Positions 1 to 64,000 of a stretch of DNA of 64,000 nucleotides are shown in pieces. The notes under the pieces are model-generated. The model had not been told where the DNA came from and made no database searches. It saw only the letters and a list, made by a program, of their open reading frames with translations. Origin of the DNA: Paraphysomonas bandaiensis (lineage: Eukaryota; Protista; Chrysophyceae); NCBI GenBank assembly GCA_965644295.1, contig CBFFRP010000616.1, positions 62,001-126,000 of the forward strand, in the 5' to 3' direction. A program made the translations under genes and the position numbers. Numbering within the stretch: the first letter of the stretch is position 1; each line of letters begins with the position of its first letter.

Positions 1-1466
1 GGCACAAGGGTGCAGCGTAATTCCTCAGCAGATACGCCAGCCGCTTCTCAGCTGGCAGTAGAGAGTGGCGCCTTTGCCCTCCCTCATCCCTTCAAGACTG
101 ACGGTGCTGTGGCCGCCAATTACAGGTGCACACTCATATCTCTCTTTCCTCTTTCTGAGGGAGTTGGATGGTGGTTTCAGGCAGTACGGTGCGCATGAGG
201 CGGCGACAGACATGAGTCTATGCGAGGATGCTTACTTCGTTATTGGTGTAGAAACGCCATGCAAGGGGACGCAGGTAGGCTAACTCCACGAGATGGTATA
301 CTGCCTAACAGTATGTGCAGGTGTATGCCTGTGTGGCTGATGGCGTCGGTAGCTGGAGACAATATGGAATAGATCCGCGGCTGTACGCCAAAAGGTCTCC
401 TCCTTTAGTGCTTCACTTTTTACTCTTATCGAATTGCAGACTCGTGGAGAACGCCCAGACGGTAATAGAATCTGAGAGCAAGGGGAGGTTGGAGGCAACC
501 TCACTGTTCGGCCAAGACTTGGGTATAGAGTCTGAGGCATTGCACCCCTATGACATTATCATGGAAGCGTGGCACATAACCTCAGCTGAAAAGGTTCAAG
601 GTAGCTCCACCATATGCGTGGCTACTGTCGACTACAACCTCAGTCAGCTGTTGTACTCTAATGTTGGCGATGGCGGATTGATGGTTCTCCGCCACATTGA
701 CTCTGAGACAGCGGGGTATATGCGAGACAGACATATGCCCCGCGACATGCGCAAACACGATCTCCGAGTTGCATATCTTTCCCAGCAGCAGCTTCGATCA
801 TTCAACCTACCCTTCCAGCTCGGCTACATGTAAGTCCCTGTCCTGTCATCTCTGTCGCACTCTTCATTAGTATCGCAGCGACAGCGAAACAGATTATGAA
901 GGATCCTTTGAATCTCCTGTTGATGCTGACACAGGTTGGTGTATACTGCACTACTTCAGCTCAGCTTACAGTTGATTTTGCACAGCTTCCATTCCGGTGC
1001 TTCCAGGTGATATTATCATCCTTGCGACAGATGGGCTGTTCGATAATGTGGAGCTCAGTAAGTTTCTTTTACGAAGTTTACCTTTCCTTCTCTAACGAAC
1101 TATGCAGCTGATATTATCAGTATAGTGGGACAGTGGGAAAATAAGCACTTCCCACCGTCTGCAAAGTACCCCGTCAAGGGCGAGGTGCGTGGGCATTTAA
1201 AGTTGATAATTTCTTATGTGGGTTATGGCGTGTATGTGTAGGCTCTCAAGTATCCCCTGCAACACAGCGGTGCCTCCTCTGGAGACACAGTGTGTGCTGA
1301 ATTGGCTGAAACGTTGGTGCGCATTGCCCGACAGTATTCTCTGGACTCGAGCCGCGATTCTCCCTTCGCTGTCCTTGCCAAGGAGAACGATATAATGTGG
1401 GGAGGCGGTATGCCGGATGATACCTCTGTCGTGGTAATGAGAGTAGTCTCATCGACGTCACCATGA
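1..1466 (+). CDS. PTC7: PP2C-family protein phosphatase, PTC7/PPTC7 type (multi-exon, 5' end outside window)
   Basis: Exons give the PP2C/PTC7 motifs in order: CEDAYF, VADGVGSW, GSSTICVA, NVGDGGLMV, QQLRSFNLPFQLG, DIIILATDGLFDNV, ARQYSLD..RDSPF, GGGMPDDTSVVV. Stop TGA at 1464-1466; short GT..AG introns separate the blocks. Confidence 0.9.
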
Positions 1467-2093
1467 GTGTGGCCAGTCGACACTTACATCCTACCACCTT
1501 CTCAGCTCATCCCTTTCAGCGGTCACTTCTAGAGTCTAATCACGGGTGGAAATATGCGTGTAAAACCAGCCCCTACTAAATAGCATCGCGGTGAATTTAT
1601 TTTTGGGTGGTTCAGATACTTCGTATAGAGTAGAATTATTTGTCAGTAGTTTAGGTTTCTATCATGGAATGCATTTGAGTGACTTGCCTTCACACTATAT
1701 TGCTTTTAATTTAAGATGTTTTGAACCGATTTCCGGAAGCTGTGTATTTTTTTTATATTGTGCACGAGTTGCATATTATAGTAAGTTCTGTGATATACGA
1801 CGTCCCTTTAACTTTTTCGAGATCACTTTTCTTACTTGGTGATAAAATTTTACAGAATTTTATTGGAAACTATAAAATATATAATTGAAATTTGACATAA
1901 CTGCATAAATAACGCAGAAATTGACGGGAAGATATAAAAATGAGACGAGGTAATAATAAAGAGTTTGAGTTCAACAATGACAAGATTAATCAGAAGTGTT
2001 TATGATATTCACCGCTCGCATCTTAACAGCACTCTTCACCCATGAATTAATGATATTTTGACCAACGTTCATCACTCTTATATTCTTTTGTGT

Positions 2094-2986
2094 CCCTCAA
2101 CAAAGTCGGACTTGCACCTTTGCGTAGTGTTCAGAGGGGGATAAGTGATAAGTACTGGAGATATTCTCTCTGGGAAACTAACGGGAGCCGTAAACATAGA
2201 CAGGAGATATTGTTCTGTCCACTCATAGCCTAATGCTCGTTTCACCTATATATACTAGTAGTATAAGTGTCACTTGTGTAGACGCCGTTGGGCCTTGACG
2301 AATAAACAGGCATCCGGGATGGCGCACCTGAAGAGCTGAAGAGAATCTGGGGTGTTGGGCTGGCTGCTGATGTCAATCATTCGGGCTATTCACCTTAACG
2401 ACTCAAAAAACCTTAAGTCAGCAGATGTTAAAAGTATATATCAACATTCTGCTTGCTCACGGCGTTTGCTTTGAGTGATAGAGCAAAAGTGGTGCTTGCG
2501 GCAACGCACAAGCAGCTTTCGTAGTGTTAAATAATAGGATAATAGAGTTTGTACGTTTGTGCACTAGTTTTAGTTACAGGTAGACGTCTATCTTAGATAG
2601 CTAGTAGCTAGTAGAGACTAGTTTTCATCTCTACTAGCTACTATAAGCTGGTACGGATTCTTAACGCCTATTGTTAATAATAAGCCTATCAACACATATT
2701 GTTTTGTGTGCTCTTGATGATGTACTTGAGCATTTTGAATATACCTGATATCTGCTGACTTCAGCAGCAGGCAGCCCAAAACCCCGGTTACTCTTGATGT
2801 GGTCCCATTCCTGGATGCCTGATTATTCGTCAAGGTCCAAAAAGACGTCTCTACACAATGTTGAGTTCTGCTATATATGGGAGCAATTGAAACCTGTAGA
2901 TATAAGGTATTTAAATTACAGTAGTATTCAATTGTAGTGTGAGAACAAGTTAATGACGATAAGTATATATAGTGGTAAAACGGAAT
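2094..2986 (+). repeat. Dispersed repeat family A, composite copy (unit A plus an internal inverted fragment)
   Basis: Near-identical reverse complement at 8433-9275, with shorter relatives at 9674-9973 and 15836-16330. About 2276-2375 recurs inverted at about 2757-2856. Confidence 0.85.
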
Positions 2987-3165
2987 ATAGTGACGATGAT
3001 GCAAGTTGTAGTGACGAAGTAAGATCGTACGAGAAATGAGTGGTAGTAGAGAGACAACATGAAATTGATGAAAGATAAGAGATATTGATTATAATTTATA
3101 ATTCTCAGCATTGAGTATAAGAAGAAGTTACGTTCTGTTGTTAAGTTAATACTTCTCATATAATA

Positions 3166-3520
3166 ATGTCAAACTTTGATAATATGGTAGCGGATGGTAG
3201 TTTCGCAAGTGGTTCGGAATGGAAACACCTTCCGAAGTTCGATCAGTTCGGTGTTGTGAACTGGACGAGGCGATTGAGAGTTTGGCTCATGAGGAAGAAC
3301 CGGAATCATCTTGGACTGGAGGGACGACCGCATCGACCTGCTGACAATATGCGTCCCCACAGCTGTGTAAAACAAGTATAAGGATGACCTCGACAAGTGG
3401 TTGGAGAGGAAAGACACCTGCATCAGTTCCATCTTTGAAGCTGTTTAACCTGTGGCGGAGGCTCTCGAAATTGTCGATCAATACTTCCGAGAGAAGGACA
3501 TGCTTCCACTTGATGATCCT
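3166..3520 (+). pseudogene. Probable Ty1/Copia gag N-terminal fragment, frameshifted and truncated
   Basis: MSNFDN..LPKFDQFGVVNWTRRLRVWL, then in another frame YKDDLDKWLERKDTCISSIFEA. This resembles the F..NW..R..L / W..D..I pattern at the start of copia Gag. It is bracketed by a ~45-bp direct repeat (3134-3181, 3520-3564). Confidence 0.4.
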
Positions 3521-4724
3521 CTGTTGTTAAGTTAATACTTCTCATATAATGTCAAACTTTGATACACAAGTGACACTTATATTAGTGTCTCTTGTACCGC
3601 ACACAAGCATTGACCTCGTCGCCAAAATTACACCTGCCTAGATTGGTAAGAATAATATGATTTCCAAACTACTGATAGACATCTTTAAACTAGAGAAGGG
3701 TATTGAGCATTACATATACGCTATGGATCGAGCTGAACTTAGTCTTGTAGCTCAAGGTCAAGAGGAAAGAAACGTGTAGTCGACCATCATACAATAAAAA
3801 AGAAATTTATAACGAGAGGTAAACCTTCCCGCCATTATAGCAGCCATTACAATAGCCATTAAGGGCAATAAATGACCATAATCTTTAATAATTTCCAAGT
3901 TCTAATTCAAATATGTCCTTATACTAAATATAGTAAATAATTGCAAACTTCCAGCGACCAGCTAGCATGTTAGAATTGGACTTTTCACTGAAGTTAACTT
4001 TGCTCTACACGTAAACCGTAATCTTGCTATGTTGAACACAATGCACTTTCAAGTAAGAAATTATTATTCTGAACACTTCACTGCATATATATTCGTGTAA
4101 CATATGTTGAAACGTCTGTTTATCATATGTTCATCAGTCAGTTCTATATCTTGTGTAGTCACACATCAGTAACTAACTTTAATTTCTTTATATCTATAAT
4201 CACCCGTTACACCTATGAGTTGACTTCATCTATTGCACACTATTAACTCACTTCAATTGCACAATATATATCACATCATATTGAAGAACTCAACATAGCA
4301 ATTATTACGTATATTCCATTCAATTAATCATTACGCAGCAGTCTTGATGGTTTGTAATCAGCAATATAATACTAGTCATTAACCACTTCGCTTGCAAGCA
4401 ATATATTGTTTCCTTGCCCTGATAAGTTCCCTGTAGGGTACCACGATTATTTGTTATCTATATATATTGAAGAATATGTCTTCGCCATAATGTTGTGACA
4501 GAAATAATGTTGTTGACTAAGTTATTTCAAAACGCAACTTCCTCAATGAGTATGATTATGACAATCTAATTATAACGCTTAACTTACAATTATGATTCGA
4601 CAGCAGTCATCTATGAATACATTTTTATTGCTGTATTCGTTTTCAAGAAAGAGATCACATCAAAAGTCCGTCTAACTTTATAATCCAAACGTGCACAACA
4701 TTGCGATGCAATGAACTACTGTGG

Positions 4725-6163
4725 CTAGATATCATTCAAATCTCCGTCATCATTATCGTCAGCAAGATCCACACCAAAGACAGAAAAATCATGCGCTGAC
4801 ACCGTCGGAGCCATGGCGAGAACTGGGTGAGAGTGTGGTGATCGATGTGACTCCACCAAAAGGGGTGAAGGGGCTCGAACAATCTCATCAGGAGCTGGAA
4901 GTTCAGACCTGTCATCTTCACCTGATCAAACCCATTGTTACACACACCAGCTGTAGTAAATCGCAATCGTTGCGAGCAGGAATGCACGTATAAATCATTG
5001 TCACGTACCCTGGGTCAGAATGAGCGATTCCGCGAATCTGAAAGAGTCTAGCGCGGCGTATGGAGGACCGCTACTATCATCTCCTCCGTCATCACTGTTG
5101 TATTCTTGAGTTATGATTAAACTTTCCGCATAACGGAAGCTATCAATTGCCCGGCTCTTTATTGCACCTAGAATACCCGCCATAGTCAGCATGCCATCGG
5201 CTGACCCGGTGGTGGAACATTGCATAAGCTGTTCTTTAGTCTGGGGGGGATCAGAACACTGTCGCTGCCCACTATCCTCATTTCCCCCAGGTGACGAATC
5301 CAACTCCTCACCAGTTGAAGGGTCGATGCCAAATACATTGAACTGGCCACTGTAAGGTTTGAAATCCGAAGCAACCAGAGGAGCCTCACGCCCACCTATA
5401 TGAAACGCGAAACGAGGGGTGCATCAGAAAAGAATTCAAGCCAACAGCGGTACCCTCACCTGTGTGGGATTCTATCATGGTCATCACAGCGGGGCAAGAC
5501 CGCACTCTCACCGGAGGCCTCTTAGATGGTTGCAGCTTGTCTTCCTCGTCCGTCCCCTTACCTTCAGGAATTGACACACATTTACTCCTTTGCTCATCAT
5601 GCAAGCGAGAAACGGTCTGTAAATACTTATCGCGACTAATAATATCTTTACTCTCCCCAGCAGGACCGACAGATAGAACAGCACTTTCATGATCTGCCGC
5701 CCAGGACCCTGCACACGCATAGGCCCATGTAAGGTCTAACTATGAGCACAGGAATGATCTCACCGCTTCTGGCTCTACTCTCTTTCTTCAACGCATATCC
5801 ACTGCTCTCAGATGAATACCGGCCGACCATTCCCTGCATGGCGGCTCCTCTTTGTCTGATAGGTATGGATGTGGAGGGTGGAGGGGATGCACGGGATACA
5901 GAGGGGTCAGCAGAGGGTCTCATTGAGGTGAACTTATGACGCTCTCGCACTAATATCTGATCCCTCAGCTGCTCCTCAGTCCGAATGAGGTGCTGCTTAT
6001 CCACACGCAGCTGAGAGAGTTTTGGCTCCCAGAAAGATGTTTTATTGTCGTTAAGTATGTGAGCCTCCGCCTCCTCTATACCACACTCCAGCACACTCAG
6101 ATCACTCAACACACGATCAAGAAGAGACCGGAGATCACGCAACTCCCTGTCGATAGAGGACAT
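4725..6163 (-). CDS. Hypothetical multi-exon protein with N-terminal coiled coil and low-complexity acidic C-terminus
   Basis: Exon 1 MSSIDRELRDLRSLL..LSQLRVDKQHLIRTEEQLRDQ (heptads) ends at a GTGAG donor. Further exons are GSWAADHES..VSIPE, ..DSFRYAESLII..DSFRFAESLILTQ and GEDDRSEL..DDNDDGDLNDI*, with stop at 4725-4727. Internal boundaries are approximate. Confidence 0.55.
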
Positions 6164-6242
6164 GCTGCGGGTGAAGGCTTATGATGGTTTATATATGCTA
6201 TCGATGAACAAGATATGAACAAGACTACTACACTGCACATGA

Positions 6243-6757
6243 ATGTATGTATGTATGTATGTATGTATGTATGTATGTATGTATGGTATGTATGTATGTA
6301 TGTATGTATGTATGTATGTATGTATGTATGTATGTATGTATGTATGTATGTATGTATGTATGTATGTATGTATGTATGTATGTATGTATGTATGTATGTA
6401 TGTATGTATGTATGTATGTAGGTATGTATGTATGTAGGTATTATGTATGTATGTATGTATGTATGTATGTATGTATGTATGTATGTATGTATGTATGTAT
6501 GTATGTATGTATGTATGTATGTATGTAGGTAGGTAGGTAGGTAGGTAGGTAGGTAGGTAGGTAGGTAGATAGGTAGGTATGTGTATGTATGTAGGTATGT
6601 ATGTATGTATGTATGTATGTATGTATGTATGTATGTATGTATGTATGTATGTATGTATGTAGGTAGGTAGGTAGGTAGGTAGGTAGGTAGGTAGGTAGAT
6701 AGGTAGGTATGTGTATGTATGTAGGTATGTATATTAATATATGGTTATGTGTATGTA
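6243..6757. repeat. Compound (TATG)n/(TAGG)n microsatellite
   Basis: About 500 bp of tetranucleotide repeats; the TATG-to-TAGG block with its GATAGG..GTGTATG tail occurs twice. Confidence 0.97.
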
Positions 6758-6776
6758 TCTGTAGTGTGTTAGTAGG

Positions 6777-7906
6777 ATGATATCTTGTCCCTGCTGTGGG
6801 AAGATGTTTACTCATATGAGCATATCAGGGCATGTGGAATACTGTTTGTCTCGATCAGAGGAACACAGAGAGAAGGAGAACGCCCGCCCCCCCTCTGTGT
6901 CTGCTGATGGTCCAGTTAAGAGAAAGAGGCTCAAGCTGTCCTCGACATCGACATTAGGAGCATCAGATAAAAGCACTTCTGCTAAAGCCTCGCCTTCTTC
7001 CTCAGTGGCCCCTCTTGCCCCTACTATAGTCTCGTCCTCATCCTCAGTGGCTCCTCTTGCCCCTTCTAAAGCCTCGTCCTCTTTATCGTACGACTGTGCT
7101 ACTCCAGTTGCTTCGTCGCACTTCTTTAACAACATATCTTTTTCGGTATGATTTGGCTATTATTCATACGTGATGACATGTTGTGATATCAGGAAATACA
7201 CTTTGCACCTGAGGACAAGATATCCATTGCAGAGAAAGGGGTGAAGCGTAGTTTGGATATCAACGAAAAGCTGTTTAAGTATGTTTTTCGCCTTCCCCCT
7301 ATGGTGGAATGTTCTTGTGATGATGACACCAAAACGGATGATGAGGAGATGGAATGTTATCATTTCGGATTTAGATGGTGGTGTTATAATAAAAAAGTGC
7401 TAGGCTCCCTCGAGCCATCAGTGGACCGACTAACAGAAGGAGAGGGAGTTGCTGTGGTAATACGGAGTGGGGGTGCTACAATGAGAGATGCACCGGACAT
7501 CGATACTTCCTCTGTAGTGGGAAGGCTTGCCTCAGGAGCACTATTTCTGTTTACTGAGACGCTAGTGCTTCCTGCTCCAGATGATGAATGTGTTCCAGTG
7601 ACCCGGCTGCGAGGTCGCCCAGCAGATATGAGTGCGCATCTCGACCATTCTGGAGAAATTTGGGTGTCTCTCACAGGTCGCACTGTGGATGACCACGCTC
7701 CCATTCTAGAGATACTGTCAATGCCTACTCCCCGTCTCCAACAAAATCAACGAACCGAGCCTTCGCCCTCTGTTTTGACTGACAGAAAAACTCCAAGCAT
7801 TCTTAGAGCCAAAAGCTGTCCTCTATGCGACATGCCGTTTGAGAGGAACGTGACTCTTTCAGAAAGAGAGGGTCACCTGGCCGAATGCTGTGCGTGGGGC
7901 ATGTGA
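6777..7906 (+). CDS. ~360-aa protein with N- and C-terminal C2HC (UBZ-like) zinc fingers; 2 exons (6777-7145, 7193-7906)
   Basis: N-terminal CPCCGKMF..ISGHVEYCL (Rad18/UBZ4-like) and C-terminal CPLCDMPF..REGHLAECC. A 47-nt GT..AG intron (7146-7192) joins the two track ORFs in frame; KRKR is an NLS-like patch. Confidence 0.7.
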
Positions 7907-8432
7907 TACGATAGATTTAGCACCGTCTACTACATTTATACTGTGTACATACATTGTTATAAGCTTCTGTAATAGCACATGAACATGTTTATTTTCAATT
8001 ATGTATGTTCGACATACCAGCATTACTACGCTGTTACAATCGATTGTAAGGTTTGTCGAATAGGATGTGATTACATAAAAATAAAAGTTTTTTTCTCTGG
8101 TAATAGCTATTTATTGGCTCATCATGTTGGATAAAATGTCTTGTAATACAACCGTAGTTTCCAAATGCTTAATTTGAAGAGAACACAAACTAACATCATA
8201 GATGACGACTCCTTCAACTAAAATATCGATCTATGGGTGATGAGTGACTACGTTCTAGTCTAAAAGTATTGTTTGTCGCAGTGAATGTTTGATTATTAGC
8301 AATAGGCGTCAATTCTTAAATCTGATATATCCTACTATTTAGCGCTACGAAAACTGCTTGTGCGTCGTCGTAAACACAAAGGCGCAGCCACTTTAGCTCT
8401 ATCACTCAAAGCCAATGTCATGAGTAAGCAGA

Positions 8433-9275
8433 ATTCCGTTTTACCACTATATACTTATCGTCATTTATTCTCACAGTACGATTATAACAAGACTACAATT
8501 GAATACTACTGTAATTTAAATACCTTATATCTACAGGTTTCAATTGCTCTCATATATAGCAGAACTCAACATTGTGTAGAGACGTCTTTTTGGGCCTTGA
8601 CGAATAATCAGGCATCCAGGAATGGGCCCACATCAAGAGTAACCGGGGTTTTGGGCTGCCTGCTGCTGAAGTCAGCAGATATCAGGTATATTCAAAATGC
8701 TCAAGTACATCATCAAGAGCACACAAAACAATATGTGTTGATAGGCTTATTATTAACAATAGGCGTTAAGAATCCGTACCAGTTTTTAGTAGCTAGATGA
8801 AAACTAGTTTCTACTAGCTACTAGCTACTAGCTATCTAAGATAGACGTCTACCTGTAACTAAAACTAGTGTACAAACGTACAAACTCTATTATCCTATTA
8901 TTTAACACTACGAAAGCTGCTTGTGCGTTGCCGCAAGCACCACTTTTGCTCTTTCACTCAAAGCAAACGCCGTGAGCAAGCAGAATGTTGATATACCTGA
9001 CATCTGCTCACTTCAGGTTTTTTGAGTCGTTAAGGTGAATAGCCCGGATGATTGACATCAGCAGCCAGCCCAATACCCCAGATTCTCTTCAGCTCTTCAG
9101 GTGCGCCCATCCCGGATGCCTGTTTATTCGTCAAGGCCCAACGATGTCTACACAAGTGACACTTATACTAGTGTATATAGGTGAGTATATATTGCGCGGC
9201 TGGCGTAAATCTCCGGTACTTATCACTTATCCCTCTGAACACTACGAAAAGGTGCGAATTCGACTTTGTTTAGGG
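8433..9275 (-). repeat. Dispersed repeat family A, composite copy inverted relative to 2094-2986
   Basis: Reverse-complement match to 2094-2986; the track ORFs 2618-3004(-) and 8360-8800(+) translate almost identically. Another partial fragment lies at about 8295-8432. Confidence 0.85.
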
Positions 9276-9673
9276 TATTGTTTGCCAGAATTGTGTTTAT
9301 ATTGTTGAAATTTATGCAATAACTTATGTTCCCCACTCTGAACTTAACAGCATGACGCGATCTGGACTAGCTGATAGTGTGTAAAAAGTACGCATCGCCA
9401 AAGAGAAAATCCTATTGGTCGTATCAAATGTTGACATGTTTGGTTATATTATATGGTTTAAAAACATAATCAACTGAATTTGATATATTTTCAATGCTTG
9501 AATTATAAATAAATTATAATCAATAGCACTTTTATCATTAATTATTGTCATTCGCCAAATCATGTTCAAACTAACAATCATATTCATATAGGATTTTAGA
9601 TAGACTATCACGATACTTCAACTCTATTAAACTAAATAATAGTAAGTACGAAAGCGTCACAAAACTTCAATCG

Positions 9674-9973
9674 CCCTCAACAGAGTCGGACTCGCACCTT
9701 TTCGTAATGTTCCGGGGGATAAGTACCGGAGATATTTCTCAGGGAAGCTAACGTCATCCGTAAACATAGACAGCAGATATTATTGTTCTGCCCACTCACA
9801 GCCTCTAATTATCGTTTCGAACTAAGGACACTAATATAAGTGTCACTTGTGTAAACATCTTCTTGGGCCCTGGAATGGGCCCGCCTGAAGGGAATCCGGG
9901 GTATTGGAGCGTTAAATAGTAGGATATTAGAGTTATGCATTCACTCTTAACTCTTACACGCCTATTTTGCTAG
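9674..9973 (+). repeat. Family A, internally deleted and diverged copy
   Basis: Starts CCCTCAACAGAGTCGGACTCGCACC like the copies at 2094 and 15836, and shares the ATAAGTGTCACTTGTGTA and TTAAATAGTAGGATA blocks. Confidence 0.75.
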
Positions 9974-10140
9974 TAATCAAACATTCACTAGTAGTGGATT
10001 GTCAATATTTTATCGTTGTTGAAATTTAAGTCGACTGCATAGAAAGTGTCACTTCGTGTTATTCTTTTCAACTAAGAGATTCTTATTTCCGGGGTTCTAT
10101 TCACTATGAAAACAGAAACAACATGAGGGCATACGCAGGA

Positions 10141-10446
10141 TGGTTCAAAGCGGCTGTATAATATAGTGGTAATAGACACTGTTAATATACACTATACACC
10201 AGCTGTGCCCCTGTTATACGTAGCAGTTACAATTTACCCCAAAGTAAAATAGCAGTTGCAGCAGACACTATAATACAATACAAGTATCTTCTTCTGTAGT
10301 ATTTACATTATAATAAGATATACTATTTTCAGGTTTATTTATATAATTTTTAAGAAAAATTATAAAATAAAAATTGAGAATTATAATTTTTAGTATCAAA
10401 ACATATCATTAAATATACCCAGAAGGACGATTGATAAAAGTACTAT
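10141..10446 (-). repeat. Repeat family B, uninterrupted copy (contains the empty LINE target site at 10283-10295)
   Basis: Reverse complement of 16347-16509 joined to 17878-18021. Confidence 0.85.
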
Positions 10447-10495
10447 GCAATATAAAAGATAAAGATCGACGTATTACTATATATTAAGCACCAAA

Positions 10496-10882
10496 TGTAA
10501 TCTTTCTGATGAGAAAGACCGTGTTTACAACGTTTTATATGAATTTAAAGTGCTTCCCAAACCGAGAATACACTGTCCAGAACACCAAACCGGTGAAACT
10601 GCCTCCTAACACAAGCAAACCGCGAGTATAGAATGAATTAAATTACGTTAAAACGTGTAAAGAAAAAGTGAAATCATACAACACTCTATCTTGCTGTGAA
10701 TCATCTACAGTTTACAGTATCATACTTGTACATATACGGGACTTATATCCCTTCAAGAATACAGTAACCGCAATGTATACTAAATAAACTGAAAATGAAA
10801 GTACAACAGCATGCTACCTAGAGTACCGCAGTATAACACCGTATAACTCCACGTATAACAGTAACTACAGGTATGCGTGACA
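10496..10882 (-). repeat. 3' LTR (387 bp)
   Basis: Identical by eye to 15162-15548; reads TGTCAC...TTACA on the minus strand. Confidence 0.95.
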
Positions 10883-10899
10883 CTACCCCTTCTCCCTCC
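10883..10899 (-). other. Polypurine tract
   Basis: GGAGGGAGAAGGGGTAG immediately precedes the 3' LTR on the minus strand, which fixes the element's orientation. Confidence 0.85.
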
Positions 10900-11137
10900 A
10901 GCTAGAGAAAAGAAATAGGAATACATATCTGGGATAGATAGAAGTAACACTTGTATCAGCCAATATAGCGTCATTCCAAGCATTAGCAAATAAATATCCA
11001 ATTCATGAAATAAAAGTAATAAACATACGTAGAGCAATATTATATAATAATAAGTATGAATAATAGTATGAATGTTATAATATATATATGTGATATAATC
11101 ATGAAATAAATATTAAATAAATAAAAGTAATCAACAA

Positions 11138-12310
11138 TTAGAGAAGAATAGTAGGATATTGTTGGCAGAATGCAGCATCCACCAATACCTTAGTAGAAGG
11201 ATCAAATTCCGTGACTCGACCATAGCAGTGAACGTCATAGGCACTCCATTCATATGTAGATTGAAACAAAGGGCAATAGAGGTCTATACGTAACTGGCGA
11301 CGGCCAACCCACCGCACATAAGAACATTCGACAACATACATCGTTGTATAACAATTCGGCAGATTAAGTTCATCATAGAAATCTGAACCCCATGCACGCA
11401 AATCTACATAAATTGTTTGACCAGGTGACACCCCTTCGATAGGTATACGTTTCAAACGTGCACGTTCAGATTTTGCCATAGCAGCAGAAAACAACAGAGG
11501 GAACAATTGAGGTTTCTGCTCACAGAACGACTGAAATTGCGAGGTGGAAGCAATATCCTGTGACCATGGAAGCCATAATAACGAACCATCCTCAAACTGA
11601 ACTTGGAATTCCATTCGAGAACGAACCTCCGGATCTCCTCGGTATGCAATCACAGCAACCACAGTATACTGGTTAAAATCAATTTGCGCAACACGATATG
11701 CCTGCTCAGGCGTACCAAAGAACGGTTTGAGCCATGACATGTGCTACACAACTTCAAAACGCATCACAACATGCATGCATGTGACATCAGCCTTATACGT
11801 GGATACCACTTCGTAAGGACCTTTGAAACGAGGGTATAATTTATTGGGCTTGTGCTGAGTTGGATCCAGCCGCAACAAAACTAAATCACCAGGCTGATAT
11901 TCGTTCAAAGTATGTGCAGGCGTGGCAGACTTGCGCTTGTCTTGGATCTTGCGCTGAACATCCATGGCAACCGCTCGAATCTTCTGTAAGTTCTCATTCA
12001 AAATAGACACATAACCCGCAGCAGAAGATTCATCCATAGTCAGTTCACCCAAACGAAAATATGGAATATCAACGGTACCAAACACATATTGAAAAGGAGA
12101 GAGTCCAGTCTCACTACTGACTTCATCATTCAAAATGAACTGAATCAACATGTAACACTCAATGTCCCCCCATGAATCTTGCAACCTCTCATCGTGGACT
12201 AAACCCTGTAGAAATCACAACAGCTCTCGATGAGATCGCTCGACCATATTAGACTCATGACGATTAGTTAATGACACTCGAAATCGAACTTCAAACCACT
12301 TCAATAGAAA
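11138..12310 (-). pseudogene. Integrase remnant: end of the catalytic core, GPY/F module, chromodomain-like domain and C-terminal extension
   Basis: HESNMVERSHRELL* (catalytic Glu region), ETGLSPFQYVFG, YQPGDLVLL..KLYPRFKGPYEVV*, then YTVVAVIAYRG..MEFQVQFEDG..WLPW. In-frame stops at 12215-12217 and 11744-11746. Confidence 0.8.
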
Positions 12311-14465
12311 CTCCTCATAGAACCCAGCACTCACGAAGACCAATAATAGCAGTAGATTCAAAAACTAATCCCATCCACACAATAGCAAGATAAGCCCTCG
12401 GATAACGCCTTAACATCAATCTCTGTAGTTCCAGTCGGGAAAAACTTAACATGACAAATTGCATCCTCGCATCAACTACAGAATTCACTTGTAGTTAAAT
12501 AGAATACCACAGTGAAATTAAAAGATACTGAATTCTCAAATGCTCATAAGATTTTGGATTAACCTTTGCCTTATATATCCAATATAACCAAATGAGAATT
12601 ACGTAGAGCCACTAATGGTCATGTAAATAGATTCCGCACTCAATGACATTAACCACAAGTATTTGATCATCATAAACTTCACGCAATTCAATTGTAGGAA
12701 ATACGCTTCAACTCAAACACTTGTTCATTTCACCCGCCATTAGACACAATTGAATTTCCGTGAATACAAGTCCGAAGTGAATCAGAGAGACACTAACCTT
12801 AGGACTGAATAACACTCCACCAAATACTCGCAACAGCCAAGTTGAGCAAGTCTTAGCTTAAACCTTGTTGTACCCAGACATACTACAACAACGTTGTAAA
12901 ACTCTTATTTCATTCATCATAAACAATAGAAGCGAGTTCACAAAGAAACTTAATTAATCCACTATTCCGAATTTGAATCCATAATATTAACTCAAATCTC
13001 TCGTACCACCCTTTTGCAAGAAGAGACACACACAACTGGAAACCGTAAGTGTCTTACAACCCATTTTGACAACTGAATCTGAAAGTAATCAACCACCATC
13101 ATCCATGTATTTGTGCACCAAACTCTACTTTGACATATCTTATTTTGTACAATAATTGTAATTCATCCTCTCGATTTTAGAACGAAACAATATTTGATTA
13201 ATGAAAATATCACCGGACCAATCAATAACCACCCCAATCAAAACATCATTCATCTCATTCTGAATATATACGAACATAGTGCACTGGTCTTATATTTCAG
13301 TAACCATACGTAACGATTTCCCTCAGATACAACATTATAATATTGTAAACAATAGAATGATCCACTCAACGCAATCTCATTGAAAAGAATCCAACAATAG
13401 AAATATCAACTGAAATAACAACAAGCTCGCAAAGTAATAACTCCCATTTTTAGTCTCGAAGTTAACCATCACTAGCATATATAATTCTTTCGCATGCAAT
13501 AGTATTATCAACACCATACCTCCAAATATCATTGACACTTAACCATCGATCTCATACCCGATGCATAATACAGTCAAACAATTGAAAAATACCAGCGACA
13601 AAGTTTTCAAAATTTCATTGACATGTTGTATCACTGAACCATATTCACTTCAACGTAACAGAAACTTCAATTTCGAACAACTTTCAATCAACAACTAACC
13701 ATGAATTTAGACAAGTTAATTCGTTGCATTTATGGATACCATATATTCAAATTCAATCCCATTGCAGATCCAAAAAAAACTGAGTAACCATTTTATAAGC
13801 ATCAACAAGACAATGAATATCTCCAACTCCTTCCTGTTTCTATTCATTCTCTTTAATACAAAATGCAAAGCACACTGAAAACATATTGCTCCAAATATAC
13901 TTTCCTCATACTGAAATTACAACATCAAAATTTACATTCTGTTCACATAGAGGCAATCGCGTTCATTAAAAACTGTTTACTTCCTCTGAAATTAAACTTT
14001 CGTATATGAATCATATAGTATTGCAAAACTTATCCAAACCATACATGACCCTTGCAAAACTATAACAATAATTGCTTGCCATTGATGTTGAAACCATACC
14101 ATTGATATTGAACAACTCTTTGCAGACTTTTTACCAATCTCAGACAATACTGTCATTCATTGAAACTTGATAAATTCACTGAAACCCATTCTTATACATT
14201 GAACTTAAAACCGAATTATTCTCTCGTAGTAGTCAGTATCACACAGGACTATTGAGCATAATTTTAACTAGACATTATTGAATATGGATCACACTTCTCA
14301 AAAACTCAGAACTCCCATATTGTAACTCCCATCACAACGGTAAGGCTCACAACAACCTCAATCCATTCCGAAATAAAATGAATAAAACCATGATAAATAT
14401 TGCATCATCATAAATAATAAGATGAACTTTGAAACAAAAGACACTTGCTGTATTTGGAATTGAAC

Positions 14466-15104
14466 TTACTGAATCAATGGCGGCCCTGGCCCATGCTCCG
14501 CAATAAACACAAGATTTGAAAGCAATAAACTCAAACTCTTGTTCAACGTAAGAAACTGAAAAACGTAACAAGCTGCATCTTGCTTTATCAGCATAAACAA
14601 GGAATATTCAAACACCGAATAATTGAACACTGAAAAAGGTACGACTGACATGCGCTCGATTACATCTGTAGCATCATTGGCAGTAGTCTCTTTTCCAAAG
14701 GAATTTGGAATTACCATTTCAGGATCAATGGCAACATGCTGCATAACAACTTGAGAATTATCAACAAAAATCTCAGCCTCGAATGACTCTGACTGAACGT
14801 CCTGCTGCTCAACAAATTCCAACATATCATTGACAACATTCTGCACAATACAGTTCTCATCGGTTCTGTTCTGAAGTAGATCTGAATTAGCTGGAATCGC
14901 TCGTCTTGAGGAACGTCGAGACTCCAACTGCTGCAATCTTTGTTCGAACATTTCGAAATGAAGATCGATGGACTCAAAACGCTTGTTCAGCTGCTCTTGT
15001 TGTTCAGCAAACCGCTGCTTTTGTTGAGCAAACTGTTCATTTTGTTCAGCAAACCGCTGCTGAAGGAACTCCATAATCTTTGAAACCTCTTCTTCCGAAC
15101 TCAT
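14466..15104 (-). CDS. gag-like ORF of the LTR element (coiled-coil N-terminus), probably degenerate
   Basis: First ORF after the 5' LTR: MSSEEEVSKIMEFLQQRFAEQNEQFAQQKQRFAEQQEQLNKRFE. Assigned by position only. Confidence 0.5.
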   Translation of the reverse strand: MSSEEEVSKIMEFLQQRFAEQNEQFAQQKQRFAEQQEQLNKRFESIDLHFEMFEQRLQQLESRRSSRRAIPANSDLLQNRTDENCIVQNVVNDMLEFVEQQDVQSESFEAEIFVDNSQVVMQHVAIDPEMVIPNSFGKETTANDATDVIERMSVVPFSVFNYSVFEYSLFMLIKQDAACYVFQFLTLNKSLSLLLSNLVFIAEHGPGPPLIQ

Positions 15105-15161
15105 AGTCGACAATAATATAAATAAACAATGTTTCTTTCTATCCGACTAAAGTATTAATAC

Positions 15162-15548
15162 TGTAATCTTTCTGATGAGAAAGACCGTGTTTACAACGTT
15201 TTATATGAATTTAAAGTGCTTCCCAAACCGAGAATACACTGTCCAGAACACCAAACCGGTGAAACTGCCTCCTAACACAAGCAAACCGCGAGTATAGAAT
15301 GAATTAAATTACGTTAAAACGTGTAAAGAAAAAGTGAAATCATACAACACTCTATCTTGCTGTGAATCATCTACAGTTTACAGTATCATACTTGTACATA
15401 TACGGGACTTATATCCCTTCAAGAATACAGTAACCGCAATGTATACTAAATAAACTGAAAATGAAAGTACAACAGCATGCTACCTAGAGTACCGCAGTAT
15501 AACACCGTATAACTCCACGTATAACAGTAACTACAGGTATGCGTGACA
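15162..15548 (-). repeat. 5' LTR (387 bp)
   Basis: Identical by eye to 10496-10882. Confidence 0.95.
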
Positions 15549-15835
15549 CAAATTATGAAGTAAACCAATGCGACGTGTGATAGACTGACGACAGAGGTGT
15601 ATAATATATTATATATATTCTTTGGCATTGTAATATAATGTCACAAGAAACAATTTTATAATATTTACTTTTCAATTGTTTATTTTTACATATATATATA
15701 ACAAATGGAGTAATTACCACAATGTATATATACTTCTGTCGTAAGTCTATCACACGTCGCATTGGTTTACTTCATTTGGTGCTTAATATAGTAATACGTC
15801 GATCTTTATCTTTTATATTGCATAGTACTTTTATC

Positions 15836-16330
15836 CCCTCAACAAAGTCGGACTCGCACCTTTTCGTGGTGTTCTGGGGGATAAGTACCGGAGTGATTCT
15901 CTCTGGGAAACTAACGTGAGCCGCAAACATATTCAGCAGATATTCTTCTGCCCACTCATAGCCGAATGCTTGTGTGGTACAAGGGACACCAATAAGTGTC
16001 ACTTGTGTAGACGTCTTTGGGCCCTGACGAATAAACAGGCATCCGGAAATGGGCCCACCTGAAGGGCATCCGGGACAGGGCCCACCTGAAGGGTAACCGG
16101 GATATTGGGCTGCCTGCTGAAGTCAAGCATCCGGGATGTTCACCTTAAGAACTCAGAGCGGAAGTGGTTGCACCTTGGTGCTTGCGGCGACGCACAAGCA
16201 GCTTCCGTAGCGTTAAATAGTAGGATAAAAAAAGTGTGTACTGATTAGTTACAGGTAGAGGTCTAACTAGTTTGTCTAGCATTCATCTAGCTGCTAAATC
16301 GGTGCAGGTTTTTAACGCCTATATTGCTAA
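15836..16330 (+). repeat. Family A copy (basic ~500-bp unit)
   Basis: Colinear with 2094-2680 from CCCTCAACAAAGTCGGAC to TTAACGCCTA, with a small internal duplication of GGGCCCACCTGAAGGG. Confidence 0.8.
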
Positions 16331-16346
16331 ATAAACGACTTTCAAT

Positions 16347-18021
16347 ATAGTACTTTTATCAATCGCCCTTCTGCGTATTTCAATGGTATGTTTTGATTCT
16401 AAAAATTATAATTCTCAATTTTTATTTTATAATTTTTCTTAAAAAGTATATAAATAAACCTGAAAATAGTATATCTTATTATAATGCAAATACTACAGAA
16501 GAAGATACTATATAGCTGACGCCGCCGCCAGCGGCGACTGGAAGACACTAGACAAAGTGCTCGGAGCCTCCAACTACAGTGTTGTCACAACAGACGCTAC
16601 GCACATACTGGAAGAATTCTTCACCACGGGTCAATGGCACTGGCGTAGATACGATACACACCTCCTCACAGACCTCGGTCCTATGCTAGGAGACGTTACA
16701 GATCTCCACCACCAGTGGGACCTCCATCAATACACCCTCCGACGAGATAGCATGTATGCTGCACAAACGCAACGAGACCCGCAGTATTGGACACGCAGCG
16801 GAACAAGGCTCCCACACAAGCTCCATCCCCTCCGTACCCATAACTCCTCCAAACACTACATCCCCCTCGCAGAGCGTATACGCGAGACGGCATACGTATG
16901 GGACAAATCCTTTGCAATGGGTAGAAACCGAGCCAAAGGAAAATCCGGACACGATCGCACAACGGCTTCCACATGCGCAGACTGTGCACACCCCACAGAC
17001 AACATGGCACACATGCTTCTCACCTGCACTCACCCTGACATCATTCACATACGTGAAGATGTCCACCAAGCACACCACAATAAGCTTGACAAACTTCGCA
17101 CGCGCACGCTCCCCCATCCCTGGTTTTACACCGCCATAACCAAACTAGCCAAAGCCGCATGGAACCCAGCCACCCCCAGGTTGAGCGCTACTGGACCGGC
17201 CACATTACTGCCACACAAATGGCCGACGCATTCGGACGCCACATATCCAGCTCACTGCTCGAACATCAATTCCACGCCCTAGAAAAATCCATCGCCTCTA
17301 TCCTACTCCCCCTATATGATGGAGGGCTCCGCATGCTTCGCAATAGGGGACACAGACACCACAACGTAGACACGGCACCGGCGACACCGGTCCCGACACA
17401 CGCAAAGCCCCGCCAGCCCCAGGATACCCACCCGACACCAAAAGTACTCCAGCTACTCCAGGCGACATCCACCCCACGAACTACACTCTCTGCAAGAGCC
17501 CAGACCCGACAGAGGCAAGCGCAACCACTCCGGAAACAACTTCTCCTTACTTGTAGCCGAAACCCCACCTCAACAACCAGCACCATCTCCACCACCGACT
17601 TGCACTCTCATATACAACTCGCCTCACCCACCCCCCACATAATCCATGGCACAGGTCCGCCAGACACATTGCCCAAAGGTAGACCCCCCGACTAACCTCA
17701 CTACAAGGGACGGTTGCACCATGGTGCTCGCAGCGATGCACAAGCAGTCCCGAGACGGTTGCCCGCCACTAGTAGTATATAGCAAATCTAGTTATTAGCT
17801 AGTCTATAGACATAAACTAGTTTCTGTACGCAACCGTACTCATGTAATAATCAGACTTTCATATAGAAGAAGATACTTGTATTGTATTATAGTGTCTGCT
17901 GCAACTGCTATTTTACTTTGGGGTAAATTGTAACTGCTACGTATAACAGGGGCACAGCTGGTGTATAGTGTATATATTAACAGTGTCTATTACCACTATA
18001 TTATACAGCCGCTTTAAACCA
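16347..18021 (+). repeat. Repeat family B copy interrupted by a LINE insertion
   Basis: 16347-16509 and 17878-18021 rejoin to give the reverse complement of 10141-10446. Confidence 0.85.
16510..17864 (+). mobile_element. 5'-truncated non-LTR retrotransposon (1355 bp) with a 13-bp TSD
   Basis: TSD AGAAGAAGATACT at 16497-16509 and 17865-17877. The body is A/C-rich, and its ORF has a CX2CX8HX4C knuckle (CADCAHPTDNMAHMLLTC), typical of the LINE ORF2 C-terminus. One frameshift lies near 17165; the ORF ends KGRPPD* at 17695. Confidence 0.85.
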
Positions 18022-18337
18022 ATACAGATTCGAAGAATCCCCTTCATCCCGCTGTGTGTGTTATACAAATTGGATATCTTAGGCAAAAACAAGTTACCAC
18101 TCACGTAATGCGCGTATGCTCGTCAGCAATAGATCAGGAACAATTAAAAAATTAAGATGTTTTGAATCACTAAATGTATGAATTACAAGTTGTCGTTACA
18201 ACTAATTATAACAAAACTGTCACAATCACACGCAGCCAATCAAAACTATGAGATTACGAATGCATACGGCACTAGAACCATACGGGAGTACATTGGTTCT
18301 ATGCACTGTCCAGAATCAGCTATTGATATAGCGACAA

Positions 18338-20497
18338 TTATCCCTTCGATTGAATTGCCTGGCGTAGTGTCTTGCCTCTCTGCTTACCATTAGCAGTCGC
18401 ACCAGCCTCATCTTTCTTGAGGGGCTCGGGTGTCGTTTTCGGATTAGCTGTTGCAGGTACTTCTTTCTTCGTGGCTTTCGTCCTTTTGGGCATAGGAGGA
18501 GCAGCAGGGGGTACCACAGCCGATGAGTCGGTTTCAGTAGTATTAGTATCCGGGGGTGGCGGTACGGACGAGGAATGATTGGAAGAGGTACCCGCATTTG
18601 CAGTATTCTCACCAGTCGAATTAGCAGCTGCTGCAGGTGTTTTTTTCTTCTTATTTTTCCCAGCTTTCGTATCCTGTTTCACACCTGTTGCTTTTGCGGA
18701 GCTTACAGTCGTAGTACCATTGCTGTCATTCTCCTTAGGCGTAACCGCGGCTTTCAGGGCCATCCCAGCCAACTTGCCCTGAACAGTGTTGAGTTCAGTA
18801 TTCGACGAGTCTAAACATACTTGTAAGCGCAATTATGATAATGAAGGAATTCATAGACCTGCTTTTTGTGACGTTATCTTTTTGCCAGCCACCGCCGGCT
18901 TCTTTCCAGTCGCATTGGCCACATGCCCACTGGCAGTATCTCTTACCGATGATGCAGGATCAGTATCGTTAGTGGGCTTCTTGCGCGCATCATTGCTCAG
19001 TTTCTGAAGGGAATCATCTCCAGTTCGTCTCCCTCCGACGGGCTGGTCTCTTCCCGAGGGCCGATCGGAATACTGATCACGGGGAGCACGGCGCGAATTT
19101 TGTGCTAGCATTCCCCCTCCTCTCCCCCCTCTACCACCGCCACCACCTCGACCAGGTCGCTATATACACCACACTAAAGAAGGGATAGGCTGCGAAGCAA
19201 CTGATGCTCACCTTGTTCAGGTTGGACAACTGCTGCTGGATATCCCTCTCAGATTCATACAGCTGCTTCCTCTTAGACATGTACTCCAGCTGAAATCAAA
19301 CATCACACTAACGGGCTTTGATTCACGCGCATAAGTATAACAACCTTGGTGTCAAGAAGTAATTTCGCACTCGCGATAGCTTCTCTGGTACCAATAAGCA
19401 CTACGCAATCCTCCTCATATGACACTCGAGTCACCATGCACTTCGACATATCTTTGATCTCATCTGTTCGCATACAGCATTAATTGGGCACTTGCACGAC
19501 TGAGGATCAAGTGGGATAGGCACTCACTCAAACTCGCATACTCCCGGCGCAGCATCGTCGCCTGGTCGCCCGAGAGAGGGATGTGCTCTTCCTTAACGTC
19601 GACCATGTCCCTCGCTCGCTGAACAGACGCCGCGCTTGGACCAGTGATTACCACATGTCCTGAGCATCATATAAACGTCAGAAAACTATGCTTTGTAAGA
19701 AGAATGCAAGGCATAACTTCTACACACAGTGTCTGGTACCTGTCTCGCCGTTGATGTTGATGTCCGTGACACCAGTCTCCCTCTGCACCTCCTGGATACG
19801 GGCCCCCTTCTTTCCAATTATGATTCCTACAAGATCTTTCTGTACCGTGATTTCAATGCGTTGTCCGGAAGCCACCTCTCCCTGAGCGAATATTTAAGAC
19901 ACTTTTTCCGCATGCATGACATCTTCACCTGAACTTCAAATAAACTCTCTTGCATCTATAGAAATATGACGTGTTATAAAAAAGAAAGAATACAGACGAA
20001 CACATACTTGATGAAGCCTTTTCATTTCCGACTGATACTTGATTTGCTCTTTGAAATTAATTTCGACAAGCATGCGTGCAATCTTCGAGGCAGATTCGTT
20101 CGGCGAGTGAATCATGATGCATATACGGCCAGCTGCATCCCGTGAAGAAGTAATATACCCAATTCCTGAAGCTTCCTTCACCTGAATCGATGATAAAAGG
20201 CTAGTAAATAATGAAAAAAAAGAGCCAAGAGCTGATTACCTTAAGAAACATGGATTGCACTTTGGAACCGGACACCCACTCAGTGAGCTCATCAGGCACC
20301 GGCACCACCTCAGATATAAGCGACACGTCAGTGGTCATATCCGCTGTACGACCGCATTTCTCAGATCATATGGTATCAAAGAACACCCACTCACCAATAG
20401 AGCTCTGCTGCGATCTGTTCTGTTGTGATCCTTGACGAGAGCTCTGCTGTCTGCCCCGCCCATCACCACCGCTATACCCGCCTCGCCTTGACTGCAT
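18338..20497 (-). CDS. FMR1/FXR-like RNA-binding protein (KH domains, coiled coil, RGG, disordered tail), multi-exon
   Basis: Spliced translation: ITVQKDLVGIIIGKKGARIQEVQRETGVTDINI (KH, GxxG), VITGPSAASVQRARDMV, VVLIGTREAIASAKLLLDTKLEYMSKRKQLYESERDIQQQL (parallels FMRP [27 protein letters not shown]), then GRGGGGGRGGRGG. ATG at 20497, stop at 18338-18340. Confidence 0.78.
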
Positions 20498-20891
20498 TAC
20501 ACTGCACTTAAATGCTTAGTAAAGAGGTTCTTAAAGGCTTCCGATTCTCGCTGAGATCTGCTGTGGGTTCAAATGGAGCTGCTGAATTAATTTATTTATA
20601 AGGATGACTGTGCGCACACGCTGCTGTGCTGTGCTGTGGTATATCGAATACCGCCGTATACCGTATACCTACACTGTGGCAGATGTTTCCTACAATGATG
20701 CAGATCTAGATGATGCAGAAGAATATGATGGTGATGTATGTATGTATGTATGTATCCCTCCCTGTATCTATAGCCAGTATACCACACCATATACATATAC
20801 TGCTGTATGTACATGCCAGAGCGAGCATTGATGCGATCCTCTCAGTTGATATAGTTATAATTATAATATAGATCCTGATAAAGGCCTAATC

Positions 20892-21434
20892 ATGACCACT
20901 GTCCGGGTTGGTGTTGGCTGTTTGGTCCGCAATTCATTGAACAAGGCAGTGTTGATTGGAAGAAGAAAGGGAAGTCATGGTATCGTCAGCTTATTTTGTT
21001 GTGGCTAATATTCATAACATGTGAATAATCAGGAGCAGGAACCTTAGCTCTTCCGGGAGGCCATTTAGAAGTATGCTCGCTCAACTAATATATACTACTG
21101 TTAATGAACAAGTTGCTTTCAGATGGGTGAAACGTGGGAAGAGTGCGTTTCTCGCGAACTGCTGGAGGAGACTAATTTATCAGTGACGAACATTAAATAC
21201 GTGGGAGCCACAAACGATATTGCAATCGGAGGAAATTCAAACAAGCACTATGTTACTATTTTTATGTCAGCTGATGTCGCTACGGACTCTTCCCCGCTTG
21301 AAAACATGGAGCCCCATAAATGCGAGGAGTGGATGTGGAAGCCATGGGACGAGATAGTTGAATTGAGCGAGTCTAACCCTGAGCAAATTTTTGATCCACT
21401 TCTTAATTTTATTCGTTCTGGTTACACAGTATAA
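20892..21434 (+). CDS. NUDT15: Nudix hydrolase, NUDT15/MTH2 (plant NUDX1) type; exons 20892-20979, 21033-21070, 21123-21434; 145 aa
   Basis: [51 protein letters not shown] (Nudix box), HYVTIFM and NMEPHKCEEWMW; the splice sites keep the frame. Confidence 0.9.
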
Positions 21435-21670
21435 TTTGAATAGTCAAACCTTCCACTGCTAATAATCTTCGACGCTCCTTTTTACTTCAGTATTTATTAT
21501 ATTGTTTTTTGCGAACTTACATTTGCACGGCATTCACACTATATGTACAAGTATATCTATGCTAGACAGTGTTCTAGTATATTATAATACCAGCTTGACA
21601 TGCTCCATTTCATTTGGAAATAGACTTAACACGGTAGAACCAAACCCGGATGGTCAGATAAAAGCAATTA

Positions 21671-21790
21671 GCGGTCTATCATTACAAATGTGGATTCCCA
21701 CATGCTGGTATATTGTTCGACCACTGTGCATGAAATAACTTTCTTACGGAGCTCACTAGCATTCTTTAGACTTCGCAACTTCCGGTACAA
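21671..21790 (-). pseudogene. Possible highly degraded hAT transposase fragment
   Basis: RKLRSLKNASELRKK..SMWESTFVMIDR resembles the hAT 'TRWxSTxxMxxR' region; it is short and surrounded by stops. Confidence 0.25.
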
Positions 21791-22130
21791 ATTTTTAAAG
21801 AACACTCGTTCAGTGACTTCTGGTACACTCTTTCAATTAATTAAACTTTTTCATAGATAAAGCCAATTGGATTTCACAACAAAATACTGTTGTCTTATAA
21901 CAACGTATGCAGTCATCATCGTTATTTGTATTAAAACAATTTTGACGTTGAAAATAATTTTTCACTATTCTTGCCCCATTCTGAGAGCGTACCCTAGTGA
22001 AGTGCTAGTGTTGACTAAGCTAAGTAACTTATAGATTATTAATAGAAATCTCAGCGTATTATTCGTGTGTTGGCATCAAGAAAGCTCTAGCTAGATCTGC
22101 ACTATACCTGCACAGCCTATATGAGATTAC

Positions 22131-22437
22131 GAGAAACCCCGCGCATTCTAGGGGAGGGAGGGGGGGCGGCCAATGTCACACTAGACCTATACTGAGTCAT
22201 GCATGGTCACGAGAATCCCCGCGTAATCTTTGTTAGGTAATGATGGGAAGGTACACATGGTCCTACTAGAATCTGCGCGAATTACATATATAAAAGTCAT
22301 GCATAGTTATTAGAAATCCCGCGTAATCTCAGCAAAGGTTAACACGGGTGGAGGGGACTACAGAATCTGCGCGTGATCTATGTGGTCAGCTACGTTGGTA
22401 CACGGGTGGGTGGGTAGTAGAATCAGTGCTATATCTC
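22131..22437. repeat. Array of about 6 degenerate ~19-bp motifs with unrelated spacers
   Basis: GAGAAACCCCGCGCATTCT (22131), GAGAATCCCCGCGTAATCT (22211), TAGAATCTGCGCGAATT (22267), TAGAAATCCCGCGTAATCT (22311), CAGAATCTGCGCGTGATCT (22361), TAGAATCAGTGCTATATCT (22418). Confidence 0.55.
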
Positions 22438-22564
22438 GGTGTTTTAGGTGGGGCACCAGCCAGCCTACACTATGGCCACGCCCTCGGAATGGGGCAGAGA
22501 GACATATGTATTCCAACGTATATGTATTTCAATGTAGTAACATTTTCTAATCCAGGATTCATAT

Positions 22565-23383
22565 CTACGTGCGAATCCAGACTATCGCTCTTTCTCTTCT
22601 TCGACGTTCGTATTCCGACGGGCACACCGTAGTAGCATTACTTAATCCAGGATGAATATTTATGTGCAAATCAAAATTATCATTTTCTTCTTCTTTTTGC
22701 GTAATAATTCCATCTTGAGATATATTCCCCGAAGTTAGTAGCTCAAGGACTGATGGCATCATATTTAATCCATCTACCACCAAAGACTCAAGAGTTGAAT
22801 AACGACCGCTCTCACAATTATAAATAGCGGCAACACCATTACCATTATTTGGTCTCCTAGATGCAGGTACTGATATAACAACGGGGCCAGTATCGTACCC
22901 ATCCACATCACCTTCCAGCAGTTCAACAACACGAAAGGAAACACAATTCTCCCACTCAGTCTGCATCTGAACATCGAAACGAAATCGACTACCCTCAGTT
23001 GGTCTCATGGGTAAAACAATACGAAAGAGTACTTCATGCTCACTTAAACTTGGACGAATCCTAAAAGTGATTGTCCCATTCGACCAGAGATGCATCTGTA
23101 CTCCTGTTGTCGGTTCACCATGCTGATCAGTATCATAACCCGGTTCACATCCTACAGCAATATTCAATTGATCACTTCTACTATTGAATAAATATGTTCC
23201 CTTGATTGATTGTGTGGGTGTGTTGAATATGATATGAGGGCGACCGACCATACCCAGACCATTCCCATTAGGTGATGGGAACACCATGGGACCGAGGTAA
23301 CCCGGTTCACCTGACTTACGTGTCCAACACTGGGTGAGTGTTCCAACAACACCGTTTCGTTTATGAGGTGGGATGTATGCCAT
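22565..23383 (-). CDS. Intronless 272-aa orphan protein, predicted beta-rich
   Basis: Clean ATG-to-stop ORF of globular composition that begins MAYIPPHKR; no family recognised. Confidence 0.55.
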   Translation of the reverse strand: MAYIPPHKRNGVVGTLTQCWTRKSGEPGYLGPMVFPSPNGNGLGMVGRPHIIFNTPTQSIKGTYLFNSRSDQLNIAVGCEPGYDTDQHGEPTTGVQMHLWSNGTITFRIRPSLSEHEVLFRIVLPMRPTEGSRFRFDVQMQTEWENCVSFRVVELLEGDVDGYDTGPVVISVPASRRPNNGNGVAAIYNCESGRYSTLESLVVDGLNMMPSVLELLTSGNISQDGIITQKEEENDNFDLHINIHPGLSNATTVCPSEYERRRRERAIVWIRT

Positions 23384-26300
23384 TAGTTATGGATATGATT
23401 GTGTGAGTACAGTATAGTTGTATTGTTGCTTCTAATATGTAGGATATGTAGCTGTATTTGATATGCATATATAGTCCCGTAGTAGAAACATTCACATCAT
23501 TATGTATACAAAGGACAATTTATTGGAAAGTGAATAGATATTTCCTCATGATGGGCCATTGACGAAGGAGGACCATAGAGGGCGGCGTGTAGAACATATC
23601 TTGGAAATGTCCTGAAGTCAGGCCCAAATGTATTCTTTGTATTTATAGCTGTATTATTGGATTATACAGCAGTGTATATGATGGTGTGGTAGTCTACCGT
23701 ATGACCACTTGGTAGTTATACTCCCCTCACTACAACCGTATACCTACAAACCTGGTAAATCGGGGCCCCCACAAACCAAAAAACAGTCCCATATGACCGT
23801 CAAAAAACCACCTTAACAAACACTAATTCCTTCAATAACTACACACCCAATCAACTAACACACACAACGCCATGTCCCTCGTATGCACGAGTGTTCATAT
23901 CATAAGGACACCTCTCCGCTCATCCATACTACTGCTGCTTTCAACCAGCAATATGAGGTGAACAACTGTATCTGCAGTGTTCCTGGTGTCCATCCGCTGT
24001 GCTCCGTAAAGCCTTCATTTACACTTTACACTGGTAAGAATGGAGATAATTAGAGACATTGACTCTATGTGATGTGGTGTGTGTTTTCATATGAAGGATC
24101 GGGAATCTTAATGCTCTGTCTATAATGTATATATTATATATATGGCCTCATACTAGCGGACTGATTCCTTATGCCATAGAGTGACTCTGGGTAGAGAATC
24201 TACATCGAAGATTATTTACTTTCCTCCAATACAGCTTGAGTAATCTCTCTGGCTTGTTAAAAGTAACCTATTGGCGTAGGTTTGTTTCGTTACGTGCTCT
24301 ACGTGGAGTGTAGATATCACTCCACTATCGCCCTATAGGAATTGCCATTTGATCTCCCTGGCTTTTCCGGAACGCAACACCTCTCACAGAGATCACCACG
24401 TTTGCTTGATGACTACGTACCATGTACAGTAGGTTCACGATGCAACTTGTATTTATGTTAGTCCTGCCTTGTATAATATAGGTCCTTGACTGATTGTGTA
24501 ACGTTTCCGTGTGCCTTATATGTAATATCTAGTTAAGATAGTTTCATCCTGCCTTTGTTTGTATTTAGAAATCAGATATCCACAAATTGAAGAAGAAACG
24601 CACTATATTCTACCATATTATTATACCATTATTTGCTTCATACTGCAACACGTGTATTACATTACATACCACTGAGAGTATTAATGTACAATATAGTAGA
24701 AAAGCAAATGATCATTAAGTTAAAGAATAACTAGTCTATAAAGCAGGAAACGTTCTCTTCCGACGTTGTCCTAATATGTAAAACTTCGTGGAACTGTTAC
24801 TTACCCTGAGATTATTGTTTCGGGCATATCACCGGGACATACGAACATCAACATAGATGAACTGACCCATATCTGTCATTGGTCTGAAATAGTGAGTTTT
24901 TATCATGTGTAGTGATTAATAATAACGTAATAACTAATACACGCACACTACTATCTAATTGACGGTGTTTTTTCAATTAATCGAAGCAAGCTGTAGTAAA
25001 TTATAATTGCAATTATCAATTATGAGTAGCTGTTCCAATTTCAATTGTTGACAATTAATTAGTCAACGTTTATCACTGGTAGTGACTTGCAGTATTGTGA
25101 TAGTACTGTAAATAGTATAAACTGCAGTATTTAGGGGGTGTTGTGTCGGGAGAGTAGTCAGTTAATTCCGTGTAATCGCAGACCTCCGCTCCTATTATAT
25201 TGTTTCCGTCCGCAGTAATAGTCATACTAATTCTTTATTACCTTGACTACATACCACGTAGCGGCGACTGTGTGTCACTTAAAAGTGTGCCTAGTTAAGG
25301 TTTGTGAGTAAGCCGTATACTGAGTGTGTGCAGTTGCAAAGAGTAGAACATAGATTCACCCGACGCAACCGTCAACCCAATAGTTAACAAATCACAGATG
25401 CACTATTTATCCCGCGAAACAGAAGAGGAACATAATATGACTAGTGTGGCCTTTGTGGGCCGTACATCTTAAGGTAATCGTTTCGATGATAGTGAAAAAT
25501 CTTTCTACAGAGTTTTATTCGGCTTGATCTAGTTATTCGAGGTCGAGGAACTTATATGCCTTACAGTCTATGACAGGCACACATAGATAGCTCAATAGTG
25601 TCCCATACAGTTGATAGCATCTACCGGCTTTTCACAGATTTTTCCAGAAGGAATTGCAATACCAACCATGGGATGGGTTTGATACATACATGTAATGTCC
25701 AAGTCATTTCTCACATCATCTGCTACTCACAGTTATGATGTCAAAAGCTTCATATGACTGCTTCCCTCTCCATGTATGTTTAATCTTAATAGCATTGTCT
25801 AATGTCTGGATTTGTAGGTCTATGGAAGATTACAGCAGCGGCAGTACGTACATGGAGTATGCGCACCGAGCGGTGTGTGCAGTTTTGACAAAAAAAAGAG
25901 AGGTTGGATTGGCCACAGCATGCCCCGGTACACGGACAGATTGTGGAATATGAGAAGATGACGGTGTACCATACATACGGGCGTCGCTCCCGTCATACGG
26001 ATAGAACAAAATAATTTTTCTGTGGTATTTTTGAAGTTTGAATTGTAAAAAATTCTGCAACATAGTTATCCAATTAGATAGCAGTTTTCTATTAAAAATC
26101 AATTTTATTGGACATCACTCTCGACGAAACAATTCCGTTGTGGGCTCTAGAAGTGCTCAACGTAACAATTTTTGCACTGACGAGAAAGTGTGTCTCTTCA
26201 AGATACTTGCTGATTATTGAGCTGCGTTTTGCAAAGACTTCTGAGCCAAGACATATATATACGTATATAGAGGAGTATAGAGGAGCCTGTGTGTGAGGAA

Positions 26301-26397
26301 TCCTATAGCTATCATATTCATAGTAGTTTAATATTAGATAGTAGATATAGCTTATATTCAGTTGTAGATAGTAAACTTTTGTCATTTGTAGTTGAGA

Positions 26398-26487
26398 ATG
26401 ATTTGGGGTATAAACCCTGCAAGAAAGTTGATGTTATATATATATATATTCACTGCATTGGGTGTATTATGTGGAAACGCTCTTGGC
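26398..26487 (+). other. Predicted signal peptide
   Basis: MIWGINPARKLMLYIYIFTALGVLCGNALG|DD: basic n-region, hydrophobic core and an A-x-G cleavage site. An alternative ATG lies at 26431. Confidence 0.7.
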
Positions 26488-29400
26488 GATGACTTGCAGT
26501 GTGCCGCATACTCCTCACAAGATGCGGATGACATTTGGTAATTATATTGTGTTAATGATAACATATTTAAGTCTTGCTATAGGGATGCTCTTGGACGATG
26601 TCCAGCATGCACTGCTTTCGAGAAATGCGGTTTCTGCCTATCCACGTTACAGTGTGTTGAGGGCACCAATTCTGGACCGTTGGATGAATCTCCGTGTCCG
26701 TCATGGTCTTTTTCTGGTGAAGAGTGTCCAGGTACGTTGTAACTGAGTTGGGAGTGCATATATAACACTGCATTATAGATATTCCTCACTGCGAAGACTA
26801 CGTCGACTGCGGCTCTTGTGCTCGCATGGAGGCATGTGCATGGTGTGCTTCTGAGAACCTTTGCACTACTATTTCGGATGCATTCTCCAAAGATTGCGGT
26901 GGCCTTGTCTTTGAGCCGCCTTGTCCAGACACTTATGTCGCTGGTAAAAAATATGTGCATACGAACTGACGATATTTGACTACTGCGATGTAGAAAATGT
27001 CATCGTCGGAAATCTTGTCGTTAAGGCTGACCCATCATTCGGTGGTGGTGAACTGAATATTTCAGGTAGTGCTGTATTAAATATCCTGTTGTCTTTATAT
27101 TTACAATGTATACTAGGATCCAAGATTGTACGTGACGAGTATATTCAGTTCCGCATGATTTTGAATTCCTCTAACTTTGAGGTTCAATCTGGTGGAGAAA
27201 TCGACATCCTGTCTGGTAACCAGTCGTCTTACAATGGCATCGGTGGTGATTTGTCTCTTTCTGCTGGCTCTGGCATAAACCCTCAAGGCGGAAGCGGTGG
27301 TTCTGTATCGCTGAAAGCTGGAGACGGTTTTGGTGAAGAGCAGTACGGCGCCGAATCTGGTGTTGGCGGGGCTGTTAGCATTACTGCTGGTGAAGCCATT
27401 GAAGGGACCGGAGGAAATGTTGAAGTTAAGGCTGGCCGTTCAAATCGGGGTAGTGGTGGTGATCTATCACTATTCTCGGGATCTTCCGATGAGGCAAACA
27501 GTGGTTCCGTTACCCTCCTCACCGGGTCATCTGTGGCCGGTCACAGTGGAGGGGCCCACTTCGGCACTGGAGACTCGGATGGCAAATCCGGCAGTGTCTC
27601 TATTCGCACTGGTTTCAGCAGTAATTCTAATGCTGGTAGTGTGACCATTGCTGCTGGGACTTCATCTCTAGGCATCGGTGGCGTCGTGACATTACTTGGA
27701 GGTGATGCGGAGAGAGAGCGTGGTGGAGCTGTTAGGATAGCATCCGGGAAGTCTGGAGAAGGCTTTACATCTGGGACTGTTGAAGTCTTCTCCGCTGATG
27801 GGGCCAGCCTTGGAAAGTCTGGTGATGTTCGCCTGAAGACAGGAACCTCACAGAGTGGAGGGTCCGGTGCAATGTCTCTTGCCACTGGAAATGTCGCGAA
27901 GGAGGGCATGGCTGGTAATATCGTGCTCAGTGTGGGTCATAGTAGATACCATACAGGTGGTGCTGTGGATATTACTGGGGGAGACAGCTCTATGACTGAC
28001 CCAAGCGCAGCCACTATAGGGGGGGGGGTGTCCCTCACAGGTGGCTCAGGCTCCACTATTGGCGGTGATGTCCACCTCATGGGCGGTCGTACCACTAGCT
28101 CTACCTCAGAAAGAGGCGGCTCTGTATCAATCACTGGCGGCGACTCTGTCTCCCTGGGTGGTGGTATCGACCTCATCTCTGGAGGATCTTCGGTAGGTTA
28201 TTCTGGTTCAATTCGTGTACTCAGTGCAGGCAACGCCGGCTTGGATTCTACATCTTCCAGTGGAGATGTGGTGATTGGTACTGGCAGAACTGTATCTAGT
28301 GCTGCCACTGGGGCTGTATCCATCAGCAGTGGATCTGCAGAAGGTACTGGCGAGGTTGGTACTATTACCCTGCAGTCTGGCGCTGCTGCGAGTTCTGTTG
28401 GAGGACAAGTGGATATCATAGGAGGCATGGCATTGGGTTCTTCCTCTGGTGGGTCGACTGTGATTTCCTCAGGTGAGGCAGCTGCAGGCCCTACAGGCTC
28501 TGTTTTCCTGTCAACAGCCTCTTCCACGCGTACCACGGGCGAATTGGCCATGACTTCAGGGCACTCTACCAGTGAAAATTCTGGGCAGCTGACGTTGTCT
28601 ACCGGGGAATCATTAGACATGAGCAGTGGAGACATCGTGCTGACCACTGGGGACTCGAAGGCGGCTGCGGGCGACATATCTATTGTCGGCGGTGTCTCTG
28701 ACTCTCACGGAGGTGATATTCTACTAAGCGGTGGCCAAGGACGAAATACAGGTGGTTCCATCATTCTCTCCGCTGGACCGTCACCAACTGGAACACTTGG
28801 AAATGTTGAGGTCAAGGGCGGCTCTTTCTCGGTTGTGGGAGGTGCAACAGAAGATGTGGATGGTAGTGACATCAGTTTGCTGTCTGGAAGTAGCAACATT
28901 GCGGGATCTGGATCACTCCATCTTGCGACTGCAAACTCCTCTGCATATGGCCCAAGTGGTACTGTTAACATTGAGACTGGGTCTTCTGCCAAAGCTGGTA
29001 CCGGCTCAATTGTACTCCAAACTGGTGACGCTGCTGAGACAGCTGGGTCTGTTGCTCTCAGTGCAGGGTCTAGCGCTGTTGGTGATGGAGCTACTGTTTC
29101 ATTACGCAGTGGAGACTCCTCTGCAAGCTGGGCACGCGGAGGTGATTTTATTGCTCGTGCGGGCGATGGTACCAGTTCTGATAAAGGTGGAGATGGAGGG
29201 AATATAATCGTGCAAGCTGGATCTGCATTCGGAAGAGGTCCAAGTGATGCTGGAGGCAGTGTTGAGGTCATTGGGGGTGACTCTATGGTCGGTCCTTCTG
29301 GTTCCGTATCCATCAGTAGTGGTGGCAGCGTCCAAGGCTCCAGCGGAAATATCGAGATGATTACTAAAGATGCTGGTGTATCAGGTGTCAGCGGTCATGC

Positions 29401-32400
29401 TTCTATCGCAACTGGAATTTCATCGGGTGGTACGTCGGGCACAGTGACCGTCGTGACGGGGGCTGCTATAGATGGCTCAGCGGGTGATATAAAGTTCACA
29501 GTAGGTACTGGCGACAACGGTGATGGTGGCGATATTGCCATAGAGTCAGGACGCACCACTGCAAGTGCCCATAGTGGAGGAGAGATCAGCATTGTTGGTG
29601 GCGAAGGCTCCAGCAGTCACCTCACTGATGGTGGTAATGGCGGGGATGTATCCGTCGTTGGTGGAAGTGGTAAAGGCCCATCCGGAAACGATGATGGTGG
29701 CGATGTCAATGTCTTTGGAGGTTCTGCCTATGGCGGATATGGCGGGGATGTACACGTTCAATCCGGAGCAGGTACCTTGACCTCATCAGGCTCTGTCACC
29801 ATTGCTACCTCTGATGCGGGCGCTGCTGGTACATCTGGTACTGTATCTATCCAATCTGGCACTACAAGCTTTGGAGACTCTGGACATCTTCGTCTCCACA
29901 GTGGTCAAGCGAATTCTGGGCGAGGTGGATATATAGAGCTAAGTGTCGGAGATGGCAATTCTGGTGAAGGTGGACATGTAAGCATTCAAGCTGGAGCAAC
30001 TAGTGACGAACTAGGTGCAACAGGAGGGTTTATATCTATTTCTTCTGGTGCAAGTACTGAAACGTCTTCTGGACTCATTCAGCTGAAGACTGCCAACTCA
30101 GGTGCATTTGGGGTGTCAGGTCAGGTTGAGCTCAAGACTGGTACGTCTGCCAACGGAAATTCTGGATCAGTTGCTGTTAGTACTGGAGTTGCTAAAAGTG
30201 GACGGGGTGGCGATATTCGCATGCTTGTTGGCCGCGGAAACTCCGGAGATGGAGGAGATGTGCTGCTATTCGCCGGGGAAACCGCAGCCTCGTCATCAAC
30301 TGGTGGCGACATTGTCCTAACTGCTGGTGAAGGGACTAGTCGGTCGTACATCAACGGCGGTAATGGTGGTAAGGTTCAGATCTTTGGTGGTGCAAGTCAA
30401 GGTGGAAACGAAGGAAATATTGGTGGCGATGTGGAGATATCTGGCGGCTATGCCAGAGGTGGCAGCGGTGGAAGTATTAGCGTTGTTTCTGGGAGGGGGG
30501 CGTCTACATCATCTGGAGATATTTCAGTAGTTACTGCCAATGCCGGCGAAGAAGGAATCAGTGGAAAGCTCTTGTTCTCGACAGGAACTTCTAGTGACGG
30601 AAACTCTGGAGGAGTTTTCATAAACACTGGTGATGCCGTTGGAGGGAGAGCTGGGTCGCTATCGATGACTGTTGGTTCTGGCAATTCTGGGCCAGGTGGA
30701 GATATAATGCTCTCGGCTGGGAAATCCACTGACAGCGCATCCGGGGGTTCTGTTTCCATTACCACAGGTGCATCTGCATCAACTTCATCCGGAGATGTTA
30801 ACTTGATGACCGCTGATGCGGGCCAGCGCGGCGTTAGTGGATCTTTGCGAATGTCTACTGGAGCATCAACTGCAGGCAACAGCGGGAAGTTCTCTCTTGC
30901 AACTGGGAAGGCAAATTCTGGAGTCGGGGGTAACATTGAGTTGCTCGTTGGATCCGGTAACCTATTTGACGGTGGTGACATTATCGCTATCGCCGGTGAA
31001 AGCTCCGCGTCTGGACGTGAAGGTGGTGATGTTCTTATTTCTGGTGGTCTAGGAAGCAGTATAAGCAGGGACAATGGTGGAGATGGGGGAGATGTCACTA
31101 TTCTCGGTGGTGAGGGACTTGGTGGTAATTCTGCAACTGACACAGGTGGAAATATTTTTTTACGAGGCGGGAAATCTGCATCCTCGTCTGGGGGTTCTGT
31201 TGCAATATCATCAGGTTTTGGCTCCAAAACCTCCAGCGGATCATTTAGTCTAAGTACTGCTAATAGCGGCGTGTCTGGTGTCAGCGGGGCATTTGTGATG
31301 CAGACTGGCGAATCTCATATGGGTGACAGTGGGAGCATTTCAGTCGCATCAGGTAAAGCCACAAGTGGTCGTGGGGGTGATATTGATGTTTCTGTCGGAA
31401 CTGGTGATGATGAAATCGGTGGTGACGTTAGAATTAAAGCCGGTGACTCGACTGCTCGCTCTGGTCGTGGTGGAGATGTTGAAATTTCTGGTGGAGACGG
31501 ATCATTCTCGTACCCTACACTAGACGGTGGTGATGGTGGCTCAGTGTCCCTTTATGGTGGTACAGCTCGTGGTGCAACTGCTGCAGACTTGGGAGGTGAT
31601 ATCACCATATCTGGGGGAATGGCTTCAACCGGTACGGGTGGGTCCGTTTCCGTATTGACCGGTTTCAGCGTTTCCAGAAGTTCTGGTAGTCTCGTTTTAG
31701 GAACTGCGGATGCTGGTACATACGGTGTCTCTGGCACTGTCCAGCTAATATCTGGTACCTCTTCTGGTGGGAATTCAGGCGTCATAGTCATCTCATCTGG
31801 ATCTGCTGAGGAAGGTAGGGCTGGTGATATTTCTGTTGCGGTTGGAACTGGTAACTCAGGAGTTGGTGGGAATCTAACCCTATCTGCCGGTAGTACTTCT
31901 GCAGTGAATGGAGGAATTGGAGGTGATGTGATTATGTCTTCTGGTTTAAGTGAGCGTACCTCCAGTGGAAATATCGATATATCAACTCCCGATTCTGGCA
32001 TTGGTGGAGGTAGCGGTAATGTTGCTGTCCACACTGGTACCGCTGCACTAGACGATGCTGGAAGCATATCACTCATTGCCGGTGATAGTGCTCACTCGAG
32101 AGGTGGTGACGCTATTATTCAAAGTGGTGAGTCATCGACTGGTGATGGTGGCGATATTTATCTATCTGCTGGTCCCACATCATCTGCATCTCCTGGTGAT
32201 ACCGGAGGAAGTATAGTGCTCTCAGCTGGTGAAGGTATTGGTTCAACTGTTGGCACTGGCGGGAACATAAATATTCGCGCTGGTGACTCCCAAGGCCTTC
32301 AAACTGGTGCTGGAGGTGTTGTTACGATTGAGAGTGGTCACTCAACATCTCATAATGGGGGGGATATTTTTCTTACCTCCGGAGCGAGTCAAGGGGGCAC

Positions 32401-35400
32401 CAGTGGCGAAGTTATCATAGAAACGGCTCGTGCCGTATTCAACGGAAGCACTGGTGACTTGAAATTTCGCTCTGGCAGTTCTCCCCTTAAGGACTCTGGT
32501 AATCTAAGTATATCCACAGGCGTTTCACCTCAAGGAACTGCTGGTGATATTCACCTTTCCGTTGGTGGAGGCGGTAGTGGCGTGGGTGGTGGAATAGTGA
32601 TTTCTGCAGGTACTCAACGTGGAGATGGGTCGACTGGTGGATCCGTATCAATTACTACTGGCGGCTCTTCTTCTCGTCGTAGTGGCAACGTGAACATCAA
32701 ATCGCAGGATGGCTCAGGATCTGCTGGAACTGGCTCTGTGTCTATAGGGTCTGGAAATACTTTATTTGACTCCACTGGTGCTCTTAACCTGTTAACTGGG
32801 ACCTCACAACATGGATCGGCAGGTGATATACGAATAACTGCTGGGACATCATTTAGTAGTTCCGGCGGTAATATAGTTCTTGGAGCTGGGAGGTCTGGAC
32901 CTCGAGCTGGTGGCTCGATTTCAATGGTAAGTGGTGAATCGGATTCTTCAGTGAGTGGGTCGGTGTCGATTTCGTCCGCTGCTTCCAATACAGAAGACAG
33001 TGGAAGTGTATCAATCAGCACTGGGTTTGCGCATAGGTCGTCTGGAAATATCACTATTGAAACGTCACCTTCATTGGAACAGGCAGGACATGTAAAGTTG
33101 TCTGCCGGGACTTCATCAGAGGGAGATGGTGGAGATGTTAGGTTGTTTGCAGGAAATTCTTCTGCGAACCTAGGTAATGCAGGCTCTTTGGTTCTGCATG
33201 CTGGTAATGGACACACATCTAATGATCAACCATTCGGGAGTATGGGTGGAAATATCATACTAAGAGGTGGCTCGTCTTCTTCTCAGACTGGTAGTTCTGG
33301 CAATGTGAATATTGATGGTGGTGCTGCGGAATACACAACGGGAGGTGCAATATCCGTTACCAGTGGAAAAGGGGATTTGCTGTCCAGTGGCAGCGTGGCG
33401 ATATCATCCAGCGATAATGACGCTGCAGGAGCGAGTGGCAATTTAGTTCTGAAGACTGGCCAATCACTGCAGGGGTCTTCTGGAGATCTTCACATTATGA
33501 CGGGAGATGCCCCAGCTGGAAATGGGGGAAGCATTACCGTCGCTGTTGGGCAGTCTTCTTCAACAAGTGGAGAAGTATCAGTCTCCGCAGGTTCATCACT
33601 GACTGAAGATGGTGGGAGTGTTAGTATTGCGTCTGGGCGAGCACTTTCTGAAACATCAGCGTCCGGTTATATCGACATCACGTCGCCCTCAGCTCCGAAG
33701 TCTGGTGGTTTGAGCATATCCACTGGCAGTTCATCTTTTCTGCAAAGTGGGTCCATCAATATCGCTACTGGTGACAGTGCTAGTGAATCAAGTGGTGATA
33801 TAGTTGTTTCTGTCGGGCACTCTGGTCAATCAGCGGGGAGTGATGTGATTGTGAATGCTGGAACATCTGTTGGTTCTCATTCTGGTGGAGATGTAGCGAT
33901 CAGTGCAGGCTCAGTAGTTAATCCATCACAAGGTGCTGGTGGAAGAGTATCACTAGAATCAGGAAGTGCAGATGCTGGTGGTGATATTGTACTTCAAAGT
34001 GGTAGTGGAATTCATCAAGTCGGTGGCTCTTTGGAATTGTCGTCGGGGGGATCTGTTTCTGGAGATGGTGGCTCTGTATCTATGCAGTCAGGAAGTGGAC
34101 TCAGCAGTGGTGATGTCATTATGCGATCTGGACAATCATCTGCAGGGGATAGTGGTAGTGTAGATGTCATGACTGGATCTTCGTCTTCAGGTTCAGCTGG
34201 TACAATTTCGTTGTCTGCTGGAGAGAGTGGAGTTGGTAACGGAGCTGATGTTTCTGTATCTGCTGGTGAGGCATTGACTGGTATTGGTGGTAGTTTGACT
34301 TTACGAAGCGGGGGAGGCAAGTCTGCGAGTGGGTCTGTTACCCTTTCGAGTTTTGACTCTTCTGGTGATGCGTCTTCGGGACCTATCCGCGTTGAGTCTG
34401 GTGCTTCTGCGATCGGTGTTTCTGGTGATGTGTCAGTGTCATCAGGTGATTCGAGTGCCGGTTCTGCGGGATCTGTATCTGTAAAGGCTGGTGTGTCTTC
34501 AGCTGGCACAGGATCTCCAGTTACGTTAGGTGCTGGTGATACGCTTGATGGTACTAGCCATGGTGGAGATGTGTCAATTGTGAGCGGCGCATCATCTGCT
34601 AATTCGGGCTCTATGGATTTACATACACCTGTCTCGACTACTTCTAGTGGCGGTATTGACATATCTACTGGTAGTAGCGGTTCTGAAGTCTCAGGCGACA
34701 TATCTATCTCAGTTGGTTCTTCTTCCGATGGTGTTAGCGGCGACATTGCAGTTGTAGTTGGATCTGGCCGAACTCAGGGTGGGGATGTGACTATATCAGC
34801 AGGATCTGTTGAAGGTCTGACTGGAGATGCTGGTGACATAGTACTATCAGGTGGAGATGCGGCAGTAGGTCAATCGACAGGTGGATCAGTATCTGTAACA
34901 GGGGGCTCAAGCTCTGGTGGCTCTGGAGGCTCTTTGGAATTGTCGTCGGGGGGATCTGTTTCTGGAGATAGTGGCTCTGTATCTATGCAGTCAGGAAGTG
35001 GACTCAGCAGTGGTGATGTCATTATGCGATCTGGACAATCATCTGCAGGGGATAGTGGTAGTGTAGATGTCATGACTGGATCTTCGTCTTCAGGTTCAGC
35101 TGGTACAATTTCGTTGTCTGCTGGAGAGAGTGGAGTTGGTAACGGAGCTGATGTTTCTGTATCTGCTGGTGAGGCATTGACTGGTATTGGTGGTAGTTTG
35201 ACTTTACGAAGCGGGGGAGGCAAGTCTGCGAGTGGGTCTGTTACCCTTTCGAGTTTTGACTCTTCTGGTGATGCGTCTTCGGGACCTATCCGCGTTGAGT
35301 CTGGTGCTTCTGCGATCGGTGTTTCTGGTGATGTGTCAGTGTCATCAGGTGATTCGAGTGCCGGTTCTGCGGGATCTGTATCTGTAAAGGCTGGTGTGTC

Positions 35401-38400
35401 TTCAGCTGGCACAGGATCTCCAGTTACGTTAGGTGCTGGTGATACGCTTGATGGTACTAGCCATGGTGGAGATGTGTCAATTGTGAGCGGCGCATCATCT
35501 GCTAATTCGGGCTCTATGGATTTACATACACCTGTCTCGACTACTTCTAGTGGCGGTATTGACATATCTACTGGTAGTAGCGGTTCTGAAGTCTCAGGCG
35601 ACATATCTATCTCAGTTGGTTCTTCTTCCGATGGTGTTAGCGGCGACATTGCAGTTGTAGTTGGATCTGGCCGAACTCAGGGTGGGGATGTGACTATATC
35701 AGCAGGATCTGTTGAAGGTCTGACTGGAGATGCTGGTGACATAGTACTATCAGGTGGAGATGCGGCAGTAGGTCAATCGACAGGTGGATCAGTATCTGTA
35801 ACAGGGGGCTCAAGCTCTGGTGGCTCTGGAGGCTCTTTGGAATTGTCGTCGGGGGGATCTGTTTCTGGAGATAGTGGCTCTGTATCTATGCAGTCAGGAA
35901 GTGGACTCAGCAGTGGTGATGTCATTATGCGATCTGGACAATCATCTGCAGGGGATAGTGGTAGTGTAGATGTCATGACTGGATCTTCGTCTTCAGGTTC
36001 AGCTGGTACAATTTCGTTGTCTGCTGGAGAGAGTGGAGTTGGTAACGGAGCTGATGTTTCTGTATCTGCTGGTGATTCTGTTAATGGTGTTGGAGGCAGT
36101 GTTCTTCTCTCAGGAGGAAGATCGTTGAGTAAGAGTGGAAATATCATCTTAGAGTCTCTTCCTTCTGTGGAAAGTGGTACTGTTTATCTTTCTACAGGAT
36201 CGTCCACAAAGATATCTGGAGCAGTTGATATCACAACAGGATCAAGCTTACATAAAGCAGGATCTGTAGCTGTCACGGCGGGAGAGAGTGGAGTTGGTAA
36301 CGGAGCTGATGTTTCTGTATCTGCTGGTGAGGCATTGACTGGTATTGGTGGTAGTTTGACTTTACGAAGCGGGGGAGGCAAGTCTGCGAGTGGGTCTGTT
36401 ACCCTTTCGAGTTTTGACTCTTCTGGTGATGCGTCTTCGGGACCTATCCGCGTTGAGTCTGGTGCTTCTGCGATCGGTGTTTCTGGTGATGTGTCAGTGT
36501 CATCAGGTGATTCGAGTGCCGGTTCTGCGGGATCTGTATCTGTAAAGGCTGGTGTGTCTTCAGCTGGCACAGGATCTCCAGTTACGTTAGGTGCTGGTGA
36601 TACGCTTGATGGTACTAGCCATGGTGGAGATGTGTCAATTGTGAGCGGCGCATCATCTGCTAATTCGGGCTCTATGGATTTACATACACCTGTCTCGACT
36701 ACTTCTAGTGGCGGTATTGACATATCTACTGGTAGTAGCGGTTCTGAAGTCTCAGGCGACATATCTATCTCAGTTGGTTCTTCTTCCGATGGTGTTAGCG
36801 GCGACATTGCAGTTGTAGTTGGATCTGGCCGAACTCAGGGTGGGGATGTGACTATATCAGCAGGATCTGTTGAAGGTCTGACTGGAGATGCTGGTGACAT
36901 AGTACTATCAGGTGGAGATGCGGCAGTAGGTCAATCGACAGGTGGATCAGTATCTGTAACAGGGGGCTCAAGCTCTGGTGGCTCTGGAGGCTCTTTGGAA
37001 TTGTCGTCGGGGGGATCTGTTTCTGGAGATAGTGGCTCTGTATCTATGCAGTCAGGAAGTGGACTCAGCAGTGGTGATGTCATTATGCGATCTGGACAAT
37101 CATCTGCAGGGGATAGTGGTAGTGTAGATGTCATGACTGGATCTTCGTCTTCAGGTTCAGCTGGTACAATTTCGTTGTCTGCTGGAGAGAGTGGAGTTGG
37201 TAACGGAGCTGATGTTTCTGTATCTGCTGGTGAGGCATTGACTGGTATTGGTGGTAGTTTGACTTTACGAAGCGGGGAAGGCAAGTCTGCGAGTGGGTCT
37301 GTTACCCTTTCGAGTTTTGACTCTTCTGGTGATGCGTCTTCGGGACCTATCCGCGTTGAGTCTGGTGCTTCTGCGATCGGTGTTTCTGGTGATGTGTCAG
37401 TGTCATCAGGTGATTCGAGTGCCGGTTCTGCGGGATCTGTATCTGTAAAGGCTGGTGTGTCTGCAAACGATAAGGGAGGCTATGTTGATATAATGGGTGG
37501 TTATGGAACTGTACAAGGTGGTGGTGTTAATGTGGTTGCTGGTAATGCTGGTATGAATACTGGGTCTGTTACTGTGTTAACTTCCTCTAGCATATCTTCT
37601 GGAGAAATCAGTCTCTCTACAGGATCTTCACAAGTTTTATCTGGAGATATTTCTCTTTCCTCTGGTAATGCAATATTTGAATCTGCTGTGAAATCAGGCA
37701 ACATTGCACTTGCCACTGGTACCTCAGCGAAGGACTCTGGTGAAGTATCAATTTTTACTGGTCATGCACAATCTGGTCTAGGCGGAACTGTTGCTATAAG
37801 TGCAGGTTCTGGTTATAGAGGCGGTTCAGTTGATATTGCTACTGGAGCGAGCATTGATCACTTATTTGCACCAGAGATGAAGTTGTCTTCTGAATCAAGT
37901 TCGTCAGACACAGGTGCATTGCTTTTTGAGACAGGATCATCTGATGTCGGTTCTGCGGGTGATATCAGTATTGCTGTCGGTAGATCTTTCACAGGTGGTG
38001 GAGACATTAGTTTATTAGCGGGGGCAAGTACTGATTCTAATGGAGGATCTGTTGTAATCGATAGTGGATTTGGCCCCTCTGCCAGTGGCTCTGTACAAAT
38101 TTCAACTGGATCATCATCTGTATCTGGTGACATTTTGTTTGTATCTGGAGCTGCAGAAGCAGCCTCGGGGAACATAGAAGTTAGGACTGGCAGTGGAGGT
38201 GTATCAGGATCTATATCTCTATTAACAGGTGATGATGTTAACGGGAAAGGAAGCGTCATTTCCTTGGCTGCCGGGTCGACTGGTAGCAGTATGGATCTTG
38301 GAAGTAAAGTATCTGTCTTTGGCTCAGAAAGTATTCGCATGGAAACAAAAAGGGGTGATTCCAGTGGAGATATCACTCTCCAGACCGGTGAAGCCGCTAC

Positions 38401-41400
38401 GCTATCATCTGGTGCAGTTTCCGTGCGCACTGCTGATGGCTTTACAAACTCAGGAGATATTGCTCTTGGAACAGGCGATGCTAATGCTGCCGGTGATATC
38501 AGTGTTAGTTCTGGTGTATCTTTAAAATCTAATGGTGCGGGTGTACAAATTGCTGGTGGTGCATCGAGCATTGGTCAGGGTGGAATTGCAAATATTGTTG
38601 GGGGAGTTGGATCTGGTGCTGGTGGAGATACCTCTGTATCTGGTGGCTCTGGAATAATTTCAGGTGGATCAGTTACTATCAACAGTGGATCATCGGATAC
38701 ACTGAATTCTGGTAATGTTGTCATAAATACTGCTAGTGGAATGGGGTCAGGAAGTGTTGATATTTTTACTGGCGATTCCCTTTCCTCTGATGCTGGTGAG
38801 TTGTCCCTGAGATCAGGTTTTTCGAGTTCAGGCGCTGGAGGTAATATTGCATTGTCTGCGGGAAGTACTGATGGCGTCGTCGCTGGAGGATCCGTACTTT
38901 TGTCAGCCGGCAAAAGCGTAAGTACTGGCGGTGATGTCATTATTTCTGCGGGGTCCGGTTCGGTGACTAATGGGAAAGTTTTAATGCAATCTGGGTCTGG
39001 TCATGATAGCTTGCTAGTTTCGGATGACCTCATCTCTTTACAGACTGCGGGAACTGACAGTAGTATTACTCTTCGCATTCCAAGTCCTGTGGGTTCGTCA
39101 ACCGAGACTAAGAGCATGATTGCTTTTGGTTTCGATGACCAAATGAGTGGGGTGCCCAATTACGATTTTCGGTACCAGACGATTGATAATATAGATGGCA
39201 CGAGATCGAATGTCTTAATTGCTAACGCCCCTTTGCATGTCACAGAAGTTAAGTATTCGTCAGATAGGAGGATTAAACGAGATATTGAAGATGTAGATAG
39301 CGACGAACTTTTACAGAGACTTAACCGTGTGCGTGTGACAAGTTACAGATACAAAGAAGAATGGCTCCGCGTGCGTGACGTCAAGAACAGTCGTGTGCGT
39401 GGTGTCATTGCTCAAGAGCTTGCCGAAGTATTTCCCGAATATATTACAGTGGTACCCGATTTCAAGCTACCTGACAAGAATTTTACCCTCAAAAATTTTT
39501 ATCAAGTTGACAAAATGTCTTTAATGATGGATATGATAGCAGCAATTCAAGCTCAATCGAAACGATTTTCTATATCAGAACGATCATCTGACAGTACTGG
39601 AGATGTGAGGGTTAGCTCTAGTCCATGGAATTCCGTCATAGATGGAACAGATGATATGTCTTCTGGACGTGTTTTGATGACTTCTGGCGAGGCTTCTCTG
39701 GGCAAGTCTGGCAGTGTGTCGATAAGCAGTGGTCCTAGTGGTACTCAGGCGGGCAGTGTTCTATTAGTCCCTGGTACTAGTGGAAATGATGCAGGTGCGG
39801 ATGTTTCTATTCGCGGTGGTGATTCATTGTCAAGGGTATCTGTTGGCGGTGATGTGACGCTACGCAGTGGTGGTGGTGGGGCTGGGAGTGGAGATGTTTA
39901 TATCTCAACTGACGAAAGCGATCAGGGCACAGGGTCAATAGCACTGATTACTGGTGATAGCGGTGCAGATGCGGCTGGTTCCGTTTCTCTTTCTGCCGGT
40001 TCTGGTGCGTCTGAAATCGGAGCAGGAGTGTCTGTTCACGGTGGTGACTCATTATTGTCTACTGGTACAGGTGGGTTGTTATCACTTTCAGCTGGCAATG
40101 GTGCCTTGGGTGGAGATGTCAGTATCACTAGTGGGCATGGGACAGCAGGTTCAGGTGGTTCTATTGCTATAACCGGTGCTGATGGATCTATGTCTTACTC
40201 GGGCGGTTCTGTTTCTATTGAAGGGGGTTCATCTGGTCGTGATGGTTTGGGAGGTGATTTGCTAATTTCAGGTGGTGCTTCTTCGACTGGTGGATCTGGC
40301 ACCATCCGCGGTGGCTCGTCGGTTGCGGGTATTGGAGGGGGGTTAGTGCTTGAAGGCGGCGTGAGTGCAGTTGGAAGCAGTGGTCTTGTGTCTGTAGGGT
40401 CTGCTGGTTCACGTTCTCAAAGTGGCAGTGTTTATATTGCTACCGGTGTGTCTGAATCGTCATCAGGATCATTACACTTGTCCACTGGCGACTCGTCCGA
40501 TTCTTCTGGCGATATGGTTCTCAGCGTTGGGTCGTCGATTAGTCAAGATGGGGGTGATATCTCGGTTGTGTCTGGATCTGGAACTGAGGGTGGAGACGCG
40601 GTTGTTTCAGGAGGTGTTGGAACATCATCTGTCGGAGGTTCCGTATCTCTATTAGGCGGCGGCAGTACTTCTGTAGGAGGTCGAAGTGGTGATATTGAAG
40701 TAGCAACTGTTGAATCGAGAGGAAGCAGTGGTGACATTTCCATGAGTACTGGTGCAGGTGAGGCCAGGACTGGTTCTATTGCCATTTCTAGTGGACATAG
40801 CGAGCTTGGTGCAGGTGGTGACATATCTGTTCGAGGTGGGTCAGGTGCATCTGAAACTGGTTCACATATATCAGTTATTAGCGGAAGGACTACGTCTGCG
40901 ACTGGAACAGGTGGTTCATTGTCCTTGTCTGCTGGTGAAGGCGCTTATGGAGGTGATGTTGCAATTGCTAGTGGTAGTGGAGTATCTGGTTCCGGAGGTT
41001 CTGTTGCTATTAGAGGTGGCGATGGGTACCATTCATCTTCAGGGGGCTCTGTATCCGTAATAGGTGGTTCATCTGATCGTGATGGGTCTGGAGGTGATGT
41101 TCGAATTTTGTCGGGGTCTTCATTTGGAAGTGATGCTGCGAATGTGCATATTTCTTCTGGCTCAAGCGATGTAGGTTTTTCTGGGGCCGTCGGTGTTATG
41201 TCATCTGACAGTACGTTGGGAAGTGGTGTAGTCACTGTGAAATCTGGATCTTCGACGAGTGGTATGTCGGGGAATGCTATATTTATGTCTGGCAACTCAT
41301 TGGTGAGTTCAAGTGGTGATGCAGTGATTAGTACGGGTGCAGCCGTTTCCAGCAGTGGTAATATCCAATTAAGTGTTGGTGAGTCGGCTTCCTCTGCAGG

Positions 41401-44400
41401 AAATGTGTTGGTCTCTGCAGGAAAGGGTAGTATTGACCATGGTGGGTCTGTATTTGTTAGTAGCGGATTGACTCTTTCCCATTCGTCGCGAAGTGGCGCA
41501 GTAAATATTAAAAGTTCTGAAACGGCAGGAGAGAGTGGAAGCGTAGTTGTCTCAACTGGATTCGTGGAGACGGGTTCTTCAGGCGATATTACTGTAGCTA
41601 CTGGAAGTGGTTTGGCAGGTTCGGGGTCTATATCTCTGTCAAGTGGCGACGGAGAAGATCGTATCGGCGACGTTGTGGTAAGCTCGGGTGACTCCCTCAC
41701 CAGCAGTGGAGGGCGTGTTTTAATAGCAGGTGGAAAAGGTTTTAGTGGTGGTGACTTGTTGATTGAAGGTGGCACAGCAAAATCGACTACAGGAGGGTCT
41801 GTCGCAATATCTGCCGGTGAAGGATATGCTGCATCAAAGGGTGGTTCTGTTTCTATTGAAGGGGGTTCATCTGGTCGTGATGGTTTGGGGGGTGATTTGC
41901 TAATTTCAGGTGGTGCTTCTTCGACTGGTGGATCTGGCACCATCCGCGGTGGCTCGTCGGTTGCGGGTATTGGAGGGGGGTTAGTGCTTGAAGGCGGCGT
42001 GAGTGCAGTTGGAAGCAGTGGTCTTGTGTCTGTAGGGTCTGCTGGTTCACGTTCTCAAAGTGGCAGTGTTTATATTGCTACCGGTGTGTCTGAATCGTCA
42101 TCAGGATCATTACACTTGTCCACTGGCGACTCGTCCGATTCTTCTGGCGATATGGTTCTCAGCGTTGGGTCGTCGATTAGTCAAGATGGGGGTGATATCT
42201 CGGTTGTGTCTGGATCTGGAACTGAGGGTGGAGACGCGGTTGTTTCAGGAGGTGTTGGAACATCATCTGTCGGAGGTTCCGTATCTCTATTAGGCGGCGG
42301 CAGTACTTCAGTAGGAGGTCGAAGTGGTGATATTGAAGTAGCAACTGTTGAATCGAGAGGAAGCAGTGGTGACATTTCCATGAGTACTGGTGCAGGTGAG
42401 GCCAGGACTGGTTCTATTGCCATTTCTAGTGGACATAGCGAGCTTGGTGCAGGTGGTGACATATCTGTTCGAGGTGGGTCAGGTGCATCTGAAACTGGTT
42501 CACATATATCAGTTATTAGCGGAAGGACTACGTCTGCGACTGGAACAGGTGGTTCATTGTCCTTGTCTGCTGGTGAAGGCGCTTATGGAGGTGATGTTGC
42601 AATTGCTAGTGGTAGTGGAGTATCTGGTTCCGGAGGTTCTGTTGCTATTAGAGGTGGCGATGGGTACCATTCATCTTCAGGGGGCTCTGTATCCGTAATA
42701 GGTGGTTCATCTGATCGTGATGGGTCTGGAGGTAGAATTACTCTCCTTGGTGCCACTTCTTCCTTTGGAGGTTCCTCTATTATTAGTGGAGGGTCATATA
42801 TGGATGGAGTTGGGGGAGGTTCTATTGTAGAAGGAGGATCTAGTGGTGTTGGGATTTCAGGATCTGTGACAATCCGTTCTGTAGACTCTGTTAAAGAAAG
42901 TGGGCATATCTTTGTGACCACTGGTTCTTCTGAATTGTCATCAGGATCATTACACTTGTCCACTGGCGACTCGTCCGATTCTTCTGGCGATATGGTTCTC
43001 AGCGTTGGGTCGTCGATTAGTCAAGGTGGGGGTGATATCTCGGTTGTGTCTGGATCTGGAACTGAGGGTGGAGACGCGGTTGTTTCAGGAGGTGTTGGAA
43101 CATCATCTGTCGGAGGTTCCGTATCTCTATTAGGCGGCGGCAGTACTTCAGTAGGAGGTCGAAGTGGTGATATTGAAGTAGCAACTGTTGAATCGAGAGG
43201 AAGCAGTGGTGACATTTCCATGAGTACTGGTGCAGGTGAGGCCAGGACTGGTTCTATTGCCATTTCTAGTGGATATAGCGAGCTTGGTGCAGGTGGTGAC
43301 ATATCTGTTCGAGGTGGGTCAGGTGCATCTGAAACTGGTTCACATATATCAGTTATTAGCGGAAGGACTACGTCTGCGACTGGAACAGGTGGTTCATTGT
43401 CCTTGTCTGCTGGTGAAGGCGCTTATGGAGGTGATGTTGCAATTGCTAGTGGTAGTGGAGTATCTGGTTCCGGAGGTTCTGTTGCTATTAGAGGTGGCGA
43501 TGGGTACCGTTCATCTTCAGGGGGCTCTGTATCCGTAATAGGTGGTTCATCTGATCGTGATGGGTCTGGAGGTGATTTATTCCTTTCATCTGGATTCGGG
43601 ACATTCGGAAGTGTGCTTTCGGTTCAGTCTGGTCCATCTCTTTTTGATTCTGGTTCGTTGTCACTCTCCAGTGGTCGAAGTTCCGCTGGTAGAAGTGGTA
43701 TTGTTGCACTGGAGTCGGCTGACGGTCTTACTGGGAGTGGTGATGCGGTAGTGAAGTCTGCGTCGACTAGTTCTCAGGTGTCAGGAACTGTTTTGCTACG
43801 ATCAGGTGACAGTGCTGGTGTATCTGGTGACATACAGCTTCGAGTTGGTGATAGTGATTTTTCCTCTGGAGATGTACGTATATTTGGAGGACGCTCTGCC
43901 AAAGGTGGAGACATTTCAGTAATATCAGGTGACGCTCTTTCGAGCGACAGTGGGAACCTTGTAATAGCGTCGGGCACTTCAGTTTCAAGTTCAGGATCCA
44001 GTGGTGCAATTGCGATATCTACTGCCGGTGGAGGTCATAGCAGTGGTAACGTCGACCTAATTAGTGGTGACTCATTCCATGAAACCGGTCACATAGGACT
44101 ATACAGCGGAGTCAGTGAAAATGGTGTTGCTGGCACATTGTCCTTTCAAGGTGGATCAAGTGGAGGTGTTACTGGCGCGGATGTCTCTGTTCGAGGTGGT
44201 GACTCCTTGGCTGTTGACGGTTCTGGAGGAAGAGTATCTATCAGTGGGGGCTCAGGTGCTACTGGTGCTGATGTTCATTTGAGTAGTGGTGCTGGTACTA
44301 CTGGATCTGCGGGTTCTTTAATATTAGGGGTTGGTGAAGGATCAGGTATTTCTGCTGGAGGTGCAGTGATGATTGATGCTGGTTTGTCCACGGGGGGTGG

Positions 44401-47400
44401 AGATGGTGGTGCCATGTCGCTGCGAGGCGGTGCTGGTCATGTGGGTTCATCATCAGGGGGTGGTGTTTCGATAGAAGGTGGAGTATCTGGGTCAGGTACA
44501 GGTGGTTCGGTATCAGTATCGAGTGGTGCTAGTGCATCTGGATCTTCAGGTTCAGCTGTATTTGGTTCGCATTCTTCTACTATGTCTAGTGGGGATGTGA
44601 CTTTGTCTTCTGGCTTATCTAGTGAAGCTTCTGGTTCTGTTGTTGTGGCTTCGGGGTCTTCTGATGCTTCTGCTGGTGATGTAAGAATTTTTGTTGGAAA
44701 GAGTGGTCAGGCGAGTTTTGGAGGAGATGTTAGTATGACGTCTGGTTTTGGCACTCTGGGTGGAGGCAATGTTGGGATCAGTGGTGGAGAATCAACAGGA
44801 GGTGATGGTGGCTCGGTGTCTGTACAGAGTGGTCAGAGTTCATCCGGATCAAGTGGTGATATTGCGGTGGCTTCATCTGATGTTGCTGGCATTAGTGGGT
44901 CAGTGCAAATTGCGAGCGGGACTTCGAGATTCGACACTGGCAAGGTAGCGATTAGCAGCGGAGAGAGTGAAATGGGTACAGCTGGTAACGTGCTTCTTCA
45001 TGGTGGGTCAAGTGGAGATGTTACTGGCGCGGATGTTTCTGTTCGAGGTGGTGACTCCTTGGCTGTTGACGGTTCTGGAGGAAGAGTATCTATCAGTGGG
45101 GGCTCAGGTGCTACTGGTGCTGATGTTCATTTGAGTAGTGGTGCTGGTACTACTGGATCTGCGGGTTCTTTAATATTAGGGGTTGGTGAAGGATCAGGTA
45201 TTTCTGCTGGAGGTTCAGTGATGATTGATGCTGGTTTGTCCACGGGGGGTGGAGATGGTGGTGCCATGTCGCTGCGAGGCGGTGCTGGTCATGTGGGTTC
45301 ATCATCAGGGGGTAGTGTTTCGATAGAAGGTGGAGTATCTGGGTCAGGTACAGGTGGTTCGGTATCAGTATCGAGTGGTGCTAGTGCATCTGGGTCATCT
45401 GGTGCTGTTGTTTTATCGTCGTCGTCCTCAGTAAGTCGTAGTGGGTCTCTTTCTTTAGAGTCTGGAGATTCTTTTCTTGGTACCGCGGGGGACATTAATG
45501 TTGCTGTTGGACATAGCTCCCGTACTTCAGGCAAGTTGATGTTGTCTGGTGGTGCTGGTAGTGTAGGTGGTGACGTAGTTGTACATGCTGGCTCTGGTTT
45601 ATCTTCTCGAGGCGGTTCATTATATCTTCTAAGTGGTGCTACTTCAGCATCTGATAGCAGTGGGTCATTAACGATGGGATCAGAATCATCATCCGCCTCA
45701 GGGCCTGTATTATTGGGATCTGGTACATCAGCACTTCGCTCTGGCGAGTTGGAATTGAGAAGTGGTGACAGCGATTCTGCTAGTGCTGGTAGCGTACTTC
45801 TTCATGGTGGATCAAGTGGAGGTGTTACTGGCGCGGATGTTTCTGTTCGAGGTGGTGACTCCTTGGCTGTTGACGGTACTGGAGGAAGAGTATCTATCAG
45901 TGGGGGCTCAGGTGCTACTGGTGCTGATGTTCATTTGAGTAGTGGTGCTGGTACTACTGGATCTGCGGGTTCTTTAATATTAGGGGTTGGTGAAGGATCA
46001 GGTATTTCTGCTGGAGGTTCAGTGATGATTGATGCTGGTTTGTCCACGGGGGGTGGAGATGGTGGTGCCATGTCGCTGCGAGGCGGTGCTGGTCATGTGG
46101 GTTCATCATCAGGGGGTGGTGTTTCGATAGAAGGTGGAGTATCTGGGTCAGGTACAGGTGGTTCGGTATCAGTATCGAGTGGTGCTAGTGCATCTGGGTC
46201 ATCTGGTTCTTTGTTAGTTTCGTCTGGTCGTTCAATGTCTGAGAGTGGAAATGTTGTTCTGTCATCTGGGAAGTCTGATGATGGCACGGCTGGTGATATT
46301 TTAGTCTCAGTGGGAGAGAGCTTTCAACGTGCAGGCAAGTTGATGTTGTCTGGTGGTGCTGGTAGTGTAGGTGGTGACGTAGTTGTACATGCTGGCTCTG
46401 GTTCATCTTCTCGAGGCGGTTCATTATATCTTCTAAGTGGTGCTACTTCAGCATCTGATAGCAGTGGGTCATTAACGATGGGATCAGAATCATCATCCGC
46501 CTCAGGGCCTGTATTATTGGGATCTGGTACATCAGCACTTCGCTCTGGCGAGTTGGAATTGAGAAGTGGTGACAGCGATTCTGCTAGTGCTGGTAGCGTA
46601 CTTCTTCATGGTGGATCAAGTGGAGGTGTTACTGGCGCGGATGTTTCTGTTCGAGGTGGTGACTCCTTGGCTGTTGACGGTTCTGGAGGAAGAGTATCTA
46701 TCAGTGGGGGCTCAGGTGCTACTGGTGCTGATGTTCATTTGAGTAGTGGTGCTGGTACTACTGGATCTGCGGGTTCTTTAATATTAGGGGTTGGTGAAGG
46801 ATCAGGTATTTCTGCTGGAGGTTCAGTGATGATTGATGCTGGTTTGTCCACGGGGGGTGGAGATGGTGGTGCCATGTCGCTGCGAGGCGGTGCTGGTCAT
46901 GTGGGTTCATCATCAGGGGGTAGTGTTTCGATAGAAGGTGGAGTATCTGGGTCAGGTACAGGTGGTTCGGTATCAGTATCGAGTGGTGCTAGTGCATCTG
47001 GGTCTTCTGGTTCTTTGTCAGTTTCGTCTGCTGATAGCATTGTGTCTGGCTCTTTAACATTTAGATCTGGCGATTCTGTTGTTCAGTCGGGGAATGTTGT
47101 TTTTTCTGGTGGAAATTCTAAGGGTCCTTTTTCTACTGGTGGTGGTGTGATTTTTTCTGGTGGCTCTGGACATGCTGCTGGCTCTGTGGTTATTGATTCT
47201 GGAAATGGGATTAACAGTGCTGGTGATGTACGTTTGAGCAGTGGGCTTGTTGTTGCGAGCGACAGTGTCGGTGGAAATGTTTTGTTACATTCTCATGATG
47301 CTGTTGGTGTATCTGGAGCTGTCTCTATCTCAACAGGCTTCTCTCAAGTTGAATCCTCGGGGTCTATTGCGTTATCTAGTGGTTCATCAGAGCACGAGAT

Positions 47401-50400
47401 GGGTGGTGCGATATCACTTCTTGTTGGTAGTAGTGGGTCTACTTCTGCAGCTGAGATTTCACTACTGTCTGGAAGCACTACGAATGCTAACGGGAGAGGG
47501 GGAAGTGTGGATATAACCGCTGGTGATGGCTCGTTCGGCGGTGATGTGGTCATTGGTTCTGGTAATGGTTTCACCAGTAAATCCGGTGGTGCAATAGACA
47601 TCAGATCTGGTGGTGGAGGAGTGGTAGTGAGTAGCGGAGACGCGAGCGTGGATGGTTTGACTGGCGATATTGTGGTCAGCACGGGTTCTGGTACTGCCAC
47701 TGGATCTCTATCTTTGTCAACTGGGCATGGGTTTGGGACCGTTGCTGGTGGCATTGAACTAAGTGTTGGGTCCTCTGCAAGCGGTTCTGGATCTGATATA
47801 TTGTTATCTGCTGGAGATTCTGAGTCAAGTGGTGGCTCTGTATCAGTAGTTGGTGGAAGTAGTGCCACTGCGTCTGGTGGTGATGTTTTGGTGACTGCCG
47901 GTTCAGGTTCAGAATCTGGTCGGGCCGTGCTTCAGACTGCAACGGGTAGTGATAAGGTAACCTTGTCTGATGGTAGGGTGGATGTGCATTCTTCCGGTGG
48001 AATATCATTAAAAGTTCCGGTTTCATCTGATGCTACTTCCACGATGATTGCTTTTGGTTACGAAGACCCATCAACAGGGAATTCCAAGTATGATCTACGA
48101 TTACAGCAGTCGTCTGATTCAACTCGGTCAATCGTTGCTAGTGCTCCTCTCCAAGTGTCCAAGGTTGACTATCCGGCCGATAGTCGCATCAAACGTGATA
48201 TTGACACCGTGGATACAGATTCTCTTTTGCACCGTTTGAATCAGGTCAAGATTCAGAGCTACCGCTACACCAAGGACTGGTTAGAAGCCCGTGATGACAT
48301 AGAGGATATTCGTGTTCGTGGAGTCATTGCTGAGGATTTAGCGCAGGTGTTCCCTGAGCATGTTTCAGTCATCCCGGAATATAAGCTTGAGGATAGAGGT
48401 GTGAGTTTCAAGAATTTTCATCAAGTGGATAAAACATCGTTAATGATGGATATGATTGCTGCTATGCAATCTCAGTCCCGGCGATTTTCCACGACGCCAA
48501 ATTCGGATTCAGAGACTGGAGAGGTCAGAATGAGCTCCAGTTCCTGGTCGGAAGTACATGGTGGCACGGAGGATATGTCTTCTGGAAGTGTTTTGATGAC
48601 TTCTGGCGAGGCTTCTCTGGGCAAGTCTGGCAGTGTGTCGATAAACAGTGGACCTAGTGGTACTCAGGCGGGCAGTGTTCTATTAGTCCCTGGTACTAGT
48701 GGAAATGATGCAGGTGCGGATGTTTCTATTCGCGGTGGTGATTCATTGTCAAGGGTATCTGTTGGCGGTGATGTGACGCTACGCAGTGGTGGTGGTGGGG
48801 CTGGGAGTGGAGATGTTTATATCTCAACTGACGAAAGCGATCAGGGCACAGGGTCAATAGCACTGATTACTGGTGATAGCGGTGCAGATGCGGCTGGTTC
48901 CGTTTCTCTTTCTGCCGGTTCTGGTGCGTCTGAAATCGGAGCAGGAGTGTCTGTTCACGGTGGTGACTCATTATTGTCTACTGGTACAGGTGGGTTGTTA
49001 TCACTTTCAGCTGGCAATGGTGCCTTGGGTGGAGATGTCAGTATCACCAGTGGGCATGGGACAGCAGGTTCAGGTGGTTCTATTGCAATTTCTGGTGGGC
49101 ATGGAACCGCTGCTTCAAGAGGTGGGATAGCCGCAATTAAAGGTGGCAGTTCTTCCGCCTCTGAGGATGCCGGTGATGCAGCTCTCTTTGGTGGTTCAGC
49201 TAGTAGTAGTGGAAGAGGAGGGTCAACCCGAGTTAGTGGTGGCTCGTCATTTATGGGTAGCGGCGGCTCTTCTATAGTTGAAAGTGGGGAAAGTAGTGAG
49301 CATTCTAGTGGAAATACCATTGTTCGTACCGCTGATGCTGACATGTCCTCTGGATCTGTTTTGATTTCTTCGGGGAATAGTTTGGGTGGGAGTGTAGGAA
49401 GCATCATAGTTTCTGTCGGATCAGATTCCTCTTTTGGACATAGCGGAGGTGAAGTCTCTATTTATGCAGGCGACGGCTCTAGTGGTGGTGATGTTAATGT
49501 TAATGGCGGTGTTGGGGGCACTGGAGTTGGTGGATCTGTAGTGTTGACAAGCGGATCAGGAAATGGCAGTGGTGATATTTTGTTGTCGTCTAAGTCATCT
49601 TCCATGTTGTCTGGTTCTACCTCTCTCTATAGTGGTAGCTCAACTTCTTCCACTGGGACTGTTAGTCTACACTCAGGTGATTCATCTGCTGGTGATTCTG
49701 GAGATGTCGGTATTCGTTCTGGTTATAGTAGTGGTCTTAAGGGAGGTGATGTGTCAGTAACTTCTGGTAGTTCTAGTCTGACAGCGGGGGTGTTAAGATT
49801 GTCAGCTGGATCTGGTACAGTTGGAGGTGACGTTACGCTGTCAAGTGGAATAGGAATTGACGGGAAGTCTGGTGATATTTCCATTTTTTCCGCTGATGGA
49901 TCAGTTCAGGGACAGGCCGGCGGGGTCTATGTAAAGAGTGGTAATTCACTTTCTAGTTCTGGGGCAGGTATGTCGATTACTGGATCCTCATTGGATATTT
50001 CTGGTTCCTCTTTTATTCGAGATCGGGGTGGCGGTGTTAATTTGAAAAGTGGCGGGTCAAATACACTGAGCAGTGGTGCCGTTGATATTTCGACGCGGTC
50101 CCAAAGCGAGTCTACTGGTGATGTTTACCTTTCGACGGGGTCATCATCAGAATCTTCCTCTGGGAGCGTTAACATAGTGACAGGATATTCAGCTAAACGT
50201 TCGGGGGAAATCTCTCTCGCTGTTGGGACCAGTGAAACGATAGGGGGAGAATTAGAATTGCTTGCTGGACATGGAGAGAGTGGCGGCTCTGTTTCGATTA
50301 CAGCTGGGGACTCAAGTGTTGGTGTTGGAGGGAGTTTGAGTTTTCGCAGTGGAGCAGTAAGGGATAGCACATCTAGCTCCGGAAATGTTGACATTGCTAC

Positions 50401-53400
50401 TGCAGACGCACTGTCATCTAGTGGGGTTGTTCGATTGCGTAGTGGCAACACAGAATCGGGATCAGCAGGCGATGTTATTGTCGAGAGTGGATCAAGCTCA
50501 TCTAGACCAGGGTCGTTGATTCTGAAATCTGGAAGCAGTGAAGGCAGTGCCGCAGACGGAGTATATATCGGTGGTGGGGAGTCTCGTGGCGCACAAGGCG
50601 GTGAAGTTTTTCTATCAGGTGGTGAAGGCAGTACAGGTGGTGACGTGCGGCTTGTTAGTGGTACTGGAACTAGCGGTGAAGCTGGGACCGTTTTTATTCG
50701 TGCCAGTGATACCAGCTCTACTGCTAGTGGTGCTGCGGTGGTGATTGAAGCTGGGTATGCGCACGACCGCCCAGGTGGACGTTTGGGTTTAAGCGCTGGC
50801 TCGACTGAATCATCGGATGGTGGCGATGTTAATTTAGCTGGTGGGTCGTCTGTGAGGGGATCTGGGGGCTCAATTTTTGCGGAGAGTGGTTCCAGTGATA
50901 TTGGAAATTCTGGTGAGTATTATATTTCGACGTCGCGATCTCGTTCTGCTAGCGGGAAGATGACTATCTCTACTGGTATCGCTTCTATGAAGTCTGGATC
51001 TATCATGATTGAAACCGGTTTGTCAAGTGGAAACTCTGGAGATATTTCACTATCAGTTGGTCGTGCTGATGCTAGTGGTGGCGATGTCTCAGTATCTTCT
51101 GGTTCTGGAGTTTTGGGTGGAGATACAAGAGTGCAAGGGGGGCATGGTAGTTCATCTGCTGGTGGCTCGATCAATTTAGTTAGTGGTGCGTCATCTGTCT
51201 TAGGTGACACAAGTGGCTCGCTTCTTCTTTCATCTGGTGAGTCCTCTTTTTCTGGTGTGACTTCACTGTCGTCGGGGAAATCAATGTTGGGATCTGGCAA
51301 CGTCGTTATAAAAACTGGGGAGACTTCCGATAGTAAATCTGGTGATGTGTTGATTGGTGCAGGCCGTGGATTAGCAGGTAGTGATCTGCTTCTAAATGGT
51401 GGTGATGGTCATGGATCGGGTGTGGTTGGCGGATCAGTAATTATGCTTGGCGGTGAAGGCTCTCATGGAGGCGATATTAAAATTCGAGGAGGTATTGGAG
51501 CGGAGGGTTCAGGTGGATCGCTGCAATTACTTGGTGGAGAATCATCACAGGGTAGTAGTTATGGCGGGTCTGTCACTGTCGGCGGTGGAGGTGGCGATGA
51601 AAGTGATACCAGCGGCTCAGTTAAAGTTGTAGGTGGGACCTCTGGGACAAATGGTGGAGGTCGTATATCACTGATGAGTGGTTCAGGGCCTAGTATCAGC
51701 GGTGACGTCTCTGTGCAGTCGGCATCTTCTGACCTTGGTACAGGACATATGTTATTGTCAAGTGGTGAGTCAAAGTTTGCTGCCTCTGGGTCAGTTTTGA
51801 TGTCGAGTGGTAATTCACAATATAGTAGTTCAGGTGGTATTACGTTATCTGTTGGCGACAGTGCCCAGGTAGAGAACATCCTACCTGGTTCACTGCTGTT
51901 AGAAGGAGGCAGCGGCTTCTCTGGCGGTAATCTTGTTTTAAACGCAGGTCAAGGTAGTTCTTCCCTAGGTGGGAGTGTGATGATAATGAGCGGGTTAACC
52001 AGTTCGATAGTTAGGAGTAGTGGGGATGTGAAGATAGGATCTTCTGCTTCATTGGGTTCCACTGGAGATGTGAACATTGCCACTGGAAGTTCAACAGCTG
52101 CCACTTCAGGGACTTTCACAGTTAGTAGTGGTGATGCTCATAGTGGTTCTGCTGGTGATGTCCTTATGGCTGCTGGTGGTGGTATATCTACTGTTGGGGC
52201 GACTGCAGCAATCACCGCTGGTGACTCTGTAGCTGGTGCGGGAGGTGCGATCAAAGTAATAGGGGGTACTGGTTTCGCTGGTGGTGACGTTACACTTGGC
52301 GGTGGAATCGGATCGAAGTCCCCCGGTGGTAGTATTATATTATTTGGTGGCGATGATTCAACCACGTCTGGTAATGTCATTATAGAGGCTGGTACGACGA
52401 GTGATGCCGATGGCGCAACTCTTGCAATGGAGGGTACTAAAGCCGCCATCAGAGGAGGAAATTCGTTGTCGACATCTGGGGGAGAGATGTCGTTTATCAC
52501 CGGTGAAAGTAGTGTGTCGCCTTCGGGTACTCTTTCTTTGGTAACTGGACGGGGTACTTTTACTGGTGGTATTACTGTTCGTAGTGGCGATGCAAGTTTA
52601 GACTCGGCTGGAAGTATTGACATCTCCGTTGGGTCCAGTGTGTCTGACGGGGGGGCGATGTCATTGAGCTCTGGTGGAGGTCGTAGTGGCGGAGACGTTG
52701 TCATGTCATCTGGAGTTGGGCGTGATAACAAAGGCGGGTCAGTATTCATTCACTCGGGGGAGTCGATTTCACCAACCAGTGCAGGTGGAGACATTGCTTT
52801 GTTTACTGCACATGCCCCAACCTCTGGAAACGTATATATTGAAACAGGGATAGGAGTTGATCATTCTGGAGATATAAAGGTTCGCAGTGGTGACAGTGAC
52901 AGTGGTAGAGCGGGATCTGTTCGATTTGAAGGGGGTCATAGTGGGGATGTTGGTGCAGATGTTTCTGTTCGAGGCGGTGACTCCTTGGCTGTTGACGGTT
53001 CTGGAGGAAGAGTGTCTATCAGTGGGGGCTCAGGTGCTACTGGTGCTGATGTTCATTTGAGTAGTGGTGCTGGTACTACTGGATCTGCGGGTTCTTTAAT
53101 ATTAGGGGTTGGTGAAGGATCAGGTATTTCTGCTGGAGGTTCAGTGATGATTGATGCTGGTTTGTCCACGGGGGGTGGAGATGGTGGTGCCATGTCGCTG
53201 CGAGGCGGTGCTGGTCATGTGGGTTCATCATCAGGGGGTGGTGTTTCGATAGAAGGTGGAGTATCTGGGTCAGGTACAGGTGGTTCGGTATCAGTATCGA
53301 GTGGTGCTAGTGCATCTGGATCTTCAGGTTCAGCTGTATTTGGTTCGCATTCTTCTACTATGTCTAGTGGGGATGTGACTTTGTCTTCTGGCTTATCTAG

Positions 53401-56400
53401 TGAAGTTTCTGGTTCTGTTGTTGTGGCTTCGGGGTCTTCTGATGCTTCTGCTGGTGATGTAAGAATTTTTGTTGGAAAGAGTGGTCAGGCGAGTTTTGGA
53501 GGAGATGTTAGTATGACGTCTGGTTTTGGCACTCTGAGTGGAGGCAATGTTGGGATCAGTGGTGGAGAATCAACAGGAGGTGATGGTGGCTCGGTGTCTG
53601 TACAGAGTGGTCAGAGTTCATCCGGATCAAGTGGTGATATTGCGGTGGCTTCATCTGATGTTGCTGGCATTAGTGGGTCAGTGCAAATTGCGAGCGGGAC
53701 TTCGAGATTCGACACTGGCAAGGTAGCGATTAGCAGCGGAGAGAGTGAAATGGGTACAGCTGGTAACGTGCTTCTTCATGGTGGGTCAAGTGGAGATGTT
53801 ACTGGCGCGGATGTTTCTGTTCGAGGTGGTGACTCCTTGGCTGTTGACGGTTCTGGAGGAAGAGTATCTATCAGTGGGGGCTCAGGTGCTACTGGTGCTG
53901 ATGTTCATTTGAGTAGTGGTGCTGGTACTACTGGATCTGCGGGTTCTTTAATATTAGGGGTTGGTGAAGGATCAGGTATTTCTGCTGGAGGTTCAGTGAT
54001 GATTGATGCTGGTTTGTCCACGGGGGGTGGAGATGGTGGTGCCATGTCGCTGCGAGGCGGTGCTGGTCATGTGGGTTCATCATCAGGGGGTAGTGTTTCG
54101 ATAGAAGGTGGAGTATCTGGGTCAGGTACAGGTGGTTCGGTATCAGTATCGAGTGGTGCTAGTGCATCTGGGTCATCTGGTTCTTTGTTAGTTTCGTCTG
54201 GTCGTTCAATGTCTGAGACTGGTAATGTTGTCTTGTCATCTGGGAACTCTGCTAGTAGAGCAGGCGATGTGTTGGTCTCAGTGGGAGAGAGCTTTCAACG
54301 TGCAGGCAAGTTGATGTTGTCTGGTGGTGCTGGTAGTGTAGGTGGTGACGTAGTTGTACATGCTGGCTCTGGTTCATCTTCTCGAGGCGGTTCATTATAT
54401 CTTCTAAGTGGTGCTACTTCAGCATCTGATAGCAGTGGGTCATTAACGATGGGATCAGAATCATCATCCGCCTCAGGGCCTGTATTATTGGGATCTGGTA
54501 CATCAGCACTTCGCTCTGGCGAGTTGGAATTGAGAAGTGGTGACAGCGATTCTGCTAGTGCTGGTAGCGTACTTCTTCATGGTGGATCAAGTGGAGGTGT
54601 TACTGGCGCGGATGTTTCTGTTCGAGGCGGTGACTCCTTGGCTGTTGACGGTTCTGGAGGAAGAGTATCTATCAGTGGGGGCTCAGGTGCTACTGGTGCT
54701 GATGTTCATTTGAGTAGTGGTGCTGGTACTACTGGATCTGCGGGTTCTTTAATATTAGGGGTTGGTGAAGGATCAGGTATTTCTGCTGGAGGTTCAGTGA
54801 TGATTGATGCTGGTTTGTCCACGGGGGGTGGAGATGGTGGTGCCATGTCGCTGCGAGGCGGTGCTGGTCATGTGGGTTCATCATCAGGGGGTAGTGTTTC
54901 GATAGAAGGTGGAGTATCTGGGTCAGGTACAGGTGGTTCGGTATCAGTATCGAGTGGTGCTAGTGCATCTGGGTCATCTGGTTCTTTGTTAGTTTCGTCT
55001 GGTAGGTCGGTGCTTGAATCAGGTATTGTTGGTGTTGGCAGCGGTGGTTCTTTGGATGGCAGTTCAGGTATTTTGTTATTATCCACCGGTAGCTCTGATC
55101 ATGCCTCTGGGGGTGATATATTTTTGACTGGTGGTAGTGGGTCGTTGTCTGGCGGTTCGTTGCTTTCATCAGCAGGAAGTGGTCTCTCTGGTGGGTCTAT
55201 TTCTCTAAGTTCTGGTAGCAGTGTTCATGAGAGTGGGGGGCATGTTGATATTCTCTCCGGTCAATCGTCTTCTCATTCATCAGGCAGGGTGTTATTGTCC
55301 TCCTCTGCTGGTAGTAATTCTGGATCTCTTGAATTATCTACTGGATTCGCACAACTTCAATCAGGTGATATAGGAATTATCACTGGTGATAGCGAATCAT
55401 CTGGATCTATTGAGATTTTGACTGGTTCTAGTTCAATGTCAGATGGTTCTTCGGTTGCAATTATATCAGGTCAATCGCTATCAACTTCTGGAAAAAGTGG
55501 TGATGTTAATGTTAGAGCGAATAGTGGTTTTACTGGTGGAAATGTTGCCGTGTTGAGTGGCGCTGGAAGTGGCGGTAGCGGTGGTGCAGTAAATATTCGC
55601 GCTGGAGAAGGAGAATATTTTGGTGGTTCTCTTGTCGCTGCATCTGGTGATTCCTCTCATGGGAATGGGGGGTCGTTGGCACTATTTGCAGGAAATTCAA
55701 ATGAAAATGGTGGCCATGCAACTGTGGAAGCTGGGAATGCCGTTTCGTCAACAGGTGGTAGGGTTGCTCTTTCAAGTGGTGAGAGTGCTGAACAGACCAG
55801 TGGTTCTACAGCATTGTCAACTGGGAAAGGTCACTTGAATTCTGGGACTGTTAGTGTTATTTCTGGTGACTCCATAGTTGGTAGCTCTGGTGCAGTGGTG
55901 CTGGCTTCAGGTCAGAGTGAAGAAGGCTCGACAGGTGACATTTTACTGTCGACATCGTTTAGTCGAGGTACTGCATCCAAGGGCGGGAACATAGTGGTGG
56001 TAGCTGGCTCTGCTGATGTAGGTGGGGAGATATCACTATCTGGTGGTTTATCAAAAGTCGGAACGGGTGGAACTGTTGAAATTAATGCTGGTGCAAGTGA
56101 GAATTCTGCTTCGCGTGGTGGTCACGTTCACCTTGGGACTAGCGGTGGCGTTGGCTCAACTGGTAATTTGTTGATGTCGACTGGAGAGTCAAGTATGTCT
56201 TCCGGTGCATTACACCTTCGTAGTGGAAATTCAGAATTATCAGCAGGTGGGGTTGAAATTCTTGCAGGAACCTCCGCTGATACTGCGGGTGCTGACGTTT
56301 TATTTCGTGGTGGTGATTCGAAGGGTTTAACTGGAGGAGCTGTATTAGTTAGTGGTGGTGCAGGTTCGACTGGCGGTAACGTGTTGGTTACCGCTGGTAA

Positions 56401-59400
56401 CGGTGCTGTGAATTCAGGCGGTGTGGTTGATATTCTTGGTGGCGATGGTTCTGGTTTTGATGGTGGTTCTATTTCGTTGAGTAGTGGAGCATCAGATTCA
56501 GCTGGTGCCGGATCTCTTCGATTTTCTAGCGGCTCAGGAATGGAATCATCGGGGACTGTACATCTTATGTCAGGTTTAACTCGTCGGGGTACTACTGGTT
56601 CTGTGTATATTACCACCTCTGAAGGAAATGGAGCAGCTACCGGAGAAGTAAGTTTGCTGAGTGGAAGTTCAGATATGTCTACTGGAGATGTTACTATCAA
56701 AACTGGTGATTCCGGTAATGAAGCTGGTGAAATTGCACTATACGCCGGAGCATCTGATAATTCACGGGGCGGAGACGTTTCCCTCTACTCGGGTACTGGG
56801 GCCACTGGCGGTGACATAGCGCTATCTGCAGGATCAGGGGCGAAGAATACCGGTGGTTCACTCTCCATGCTTTCGGGAAGTGCGCTTGATGTATATTCTA
56901 TGGGCGGGCATGTTGTCATGGGCTCACCAAATTCACCTGGTTTTTCTGGGAATTTGGACTTAAGCACAGGCCGTTCTGAGTCCAGTTCAACAGGAGGTGT
57001 ACGAATTACAACAGGCGCTAGTGTTACAGCAAATTCTGGGGATATATCCTTCCGTGTTGGACAGTCCTCATCTCCTAGTGGTTCGTTTGTTGATATTCGT
57101 GCTGGAGATTCGACTAGTTCTGGTGGGGTTGGCGGGAGAGTCACTGTGGATGGTGGAAGTGGATCGTCTGGTGGTGGCCTTTACTTTAGTGGTGGTATTG
57201 GATCTAATGGTGTTGGAGGAGATGCTGTGTTTGTCGCTGGTGAAGGTCGTGGCAGTGGTGGCTCTTCTGTGCTGAAGGGAGGTTCATCTATTACAGCTAG
57301 TGGTGGCGCAGTAGATATATCTGGTGGTGATAGTATGCTAAGTGGGGGAAGTATTCTTATTACGAGTGGCGCGAGTGCACGGGGTAGTGGTTCGGCTATT
57401 ATATCTACTGCCGCGACTGATTTACAGTCTGGAGATGTTGTTGTTGAGTCTGGTATGACTGGTAGTGGAATAAGTGGGGGCATCGTGTTGTCGACAGGAT
57501 CTTCAACTGATAGTAGCACTGGTGGCATTTCTCTAGTTCCAGGCGATGCGTCTCAACATGGTACAGGAGGAGGAGTCGATGTGAGTGCTGGTTACGGTGC
57601 TGTGGGTGGAGACGTAAACGTGCGTGGCGGGAACAGTATTAGTGGAAATGGCGGATCCTTCACGGTATATACTGGAACATCTAGCGTAAATTCATCTGGT
57701 GTACTTACAATGTCATCGGCTTCAGCAGTCGGTGACTCGGGGAAAGCTATTTTCTCAACTGGAGAATCAGATAGCAGCACAGGTGGATTGATATTGTCAA
57801 CAGGAAACAGCGCTACCTCAACTGCAGGGGAGTTCAAAATTCGTGGTGGATCAAGTGGAGGTGTTACTGGCGCGGATGTTTCTGTTCGAGGTGGTGACTC
57901 CTTGGCTGTTGACGGTTCTGGAGGAAGAGTATCTATCAGTGGGGGCTCAGGTGCTACTGGTGCTGATGTTCATTTGAGTAGTGGTGCTGGTACTACTGGA
58001 TCTGCGGGTTCTTTAATATTAGGGGTTGGTGAAGGATCAGGTATTTCTGCTGGAGGTTCAGTGATGATTGATGCTGGTTTGTCCACGGGGGGTGGAGATG
58101 GTGGTGCCATGTCGCTGCGAGGCGGTGCTGGTCATGTGGGTTCATCATCAGGGGGTGGTGTTTCGATAGAAGGTGGAGTATCTGGGTCAGGTACAGGTGG
58201 TTCGGTATCAGTATCGAGTGGTGCTAGTGCATCTGGGTCATCTGGTTCTTTGTTAGTTTCGTCTGGTCGTTCAATGTCTGAGACTGGTAATGTTGTCTTG
58301 TCATCTGGGAACTCTGCTAGTAGAGCAGGCGATGTGTTGGTCTCAGTGGGAGAGAGCTTTCAACGTGCAGGCAAGTTGATGTTGTCTGGTGGTGCTGGTA
58401 GTGTAGGTGGTGACGTAGTTGTACATGCTGGCTCTGGTTCATCTTCTCGAGGCGGTTCATTATATCTTCTAAGTGGTGCTACTTCAGCATCTGATAGCAG
58501 TGGGTCATTAACGATGGGATCAGAATCATCATCCGCCTCAGGGCCTGTATTATTGGGATCTGGTACATCAGCACTTCGCTCTGGCGAGTTGGAATTGAGA
58601 AGTGGTGACAGCGATTCTGCTAGTGCTGGTAGCGTACTTCTTCATGGTGGATCAAGTGGAGGTGTTACTGGCGCGGATGTTTCTGTTCGAGGCGGTGACT
58701 CCTTGGCTGTTGACGGTTCTGGAGGAAGAGTATCTATCAGTGGGGGCTCAGGTGCTACTGGTGCTGATGTTCATTTGAGTAGTGGTGCTGGTACTACTGG
58801 ATCTGCGGGTTCTTTAATATTAGGGGTTGGTGAAGGATCAGGTATTTCTGCTGGAGGTTCAGTGATGATTGATGCTGGTTTGTCCACGGGGGGTGGAGAT
58901 GGTGGTGCCATGTCGCTGCGAGGCGGTGCTGGTCATGTGGGTTCATCATCAGGGGGTGGTGTTTCGATAGAAGGTGGAGTATCTAGGTCAGGTACAGGTG
59001 GTTCGGTATCAGTATCGAGTGGTGCTAGTGCATCTGGGTCATCTGGTTCTTTGCTAGTTTCCTCTGCATCGTCTGGTTATTCTAGTGGTACGGTAGTTGT
59101 TTCTTCTGGTGATTCGTTTTTGGAAAATGCTGGCGATGTTGTTTTAAGTAGTGGTCGTTCTGGCCGTAGTGCAGTTTCTGGAGGGTCAGTTAGTCTAAGT
59201 AACGATGTCAGCGTAAAAGCCGGTGGCAGTGGTGATATATTGTTTTCCGGCGGGCGAGGGTATAGTGATTTACCTGGTGGTTCAATTAAGCTGCTATCTG
59301 GTGTTTCCTCTTATCGTAGTGGTGATGTTTTAATTAGTTCTGGAGCCAGCGATGAAGAATCTGGGTCTGTTGTTGTAACCAGTATGGACAGTGCAGGAGG

Positions 59401-62400
59401 TACAGCTGGAGCCGTTGAGATTCGTCCTGGGAGTTCCTCTTTTGATGGCGCGGGTATTGCGCTCAGCGGTGGGATTGTTGACGGCGCAGAGGGAAAAGGA
59501 GGAGCTGCGTTCATATCTGGTGGTGATGGTCCTCAGGGTGGTGATGTAGTAATTAGAAGTGGTGTGGGGCTTGTACCTTCATCTGGCCGAATTGATATAA
59601 GTGCTTCAGTTGGTGGAGATATTGGTATTTCTGGTGGCGCAGCGAGTGTCGGTGCAGGTGGTGGAGTGTCTATATCTGGTGGCTCTGCTGACGAATCTGC
59701 TGATGGTGGGTCTGTAGTACTCTTAGGTGGACAGTCTTCTATCGGCAGTGGAGGTGATGTTGCTATATCAAGTGGCTCTGGCATAGAGAGCGTTAGTGGT
59801 TCTGTCAACATTGGTTCGAGTGATGGATATGTGCGTAGTGGTTCAGTGGCACTAGTTAGTGGGTCTTCTCGGGATGGTGCTTCTGGCTCTATTGACGTCA
59901 GATCTGGTGATTCTGATTTCGGTTCTGGTAGTGTATCACTGCTGAGTGGTAATAGCATCTCCGGCATTGGGGGCAATGTAGTTGTGTCGGCTGGAAGTGG
60001 AGTTATTGGTGGAAGCGTACTATTTTCTGCCGGTTCTGGTGAGTCAAATGAAGGAGGAAGCTTGGTTTTCAAGAGTGGAACCTCAGATAAAGCTGAAAGT
60101 GGTGCTCTTGTATTTGCGACTGCTAATTCTGATGGTGTGAGTGGTCTGGGTTCTATAAAGACTGGAAGTAGTAGTACAGAAAGTGGTCCACTTCAGATAG
60201 GTACAGGTGTAAGTACTGCTGGCAGTGCAGGTTCGGTTGGTGTTTTTGTAGGTATCTCTGACACCGAGGGAGGTGCACTCTCACTGGAAAGTGGCGAATC
60301 CGTACGATCATACGGTGGTCGTGCTCTTCTTTCTGGTGGAAGTGGGATGTCAGGAGGTAATGTTATCGTGAGAAGCGGGAATGGAAGAGATGGATCTAAT
60401 GGATCAGTGGGTATATCAGCTGGGCCGTCATCTTCTGGTGGCATGGTCACATTGTCTGGAGGATCACGAGCAGATGCCGGTGACATTGTTATTGTTGGTG
60501 GATCGGGTGCTGATATCATTAATGGTGGTTCTATTAGTTTGACGGGCGGTCAGTCCGATGGAGGTAAAGGAGGATCAGTTCGCGTCTCTAGTGGACACTC
60601 AGCTACTTCAATGTCGAGTGATGTTTTAGTGACGTCTGGTGCTTCTTCTGTTCAATCTGGATCTATCAAAATGTCATCTAACAGCGTCATCGGAGATTCC
60701 GGAACCATATCATTGACTTCTGGAGACTCTGAAGAGACCGGCGCAGGTAATATTGAAATAGCTGTCGGGACTTCTAAACAAACTGGTGGAAAGGTACTTG
60801 TGTCATCTGGCCAGGGTTATAGTGGTGGTAACCTACATTTAAGTGGTGGGGTTGGAACCAATACCGTAGGAGGATCGCTGTCCTTCAGCAGTGGTGTTAG
60901 TCAATCTCTGTCTTCAGCAAGTGGAGACGTAGAGCTGTCTACTTCTGACAGTGTCGGTGCATCTGGAATCATGCAAATATACACTGGGACGTCATCTGGT
61001 GAGACCGGGTCGATTAATATTGCTAGTGGGAGTTCTTCTGATGCCCCAGCTGGTGGTATTTTCATCAAAGGTGGTAGTGGTGCACAATCGGGATCAGATG
61101 TAGTTCTTCATGCAGGCAGTGCATCGTCGGATGAAAGCAAAGGTGGTGGAGTGGATATAACCGCTGGTGATGGCTCGTTCGGCGGTGATGTGGTCATTGG
61201 TTCTGGTAATGGTTTCACCAGTAAATCCGGTGGTGCAATAGACATCAGATCTGGTGGTGGAGGAGTGGTAGTGAGTAGCGGAGACGCGAGCGTGGATGGT
61301 TTGACTGGCGATATTGTGGTCAGCACGGGTTCTGGTACTGCCACTGGATCTCTATCTTTGTCAACTGGGCATGGGTTTGGGACCGTTGCTGGTGGCATTG
61401 AACTAAGTGTTGGGTCCTCTGCAAGCGGTTCTGGATCGGATATATTGTTATCTGCTGGAGATTCTGAGTCAAGTGGTGGCTCTGTATCAGTAGTTGGTGG
61501 AAGTAGTGCCACTGCGTCTGGTGGTGATGTTTTGGTGACTGCCGGTTCAGGTTCAGAATCTGGTCGGGCCGTGCTTCAGACTGCAACGGGTAGTGATAAG
61601 GTAACCTTGTCTGATGGTAGGGTGGATGTGCATTCTTCCGGTGGAATATCATTAAAAGTTCCGGTTTCATCTGATGCTACTTCCACGATGATTGCTTTTG
61701 GTTACGAAGACCCATCAACAGGGAATTCCAAGTATGATCTACGATTACAGCAGTCGTCTGATTCAACTCGGTCAATCGTTGCTAGTGCTCCTCTCCAAGT
61801 GTCCAAGGTTGACTATCCGGCCGATAGTCGCATCAAACGTGATATTGACACCGTGGATACAGATTCTCTTTTGCACCGTTTGAATCAGGTCAAGATTCAG
61901 AGCTACCGCTACACCAAGGACTGGTTAGAAGCCCGTGATGACATAGAGGATATTCGTGTTCGTGGAGTCATTGCTGAGGATTTAGCGCAGGTGTTCCCTG
62001 AGCATGTTTCAGTCATCCCGGAATATAAGCTTGAGGATAGAGGTGTGAGTTTCAAGAATTTTCATCAAGTGGATAAAACATCGTTAATGATGGATATGAT
62101 TGCTGCTATGCAATCTCAGTCCCGGCGATTTTCCACGACGCCAAATTCGGATTCAGAGACTGGAGAGGTCAGAATGAGCTCCAGTTCCTGGTCGGAAGTA
62201 CATGGTGGCACGGAGGATATGTCTTCTGGAAGTGTTTTGATGACTTCTGGCGAGGCTTCTCTGGGCAAGTCTGGCAGTGTGTCGATAAACAGTGGACCTA
62301 GTGGTACTCAGGCGGGCAGTGTTCTATTAGCCCCTGGTACTAGTGGAAATGATGCAGGTGCGGATGTTTCTATTCGCGGTGGTGATTCATTGTCAAGGGT

Positions 62401-64000
62401 ATCTGTTGGCGGTGATGTGACGCTACGCAGTGGTGGTGGTGGGGCTGGGAGTGGAGATGTTTATATCTCAACTGACGAAAGCGATCAGGGCACAGGGTCA
62501 ATAGCACTGATTACTGGTGATAGCGGTGCAGATGCGGCTGGTTCAGTTTCTCTTTCTGCCGGTTCTGGTGCGTCCGAAATCGGAGCAGGAGTGTCTGTTC
62601 ACGGTGGTGACTCATTATTGTCTACTGGTACAGGTGGGTTGTTATCACTTTCAGCTGGCAATGGTGCCTTGGGTGGGGATATAACAATGGTAAGTGGTGA
62701 TGGACATACCAGTGGAGGGGGATCTGTATCTATTAGAGGTGGCAGTAGCCTTTTGTCGTCATTTGGCGGGTCCGTGAATATCGATGGTGGATCGTCTGTT
62801 GGGGGTTCTGGAGGGGACATCATTTTACGAAGTGGACGTAATAGTGGTGATGTAGCGGTTGCTTCGTTATCGATGTCAGGAAGTTCTTCTGGATTGGAGG
62901 GGGGAGCTGTACATTTAATGAGTGGTGTAAATTCCGATTTCACAAGTGGCAAATCCAGTTTTGGGACGTTGTCAACTTTTAGTGACAGTGGGTCTATTGA
63001 ATTCGCTACTGGTACTTCTCTTTCTGGACTTTCTGGATCTATTCTGTTAGCTACTGGGGCTTCTGATTCTGGTACAAGTGGTGACGTTCGCATCAATTCT
63101 GGTTCTGGTGAGTCAAGTCGCCCGGGCAGTATTACAGTGACTTCAGGTTCTGGTCAATTAGGTGGTAATGTAGCCGTTTCTGCTGGTGCCGGCTATAGTG
63201 GACCTGGGGGATCTGTATCGGCTTTGAGTGGAGGTTCTGATAGTAGTTCGTATGGTGGCGTCGCAACCTACGGTTCTGGTGAATCGATGGGATCTAGTGG
63301 ATCTGTGAGTCTTGGAAGTGGCGCTTCTGGTTCTGGTAGCTCTGGAGGGCTCATTCTATCAACTGGAGATGCGGTTTCTAGAGCTGGTGATATCACAGTG
63401 TCTGCGGGCTCTAGCACTTCATCAGAAACTGGCGCTCATGTTGTTATTCGTGGTGGTGATGTGTCTGGTCCTGGTTCTGTTGGTGGAGATGTGTCTGTAT
63501 CCAGTGGGGTTGGTTCAACTGGTGGTAGTGTGGATATTCGCAGTGCTACTGGTTATGACCTTCCCAGTGGATCGATACATATGTCTAGCTCTGATGGGTC
63601 GTTATCGATGTTTGCTGGAGGATTAGGTGATGTTGAGATAGGTTCTGGTAGTTTGCCTGGGTCTCCGGCTGGTCGGATTACTGTCGGTGGTCGTAGTGGT
63701 TCCATCGGAGGCGATGCAACTTTTTTTGCGGGAGATTCCTCAGATGAGTTTATGGGTGGGTCAGCACGTCTGACTAGTGGTTCAGGCTTGAATGGTGGCA
63801 ATCTAGTACTCTTAAGTGGTTATGGATTGTATGATGGTGGCGAAATTGATATTGCTGCTGGTAGTAGTGGAACTGGAACTGGCGGGAACGCAAAGCTTTC
63901 TGGTGGTATGAGTGCAACTGGTGATGGCGGTGCTGTTGGTATTATTGGTGGTAGTGGTGATCATAGAGGTGGCGCTGTTCGTATAGATGGTGGCACTTCT
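26398..64000 (+). CDS. Giant secreted Gly/Ser-rich fibre-like protein (>=12,470 aa, 3' end outside window): signal peptide, 2x PSI, beta-repeat segments separated by three Peptidase_S74/ICA domains
   Basis: Exons 26398-26537, 26583-26731, 26779-26943, 26994-27065 and 27117->64000 splice in frame through four 45-51-nt GT..AG introns. Exon 5 reads in frame +2 wherever I checked, through to ..HRGGAVRIDGGTS at 64000. The track lists no frame +2 ORF there, as expected if no stop occurs. Confidence 0.9.
26500..26930 (+). other. Two tandem PSI-like cysteine-rich domains (exons 1-3)
   Basis: C..RCPACTAFEKCGFCLSTLQCVEG..CPSW..ECP and HCEDYVDCGSCARMEACAWCASENLC..DC..PCP match the PSI pattern C-x5-CxxC-x4/5-CxWC-x5-C. 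Confidence 0.8.
34025..37462 (+). repeat. Intragenic tandem array of a 903-bp (301-codon) unit
   Basis: Unit starts at 34025, 34928, 35831 (partial) and 36989 (partial), with a partial copy at 36281-36988. Offsets 903, 903 and 1158 are all multiples of 3. Confidence 0.9.
39260..39568 (+). other. Peptidase_S74/ICA chaperone domain 1, catalytic dyad intact
   Basis: YS|SDRRIKRDIEDVDSDELLQRLNRVRVTSYRYKEEW..GVIAQELAEVFPEYI..KNFYQVDKMSLMMDMIAAIQ. Ser codon at 39260-39262, Lys codon at 39275-39277. Confidence 0.9.
40203..43575 (+). repeat. Intragenic ~890-bp block present twice plus a partial third copy
   Basis: About 40203-41093 repeats at +1638 (41841-42733), and part of it again at a further +840 (42938-43575). 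The duplicated shadow ORFs in the track show the same offsets. Confidence 0.88.
44150..59037 (+). repeat. Nine copies of a ~390-bp (~130-codon) intragenic module
   Basis: GGTGGATCAAGTGGAGGTGTTACTGGCGCGG...GCTAGTGCATCTGG at about 44150, 45002, 45806, 46610, 52958 (5'-short), 53780, 54581, 57845 and 58646. Confidence 0.88.
48176..48487 (+). other. Peptidase_S74/ICA chaperone domain 2, nucleophile Ser->Ala
   Basis: YP|ADSRIKRDIDTVDTDSLLHRLNQVKIQSYRYTKDW..GVIAEDLAQVFPEHV..KNFHQVDKTSLMMDMIAAMQ. GCC (Ala) at 48176-48178. Confidence 0.88.
61820..62131 (+). other. Peptidase_S74/ICA chaperone domain 3, nucleophile Ser->Ala (duplicate of domain 2)
   Basis: Same sequence as domain 2 at an offset of 13,644 bp; GCC at 61820-61822. 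Confidence 0.88.

What the first reader, a model, noticed from the sequence alone, without database searches (positions are those of the whole stretch)
26398..64000. Giant secreted phage-tail-fibre-like protein in a eukaryote, segmented by multiple intramolecular chaperones
Seen: one spliced gene, absent from the ORF track, encoding >=12,470 aa. Order: signal peptide, two PSI domains, ~4,000 aa of GGxVxIxSGxS-type repeats, S74, ~2,900 aa of repeats, S74, ~4,400 aa of repeats, S74, then more repeats to the window edge. Established: Peptidase_S74/ICA domains trimerise and fold the triple beta-helix N-terminal to them in phage tailspikes and fibres (e.g. K1F endosialidase). They normally occur once per protein, and in eukaryotes they are known mainly from MYRF/MrfA transcription factors. 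Inference: this is a host-encoded extracellular homotrimeric beta-fibre in which each 3-4.5-kaa segment has its own folding nucleus. It could be a surface filament, stalk, hair or extrusome thread. I know of no characterised system with this architecture, but cannot exclude uncharacterised homologues in databases.
Basis: partly seen in the sequence, partly recalled or inferred. Interest (0 to 1): 0.95.

Follow-up and report, generated by a model that had tools for sequence, protein, structure and literature searches.

The report
Giant secreted fibre protein, internal chaperones
A marine single-celled alga has an expressed gene for a secreted, probably three-stranded fibre protein of at least 34,700 residues (titin-sized), punctuated by phage/MYRF-type self-cleaving chaperone domains, some of which have naturally lost their cutting residue; I found no description of this design.

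Summary
Frame +2 has no stop from 26948 to the window's end. An RNA contig from a sister strain removes exactly the four predicted short introns. The window part of the gene is 12,470 codons. It reads: signal peptide, two PSI-like exons, about 800 Gly/Ser-rich 15-residue repeats, and three Peptidase_S74 (ICA) modules.

New here:
- The frame stays open to the contig's end, giving 34,637 codons and five ICA modules. It probably ends on another contig with a phage-type terminal S74, for a total of about 37,000-40,000 residues.
- The internal ICAs resemble MYRF more than phage domains.
- ICA1 keeps the Ser-Lys dyad. ICA2 and ICA3 have Ala at the nucleophile, so they probably trimerise without cutting.
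- A three-copy model scored 0.83 against 0.00 for the best control.
- Strain differences are 23 synonymous to 7 non-synonymous.
- Uncharacterised relatives occur in oomycetes and metagenomes, several with ICAs inside the repeats or several ICAs.

Best reading: a secreted homotrimeric fibre polyprotein whose ICAs act as serial folding nuclei and occasional cut sites. The cellular role is unknown.

The scan had already noted this gene on the neighbouring windows (s1-436726, s1-443456). One of those notes cites a "recently described class" of protist fibrils, which I could not find.

The parts
26340..26397 (+). 5' untranslated leader (at least 58 nt)
   Evidence: The RNA contig of run X10 begins at 26340. 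There is no ATG upstream of 26398 in it.
26398..26537 (+). Exon 1: start codon and predicted signal peptide, with a cut expected after A-L-G
   Evidence: Sequence. The exon's end is fixed by a spliced RNA contig. The signal peptide was judged by eye. The residue after the cut is Asp, not the aromatic residue typical of plastid targeting.
26538..26582 (+). Intron 1 (45 nt, GT..AG)
   Evidence: Skipped in the X10 RNA contig.
26583..26731 (+). Exon 2: first PSI-like cysteine-rich module
   Evidence: PF01437 at 17.6 bits, E 0.0049, under the 23.1 cut-off, but covering profile positions 5-52 of 52.
26732..26778 (+). Intron 2 (47 nt, GT..AG)
   Evidence: Skipped in the X10 RNA contig.
26779..26943 (+). 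Exon 3: PSI domain
   Evidence: PF01437 at 26.3 bits, over the cut-off, E 9.4e-6. This exon is unique in the genome.
26944..26993 (+). Intron 3 (50 nt, GT..AG)
   Evidence: Skipped in the X10 RNA contig. A loose end in metatranscriptome X15 at 26943 reads straight into exon 4.
26994..27065 (+). Exon 4: short linker leading into the first repeat
   Evidence: No Pfam match.
27066..27116 (+). Intron 4 (51 nt, GT..AG)
   Evidence: Skipped in the X10 contig and in a contig of metatranscriptome X15.
27117..64000 (+). Exon 5, window part. It runs on without a stop to the end of contig C616 (window coordinate 130858).
   Evidence: open frame of 34,637 aa. RNA contigs are colinear from 27117 to 32000.
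27119..38995 (+). Repeat block R1: 3,959 aa of 15-residue Gly/Ser-rich repeats
38996..39682 (+). Neck + ICA1 + restart module. The S74 core is 39260-39442. The predicted self-cleavage lies between codons 39257-39259 (Ser) and 39260-39262 (Ser, the nucleophile), with Lys five residues on.
   Evidence: Pfam; motif; PDB match to MyRF 7dc3, E 1.7e-12; AF2 model pLDDT 86 and Foldseek TM 0.72 to 7dc3; trimer model.
39683..47920 (+). Repeat block R2: 2,746 aa
   Evidence: It contains internal near-identical duplications.
47921..48580 (+). Neck + ICA2 module. The S74 core is 48179-48364. The nucleophile position is Ala (GCC at 48176-48178) and the Lys is kept, so it is predicted not to cleave.
   Evidence: MyRF S587A is not cleaved (PMC8326128).
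48581..61564 (+). Repeat block R3: 4,328 aa
61565..62224 (+). Neck + ICA3 module. The S74 core is 61823-62008, with Ala (GCC at 61820-61822) at the nucleophile position. It is a 99.7% DNA copy of the ICA2 module.
62225..64000 (+). Start of repeat block R4, which continues beyond the window

Best explanation
This is a real, expressed nuclear gene of a marine silicon-transporting stramenopile alga. It encodes a secreted polyprotein that most likely assembles as a parallel homotrimer into very long, thin fibres.

Shown:
- The gene has a 5-exon structure with an uninterrupted last exon of at least 103.7 kb.
- The encoded order is signal-peptide-like start, PSI head, then about 15-residue Gly/Ser-rich repeats. 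Each repeat carries one short hydrophobic strand.
- These blocks are interrupted by five neck+ICA (Peptidase_S74) modules, three of them in the window.

Inferred mechanism:
- As the chain enters the ER, each ICA module brings three chains into register through its C-terminal helix bundle. It then nucleates folding of the repeat block upstream of it. A shaft of thousands of residues therefore need not wait, possibly for an hour or more, for a single C-terminal chaperone.
- ICA1 keeps the Ser-Lys dyad, as does ICA5 beyond the window. These then cut just before the Ser, which releases the PSI-headed first fibre (about 4,200 residues per chain).
- ICA2 and ICA3, and ICA4 beyond the window, carry Ala at the nucleophile, like the uncleavable MyRF S587A mutant. 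They stay in the chain as permanent trimeric nodes.
- A phage-type S74 on contig C641 probably caps the whole protein and is then shed.

The product would be an extracellular or surface filament system. Which structure it builds (flagellar or surface hairs, matrix or adhesive threads) is not known.
For: - Gene and splicing.
- Transcription in a sister-strain RNA contig (a spliced transcript from run X10) and in two marine metatranscriptomes.
- Purifying selection: 23 synonymous to 7 non-synonymous differences between strains in 4.9 kb. The ICA paralogues are saturated at synonymous sites (pS 0.75-0.81) while pN is 0.31-0.33.
- S74 membership: Pfam 84.7 and 35.6 bits; PDB MyRF ICA E 1.7e-12; AF2 model pLDDT 86 with Foldseek TM 0.72 and rmsd 2.1 to 7dc3, followed by endosialidase and T5 fibre chaperones; every nearest Atlas cluster listed carries PF13884.
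- Trimer: three copies of repeats + neck + ICA1 scored ipSAE 0.83, against 0.00 for the best of 3 controls. pLDDT was 75 and the runs agreed in at least 94% of contacts. The mark was reached by 21 of 30 solved homomers and 0 of 23 single chains in the tool's calibration. Contacts run from residue ~24 to 312, so they include the repeats.
- Dyad status. S587A and K592A abolish MyRF cleavage, and cleavage needs the trimer (PMC8326128).
- Dead nucleophiles recur in relatives: 10 Ala and 4 other residues among 48 aligned modules.
- Relatives also have ICAs inside the repeats or several ICAs: P0001, P0002, L023, L031, L034.
- No membrane-spanning stretch, and almost no Cys outside the head.
- The only non-repeat islands in the frame are the N-terminus and the ICA modules.
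Against: - The fold of the repeats is not shown. A single-chain AF2 model of 400 repeat residues was unconfident (pLDDT 39).
- The trimer pass may come from memory of solved ICA trimers. The tool was calibrated on two copies, not three.
- Secretion rests on a signal peptide judged by eye.
- Cleavage, trimerisation and location are untested.
- Only the first 5.7 kb of the gene was compared with independent reads. The gene is full of 95-100% identical internal duplications of 0.3-6.5 kb, so segment lengths and copy numbers could be mis-assembled.
- There is no evidence that a full-length transcript or protein of this size is made.
Confidence: 0.6

Rival explanations
1. The protein is a secreted gel, mucilage or adhesive rather than a stiff fibre. 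In this view the Gly/Ser-rich blocks are largely flexible and probably glycosylated. The ICA modules serve only to tie three chains together at intervals and to cut the precursor.
For: Gly+Ser make up 46% of residues and Cys is almost absent. The monomer model of the repeats was unconfident. No Pfam, PHROG or Atlas family names the repeats.
Against: There is a strict 15-residue spacing of an alternating hydrophobic strand, V-x-[LIV]. In the trimer model the contacts reach about 80 residues into the repeats. Replacement changes in the repeats are under purifying selection. In every solved case I know of, ICA domains sit after trimeric beta-structured stalks (PMC8326128).
Confidence: 0.2
2. The gene is a viral fibre gene, from a polinton-like virus or a giant virus, that sits in the genome and serves a virus rather than the cell.
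For: Polinton-like viruses integrated in protist genomes carry large modular fibre proteins (up to 3.9k aa) with a single C-terminal Peptidase_S74 (PMC12220804). The putative terminal S74 on C641 is phage-like.
Against: The gene has four spliceosomal introns, a PSI head and a signal peptide, and it is expressed in a sister-strain RNA contig. No viral family was found among the upstream ORFs scanned. The internal ICAs are MYRF-like. Related genes occur in several oomycetes. The same paper reports that ochrophyte PLVs lack this domain.
Confidence: 0.05
3. The size and segment pattern are largely an assembly artefact, or the locus is a decaying repeat array that is not translated as one chain.
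For: There are many 95-100% identical internal duplications. The contig breaks inside a 273-nt tandem array. Contigs of an independent DNA sample (X3) carry 1-nt deletions.
Against: All X3 deletions lie in homopolymer runs. RNA contigs from other runs cover four of the in-exon sites that stand in a sole contig (30495, 30926, 31155 and 31190) and do not carry the deletions. A frame of 34,637 codons without one stop cannot persist without selection. The synonymous to non-synonymous ratio is 23:7. The divergent ICA1, ICA2 and ICA5 modules (about 50-55% identical) cannot be assembly duplicates.
Confidence: 0.05
4. The protein is a MYRF-like membrane-tethered regulator, released by ICA cleavage.
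For: The internal ICA domains are closest to MYRF among solved structures.
Against: There is no NDT80/PhoG DNA-binding domain, no MYRF_ICA (PF13887) hit and no convincing membrane-spanning stretch. The start looks like a cleavable signal peptide, so the whole chain would be luminal or extracellular.
Confidence: 0.01

Closest known systems
MYRF / MrfA intramolecular chaperone autocleavage (ICA) domain (PDB 7dc3; PMC8326128, PMC3742443)
   Same: The internal modules are the same domain: E 1.7e-12 by sequence, and TM 0.72 with about 30% identity by fold. They share the S-D-x-R-x-K Ser-Lys dyad in ICA1, a short beta stalk before the cut site, and a helix after it that forms the trimeric bundle. 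The domain works inside a eukaryotic protein, in the secretory-pathway membrane system.
   Different: MYRF has one ICA, an NDT80 DNA-binding domain before it and a membrane anchor after it, and it is about 1,100 aa long. Here there are five ICAs in one chain, thousands of fibre repeats on both sides, no DNA-binding domain and no anchor. Three copies are naturally Ser-to-Ala.
Phage tailspike and tail-fibre C-terminal chaperone (K1F endosialidase 3gw6, T5 L-shaped fibre 4uw8, GA-1 3gud; MEROPS S74)
   Same: The logic is the same: a trimerising chaperone placed after a long trimeric beta-structured shaft, which cuts itself off once folding is complete. The fold matches, though more weakly (Foldseek E 8e-4 to 5e-3). 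The putative terminal domain on C641 is of this kind (PHROG tail-fibre families to E 4.5e-24).
   Different: Phage proteins have one chaperone at the very C-terminus and are at most a few thousand residues long. Here the chaperones sit inside the chain, the shaft resumes after each, and the protein is 10-100 times longer and encoded by a spliced host gene.
S74-capped fibre genes of the same genome (contigs C427, C297, C664; scan notes s1-440724, s1-455840)
   Same: They are large secreted Gly/Ser-repeat proteins ending in the same phage-like S74 plus coiled coil as C641.
   Different: Those have a single terminal S74, open frames of about 4,770 aa (1,306 aa on C664) and, according to the earlier notes, an EGF-type head. 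Only the present gene has the PSI head and the internal MYRF-like modules.
Polinton-like-virus fibre proteins with terminal Peptidase_S74 (PMC12220804)
   Same: They are large modular fibre proteins in protist genomes with an S74 chaperone.
   Different: They have a single terminal S74, a viral gene context and a size up to 3.9k aa. The paper reports them as absent from ochrophyte PLVs.
Giant proteins: titin and PKZILLA-1 (10.1101/2024.01.29.577497)
   Same: The size class is the same. PKZILLA-1 has 45,212 aa and titin is about a quarter smaller. This gene has at least 34,756 aa on one contig and probably 37,000-40,000.
   Different: They are unrelated in sequence and function. This gene has nearly all of its coding sequence in one exon.

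Membership tests
Peptidase_S74 / ICA domain (PF13884) | Match to the family profile above the curated cut-off | tested here: met
   84.7 bits for ICA1 and ICA2 together and 35.6 bits for ICA3, against a cut-off of 22. The genome-wide scan gives 58.1 bits for ICA1 and 43.8 bits each for ICA2 and ICA3.
Peptidase_S74 / ICA domain (PF13884) | Fold like solved ICA domains | tested here: met
   The AF2 model of the ICA1 module has pLDDT 86.2. Its best PDB matches are 7dc3 (TM 0.69-0.73, rmsd 2.1-2.2), then 3gw6, 4uw8 and 3gud. All nine Atlas clusters listed carry PF13884.
Peptidase_S74 / ICA domain (PF13884) | Ser-Lys catalytic dyad (S911/K916 of endoNF, S587/K592 of MyRF) | tested here: inconclusive
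   ICA1 has Ser and Lys in place. ICA2 and ICA3 have Ala (GCC) at the Ser position and keep the Lys. So one of the three in-window copies meets the feature and two do not.
Peptidase_S74 / ICA domain (PF13884) | Homotrimerisation | tested here: met
   In silico only. The three-copy model scored 0.83 against 0.00 for the best control, with pLDDT 75. The pass may come from memory of solved ICA trimers.
Peptidase_S74 / ICA domain (PF13884) | Autoproteolytic release | not testable with these tools
   This needs expression of constructs or N-terminal peptide mapping.
Phage-type tail fibre / tailspike | A single chaperone at the extreme C-terminus, followed by the stop codon | tested here: not met
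   All three in-window ICAs are followed by thousands of further repeat residues. Only the domain on C641, outside the window, is terminal.
Phage-type tail fibre / tailspike | Viral gene context | tested here: not met
   The gene has spliceosomal introns and is expressed in a sister-strain RNA contig. Upstream ORFs gave no viral family. The flanks were not searched exhaustively.
MYRF / MrfA family | NDT80/PhoG DNA-binding domain before the ICA, and a membrane anchor after it | tested here: not met
   Pfam finds only PF13884 in the big exon. The non-repeat islands are the ICA modules alone. The highest 19-residue hydropathy, 1.71, lies in a Gly/Ala/Val repeat.
PSI domain (PF01437) | Match above the curated cut-off | tested here: inconclusive
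   Exon 3 scores 26.3 bits (met). Exon 2 scores 17.6 bits, under the 23.1 cut-off, but at full profile length.

The most novel reading that the evidence does not exclude
The locus encodes one polypeptide of about 40,000 residues: 34,756 on contig C616, plus 2,887 on C621 and 2,466 on C641. Nearly all of it comes from a single exon of more than 110 kb. That would make it larger than titin, second only to PKZILLA-1, and the longest uninterrupted coding exon I know of. Its internal ICA domains would form a previously undescribed assembly system. In that system, serial trimerisation checkpoints let micrometre-long three-stranded fibres fold piece by piece during a translation that lasts hours. Active copies would work as programmed cut sites that set fibre length. 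Conserved Ser-to-Ala copies would stay as permanent nodes.
Probability: 0.4. Interest if true: 0.9.

Novelty: new variant of a known kind. Interest (0 to 1): 0.8.

Why it matters
ICA/S74 domains are the textbook case of a chaperone that folds a trimeric fibre and then removes itself. They are known as single, terminal domains of phage proteins, and as the single cleavage module of MYRF transcription factors. Here the same device is used many times inside one eukaryotic secreted protein. Both cutting and naturally non-cutting versions are conserved across relatives.

If the model holds, it shows three things:
- How a cell can fold a three-stranded rod tens of thousands of residues long.
- A natural experiment on separating the chaperone role of the ICA from its protease role.
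- A candidate structural protein for so far unassigned filaments of stramenopile cells.

It is also one of the largest protein-coding genes seen anywhere, and standard gene calling misses it: no protein in the searched collections is more than 54% identical to the neck+ICA1 module.

Tried and rejected
- AF2 on 400 repeat residues as a single chain without an alignment gave pLDDT 39, so it is uninformative about the fold.
- Tandem Repeats Finder found no array in 26398-64000 at score 200 or above. The repeats are too divergent at the DNA level, apart from higher-order duplications.
- Pfam on nine upstream ORFs gave only a sub-threshold UBZ match, so it says nothing about the neighbours.
- PHROGs on a repeat-only block found nothing.
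- An exact-pattern scan of metagenome contigs for the Ala-type ICA site found nothing.
- The search for related loci failed with the broad alignment A1 and worked with the narrower A2.
None found a described eukaryotic multi-ICA fibre. None found the "recently described class of giant trimeric protist fibrils" named in scan note s1-436726.
- The organism's name was not resolved. At least seven silicon-transporter genes are present, but the nearest named relative is a chrysophyte-labelled entry at 66%, so the earlier guess of "diatom" is not established.
- A MYRF-like regulator and an assembly artefact were considered and rejected (see the rival explanations).
- I did not build, translate or search the joined five-exon coding sequence.

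Full report

Yes. Frame +2 carries no stop codon from 26948 to the last base of the window (12,351 codons). It is the only stop-free stretch longer than 500 codons in any of the six frames. The translation is 23.2% Gly and 22.7% Ser and has almost no Cys.

A 7,522-nt contig from run X10 starts at 26340. The run is listed as "RNA?", but this contig is plainly a spliced transcript. It skips 26538-26582, 26732-26778, 26944-26993 and 27066-27116 (45-51 nt, GT..AG) and then runs colinear with the genome to at least 32000. A marine metatranscriptome (X15) shows the fourth splice, and a loose end at 26943 reads on into exon 4. Two metatranscriptomes (X15, X16) hold pieces of exon 5, nearly all of them identical to the window.

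They were searched one by one by reference.

**2. What the pieces are.**

- Exon 1 starts with a sequence that looks like a cleavable signal peptide. It has basic residues, a 15-residue hydrophobic core and A-L-G before the cut. This was judged by eye, because no predictor was available. The next residue is Asp rather than the aromatic residue of the plastid-targeting motif, which points to the ordinary secretory route. That last step rests on established knowledge of heterokont targeting signals.
- Exon 3 is a PSI domain, at 26.3 bits against a cut-off of 23.1. Exon 2 matches the same profile over its full length but scores only 17.6 bits.
- Exon 5 is built of repeats with a basic period of 15 residues (range 13-17). 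The consensus is G-G-[SD]-V-x-[LIV]-x-[SGA]-G-x-[SG], which means one short alternating hydrophobic strand per unit. There are at least 603 strict copies in the window, out of about 800 possible.
- The only non-repeat islands are the N-terminus and the neck+S74 modules.

Pfam PF13884 is well over its cut-off for all three in-window copies.

| Segment | Window coordinates | Size / note |
|---|---|---|
| R1 | 27119-38995 | 3,959 aa |
| ICA1 module | 38996-39682 | Ser-Lys dyad intact |
| R2 | 39683-47920 | 2,746 aa |
| ICA2 module | 47921-48580 | Ala at nucleophile |
| R3 | 48581-61564 | 4,328 aa |
| ICA3 module | 61565-62224 | Ala at nucleophile |
| R4 | from 62225 | continues beyond the window |

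**3. The gene is far larger than the window.**

The window is G000:C616:62001-126000. With the rest of the contig fetched, the same frame stays open to the contig's last base: 34,637 codons. The genome-search tool reports the same figure independently. With the head exons, this makes 34,756 residues on one contig. There are five neck+ICA modules:

| Module | Residue (counted from 26948) | Motif |
|---|---|---|
| ICA1 | 4105 | S-S-D-R-R-I-K |
| ICA2 | 7077 | P-A-D-S-R-I-K |
| ICA3 | 11625 | P-A-D-S-R-I-K |
| ICA4 | 15163 | P-A-D-S-R-I-K |
| ICA5 | 25355 | S-S-D-E-R-I-K |

The contig ends inside a tandem array of a 273-nt (91-aa) unit, about 52 copies at roughly 90% identity. The same array fills the small contig C621, which is 8,663 nt and open throughout. 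It also opens contig C641. C641 then continues through a second kind of roughly 15-residue repeat (G-L-T-V-x-G-A-G-L-K-V) to a phage-type S74 (V-P-S-D-R-R-L-K), a coiled coil and a stop.

The PSI exon and the internal neck+ICA modules exist only once in the assembly. C621 and C641 are therefore unlikely to be alleles and are probably the missing 3' part of this gene. That would give 37,222 residues with C641 alone, or 40,109 with both. This join is an inference; no read spans it. For scale, PKZILLA-1 has 45,212 residues and is said to be about 25% larger than titin (10.1101/2024.01.29.577497).

**4. Is it a functional coding sequence?**

- The transcript of the sister strain (organism B) differs from the window at 30 sites in 4.9 kb of exon 5. 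Of these, 23 are synonymous and 7 are not, and there are no indels.
- Contigs of an independent DNA sample (X3) carry 1-nt deletions. Every one lies in a homopolymer run (G5-G9, A5, T4-T7). RNA contigs from other runs cover four of the in-exon sites that stand in a sole contig (30495, 30926, 31155 and 31190) and do not carry the deletions. I read these deletions as sequencing errors.
- ICA1, ICA2 and ICA5 are old paralogues. Synonymous sites are saturated (pS 0.75-0.81), while pN is 0.31-0.33 and amino-acid identity is 52-55%. ICA2, ICA3 and ICA4 are identical over 200 codons.
- At the DNA level the gene is full of 95-100% identical duplications of 0.3-6.5 kb. One example is 47507-49036 = 61151-62680. 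This indicates ongoing unequal exchange. It also means that copy numbers are the least secure part of the assembly.

**5. What kind of S74?**

Among solved structures the ICA1 module matches the MyRF ICA domain best (7dc3, E 1.7e-12). Phage fibres follow at E about 0.004-0.006. An AF2 model built on 48 relatives (pLDDT 86.2) gives 7dc3 as the top Foldseek match (TM 0.69-0.73, rmsd 2.1-2.2, about 30% identity). The endosialidase, T5 fibre and GA-1 chaperones come next. All nine nearest ESM-Atlas clusters listed carry PF13884.

The terminal domain on C641 is the reverse case. It matches PHROG tail-fibre families to E 4.5e-24, its best PDB match is a phage long-tail-fibre subunit, and it is only 30% identical to ICA1. 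The same terminal type ends three other fibre genes of this genome, on C427, C297 and C664. So the genome holds two S74 kinds, and only this gene holds the internal, MYRF-like kind.

**6. Active and dead copies.**

In MyRF, S587 and K592 (equivalent to S911 and K916 of endosialidase) form the catalytic dyad. S587A and K592A are not cleaved at all, and cleavage needs the trimer (PMC8326128). The crystallised trimer 7dc3 itself reads Ala at that position in the alignment.

ICA1 has Ser and Lys. ICA2 and ICA3 have Ala (codon GCC) and Lys. I therefore predict that ICA1 cuts just before its Ser (between codons 39257-39259 and 39260-39262). I predict that ICA2 and ICA3 trimerise but stay in the chain.

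This is not a local accident. Among 48 aligned modules from this gene and its relatives, the nucleophile position is Ser in 34, Ala in 10 and another residue in 4. Several of the non-Ser copies have also lost the Lys.

**7. Trimer.**

I modelled three copies of a 316-residue piece: about 115 repeat residues, the neck and ICA1.

- The score (ipSAE) was 0.83, against 0.00 for the best of three controls.
- pLDDT was 75, and the three runs shared at least 94% of their contacts.
- In the tool's calibration, 21 of 30 solved homomers and 0 of 23 single chains reached the mark.
- The calibration used two copies rather than three, and the tool warns that a pass may come from memory when a like complex has been solved, as is the case here.
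- About 1,400-1,550 contacts run from residue ~24 to 312, so the model intertwines the repeats and not only the ICA.

A 400-residue repeat piece modelled as a single chain was unconfident (pLDDT 39), with one short strand per repeat. This fits an obligate oligomer but proves nothing.

**8. Relatives.**

An exhaustive profile-free search with the ICA1 module found 870 cluster representatives at E of 0.001 or better, and 44 at E of 1e-30 or better. None was more than 54% identical over most of the query, although two short fragments reach about 70% over half of it or less. Most are fragments from metagenomes.

- The named relatives are all uncharacterised oomycete proteins: Phytophthora oleae, Nothophytophthora, Aphanomyces euteiches, A. 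astaci and Achlya hypogyna. MYRF-type proteins such as the Cavenderia one appear much further down the list.
- Two unannotated eukaryotic assemblies hold close relatives with several modules only about 390 residues apart. P0001 has S-S-D, then T-A-D, then P-D-D. P0002 has S-S-D, then A-A-D.
- An HSP70 on P0002's contig clusters at 90% or more with a Bolivina argentea (foraminifer) entry. The family may therefore reach Rhizaria, or organisms living with them.
- Metagenome loci show Gly/Ser-rich frames of up to 3,345 residues before an ICA, and repeats resuming after it (L023, L031, L034).
- The repeat block itself resembles only unnamed Atlas clusters with oomycete members.

ICAs set inside the repeats, active or dead, are therefore a family trait and not a peculiarity of this assembly.

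**9. The organism.**

The genome (62.6 Mb) has at least seven silicon-transporter genes. The nearest named relative of one of them is an entry labelled Ochromonas triangulata, at 66%. No diatom name appears among the listed hits. I can say only that it is a marine silicon-transporting stramenopile alga. The gene is transcribed in the sister-strain run (a spliced transcript) and in open-water metatranscriptomes.

**10. How it most likely works.**

Shown: the gene structure, its transcription, the selection on it, the domain identity, the dyad status of each copy, and an in-silico trimer.

Inferred:
- The chain enters the ER.
- Each ICA, as it emerges, brings three chains into register and nucleates folding of the block before it. 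With one terminal chaperone only, the first residues would have to wait for the whole translation. At a few residues per second that would take well over an hour for 35,000-40,000 residues.
- ICA1, ICA5 and the terminal S74 then cut. The products would be three. The first is a PSI-headed fibre of about 4,200 residues per chain. The second is a middle fibre of 21,250 residues, carrying ICA1 at its start and three uncut nodes. The third is a distal fibre that includes the 91-residue array.
- If the rise per residue is like that of known trimeric beta-helices or beta-spirals (roughly 0.3-0.9 Å, from memory), the pieces would be 0.1 to about 2 µm long.

Where the fibres go is unknown. For this gene I can neither support nor exclude that.

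**11. Rivals.**

- A flexible secreted gel or adhesive tied at ICA nodes (0.2). This is disfavoured by the strict strand periodicity, the selection on the repeats and the modelled contacts within them.
- A resident viral fibre gene (0.05). Polinton-like viruses do carry S74-capped fibres of up to 3.9k aa (PMC12220804). But this gene is spliced, PSI-headed, expressed without any sign of infection, and conserved in oomycetes.
- An assembly artefact or a dead locus (0.05). This is contradicted by the open frame, the 23:7 ratio and the divergent ICA paralogues.
- A MYRF-like regulator (0.01). There is no DNA-binding domain and no anchor.

**12. Novelty.**

S74-capped trimeric fibres and the MYRF ICA are both known, so this is a new variant of a known kind. 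What I found described nowhere is the combination of:
- several ICAs inside one chain;
- conserved, naturally non-cutting copies;
- a eukaryotic host gene of titin size, with nearly all its coding sequence in one exon.

All ten paper searches gave nothing relevant. The library lacks most subscription journals, so this is not proof of absence.

The scan had already noted the same gene on the adjoining windows. These notes are s1-436726 (with a follow-up), s1-443456, s1-443492 (the Ser-to-Ala copy), s1-436787 and s1-443626. I checked their claims on the sequence and they hold. The follow-up of s1-436726 calls the protein a variant of [quoted passage not shown]. I could not find that paper. If it exists and covers this family, the novelty shrinks to the internal and dead ICAs and the size.

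Noticed in passing
window 116681-130858 in extended coordinates (= L008/L009, C616:178681-192858); L012 (C621); L010/L011 (C641): The contig ends inside a tandem array of a 273-nt (91-aa) unit, about 52 copies at roughly 90% identity. The same array fills contig C621 and opens C641 (minus strand). C641 then runs through G-L-T-V-type repeats to a phage-like terminal S74, a coiled coil and a stop at L010:4896. This is probably the missing 3' end of the gene.
   Followed up: partly
window 34022-37462, 40201-43585, 44144-47031, 52925-55003, 57840-59067; 47507-49036 = 61151-62680: The big exon holds many 95-100% identical internal duplications of 0.3-2.7 kb, with higher-order units of about 800-900 nt. 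Beyond the window there is a 6.5-kb pair at 99.8%. This is a sign of ongoing unequal exchange and a risk for the assembly's copy numbers.
   Followed up: partly
window 40945-41943, minus strand: The only listed ORF of 300 aa or more in the window (332 aa) lies antisense inside the repeat exon. It is most likely a by-product of the repeat composition and not a gene.
   Followed up: no
G000 contigs C427:112842-113018, C297:482898-483074, C664:7516-7692 (L016-L018): Three further genes end in the same phage-like S74 plus coiled coil as C641. Their open frames are 4,772, 4,777 and 1,306 aa. None has the internal MYRF-like module.
   Followed up: partly
L014:756-2984 (contig of relative P0002, assembly GCA_024449875.1): The HSP70 next to a multi-ICA relative clusters at 90% or more with a EukProt entry of the foraminifer Bolivina argentea. 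The family may extend to Rhizaria or to organisms associated with them.
   Followed up: no
G000:C348:104563-106224 (L015:1324-2985) and six other loci: The genome has at least seven silicon-transporter (PF03842) genes. The nearest named relative of one is labelled Ochromonas triangulata (66%), and no diatom name appears among the listed hits. The earlier guess of 'diatom' for this genome is therefore not established.
   Followed up: partly
window 26946, 28025-28032, 30495, 30719, 30743, 30926, 31155, 31190, 31216, 31613: Contigs of an independent DNA sample (X3) show small deletions (mostly 1 nt, one of 4 nt) at these places. All lie in homopolymer runs. RNA contigs that cover four of them (30495, 30926, 31155, 31190) lack the deletions. 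I read them as sequencing errors of that run.
   Followed up: yes
extended frame, residue 29408 (beyond the window): There is a single Cys in the whole 34,580-residue exon-5 part on C616, and only 18 Trp. All other Cys sit in the PSI head.
   Followed up: no

What the first reader, a model, noticed from the sequence alone, without database searches (positions are those of the whole stretch)
39260..62131. One cleaving and two catalytically dead chaperones: natural Ser->Ala at the autocleavage site
Seen: domain 1 has S-D-R-R-I-K (Ser about residue 4224). Domains 2 and 3 have A-D-S-R-I-K (about residues 7196 and 11744), and GVIAQE becomes GVIAED, while the rest of the motif set is conserved. Established: this Ser-Lys dyad performs the self-cleavage (endoNF Ser911/Lys916), and Ser->Ala is the standard mutation that blocks cleavage while allowing folding. 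Inference: the polyprotein is cut once, releasing a ~4,200-aa PSI-tipped fibre. The downstream chaperones stay in place as permanent trimerisation knots that let a much longer fibre fold piecewise. The active/dead pattern would act as a programmable processing code.
Basis: partly seen in the sequence, partly recalled or inferred. Interest (0 to 1): 0.88.

Follow-up and report, generated by a model that had tools for sequence, protein, structure and literature searches.

The report
Giant fibre gene with disabled self-cutting domains
A stramenopile alga-type microbe carries a single gene of more than 34,600 codons for a secreted three-stranded fibre. Copies of a phage/MYRF-type self-cutting folding domain sit inside the chain, and three of them have lost the cutting serine but otherwise look intact, so they probably fold the fibre without cutting it.

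Summary
SDRRIK lies at window 39260 and ADSRIK at 48176 and 61820, each inside a Pfam Peptidase_S74 (ICA) domain. The Ala aligns with the nucleophile Ser587 of MyRF (Ser911 of endoNF).

The window shows only part of the gene. The stop-free frame runs from 26948 to the contig end (34,637 aa) and holds five internal ICAs in the order S-A-A-A-S. A 12-kb contig (C641) probably supplies the 3' end, with a classical terminal Ser-type ICA. So "cut once" is wrong.

The Ala copies are near-identical recent duplicates (99.6-99.8% DNA identity), which makes one Ser-to-Ala event, not two.

The Ala-type domain looks functional as a fold:
- dN is 0.27-0.33 against saturated dS.
- The AF2 model has pLDDT 91 and its best PDB match is the MyRF ICA.
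- It keeps 17 of 19 family-conserved columns, departing only at the nucleophile and at Gln64->Glu (MyRF Q639).

Ser loss is recurrent in this protist ICA family: 22 of 78 domains lack Ser, which needs at least 4 independent changes. It flips between orthologous ICAs of related genomes, so a fixed "processing code" is not supported.

There is no expression or cleavage evidence. The scan had already noted the same gene on the adjacent DNA. The closest published kind is the giant ICA-terminated protist glycofibril (TLP-12 preprint).

The parts
26398..26537 (+). Exon 1: start codon and signal-peptide-like hydrophobic N-terminus (MIWGINPARKLMLYIYIFTALGVLCGNALG/DD), followed by a GT intron
   Evidence: Read by eye. 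No signal-peptide predictor was available, so this is inference.
26584..26730 (+). Exon 2: first PSI (plexin repeat) domain
   Evidence: Pfam PF01437 at 17.6 bits (below the 23.1 cut-off), with the Cys pattern present. GT-AG borders are visible.
26781..26942 (+). Exon 3: second PSI domain
   Evidence: Pfam PF01437 at 26.3 bits, above the cut-off.
26948..64000 (+). Stop-free frame of the giant Ser/Gly-rich fibre. Exon 4 starts at about 26994. The frame runs on to the contig end (34,637 aa in all).
   Evidence: Composition is 24% Ser and 24% Gly, with Gly periodicity of 7/8/15 residues.
39224..39610 (+). ICA/Peptidase_S74 domain 1, Ser type (SDRRIK at 39260-39277, GVIAQE at 39401-39418). This is the predicted self-cleavage site, before Ser at 39260.
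   Evidence: It keeps 19/19 family-conserved columns.
48140..48529 (+). ICA domain 2, Ala type (ADSRIK at 48176-48193, GVIAED at 48320-48337). Predicted not to cleave.
   Evidence: AF2 model pLDDT 91.2, best PDB match MyRF ICA.
61784..62173 (+). ICA domain 3, Ala type (ADSRIK at 61820-61837, GVIAED at 61964-61981). It is identical to domain 2.
47507..49036 (+). Recently duplicated block carrying the Ala-type ICA (copy 1). Copy 2 is 61151-62680. Copy 3 lies 8.4 kb beyond the window (Ala codon at extended coordinate 72434).
   Evidence: 99.6-99.8% identity with 5-6 mismatches and different flanks.
61151..62680 (+). Recently duplicated block carrying the Ala-type ICA (copy 2)
39734..40128 (+). 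'Restart' of the fibre just after ICA 1. It is 395 nt exactly identical to 48653-49047 after ICA 2, although the two ICA cores are only 50-77% identical in DNA.
   Evidence: Interpreted as gene conversion or duplication of the fibre repeats that stopped short of the ICA cores (inference).

Best explanation
The window holds the first third of one enormous gene of an ochrophyte stramenopile. It encodes a signal peptide, two PSI domains, and then a Ser/Gly-rich repeat shaft with 7/8/15-residue periodicity. I infer the shaft to be a trimeric beta-helical, probably heavily O-glycosylated, extracellular fibril. Five ICA (Peptidase_S74) domains of the MyRF/tailspike type lie inside the chain at frame residues 4105, 7077, 11625, 15163 and 25355, in the order Ser, Ala, Ala, Ala, Ser. 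A sixth, classical C-terminal Ser-type ICA probably lies on contig C641. Each ICA acts as a trimerisation and registration nucleus for the shaft segment upstream of it, so the chain can fold segment by segment as it enters the secretory pathway, rather than waiting for a single C-terminal chaperone. The Ser-type ICAs then cut the chain at their own Ser through the Ser-Lys dyad. This releases a PSI-headed fibre of about 4,200 aa, a middle piece of 21,250 aa, and a distal piece. The Ala-type ICAs have lost the nucleophile, and also Gln64 (MyRF Q639), but keep everything else. They fold, trimerise and stay in the chain as permanent nodes. Shown here: the sequences, the homology, the alignment of Ala to the nucleophile, the retained fold, the purifying selection, and the recurrence of Ser loss in the family. 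Inferred: trimer formation, cleavage at the Ser types, non-cleavage at the Ala types, secretion, and expression.
For: Five PF13884 hits lie in one 34,637-aa stop-free frame. The Ala aligns to MyRF S587 / Pfam profile position 1. S587A and K592A abolish MyRF cleavage, and S587 equals endoNF S911 (PMC8326128). The AF2 model of the Ala-type domain has pLDDT 91.2. Its top PDB matches are MyRF ICA 7dc3 (TM 0.73, rmsd 2.1 A), then endoNF 3gw6, T5 pb1 4uw8 and phi29 gp12 3gud. Between domains 1, 2 and 5, dS is saturated while dN is 0.27-0.33, and the Ala branch (0.157) is not much longer than the Ser branches (0.175, 0.113). Of 19 columns that are at least 90% conserved in 54 database Ser-type ICAs, domains 1 and 5 keep 19 and domain 2 keeps 17, departing only at S13A and Q64E. 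Family-wide, 22 of 78 full ICAs lack Ser. Those also lose Lys18 (10/22 kept vs 56/56), Ala63, Gln64, Arg51 and Lys97, while keeping fold positions such as W47, P71, F92 and D103. That is the pattern expected when catalysis is lost and the fold is retained. Relatives carry tandem ICAs with Ser first and then Ala, Asp or Ser. The PSI exons and a signal-like N-terminus are present. Giant (about 20,000 aa) ICA-terminated trimeric beta-helix glycofibrils exist in protists (preprint 10.1101/2025.09.30.679562).
Against: No cleavage, trimerisation or expression data exist. No identical transcript-derived protein was found, although this organism's HSP90 has a 100% MMETSP match. The Ala type still has Lys18, Arg16, Tyr41 and Tyr43, and has gained a Ser two residues downstream (ADS), so an alternative nucleophile cannot be excluded from sequence alone. 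The three Ala copies are one recent duplication, and the contig ends inside a tandem repeat, so copy numbers may be misassembled. The association between Ser loss and active-site decay rests on only about 4 well-supported independent contrasts. It is never in the opposite direction for Lys18, Ala63 or Gln64 (occasionally for Arg51 and Lys97), but it is not significant. The nearest database relatives of domain 2 are all Ser type, so the age of the Ala cannot be fixed.
Confidence: 0.55

Rival explanations
1. The Ala-type ICAs still cut the chain, using another nucleophile (for example the Ser at +2 in ADSRIK paired with the retained Lys) or a shifted site. Every ICA would then be a processing site.
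For: Lys18, Arg16, Tyr41 and Tyr43 are retained in domain 2. Ser at +2 is commoner in Ser-less ICAs (9/22) than in Ser-type ones (5/56). MyRF mutants can cleave at alternative nearby sites (PMC8326128).
Against: S587A alone abolishes MyRF cleavage. Three of the nine Ser-less ICAs with Ser at +2 have also lost the Lys (P0017, P0018, P0020), so Ser+2 is not tied to a dyad. Asp, Glu, Val and Gly also occur at the nucleophile position. Gln64, which helps hold the scissile strand in MyRF, is replaced in domain 2.
Confidence: 0.08
2. Internal ICAs are trimerisation and registration nodes only, and none of them cuts in vivo. Internal position, glycosylation or the downstream shaft would prevent cleavage or release. 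The Ser/Ala difference would then be nearly neutral.
For: The nucleophile state flips between orthologous internal ICAs of related genomes by single-base changes. Ser loss is frequent, with 4-11 changes on the tree. The Ala type is the sister of a Ser type within the same gene.
Against: All 56 Ser-type ICAs keep Lys18, Ala63 and Gln/Asn64 without exception, whereas Ser-less ones lose them. This argues that catalysis is selected wherever Ser is present. The first ICA is Ser in all three related loci and is the best conserved (89% vs 77-81%). MyRF's ICA is also internal and does cleave.
Confidence: 0.14
3. The Ala-type copies are decaying relics, or an artefact of a repeat-rich assembly, in a gene or gene region that is not expressed as annotated. 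The pattern would then have no function.
For: The contig ends inside a tandem repeat. The Ala copies are near-identical. No transcript-derived protein matching the ICA regions was found. Reads could not be consulted.
Against: A 104-kb frame without a single stop, whose ICA cores are diverged to saturation at synonymous sites but have dN of only about 0.3, cannot be unselected. The Ala copies differ by 5-6 bases and sit in different flanks. Domain 2 keeps 17/19 conserved columns and gives a confident ICA fold. Relatives in other assemblies and metagenomes show the same architecture.
Confidence: 0.1
4. The uncleaved ICAs serve mainly as hinges, branch points or docking knobs along the fibril, rather than as folding aids.
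For: They are globular interruptions of about 130 aa in an otherwise uniform shaft, spaced 3,000-10,000 aa apart.
Against: Nothing tested here discriminates this from the folding-node reading, and the two are compatible. No additional binding domains were found by Pfam.
Confidence: 0.1

Closest known systems
MyRF/MrfA ICA domain (mouse MyRF, PDB 7dc3; Dictyostelium MrfA)
   Same: It is the best sequence and structure match (E 2e-12 for domain 1, 5e-8 for domain 2; TM 0.73). It is an internal rather than C-terminal ICA in a eukaryotic protein. It has the Ser-Lys dyad with the YxY and GVIAQE motifs and a short C-terminal coiled coil. The engineered S587A form is the exact counterpart of the natural Ala type here.
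   Different: MyRF has one ICA, between an Ndt80-type DNA-binding domain and a membrane anchor. Here there is no such domain (Pfam), the ICAs are repeated five or six times within a fibre shaft, and the Ser-to-Ala change is natural.
Phage tailspike/tail-fibre C-terminal intramolecular chaperone domains (K1F endoNF 3gw6, phi29 gp12 3gud, T5 pb1 4uw8); Pfam PF13884, MEROPS S74
   Same: The fold and Pfam family are the same. The domain follows a trimeric beta-helical shaft that it helps to fold, then cuts itself off at its first Ser (mechanism from PMC8326128 and established literature).
   Different: The phage domains are single, C-terminal and discarded. Here most are internal, the downstream chain continues as more fibre, and three copies lack the Ser.
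TLP-12-type glycofibril proteins (candidates such as the 19,853-aa Amoebophrya protein with a C-terminal ICA; bioRxiv 10.1101/2025.09.30.679562)
   Same: It is a giant protist protein made of short Gly/Ser-containing repeats. The cryo-EM structure shows a trimeric triple beta-helix coated with O-glycans on Ser, and an ICA is proposed to drive trimer folding.
   Different: That protein is from alveolates, with a dodecapeptide repeat and one terminal ICA. This one is from a stramenopile, with 7/8/15-residue periodicity, a PSI head, multiple internal ICAs and nucleophile-less copies. No direct sequence comparison was made here because no reference for that protein was available.
Paralogues in the same genome with one C-terminal ICA (contigs C427, C297, C664; about 4,770-aa frames)
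   Same: They have the same kind of shaft, and all have Ser-type ICAs (D/PSDRRLK ... G[VL]IAQ[DE]) about 90-110 aa before the stop.
   Different: They have a single terminal ICA of a different subfamily. Earlier notes of this scan give them a mastigoneme-type EGF head, which I did not test.

Membership tests
Peptidase_S74 / ICA domain (Pfam PF13884) | Profile match above the curated cut-off (22 bits) | tested here: met
   Scores are 54.3 bits (domain 1) and 39.8 bits (domains 2 and 3). There are five hits in the frame at 43.8-58.1 bits.
Peptidase_S74 / ICA domain (Pfam PF13884) | ICA fold (beta 'cutter' ring plus C-terminal helix) | tested here: met
   AF2 model of the Ala-type domain has pLDDT 91.2. 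Foldseek top hits are 7dc3, 3gw6, 4uw8 and 3gud, all with probability 1.00. The model is a monomer, so the trimer was not modelled.
Active S74 autopeptidase (Ser-Lys dyad) | Nucleophile Ser at the first residue of the domain (endoNF S911 / MyRF S587) | tested here: not met
   This row refers to domains 2, 3 and 4, which have Ala (codon GCC). The feature is met for domains 1 (TCA) and 5 (TCT) and for the probable terminal ICA on C641.
Active S74 autopeptidase (Ser-Lys dyad) | General-base Lys five residues after the Ser (K916 / K592) | tested here: met
   Lys is present in all five internal ICAs (xDxRIK).
Active S74 autopeptidase (Ser-Lys dyad) | Cleavage-site-holding residues (MyRF R590, Y615, Y617, Q639) | tested here: inconclusive
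   Arg16, Tyr41 and Tyr43 are kept in all domains. Gln64 is kept in domains 1 and 5 but is Glu in domains 2-4. No Ser-type relative has Glu there (0/54).
Active S74 autopeptidase (Ser-Lys dyad) | Demonstrated self-cleavage dependent on trimerisation | not testable with these tools
   This needs expression and mass spectrometry.
MYRF family of membrane-bound transcription factors | Ndt80-type DNA-binding domain upstream of the ICA and a transmembrane anchor downstream | tested here: not met
   Pfam finds only PSI and Peptidase_S74 in the 12,351 aa of the window's frame. The flanks of each ICA are Ser/Gly repeats.
Giant ICA-assisted trimeric glycofibrils (TLP-12 type) | Very long short-period Gly/Ser repeat shaft plus an ICA; trimeric triple beta-helix with O-glycans | tested here: inconclusive
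   The shaft is 24% Ser and 24% Gly with period 7/8/15, and the ICAs are present. Trimer, beta-helix and glycans are inferred only. The repeat length differs from the dodecapeptide of TLP-12.

The most novel reading that the evidence does not exclude
In protist giant fibrils the ICA has split into two natural classes: a cutter and a non-cutting trimerisation node. A single-base toggle at the nucleophile codon (TCN/GCN/GAT) is then an evolvable switch that sets how many pieces, and of what length, one polyprotein yields. The same fibre gene could thus deliver fibrils from about 0.2 to more than 1 micrometre long (a rough inference from triple-beta-helix rise per residue) without changing the shaft.
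Probability: 0.3. Interest if true: 0.8.

Novelty: new variant of a known kind. Interest (0 to 1): 0.62.

Why it matters
The ICA domain is a textbook case of a chaperone that removes itself. Its two activities, folding a trimer and cutting, have been separated only by engineered Ser->Ala mutants. Here nature appears to have made that separation repeatedly, inside what may be one of the longest protein-coding frames known (over 34,600 codons, probably about 37,000). If the Ala-type domains fold but do not cut, three things follow. They show how a 100-kb coding sequence can fold piecewise. They give ready-made non-cleaving trimerisation modules for protein engineering. And they provide a genetic handle on the poorly understood giant glycofibrils of protists. 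The Ser-type versus Ser-less comparison also picks out, from evolution alone, the positions tied to catalysis (Lys18, Ala63, Gln64, Arg51, Lys97 in my numbering). These can be checked against the MyRF and endoNF mutagenesis.

Tried and rejected
**Steps that gave nothing**
There is no read-level check of the Ala codon or copy number, and no RNA evidence.
- The search for homologous proteins on the domain-2 region, whole and restricted to the ICA core, found only 4 distant hits each. Neither found a 100% MMETSP fragment, so expression stays open.
- The tree-based independent-pairs test of 'Ser loss goes with loss of Lys18/Gln64/Ala63/Arg51/Lys97' had only 4 supported contrasts and cannot reach significance. 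I therefore report the raw Fisher values as descriptive only.
- Literature searches for internal or naturally inactive ICAs and for the three related assemblies found nothing specific. The organisms of GCA_024449685.1, GCA_024449835.1 and GCA_024449875.1 were not established.

**Readings rejected**
- That ADSRIK is an ancient shared subtype: the tree puts the window's Ala type next to its own Ser-type domain 5.
- That the three Ala copies are a simple assembly duplication: they have different flanks and 5-6 mismatches.
- MYRF membership: there is no DNA-binding domain.
- That the antisense ORFs inside the gene (for example 40945-41943) are genes: they lie within a repeat with strong strand composition skew.

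**Limits**

Full report
**1. What is in the sequence**

The + strand of the window has one stop-free frame from 26948 to the window's end, 12,351 codons. The window is G000:C616:62001-126000 of a 62.5-Mb, 669-contig genome. In the whole contig the frame stays open for 34,637 codons and runs off the contig end.

- SDRRIK at 39260 and GVIAQE at 39401.
- ADSRIK at 48176 and 61820, with GVIAED at 48320 and 61964.

Each motif opens a Pfam Peptidase_S74 match above the curated cut-off. The Ser copy matches from profile position 1 and the Ala copies from position 2.

**2. The window shows only part of the pattern**

The whole frame has exactly five ICA domains:

| Frame residue | Motif | Position |
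|---|---|---|
| 4105 | SDRRIK | window 39260 |
| 7077 | ADSRIK | window 48176 |
| 11625 | ADSRIK | window 61820 |
| 15163 | ADSRIK | 8.4 kb beyond the window |
| 25355 | SDERIK | 39 kb beyond the window |

The order is therefore S-A-A-A-S, followed by at least 9,283 further residues.

The contig ends inside a 91-aa tandem repeat. A 12.3-kb contig, C641, read on its reverse strand, opens with the same repeat (92-96% DNA identity). It continues through a different repeat and ends with a classical C-terminal Ser-type ICA (VPSDRRLK ... GVIAQE, coiled coil, stop). I take C641 to be the probable 3' end of the same gene, which would then have about 37,000 codons and six ICAs. This link is an inference, because the join lies in unassembled repeat.

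**3. The Ala copies are one event**

The blocks carrying the Ala-type ICA are 99.6-99.8% identical over 1.5-2.7 kb. They differ by 5-6 bases, sit in different flanks, and have identical ICA cores. They are recent duplicates or conversion products, so there was one Ser-to-Ala change, not two or three.

By contrast, the cores of domains 1, 2 and 5 are old:
- Synonymous sites are saturated (66-74 synonymous differences), while dN is 0.27-0.33.
- The inferred non-synonymous branch lengths are 0.175 (domain 1), 0.157 (domain 2) and 0.113 (domain 5), calculated from the pairwise values.
- The Ala type has therefore evolved under purifying selection at about the same rate as the Ser types.

Oddly, the 395 nt just after ICA 1 and ICA 2 are exactly identical (39734-40128 = 48653-49047), although the ICA cores themselves are only 50-77% identical. 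Homogenisation of the shaft repeats stopped at the ICA borders.

**4. Homology and the catalytic site**

The best solved relative is the MyRF ICA, 7dc3 (E 2e-12 for domain 1, 5e-8 for domain 2). The alignment puts S/A-D-x-R-I-K on 'ADLRAK' of that chain. The paper reports expressing MyRF as the S587A mutant to obtain uncleaved protein, which fits the Ala in that chain.

The same paper (PMC8326128) reports that:
- MyRF is cut between P586 and S587.
- S587A and K592A abolish cleavage, and S587/K592 equal endoNF S911/K916.
- Y615A plus Y617A together block cleavage.
- R590A and Q639A cause partial or misplaced cleavage.

In my numbering (Ser = position 13) these residues are R16, K18, Y41, Y43 and Q64.

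An AlphaFold2 model of the Ala-type domain with its neck (68-sequence alignment) has mean pLDDT 91.2. Its best PDB matches are MyRF ICA (TM 0.73, rmsd 2.1 A over 115 columns), then endoNF, T5 pb1 and phi29 gp12 ICAs. The fold is intact.

**5. The family context**

An exhaustive HMMER search with the Ala-type domain found 378 relatives. Most are fragments from metagenomes and fragmented eukaryotic assemblies, and none is more than about 59% identical.

Of 78 full-length ICA cores (75 from those hits, plus this gene's domains 1, 2 and 5):
- 56 have Ser at the nucleophile position.
- 22 do not: 17 Ala, 2 Asp, and 1 each of Glu, Val and Gly.

The Ser-type domains keep Lys18 (56/56), Ala63 (56/56), Gln/Asn64 (56/56), Arg51 (48/56) and Lys97 (51/56). 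The Ser-less ones keep them in only 10/22, 12/22, 14/22, 6/21 and 9/22. Fold positions (W47, R59, P71, F92, D103) stay conserved in both groups.

This is the signature of lost catalysis with a retained fold. However, the counts are not phylogenetically independent. Only about four well-supported independent contrasts exist. The direction is never reversed for Lys18, Ala63 or Gln64 (occasionally for Arg51 and Lys97), and significance cannot be reached.

The window's Ala type is an early-stage member of the Ser-less class. Of 19 columns that are at least 90% conserved in 54 database Ser-type ICAs, it departs at exactly two, S13A and Q64E. Neither substitution is seen in any Ser-type domain. Domains 1 and 5 keep all 19.

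**6. Recurrence and lability**

On a maximum-likelihood tree of the 78 cores, the window's Ala type is sister to this gene's own Ser-type domain 5 (SH-aLRT 96). Ser loss needs at least 4 and up to 11 changes.

Three NCBI assemblies carry a related, shorter gene (about 5,000 codons) with three ICAs in tandem. They are GCA_024449685.1, GCA_024449835.1 and GCA_024449875.1. They are eukaryotic, with HSP70 and TTL neighbours, but I could not establish their organisms. The ICA orders are S-A-D, S-S-A, and S-A for the part recovered.

Between the first two assemblies:
- ICA1 is Ser in both (TCA/TCA, 89% identical).
- ICA2 is GCA (Ala) versus TCA (Ser), 77% identical.
- ICA3 is GAT (Asp) versus GCT (Ala), 81% identical.

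So 'Ser first, then variable' holds, but the states of the later ICAs flip by single-base changes. This argues against a fixed code. It is compatible either with tunable processing or with near-neutrality of cleavage at those sites.

**7. The gene and the organism**

Upstream of the frame there are three small exons with GT-AG borders:
- A Met plus a signal-peptide-like segment (26398-26537).
- Two PSI repeats (26584-26730 at 17.6 bits; 26781-26942 at 26.3 bits, above the cut-off).

The shaft is 24% Ser and 24% Gly with Gly periodicity of 7, 8 and 15. I read this as a trimeric beta-helical shaft, by analogy only.

The genome's cytosolic HSP90 is 100% identical to an MMETSP transcript. It is 85-87% identical to those of Paraphysomonas imperforata, Ectocarpus and Ochromonas danica. 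The organism is therefore an ochrophyte stramenopile.

Other fibre genes in the genome have a single terminal Ser-type ICA.

**8. Mechanism proposed**

Each ICA trimerises and sets the register of the shaft segment upstream of it. A chain of about 37,000 residues would take hours to synthesise, and this would let it fold segment by segment.

Ser-type ICAs then cut at their own Ser. This would give:
- A PSI-headed piece of about 4,200 aa.
- A 21,250-aa middle piece that begins with ICA 1 and contains the three uncleaved Ala-type nodes.
- A distal piece of at least 9,283 aa.
- A small terminal ICA, if C641 belongs to the gene.

The Ala-type ICAs remain as covalent nodes. The steps shown and the steps inferred are listed under the best explanation. 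The rivals are an alternative nucleophile, no cleavage anywhere, relic or artefact, and hinge or docking function. They are weighed in their own sections.

**9. Comparison with what is known**

The domain is a member of Peptidase_S74/ICA. The protein is not a MYRF, because it has no DNA-binding domain.

The nearest published kind of molecule is the giant trimeric glycofibril TLP-12. Its candidate proteins, of about 20,000 aa from Amoebophrya, end in one ICA (preprint 10.1101/2025.09.30.679562).

What appears new is the multiplicity and internal position of the ICAs and the natural, recurrent loss of the nucleophile. I found no paper on either. From memory, MEROPS lists non-peptidase homologues for most families, so Ser-less S74 sequences as such are probably recorded there without study.

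The scan had already flagged the same gene on the adjoining DNA (s1-443492, s1-436726, s1-443456).

**10. Limits**

- Copy numbers in this repeat-rich gene may be wrong.
- Cleavage and trimerisation are inferred from homology.

Noticed in passing
G000 contig C641 (loci L011 + L019, reverse strand), whole 12,294 bases: An open frame of 2,466 codons runs in from the contig edge. It begins with the same 91-aa tandem repeat that ends contig C616, then changes to a 'GLTVxGAGLKVAxGGGDVTGG' repeat. It finishes with a classical C-terminal Ser-type ICA and a stop. This is probably the missing 3' end of the giant gene.
   Followed up: partly
window 39734-40128 and 48653-49047: 395 nt are exactly identical immediately downstream of ICA 1 and ICA 2, although the ICA cores are only 50-77% identical. 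Gene conversion of the fibre 'restart' appears to stop at the ICA borders.
   Followed up: partly
window 10496-10883 and 15162-15549: A perfect 388-nt direct repeat, about 4.7 kb apart, lies in the gene-poor AT-richer region upstream of the giant gene. It could be the long terminal repeats of a retroelement or a recent duplication.
   Followed up: no
L013 (GCA_024449685.1, JAANST010975565.1) 5215-18413 and L014 (GCA_024449835.1, JAANTA010268468.1) 2496-18195: Related fibre genes of about 5,000 codons carry three ICAs only about 380 aa apart in mid-gene (S-A-D and S-S-A). They were split into several 'genes' by prokaryote-style gene calling. The HSP70 neighbour seen beside the L014 locus also lies beside the locus that carries P0002 in GCA_024449875.1.
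   Followed up: partly
protein P0004 (RYG63291.1): A 415-aa 'tail fiber domain-containing protein [archaeon]' from a MAG is 55% identical to this gene's ICA region. It looks like a eukaryotic (protist) fragment binned into an archaeal MAG.
   Followed up: no
extended coordinates about 120,000-130,858 (C616:182,000-192,858; loci L006, L007): The last several kb of the contig are a nearly perfect tandem array of a 273-nt (91-aa) unit. This is presumably why the assembly breaks here.
   Followed up: partly
window 27067-27117: An AT-rich stretch with GT...AG ends is read through in frame as 'SAVLNILLSLYLQCIL'. It looks like a small stop-free intron inside the start of the big frame.
   Followed up: no
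window 40945-41943 (- strand) and 52138-52749 (- strand): Long antisense ORFs (332 and 203 aa) lie inside the giant gene. They are most likely by-products of the repeat's skewed composition, not genes.
   Followed up: no
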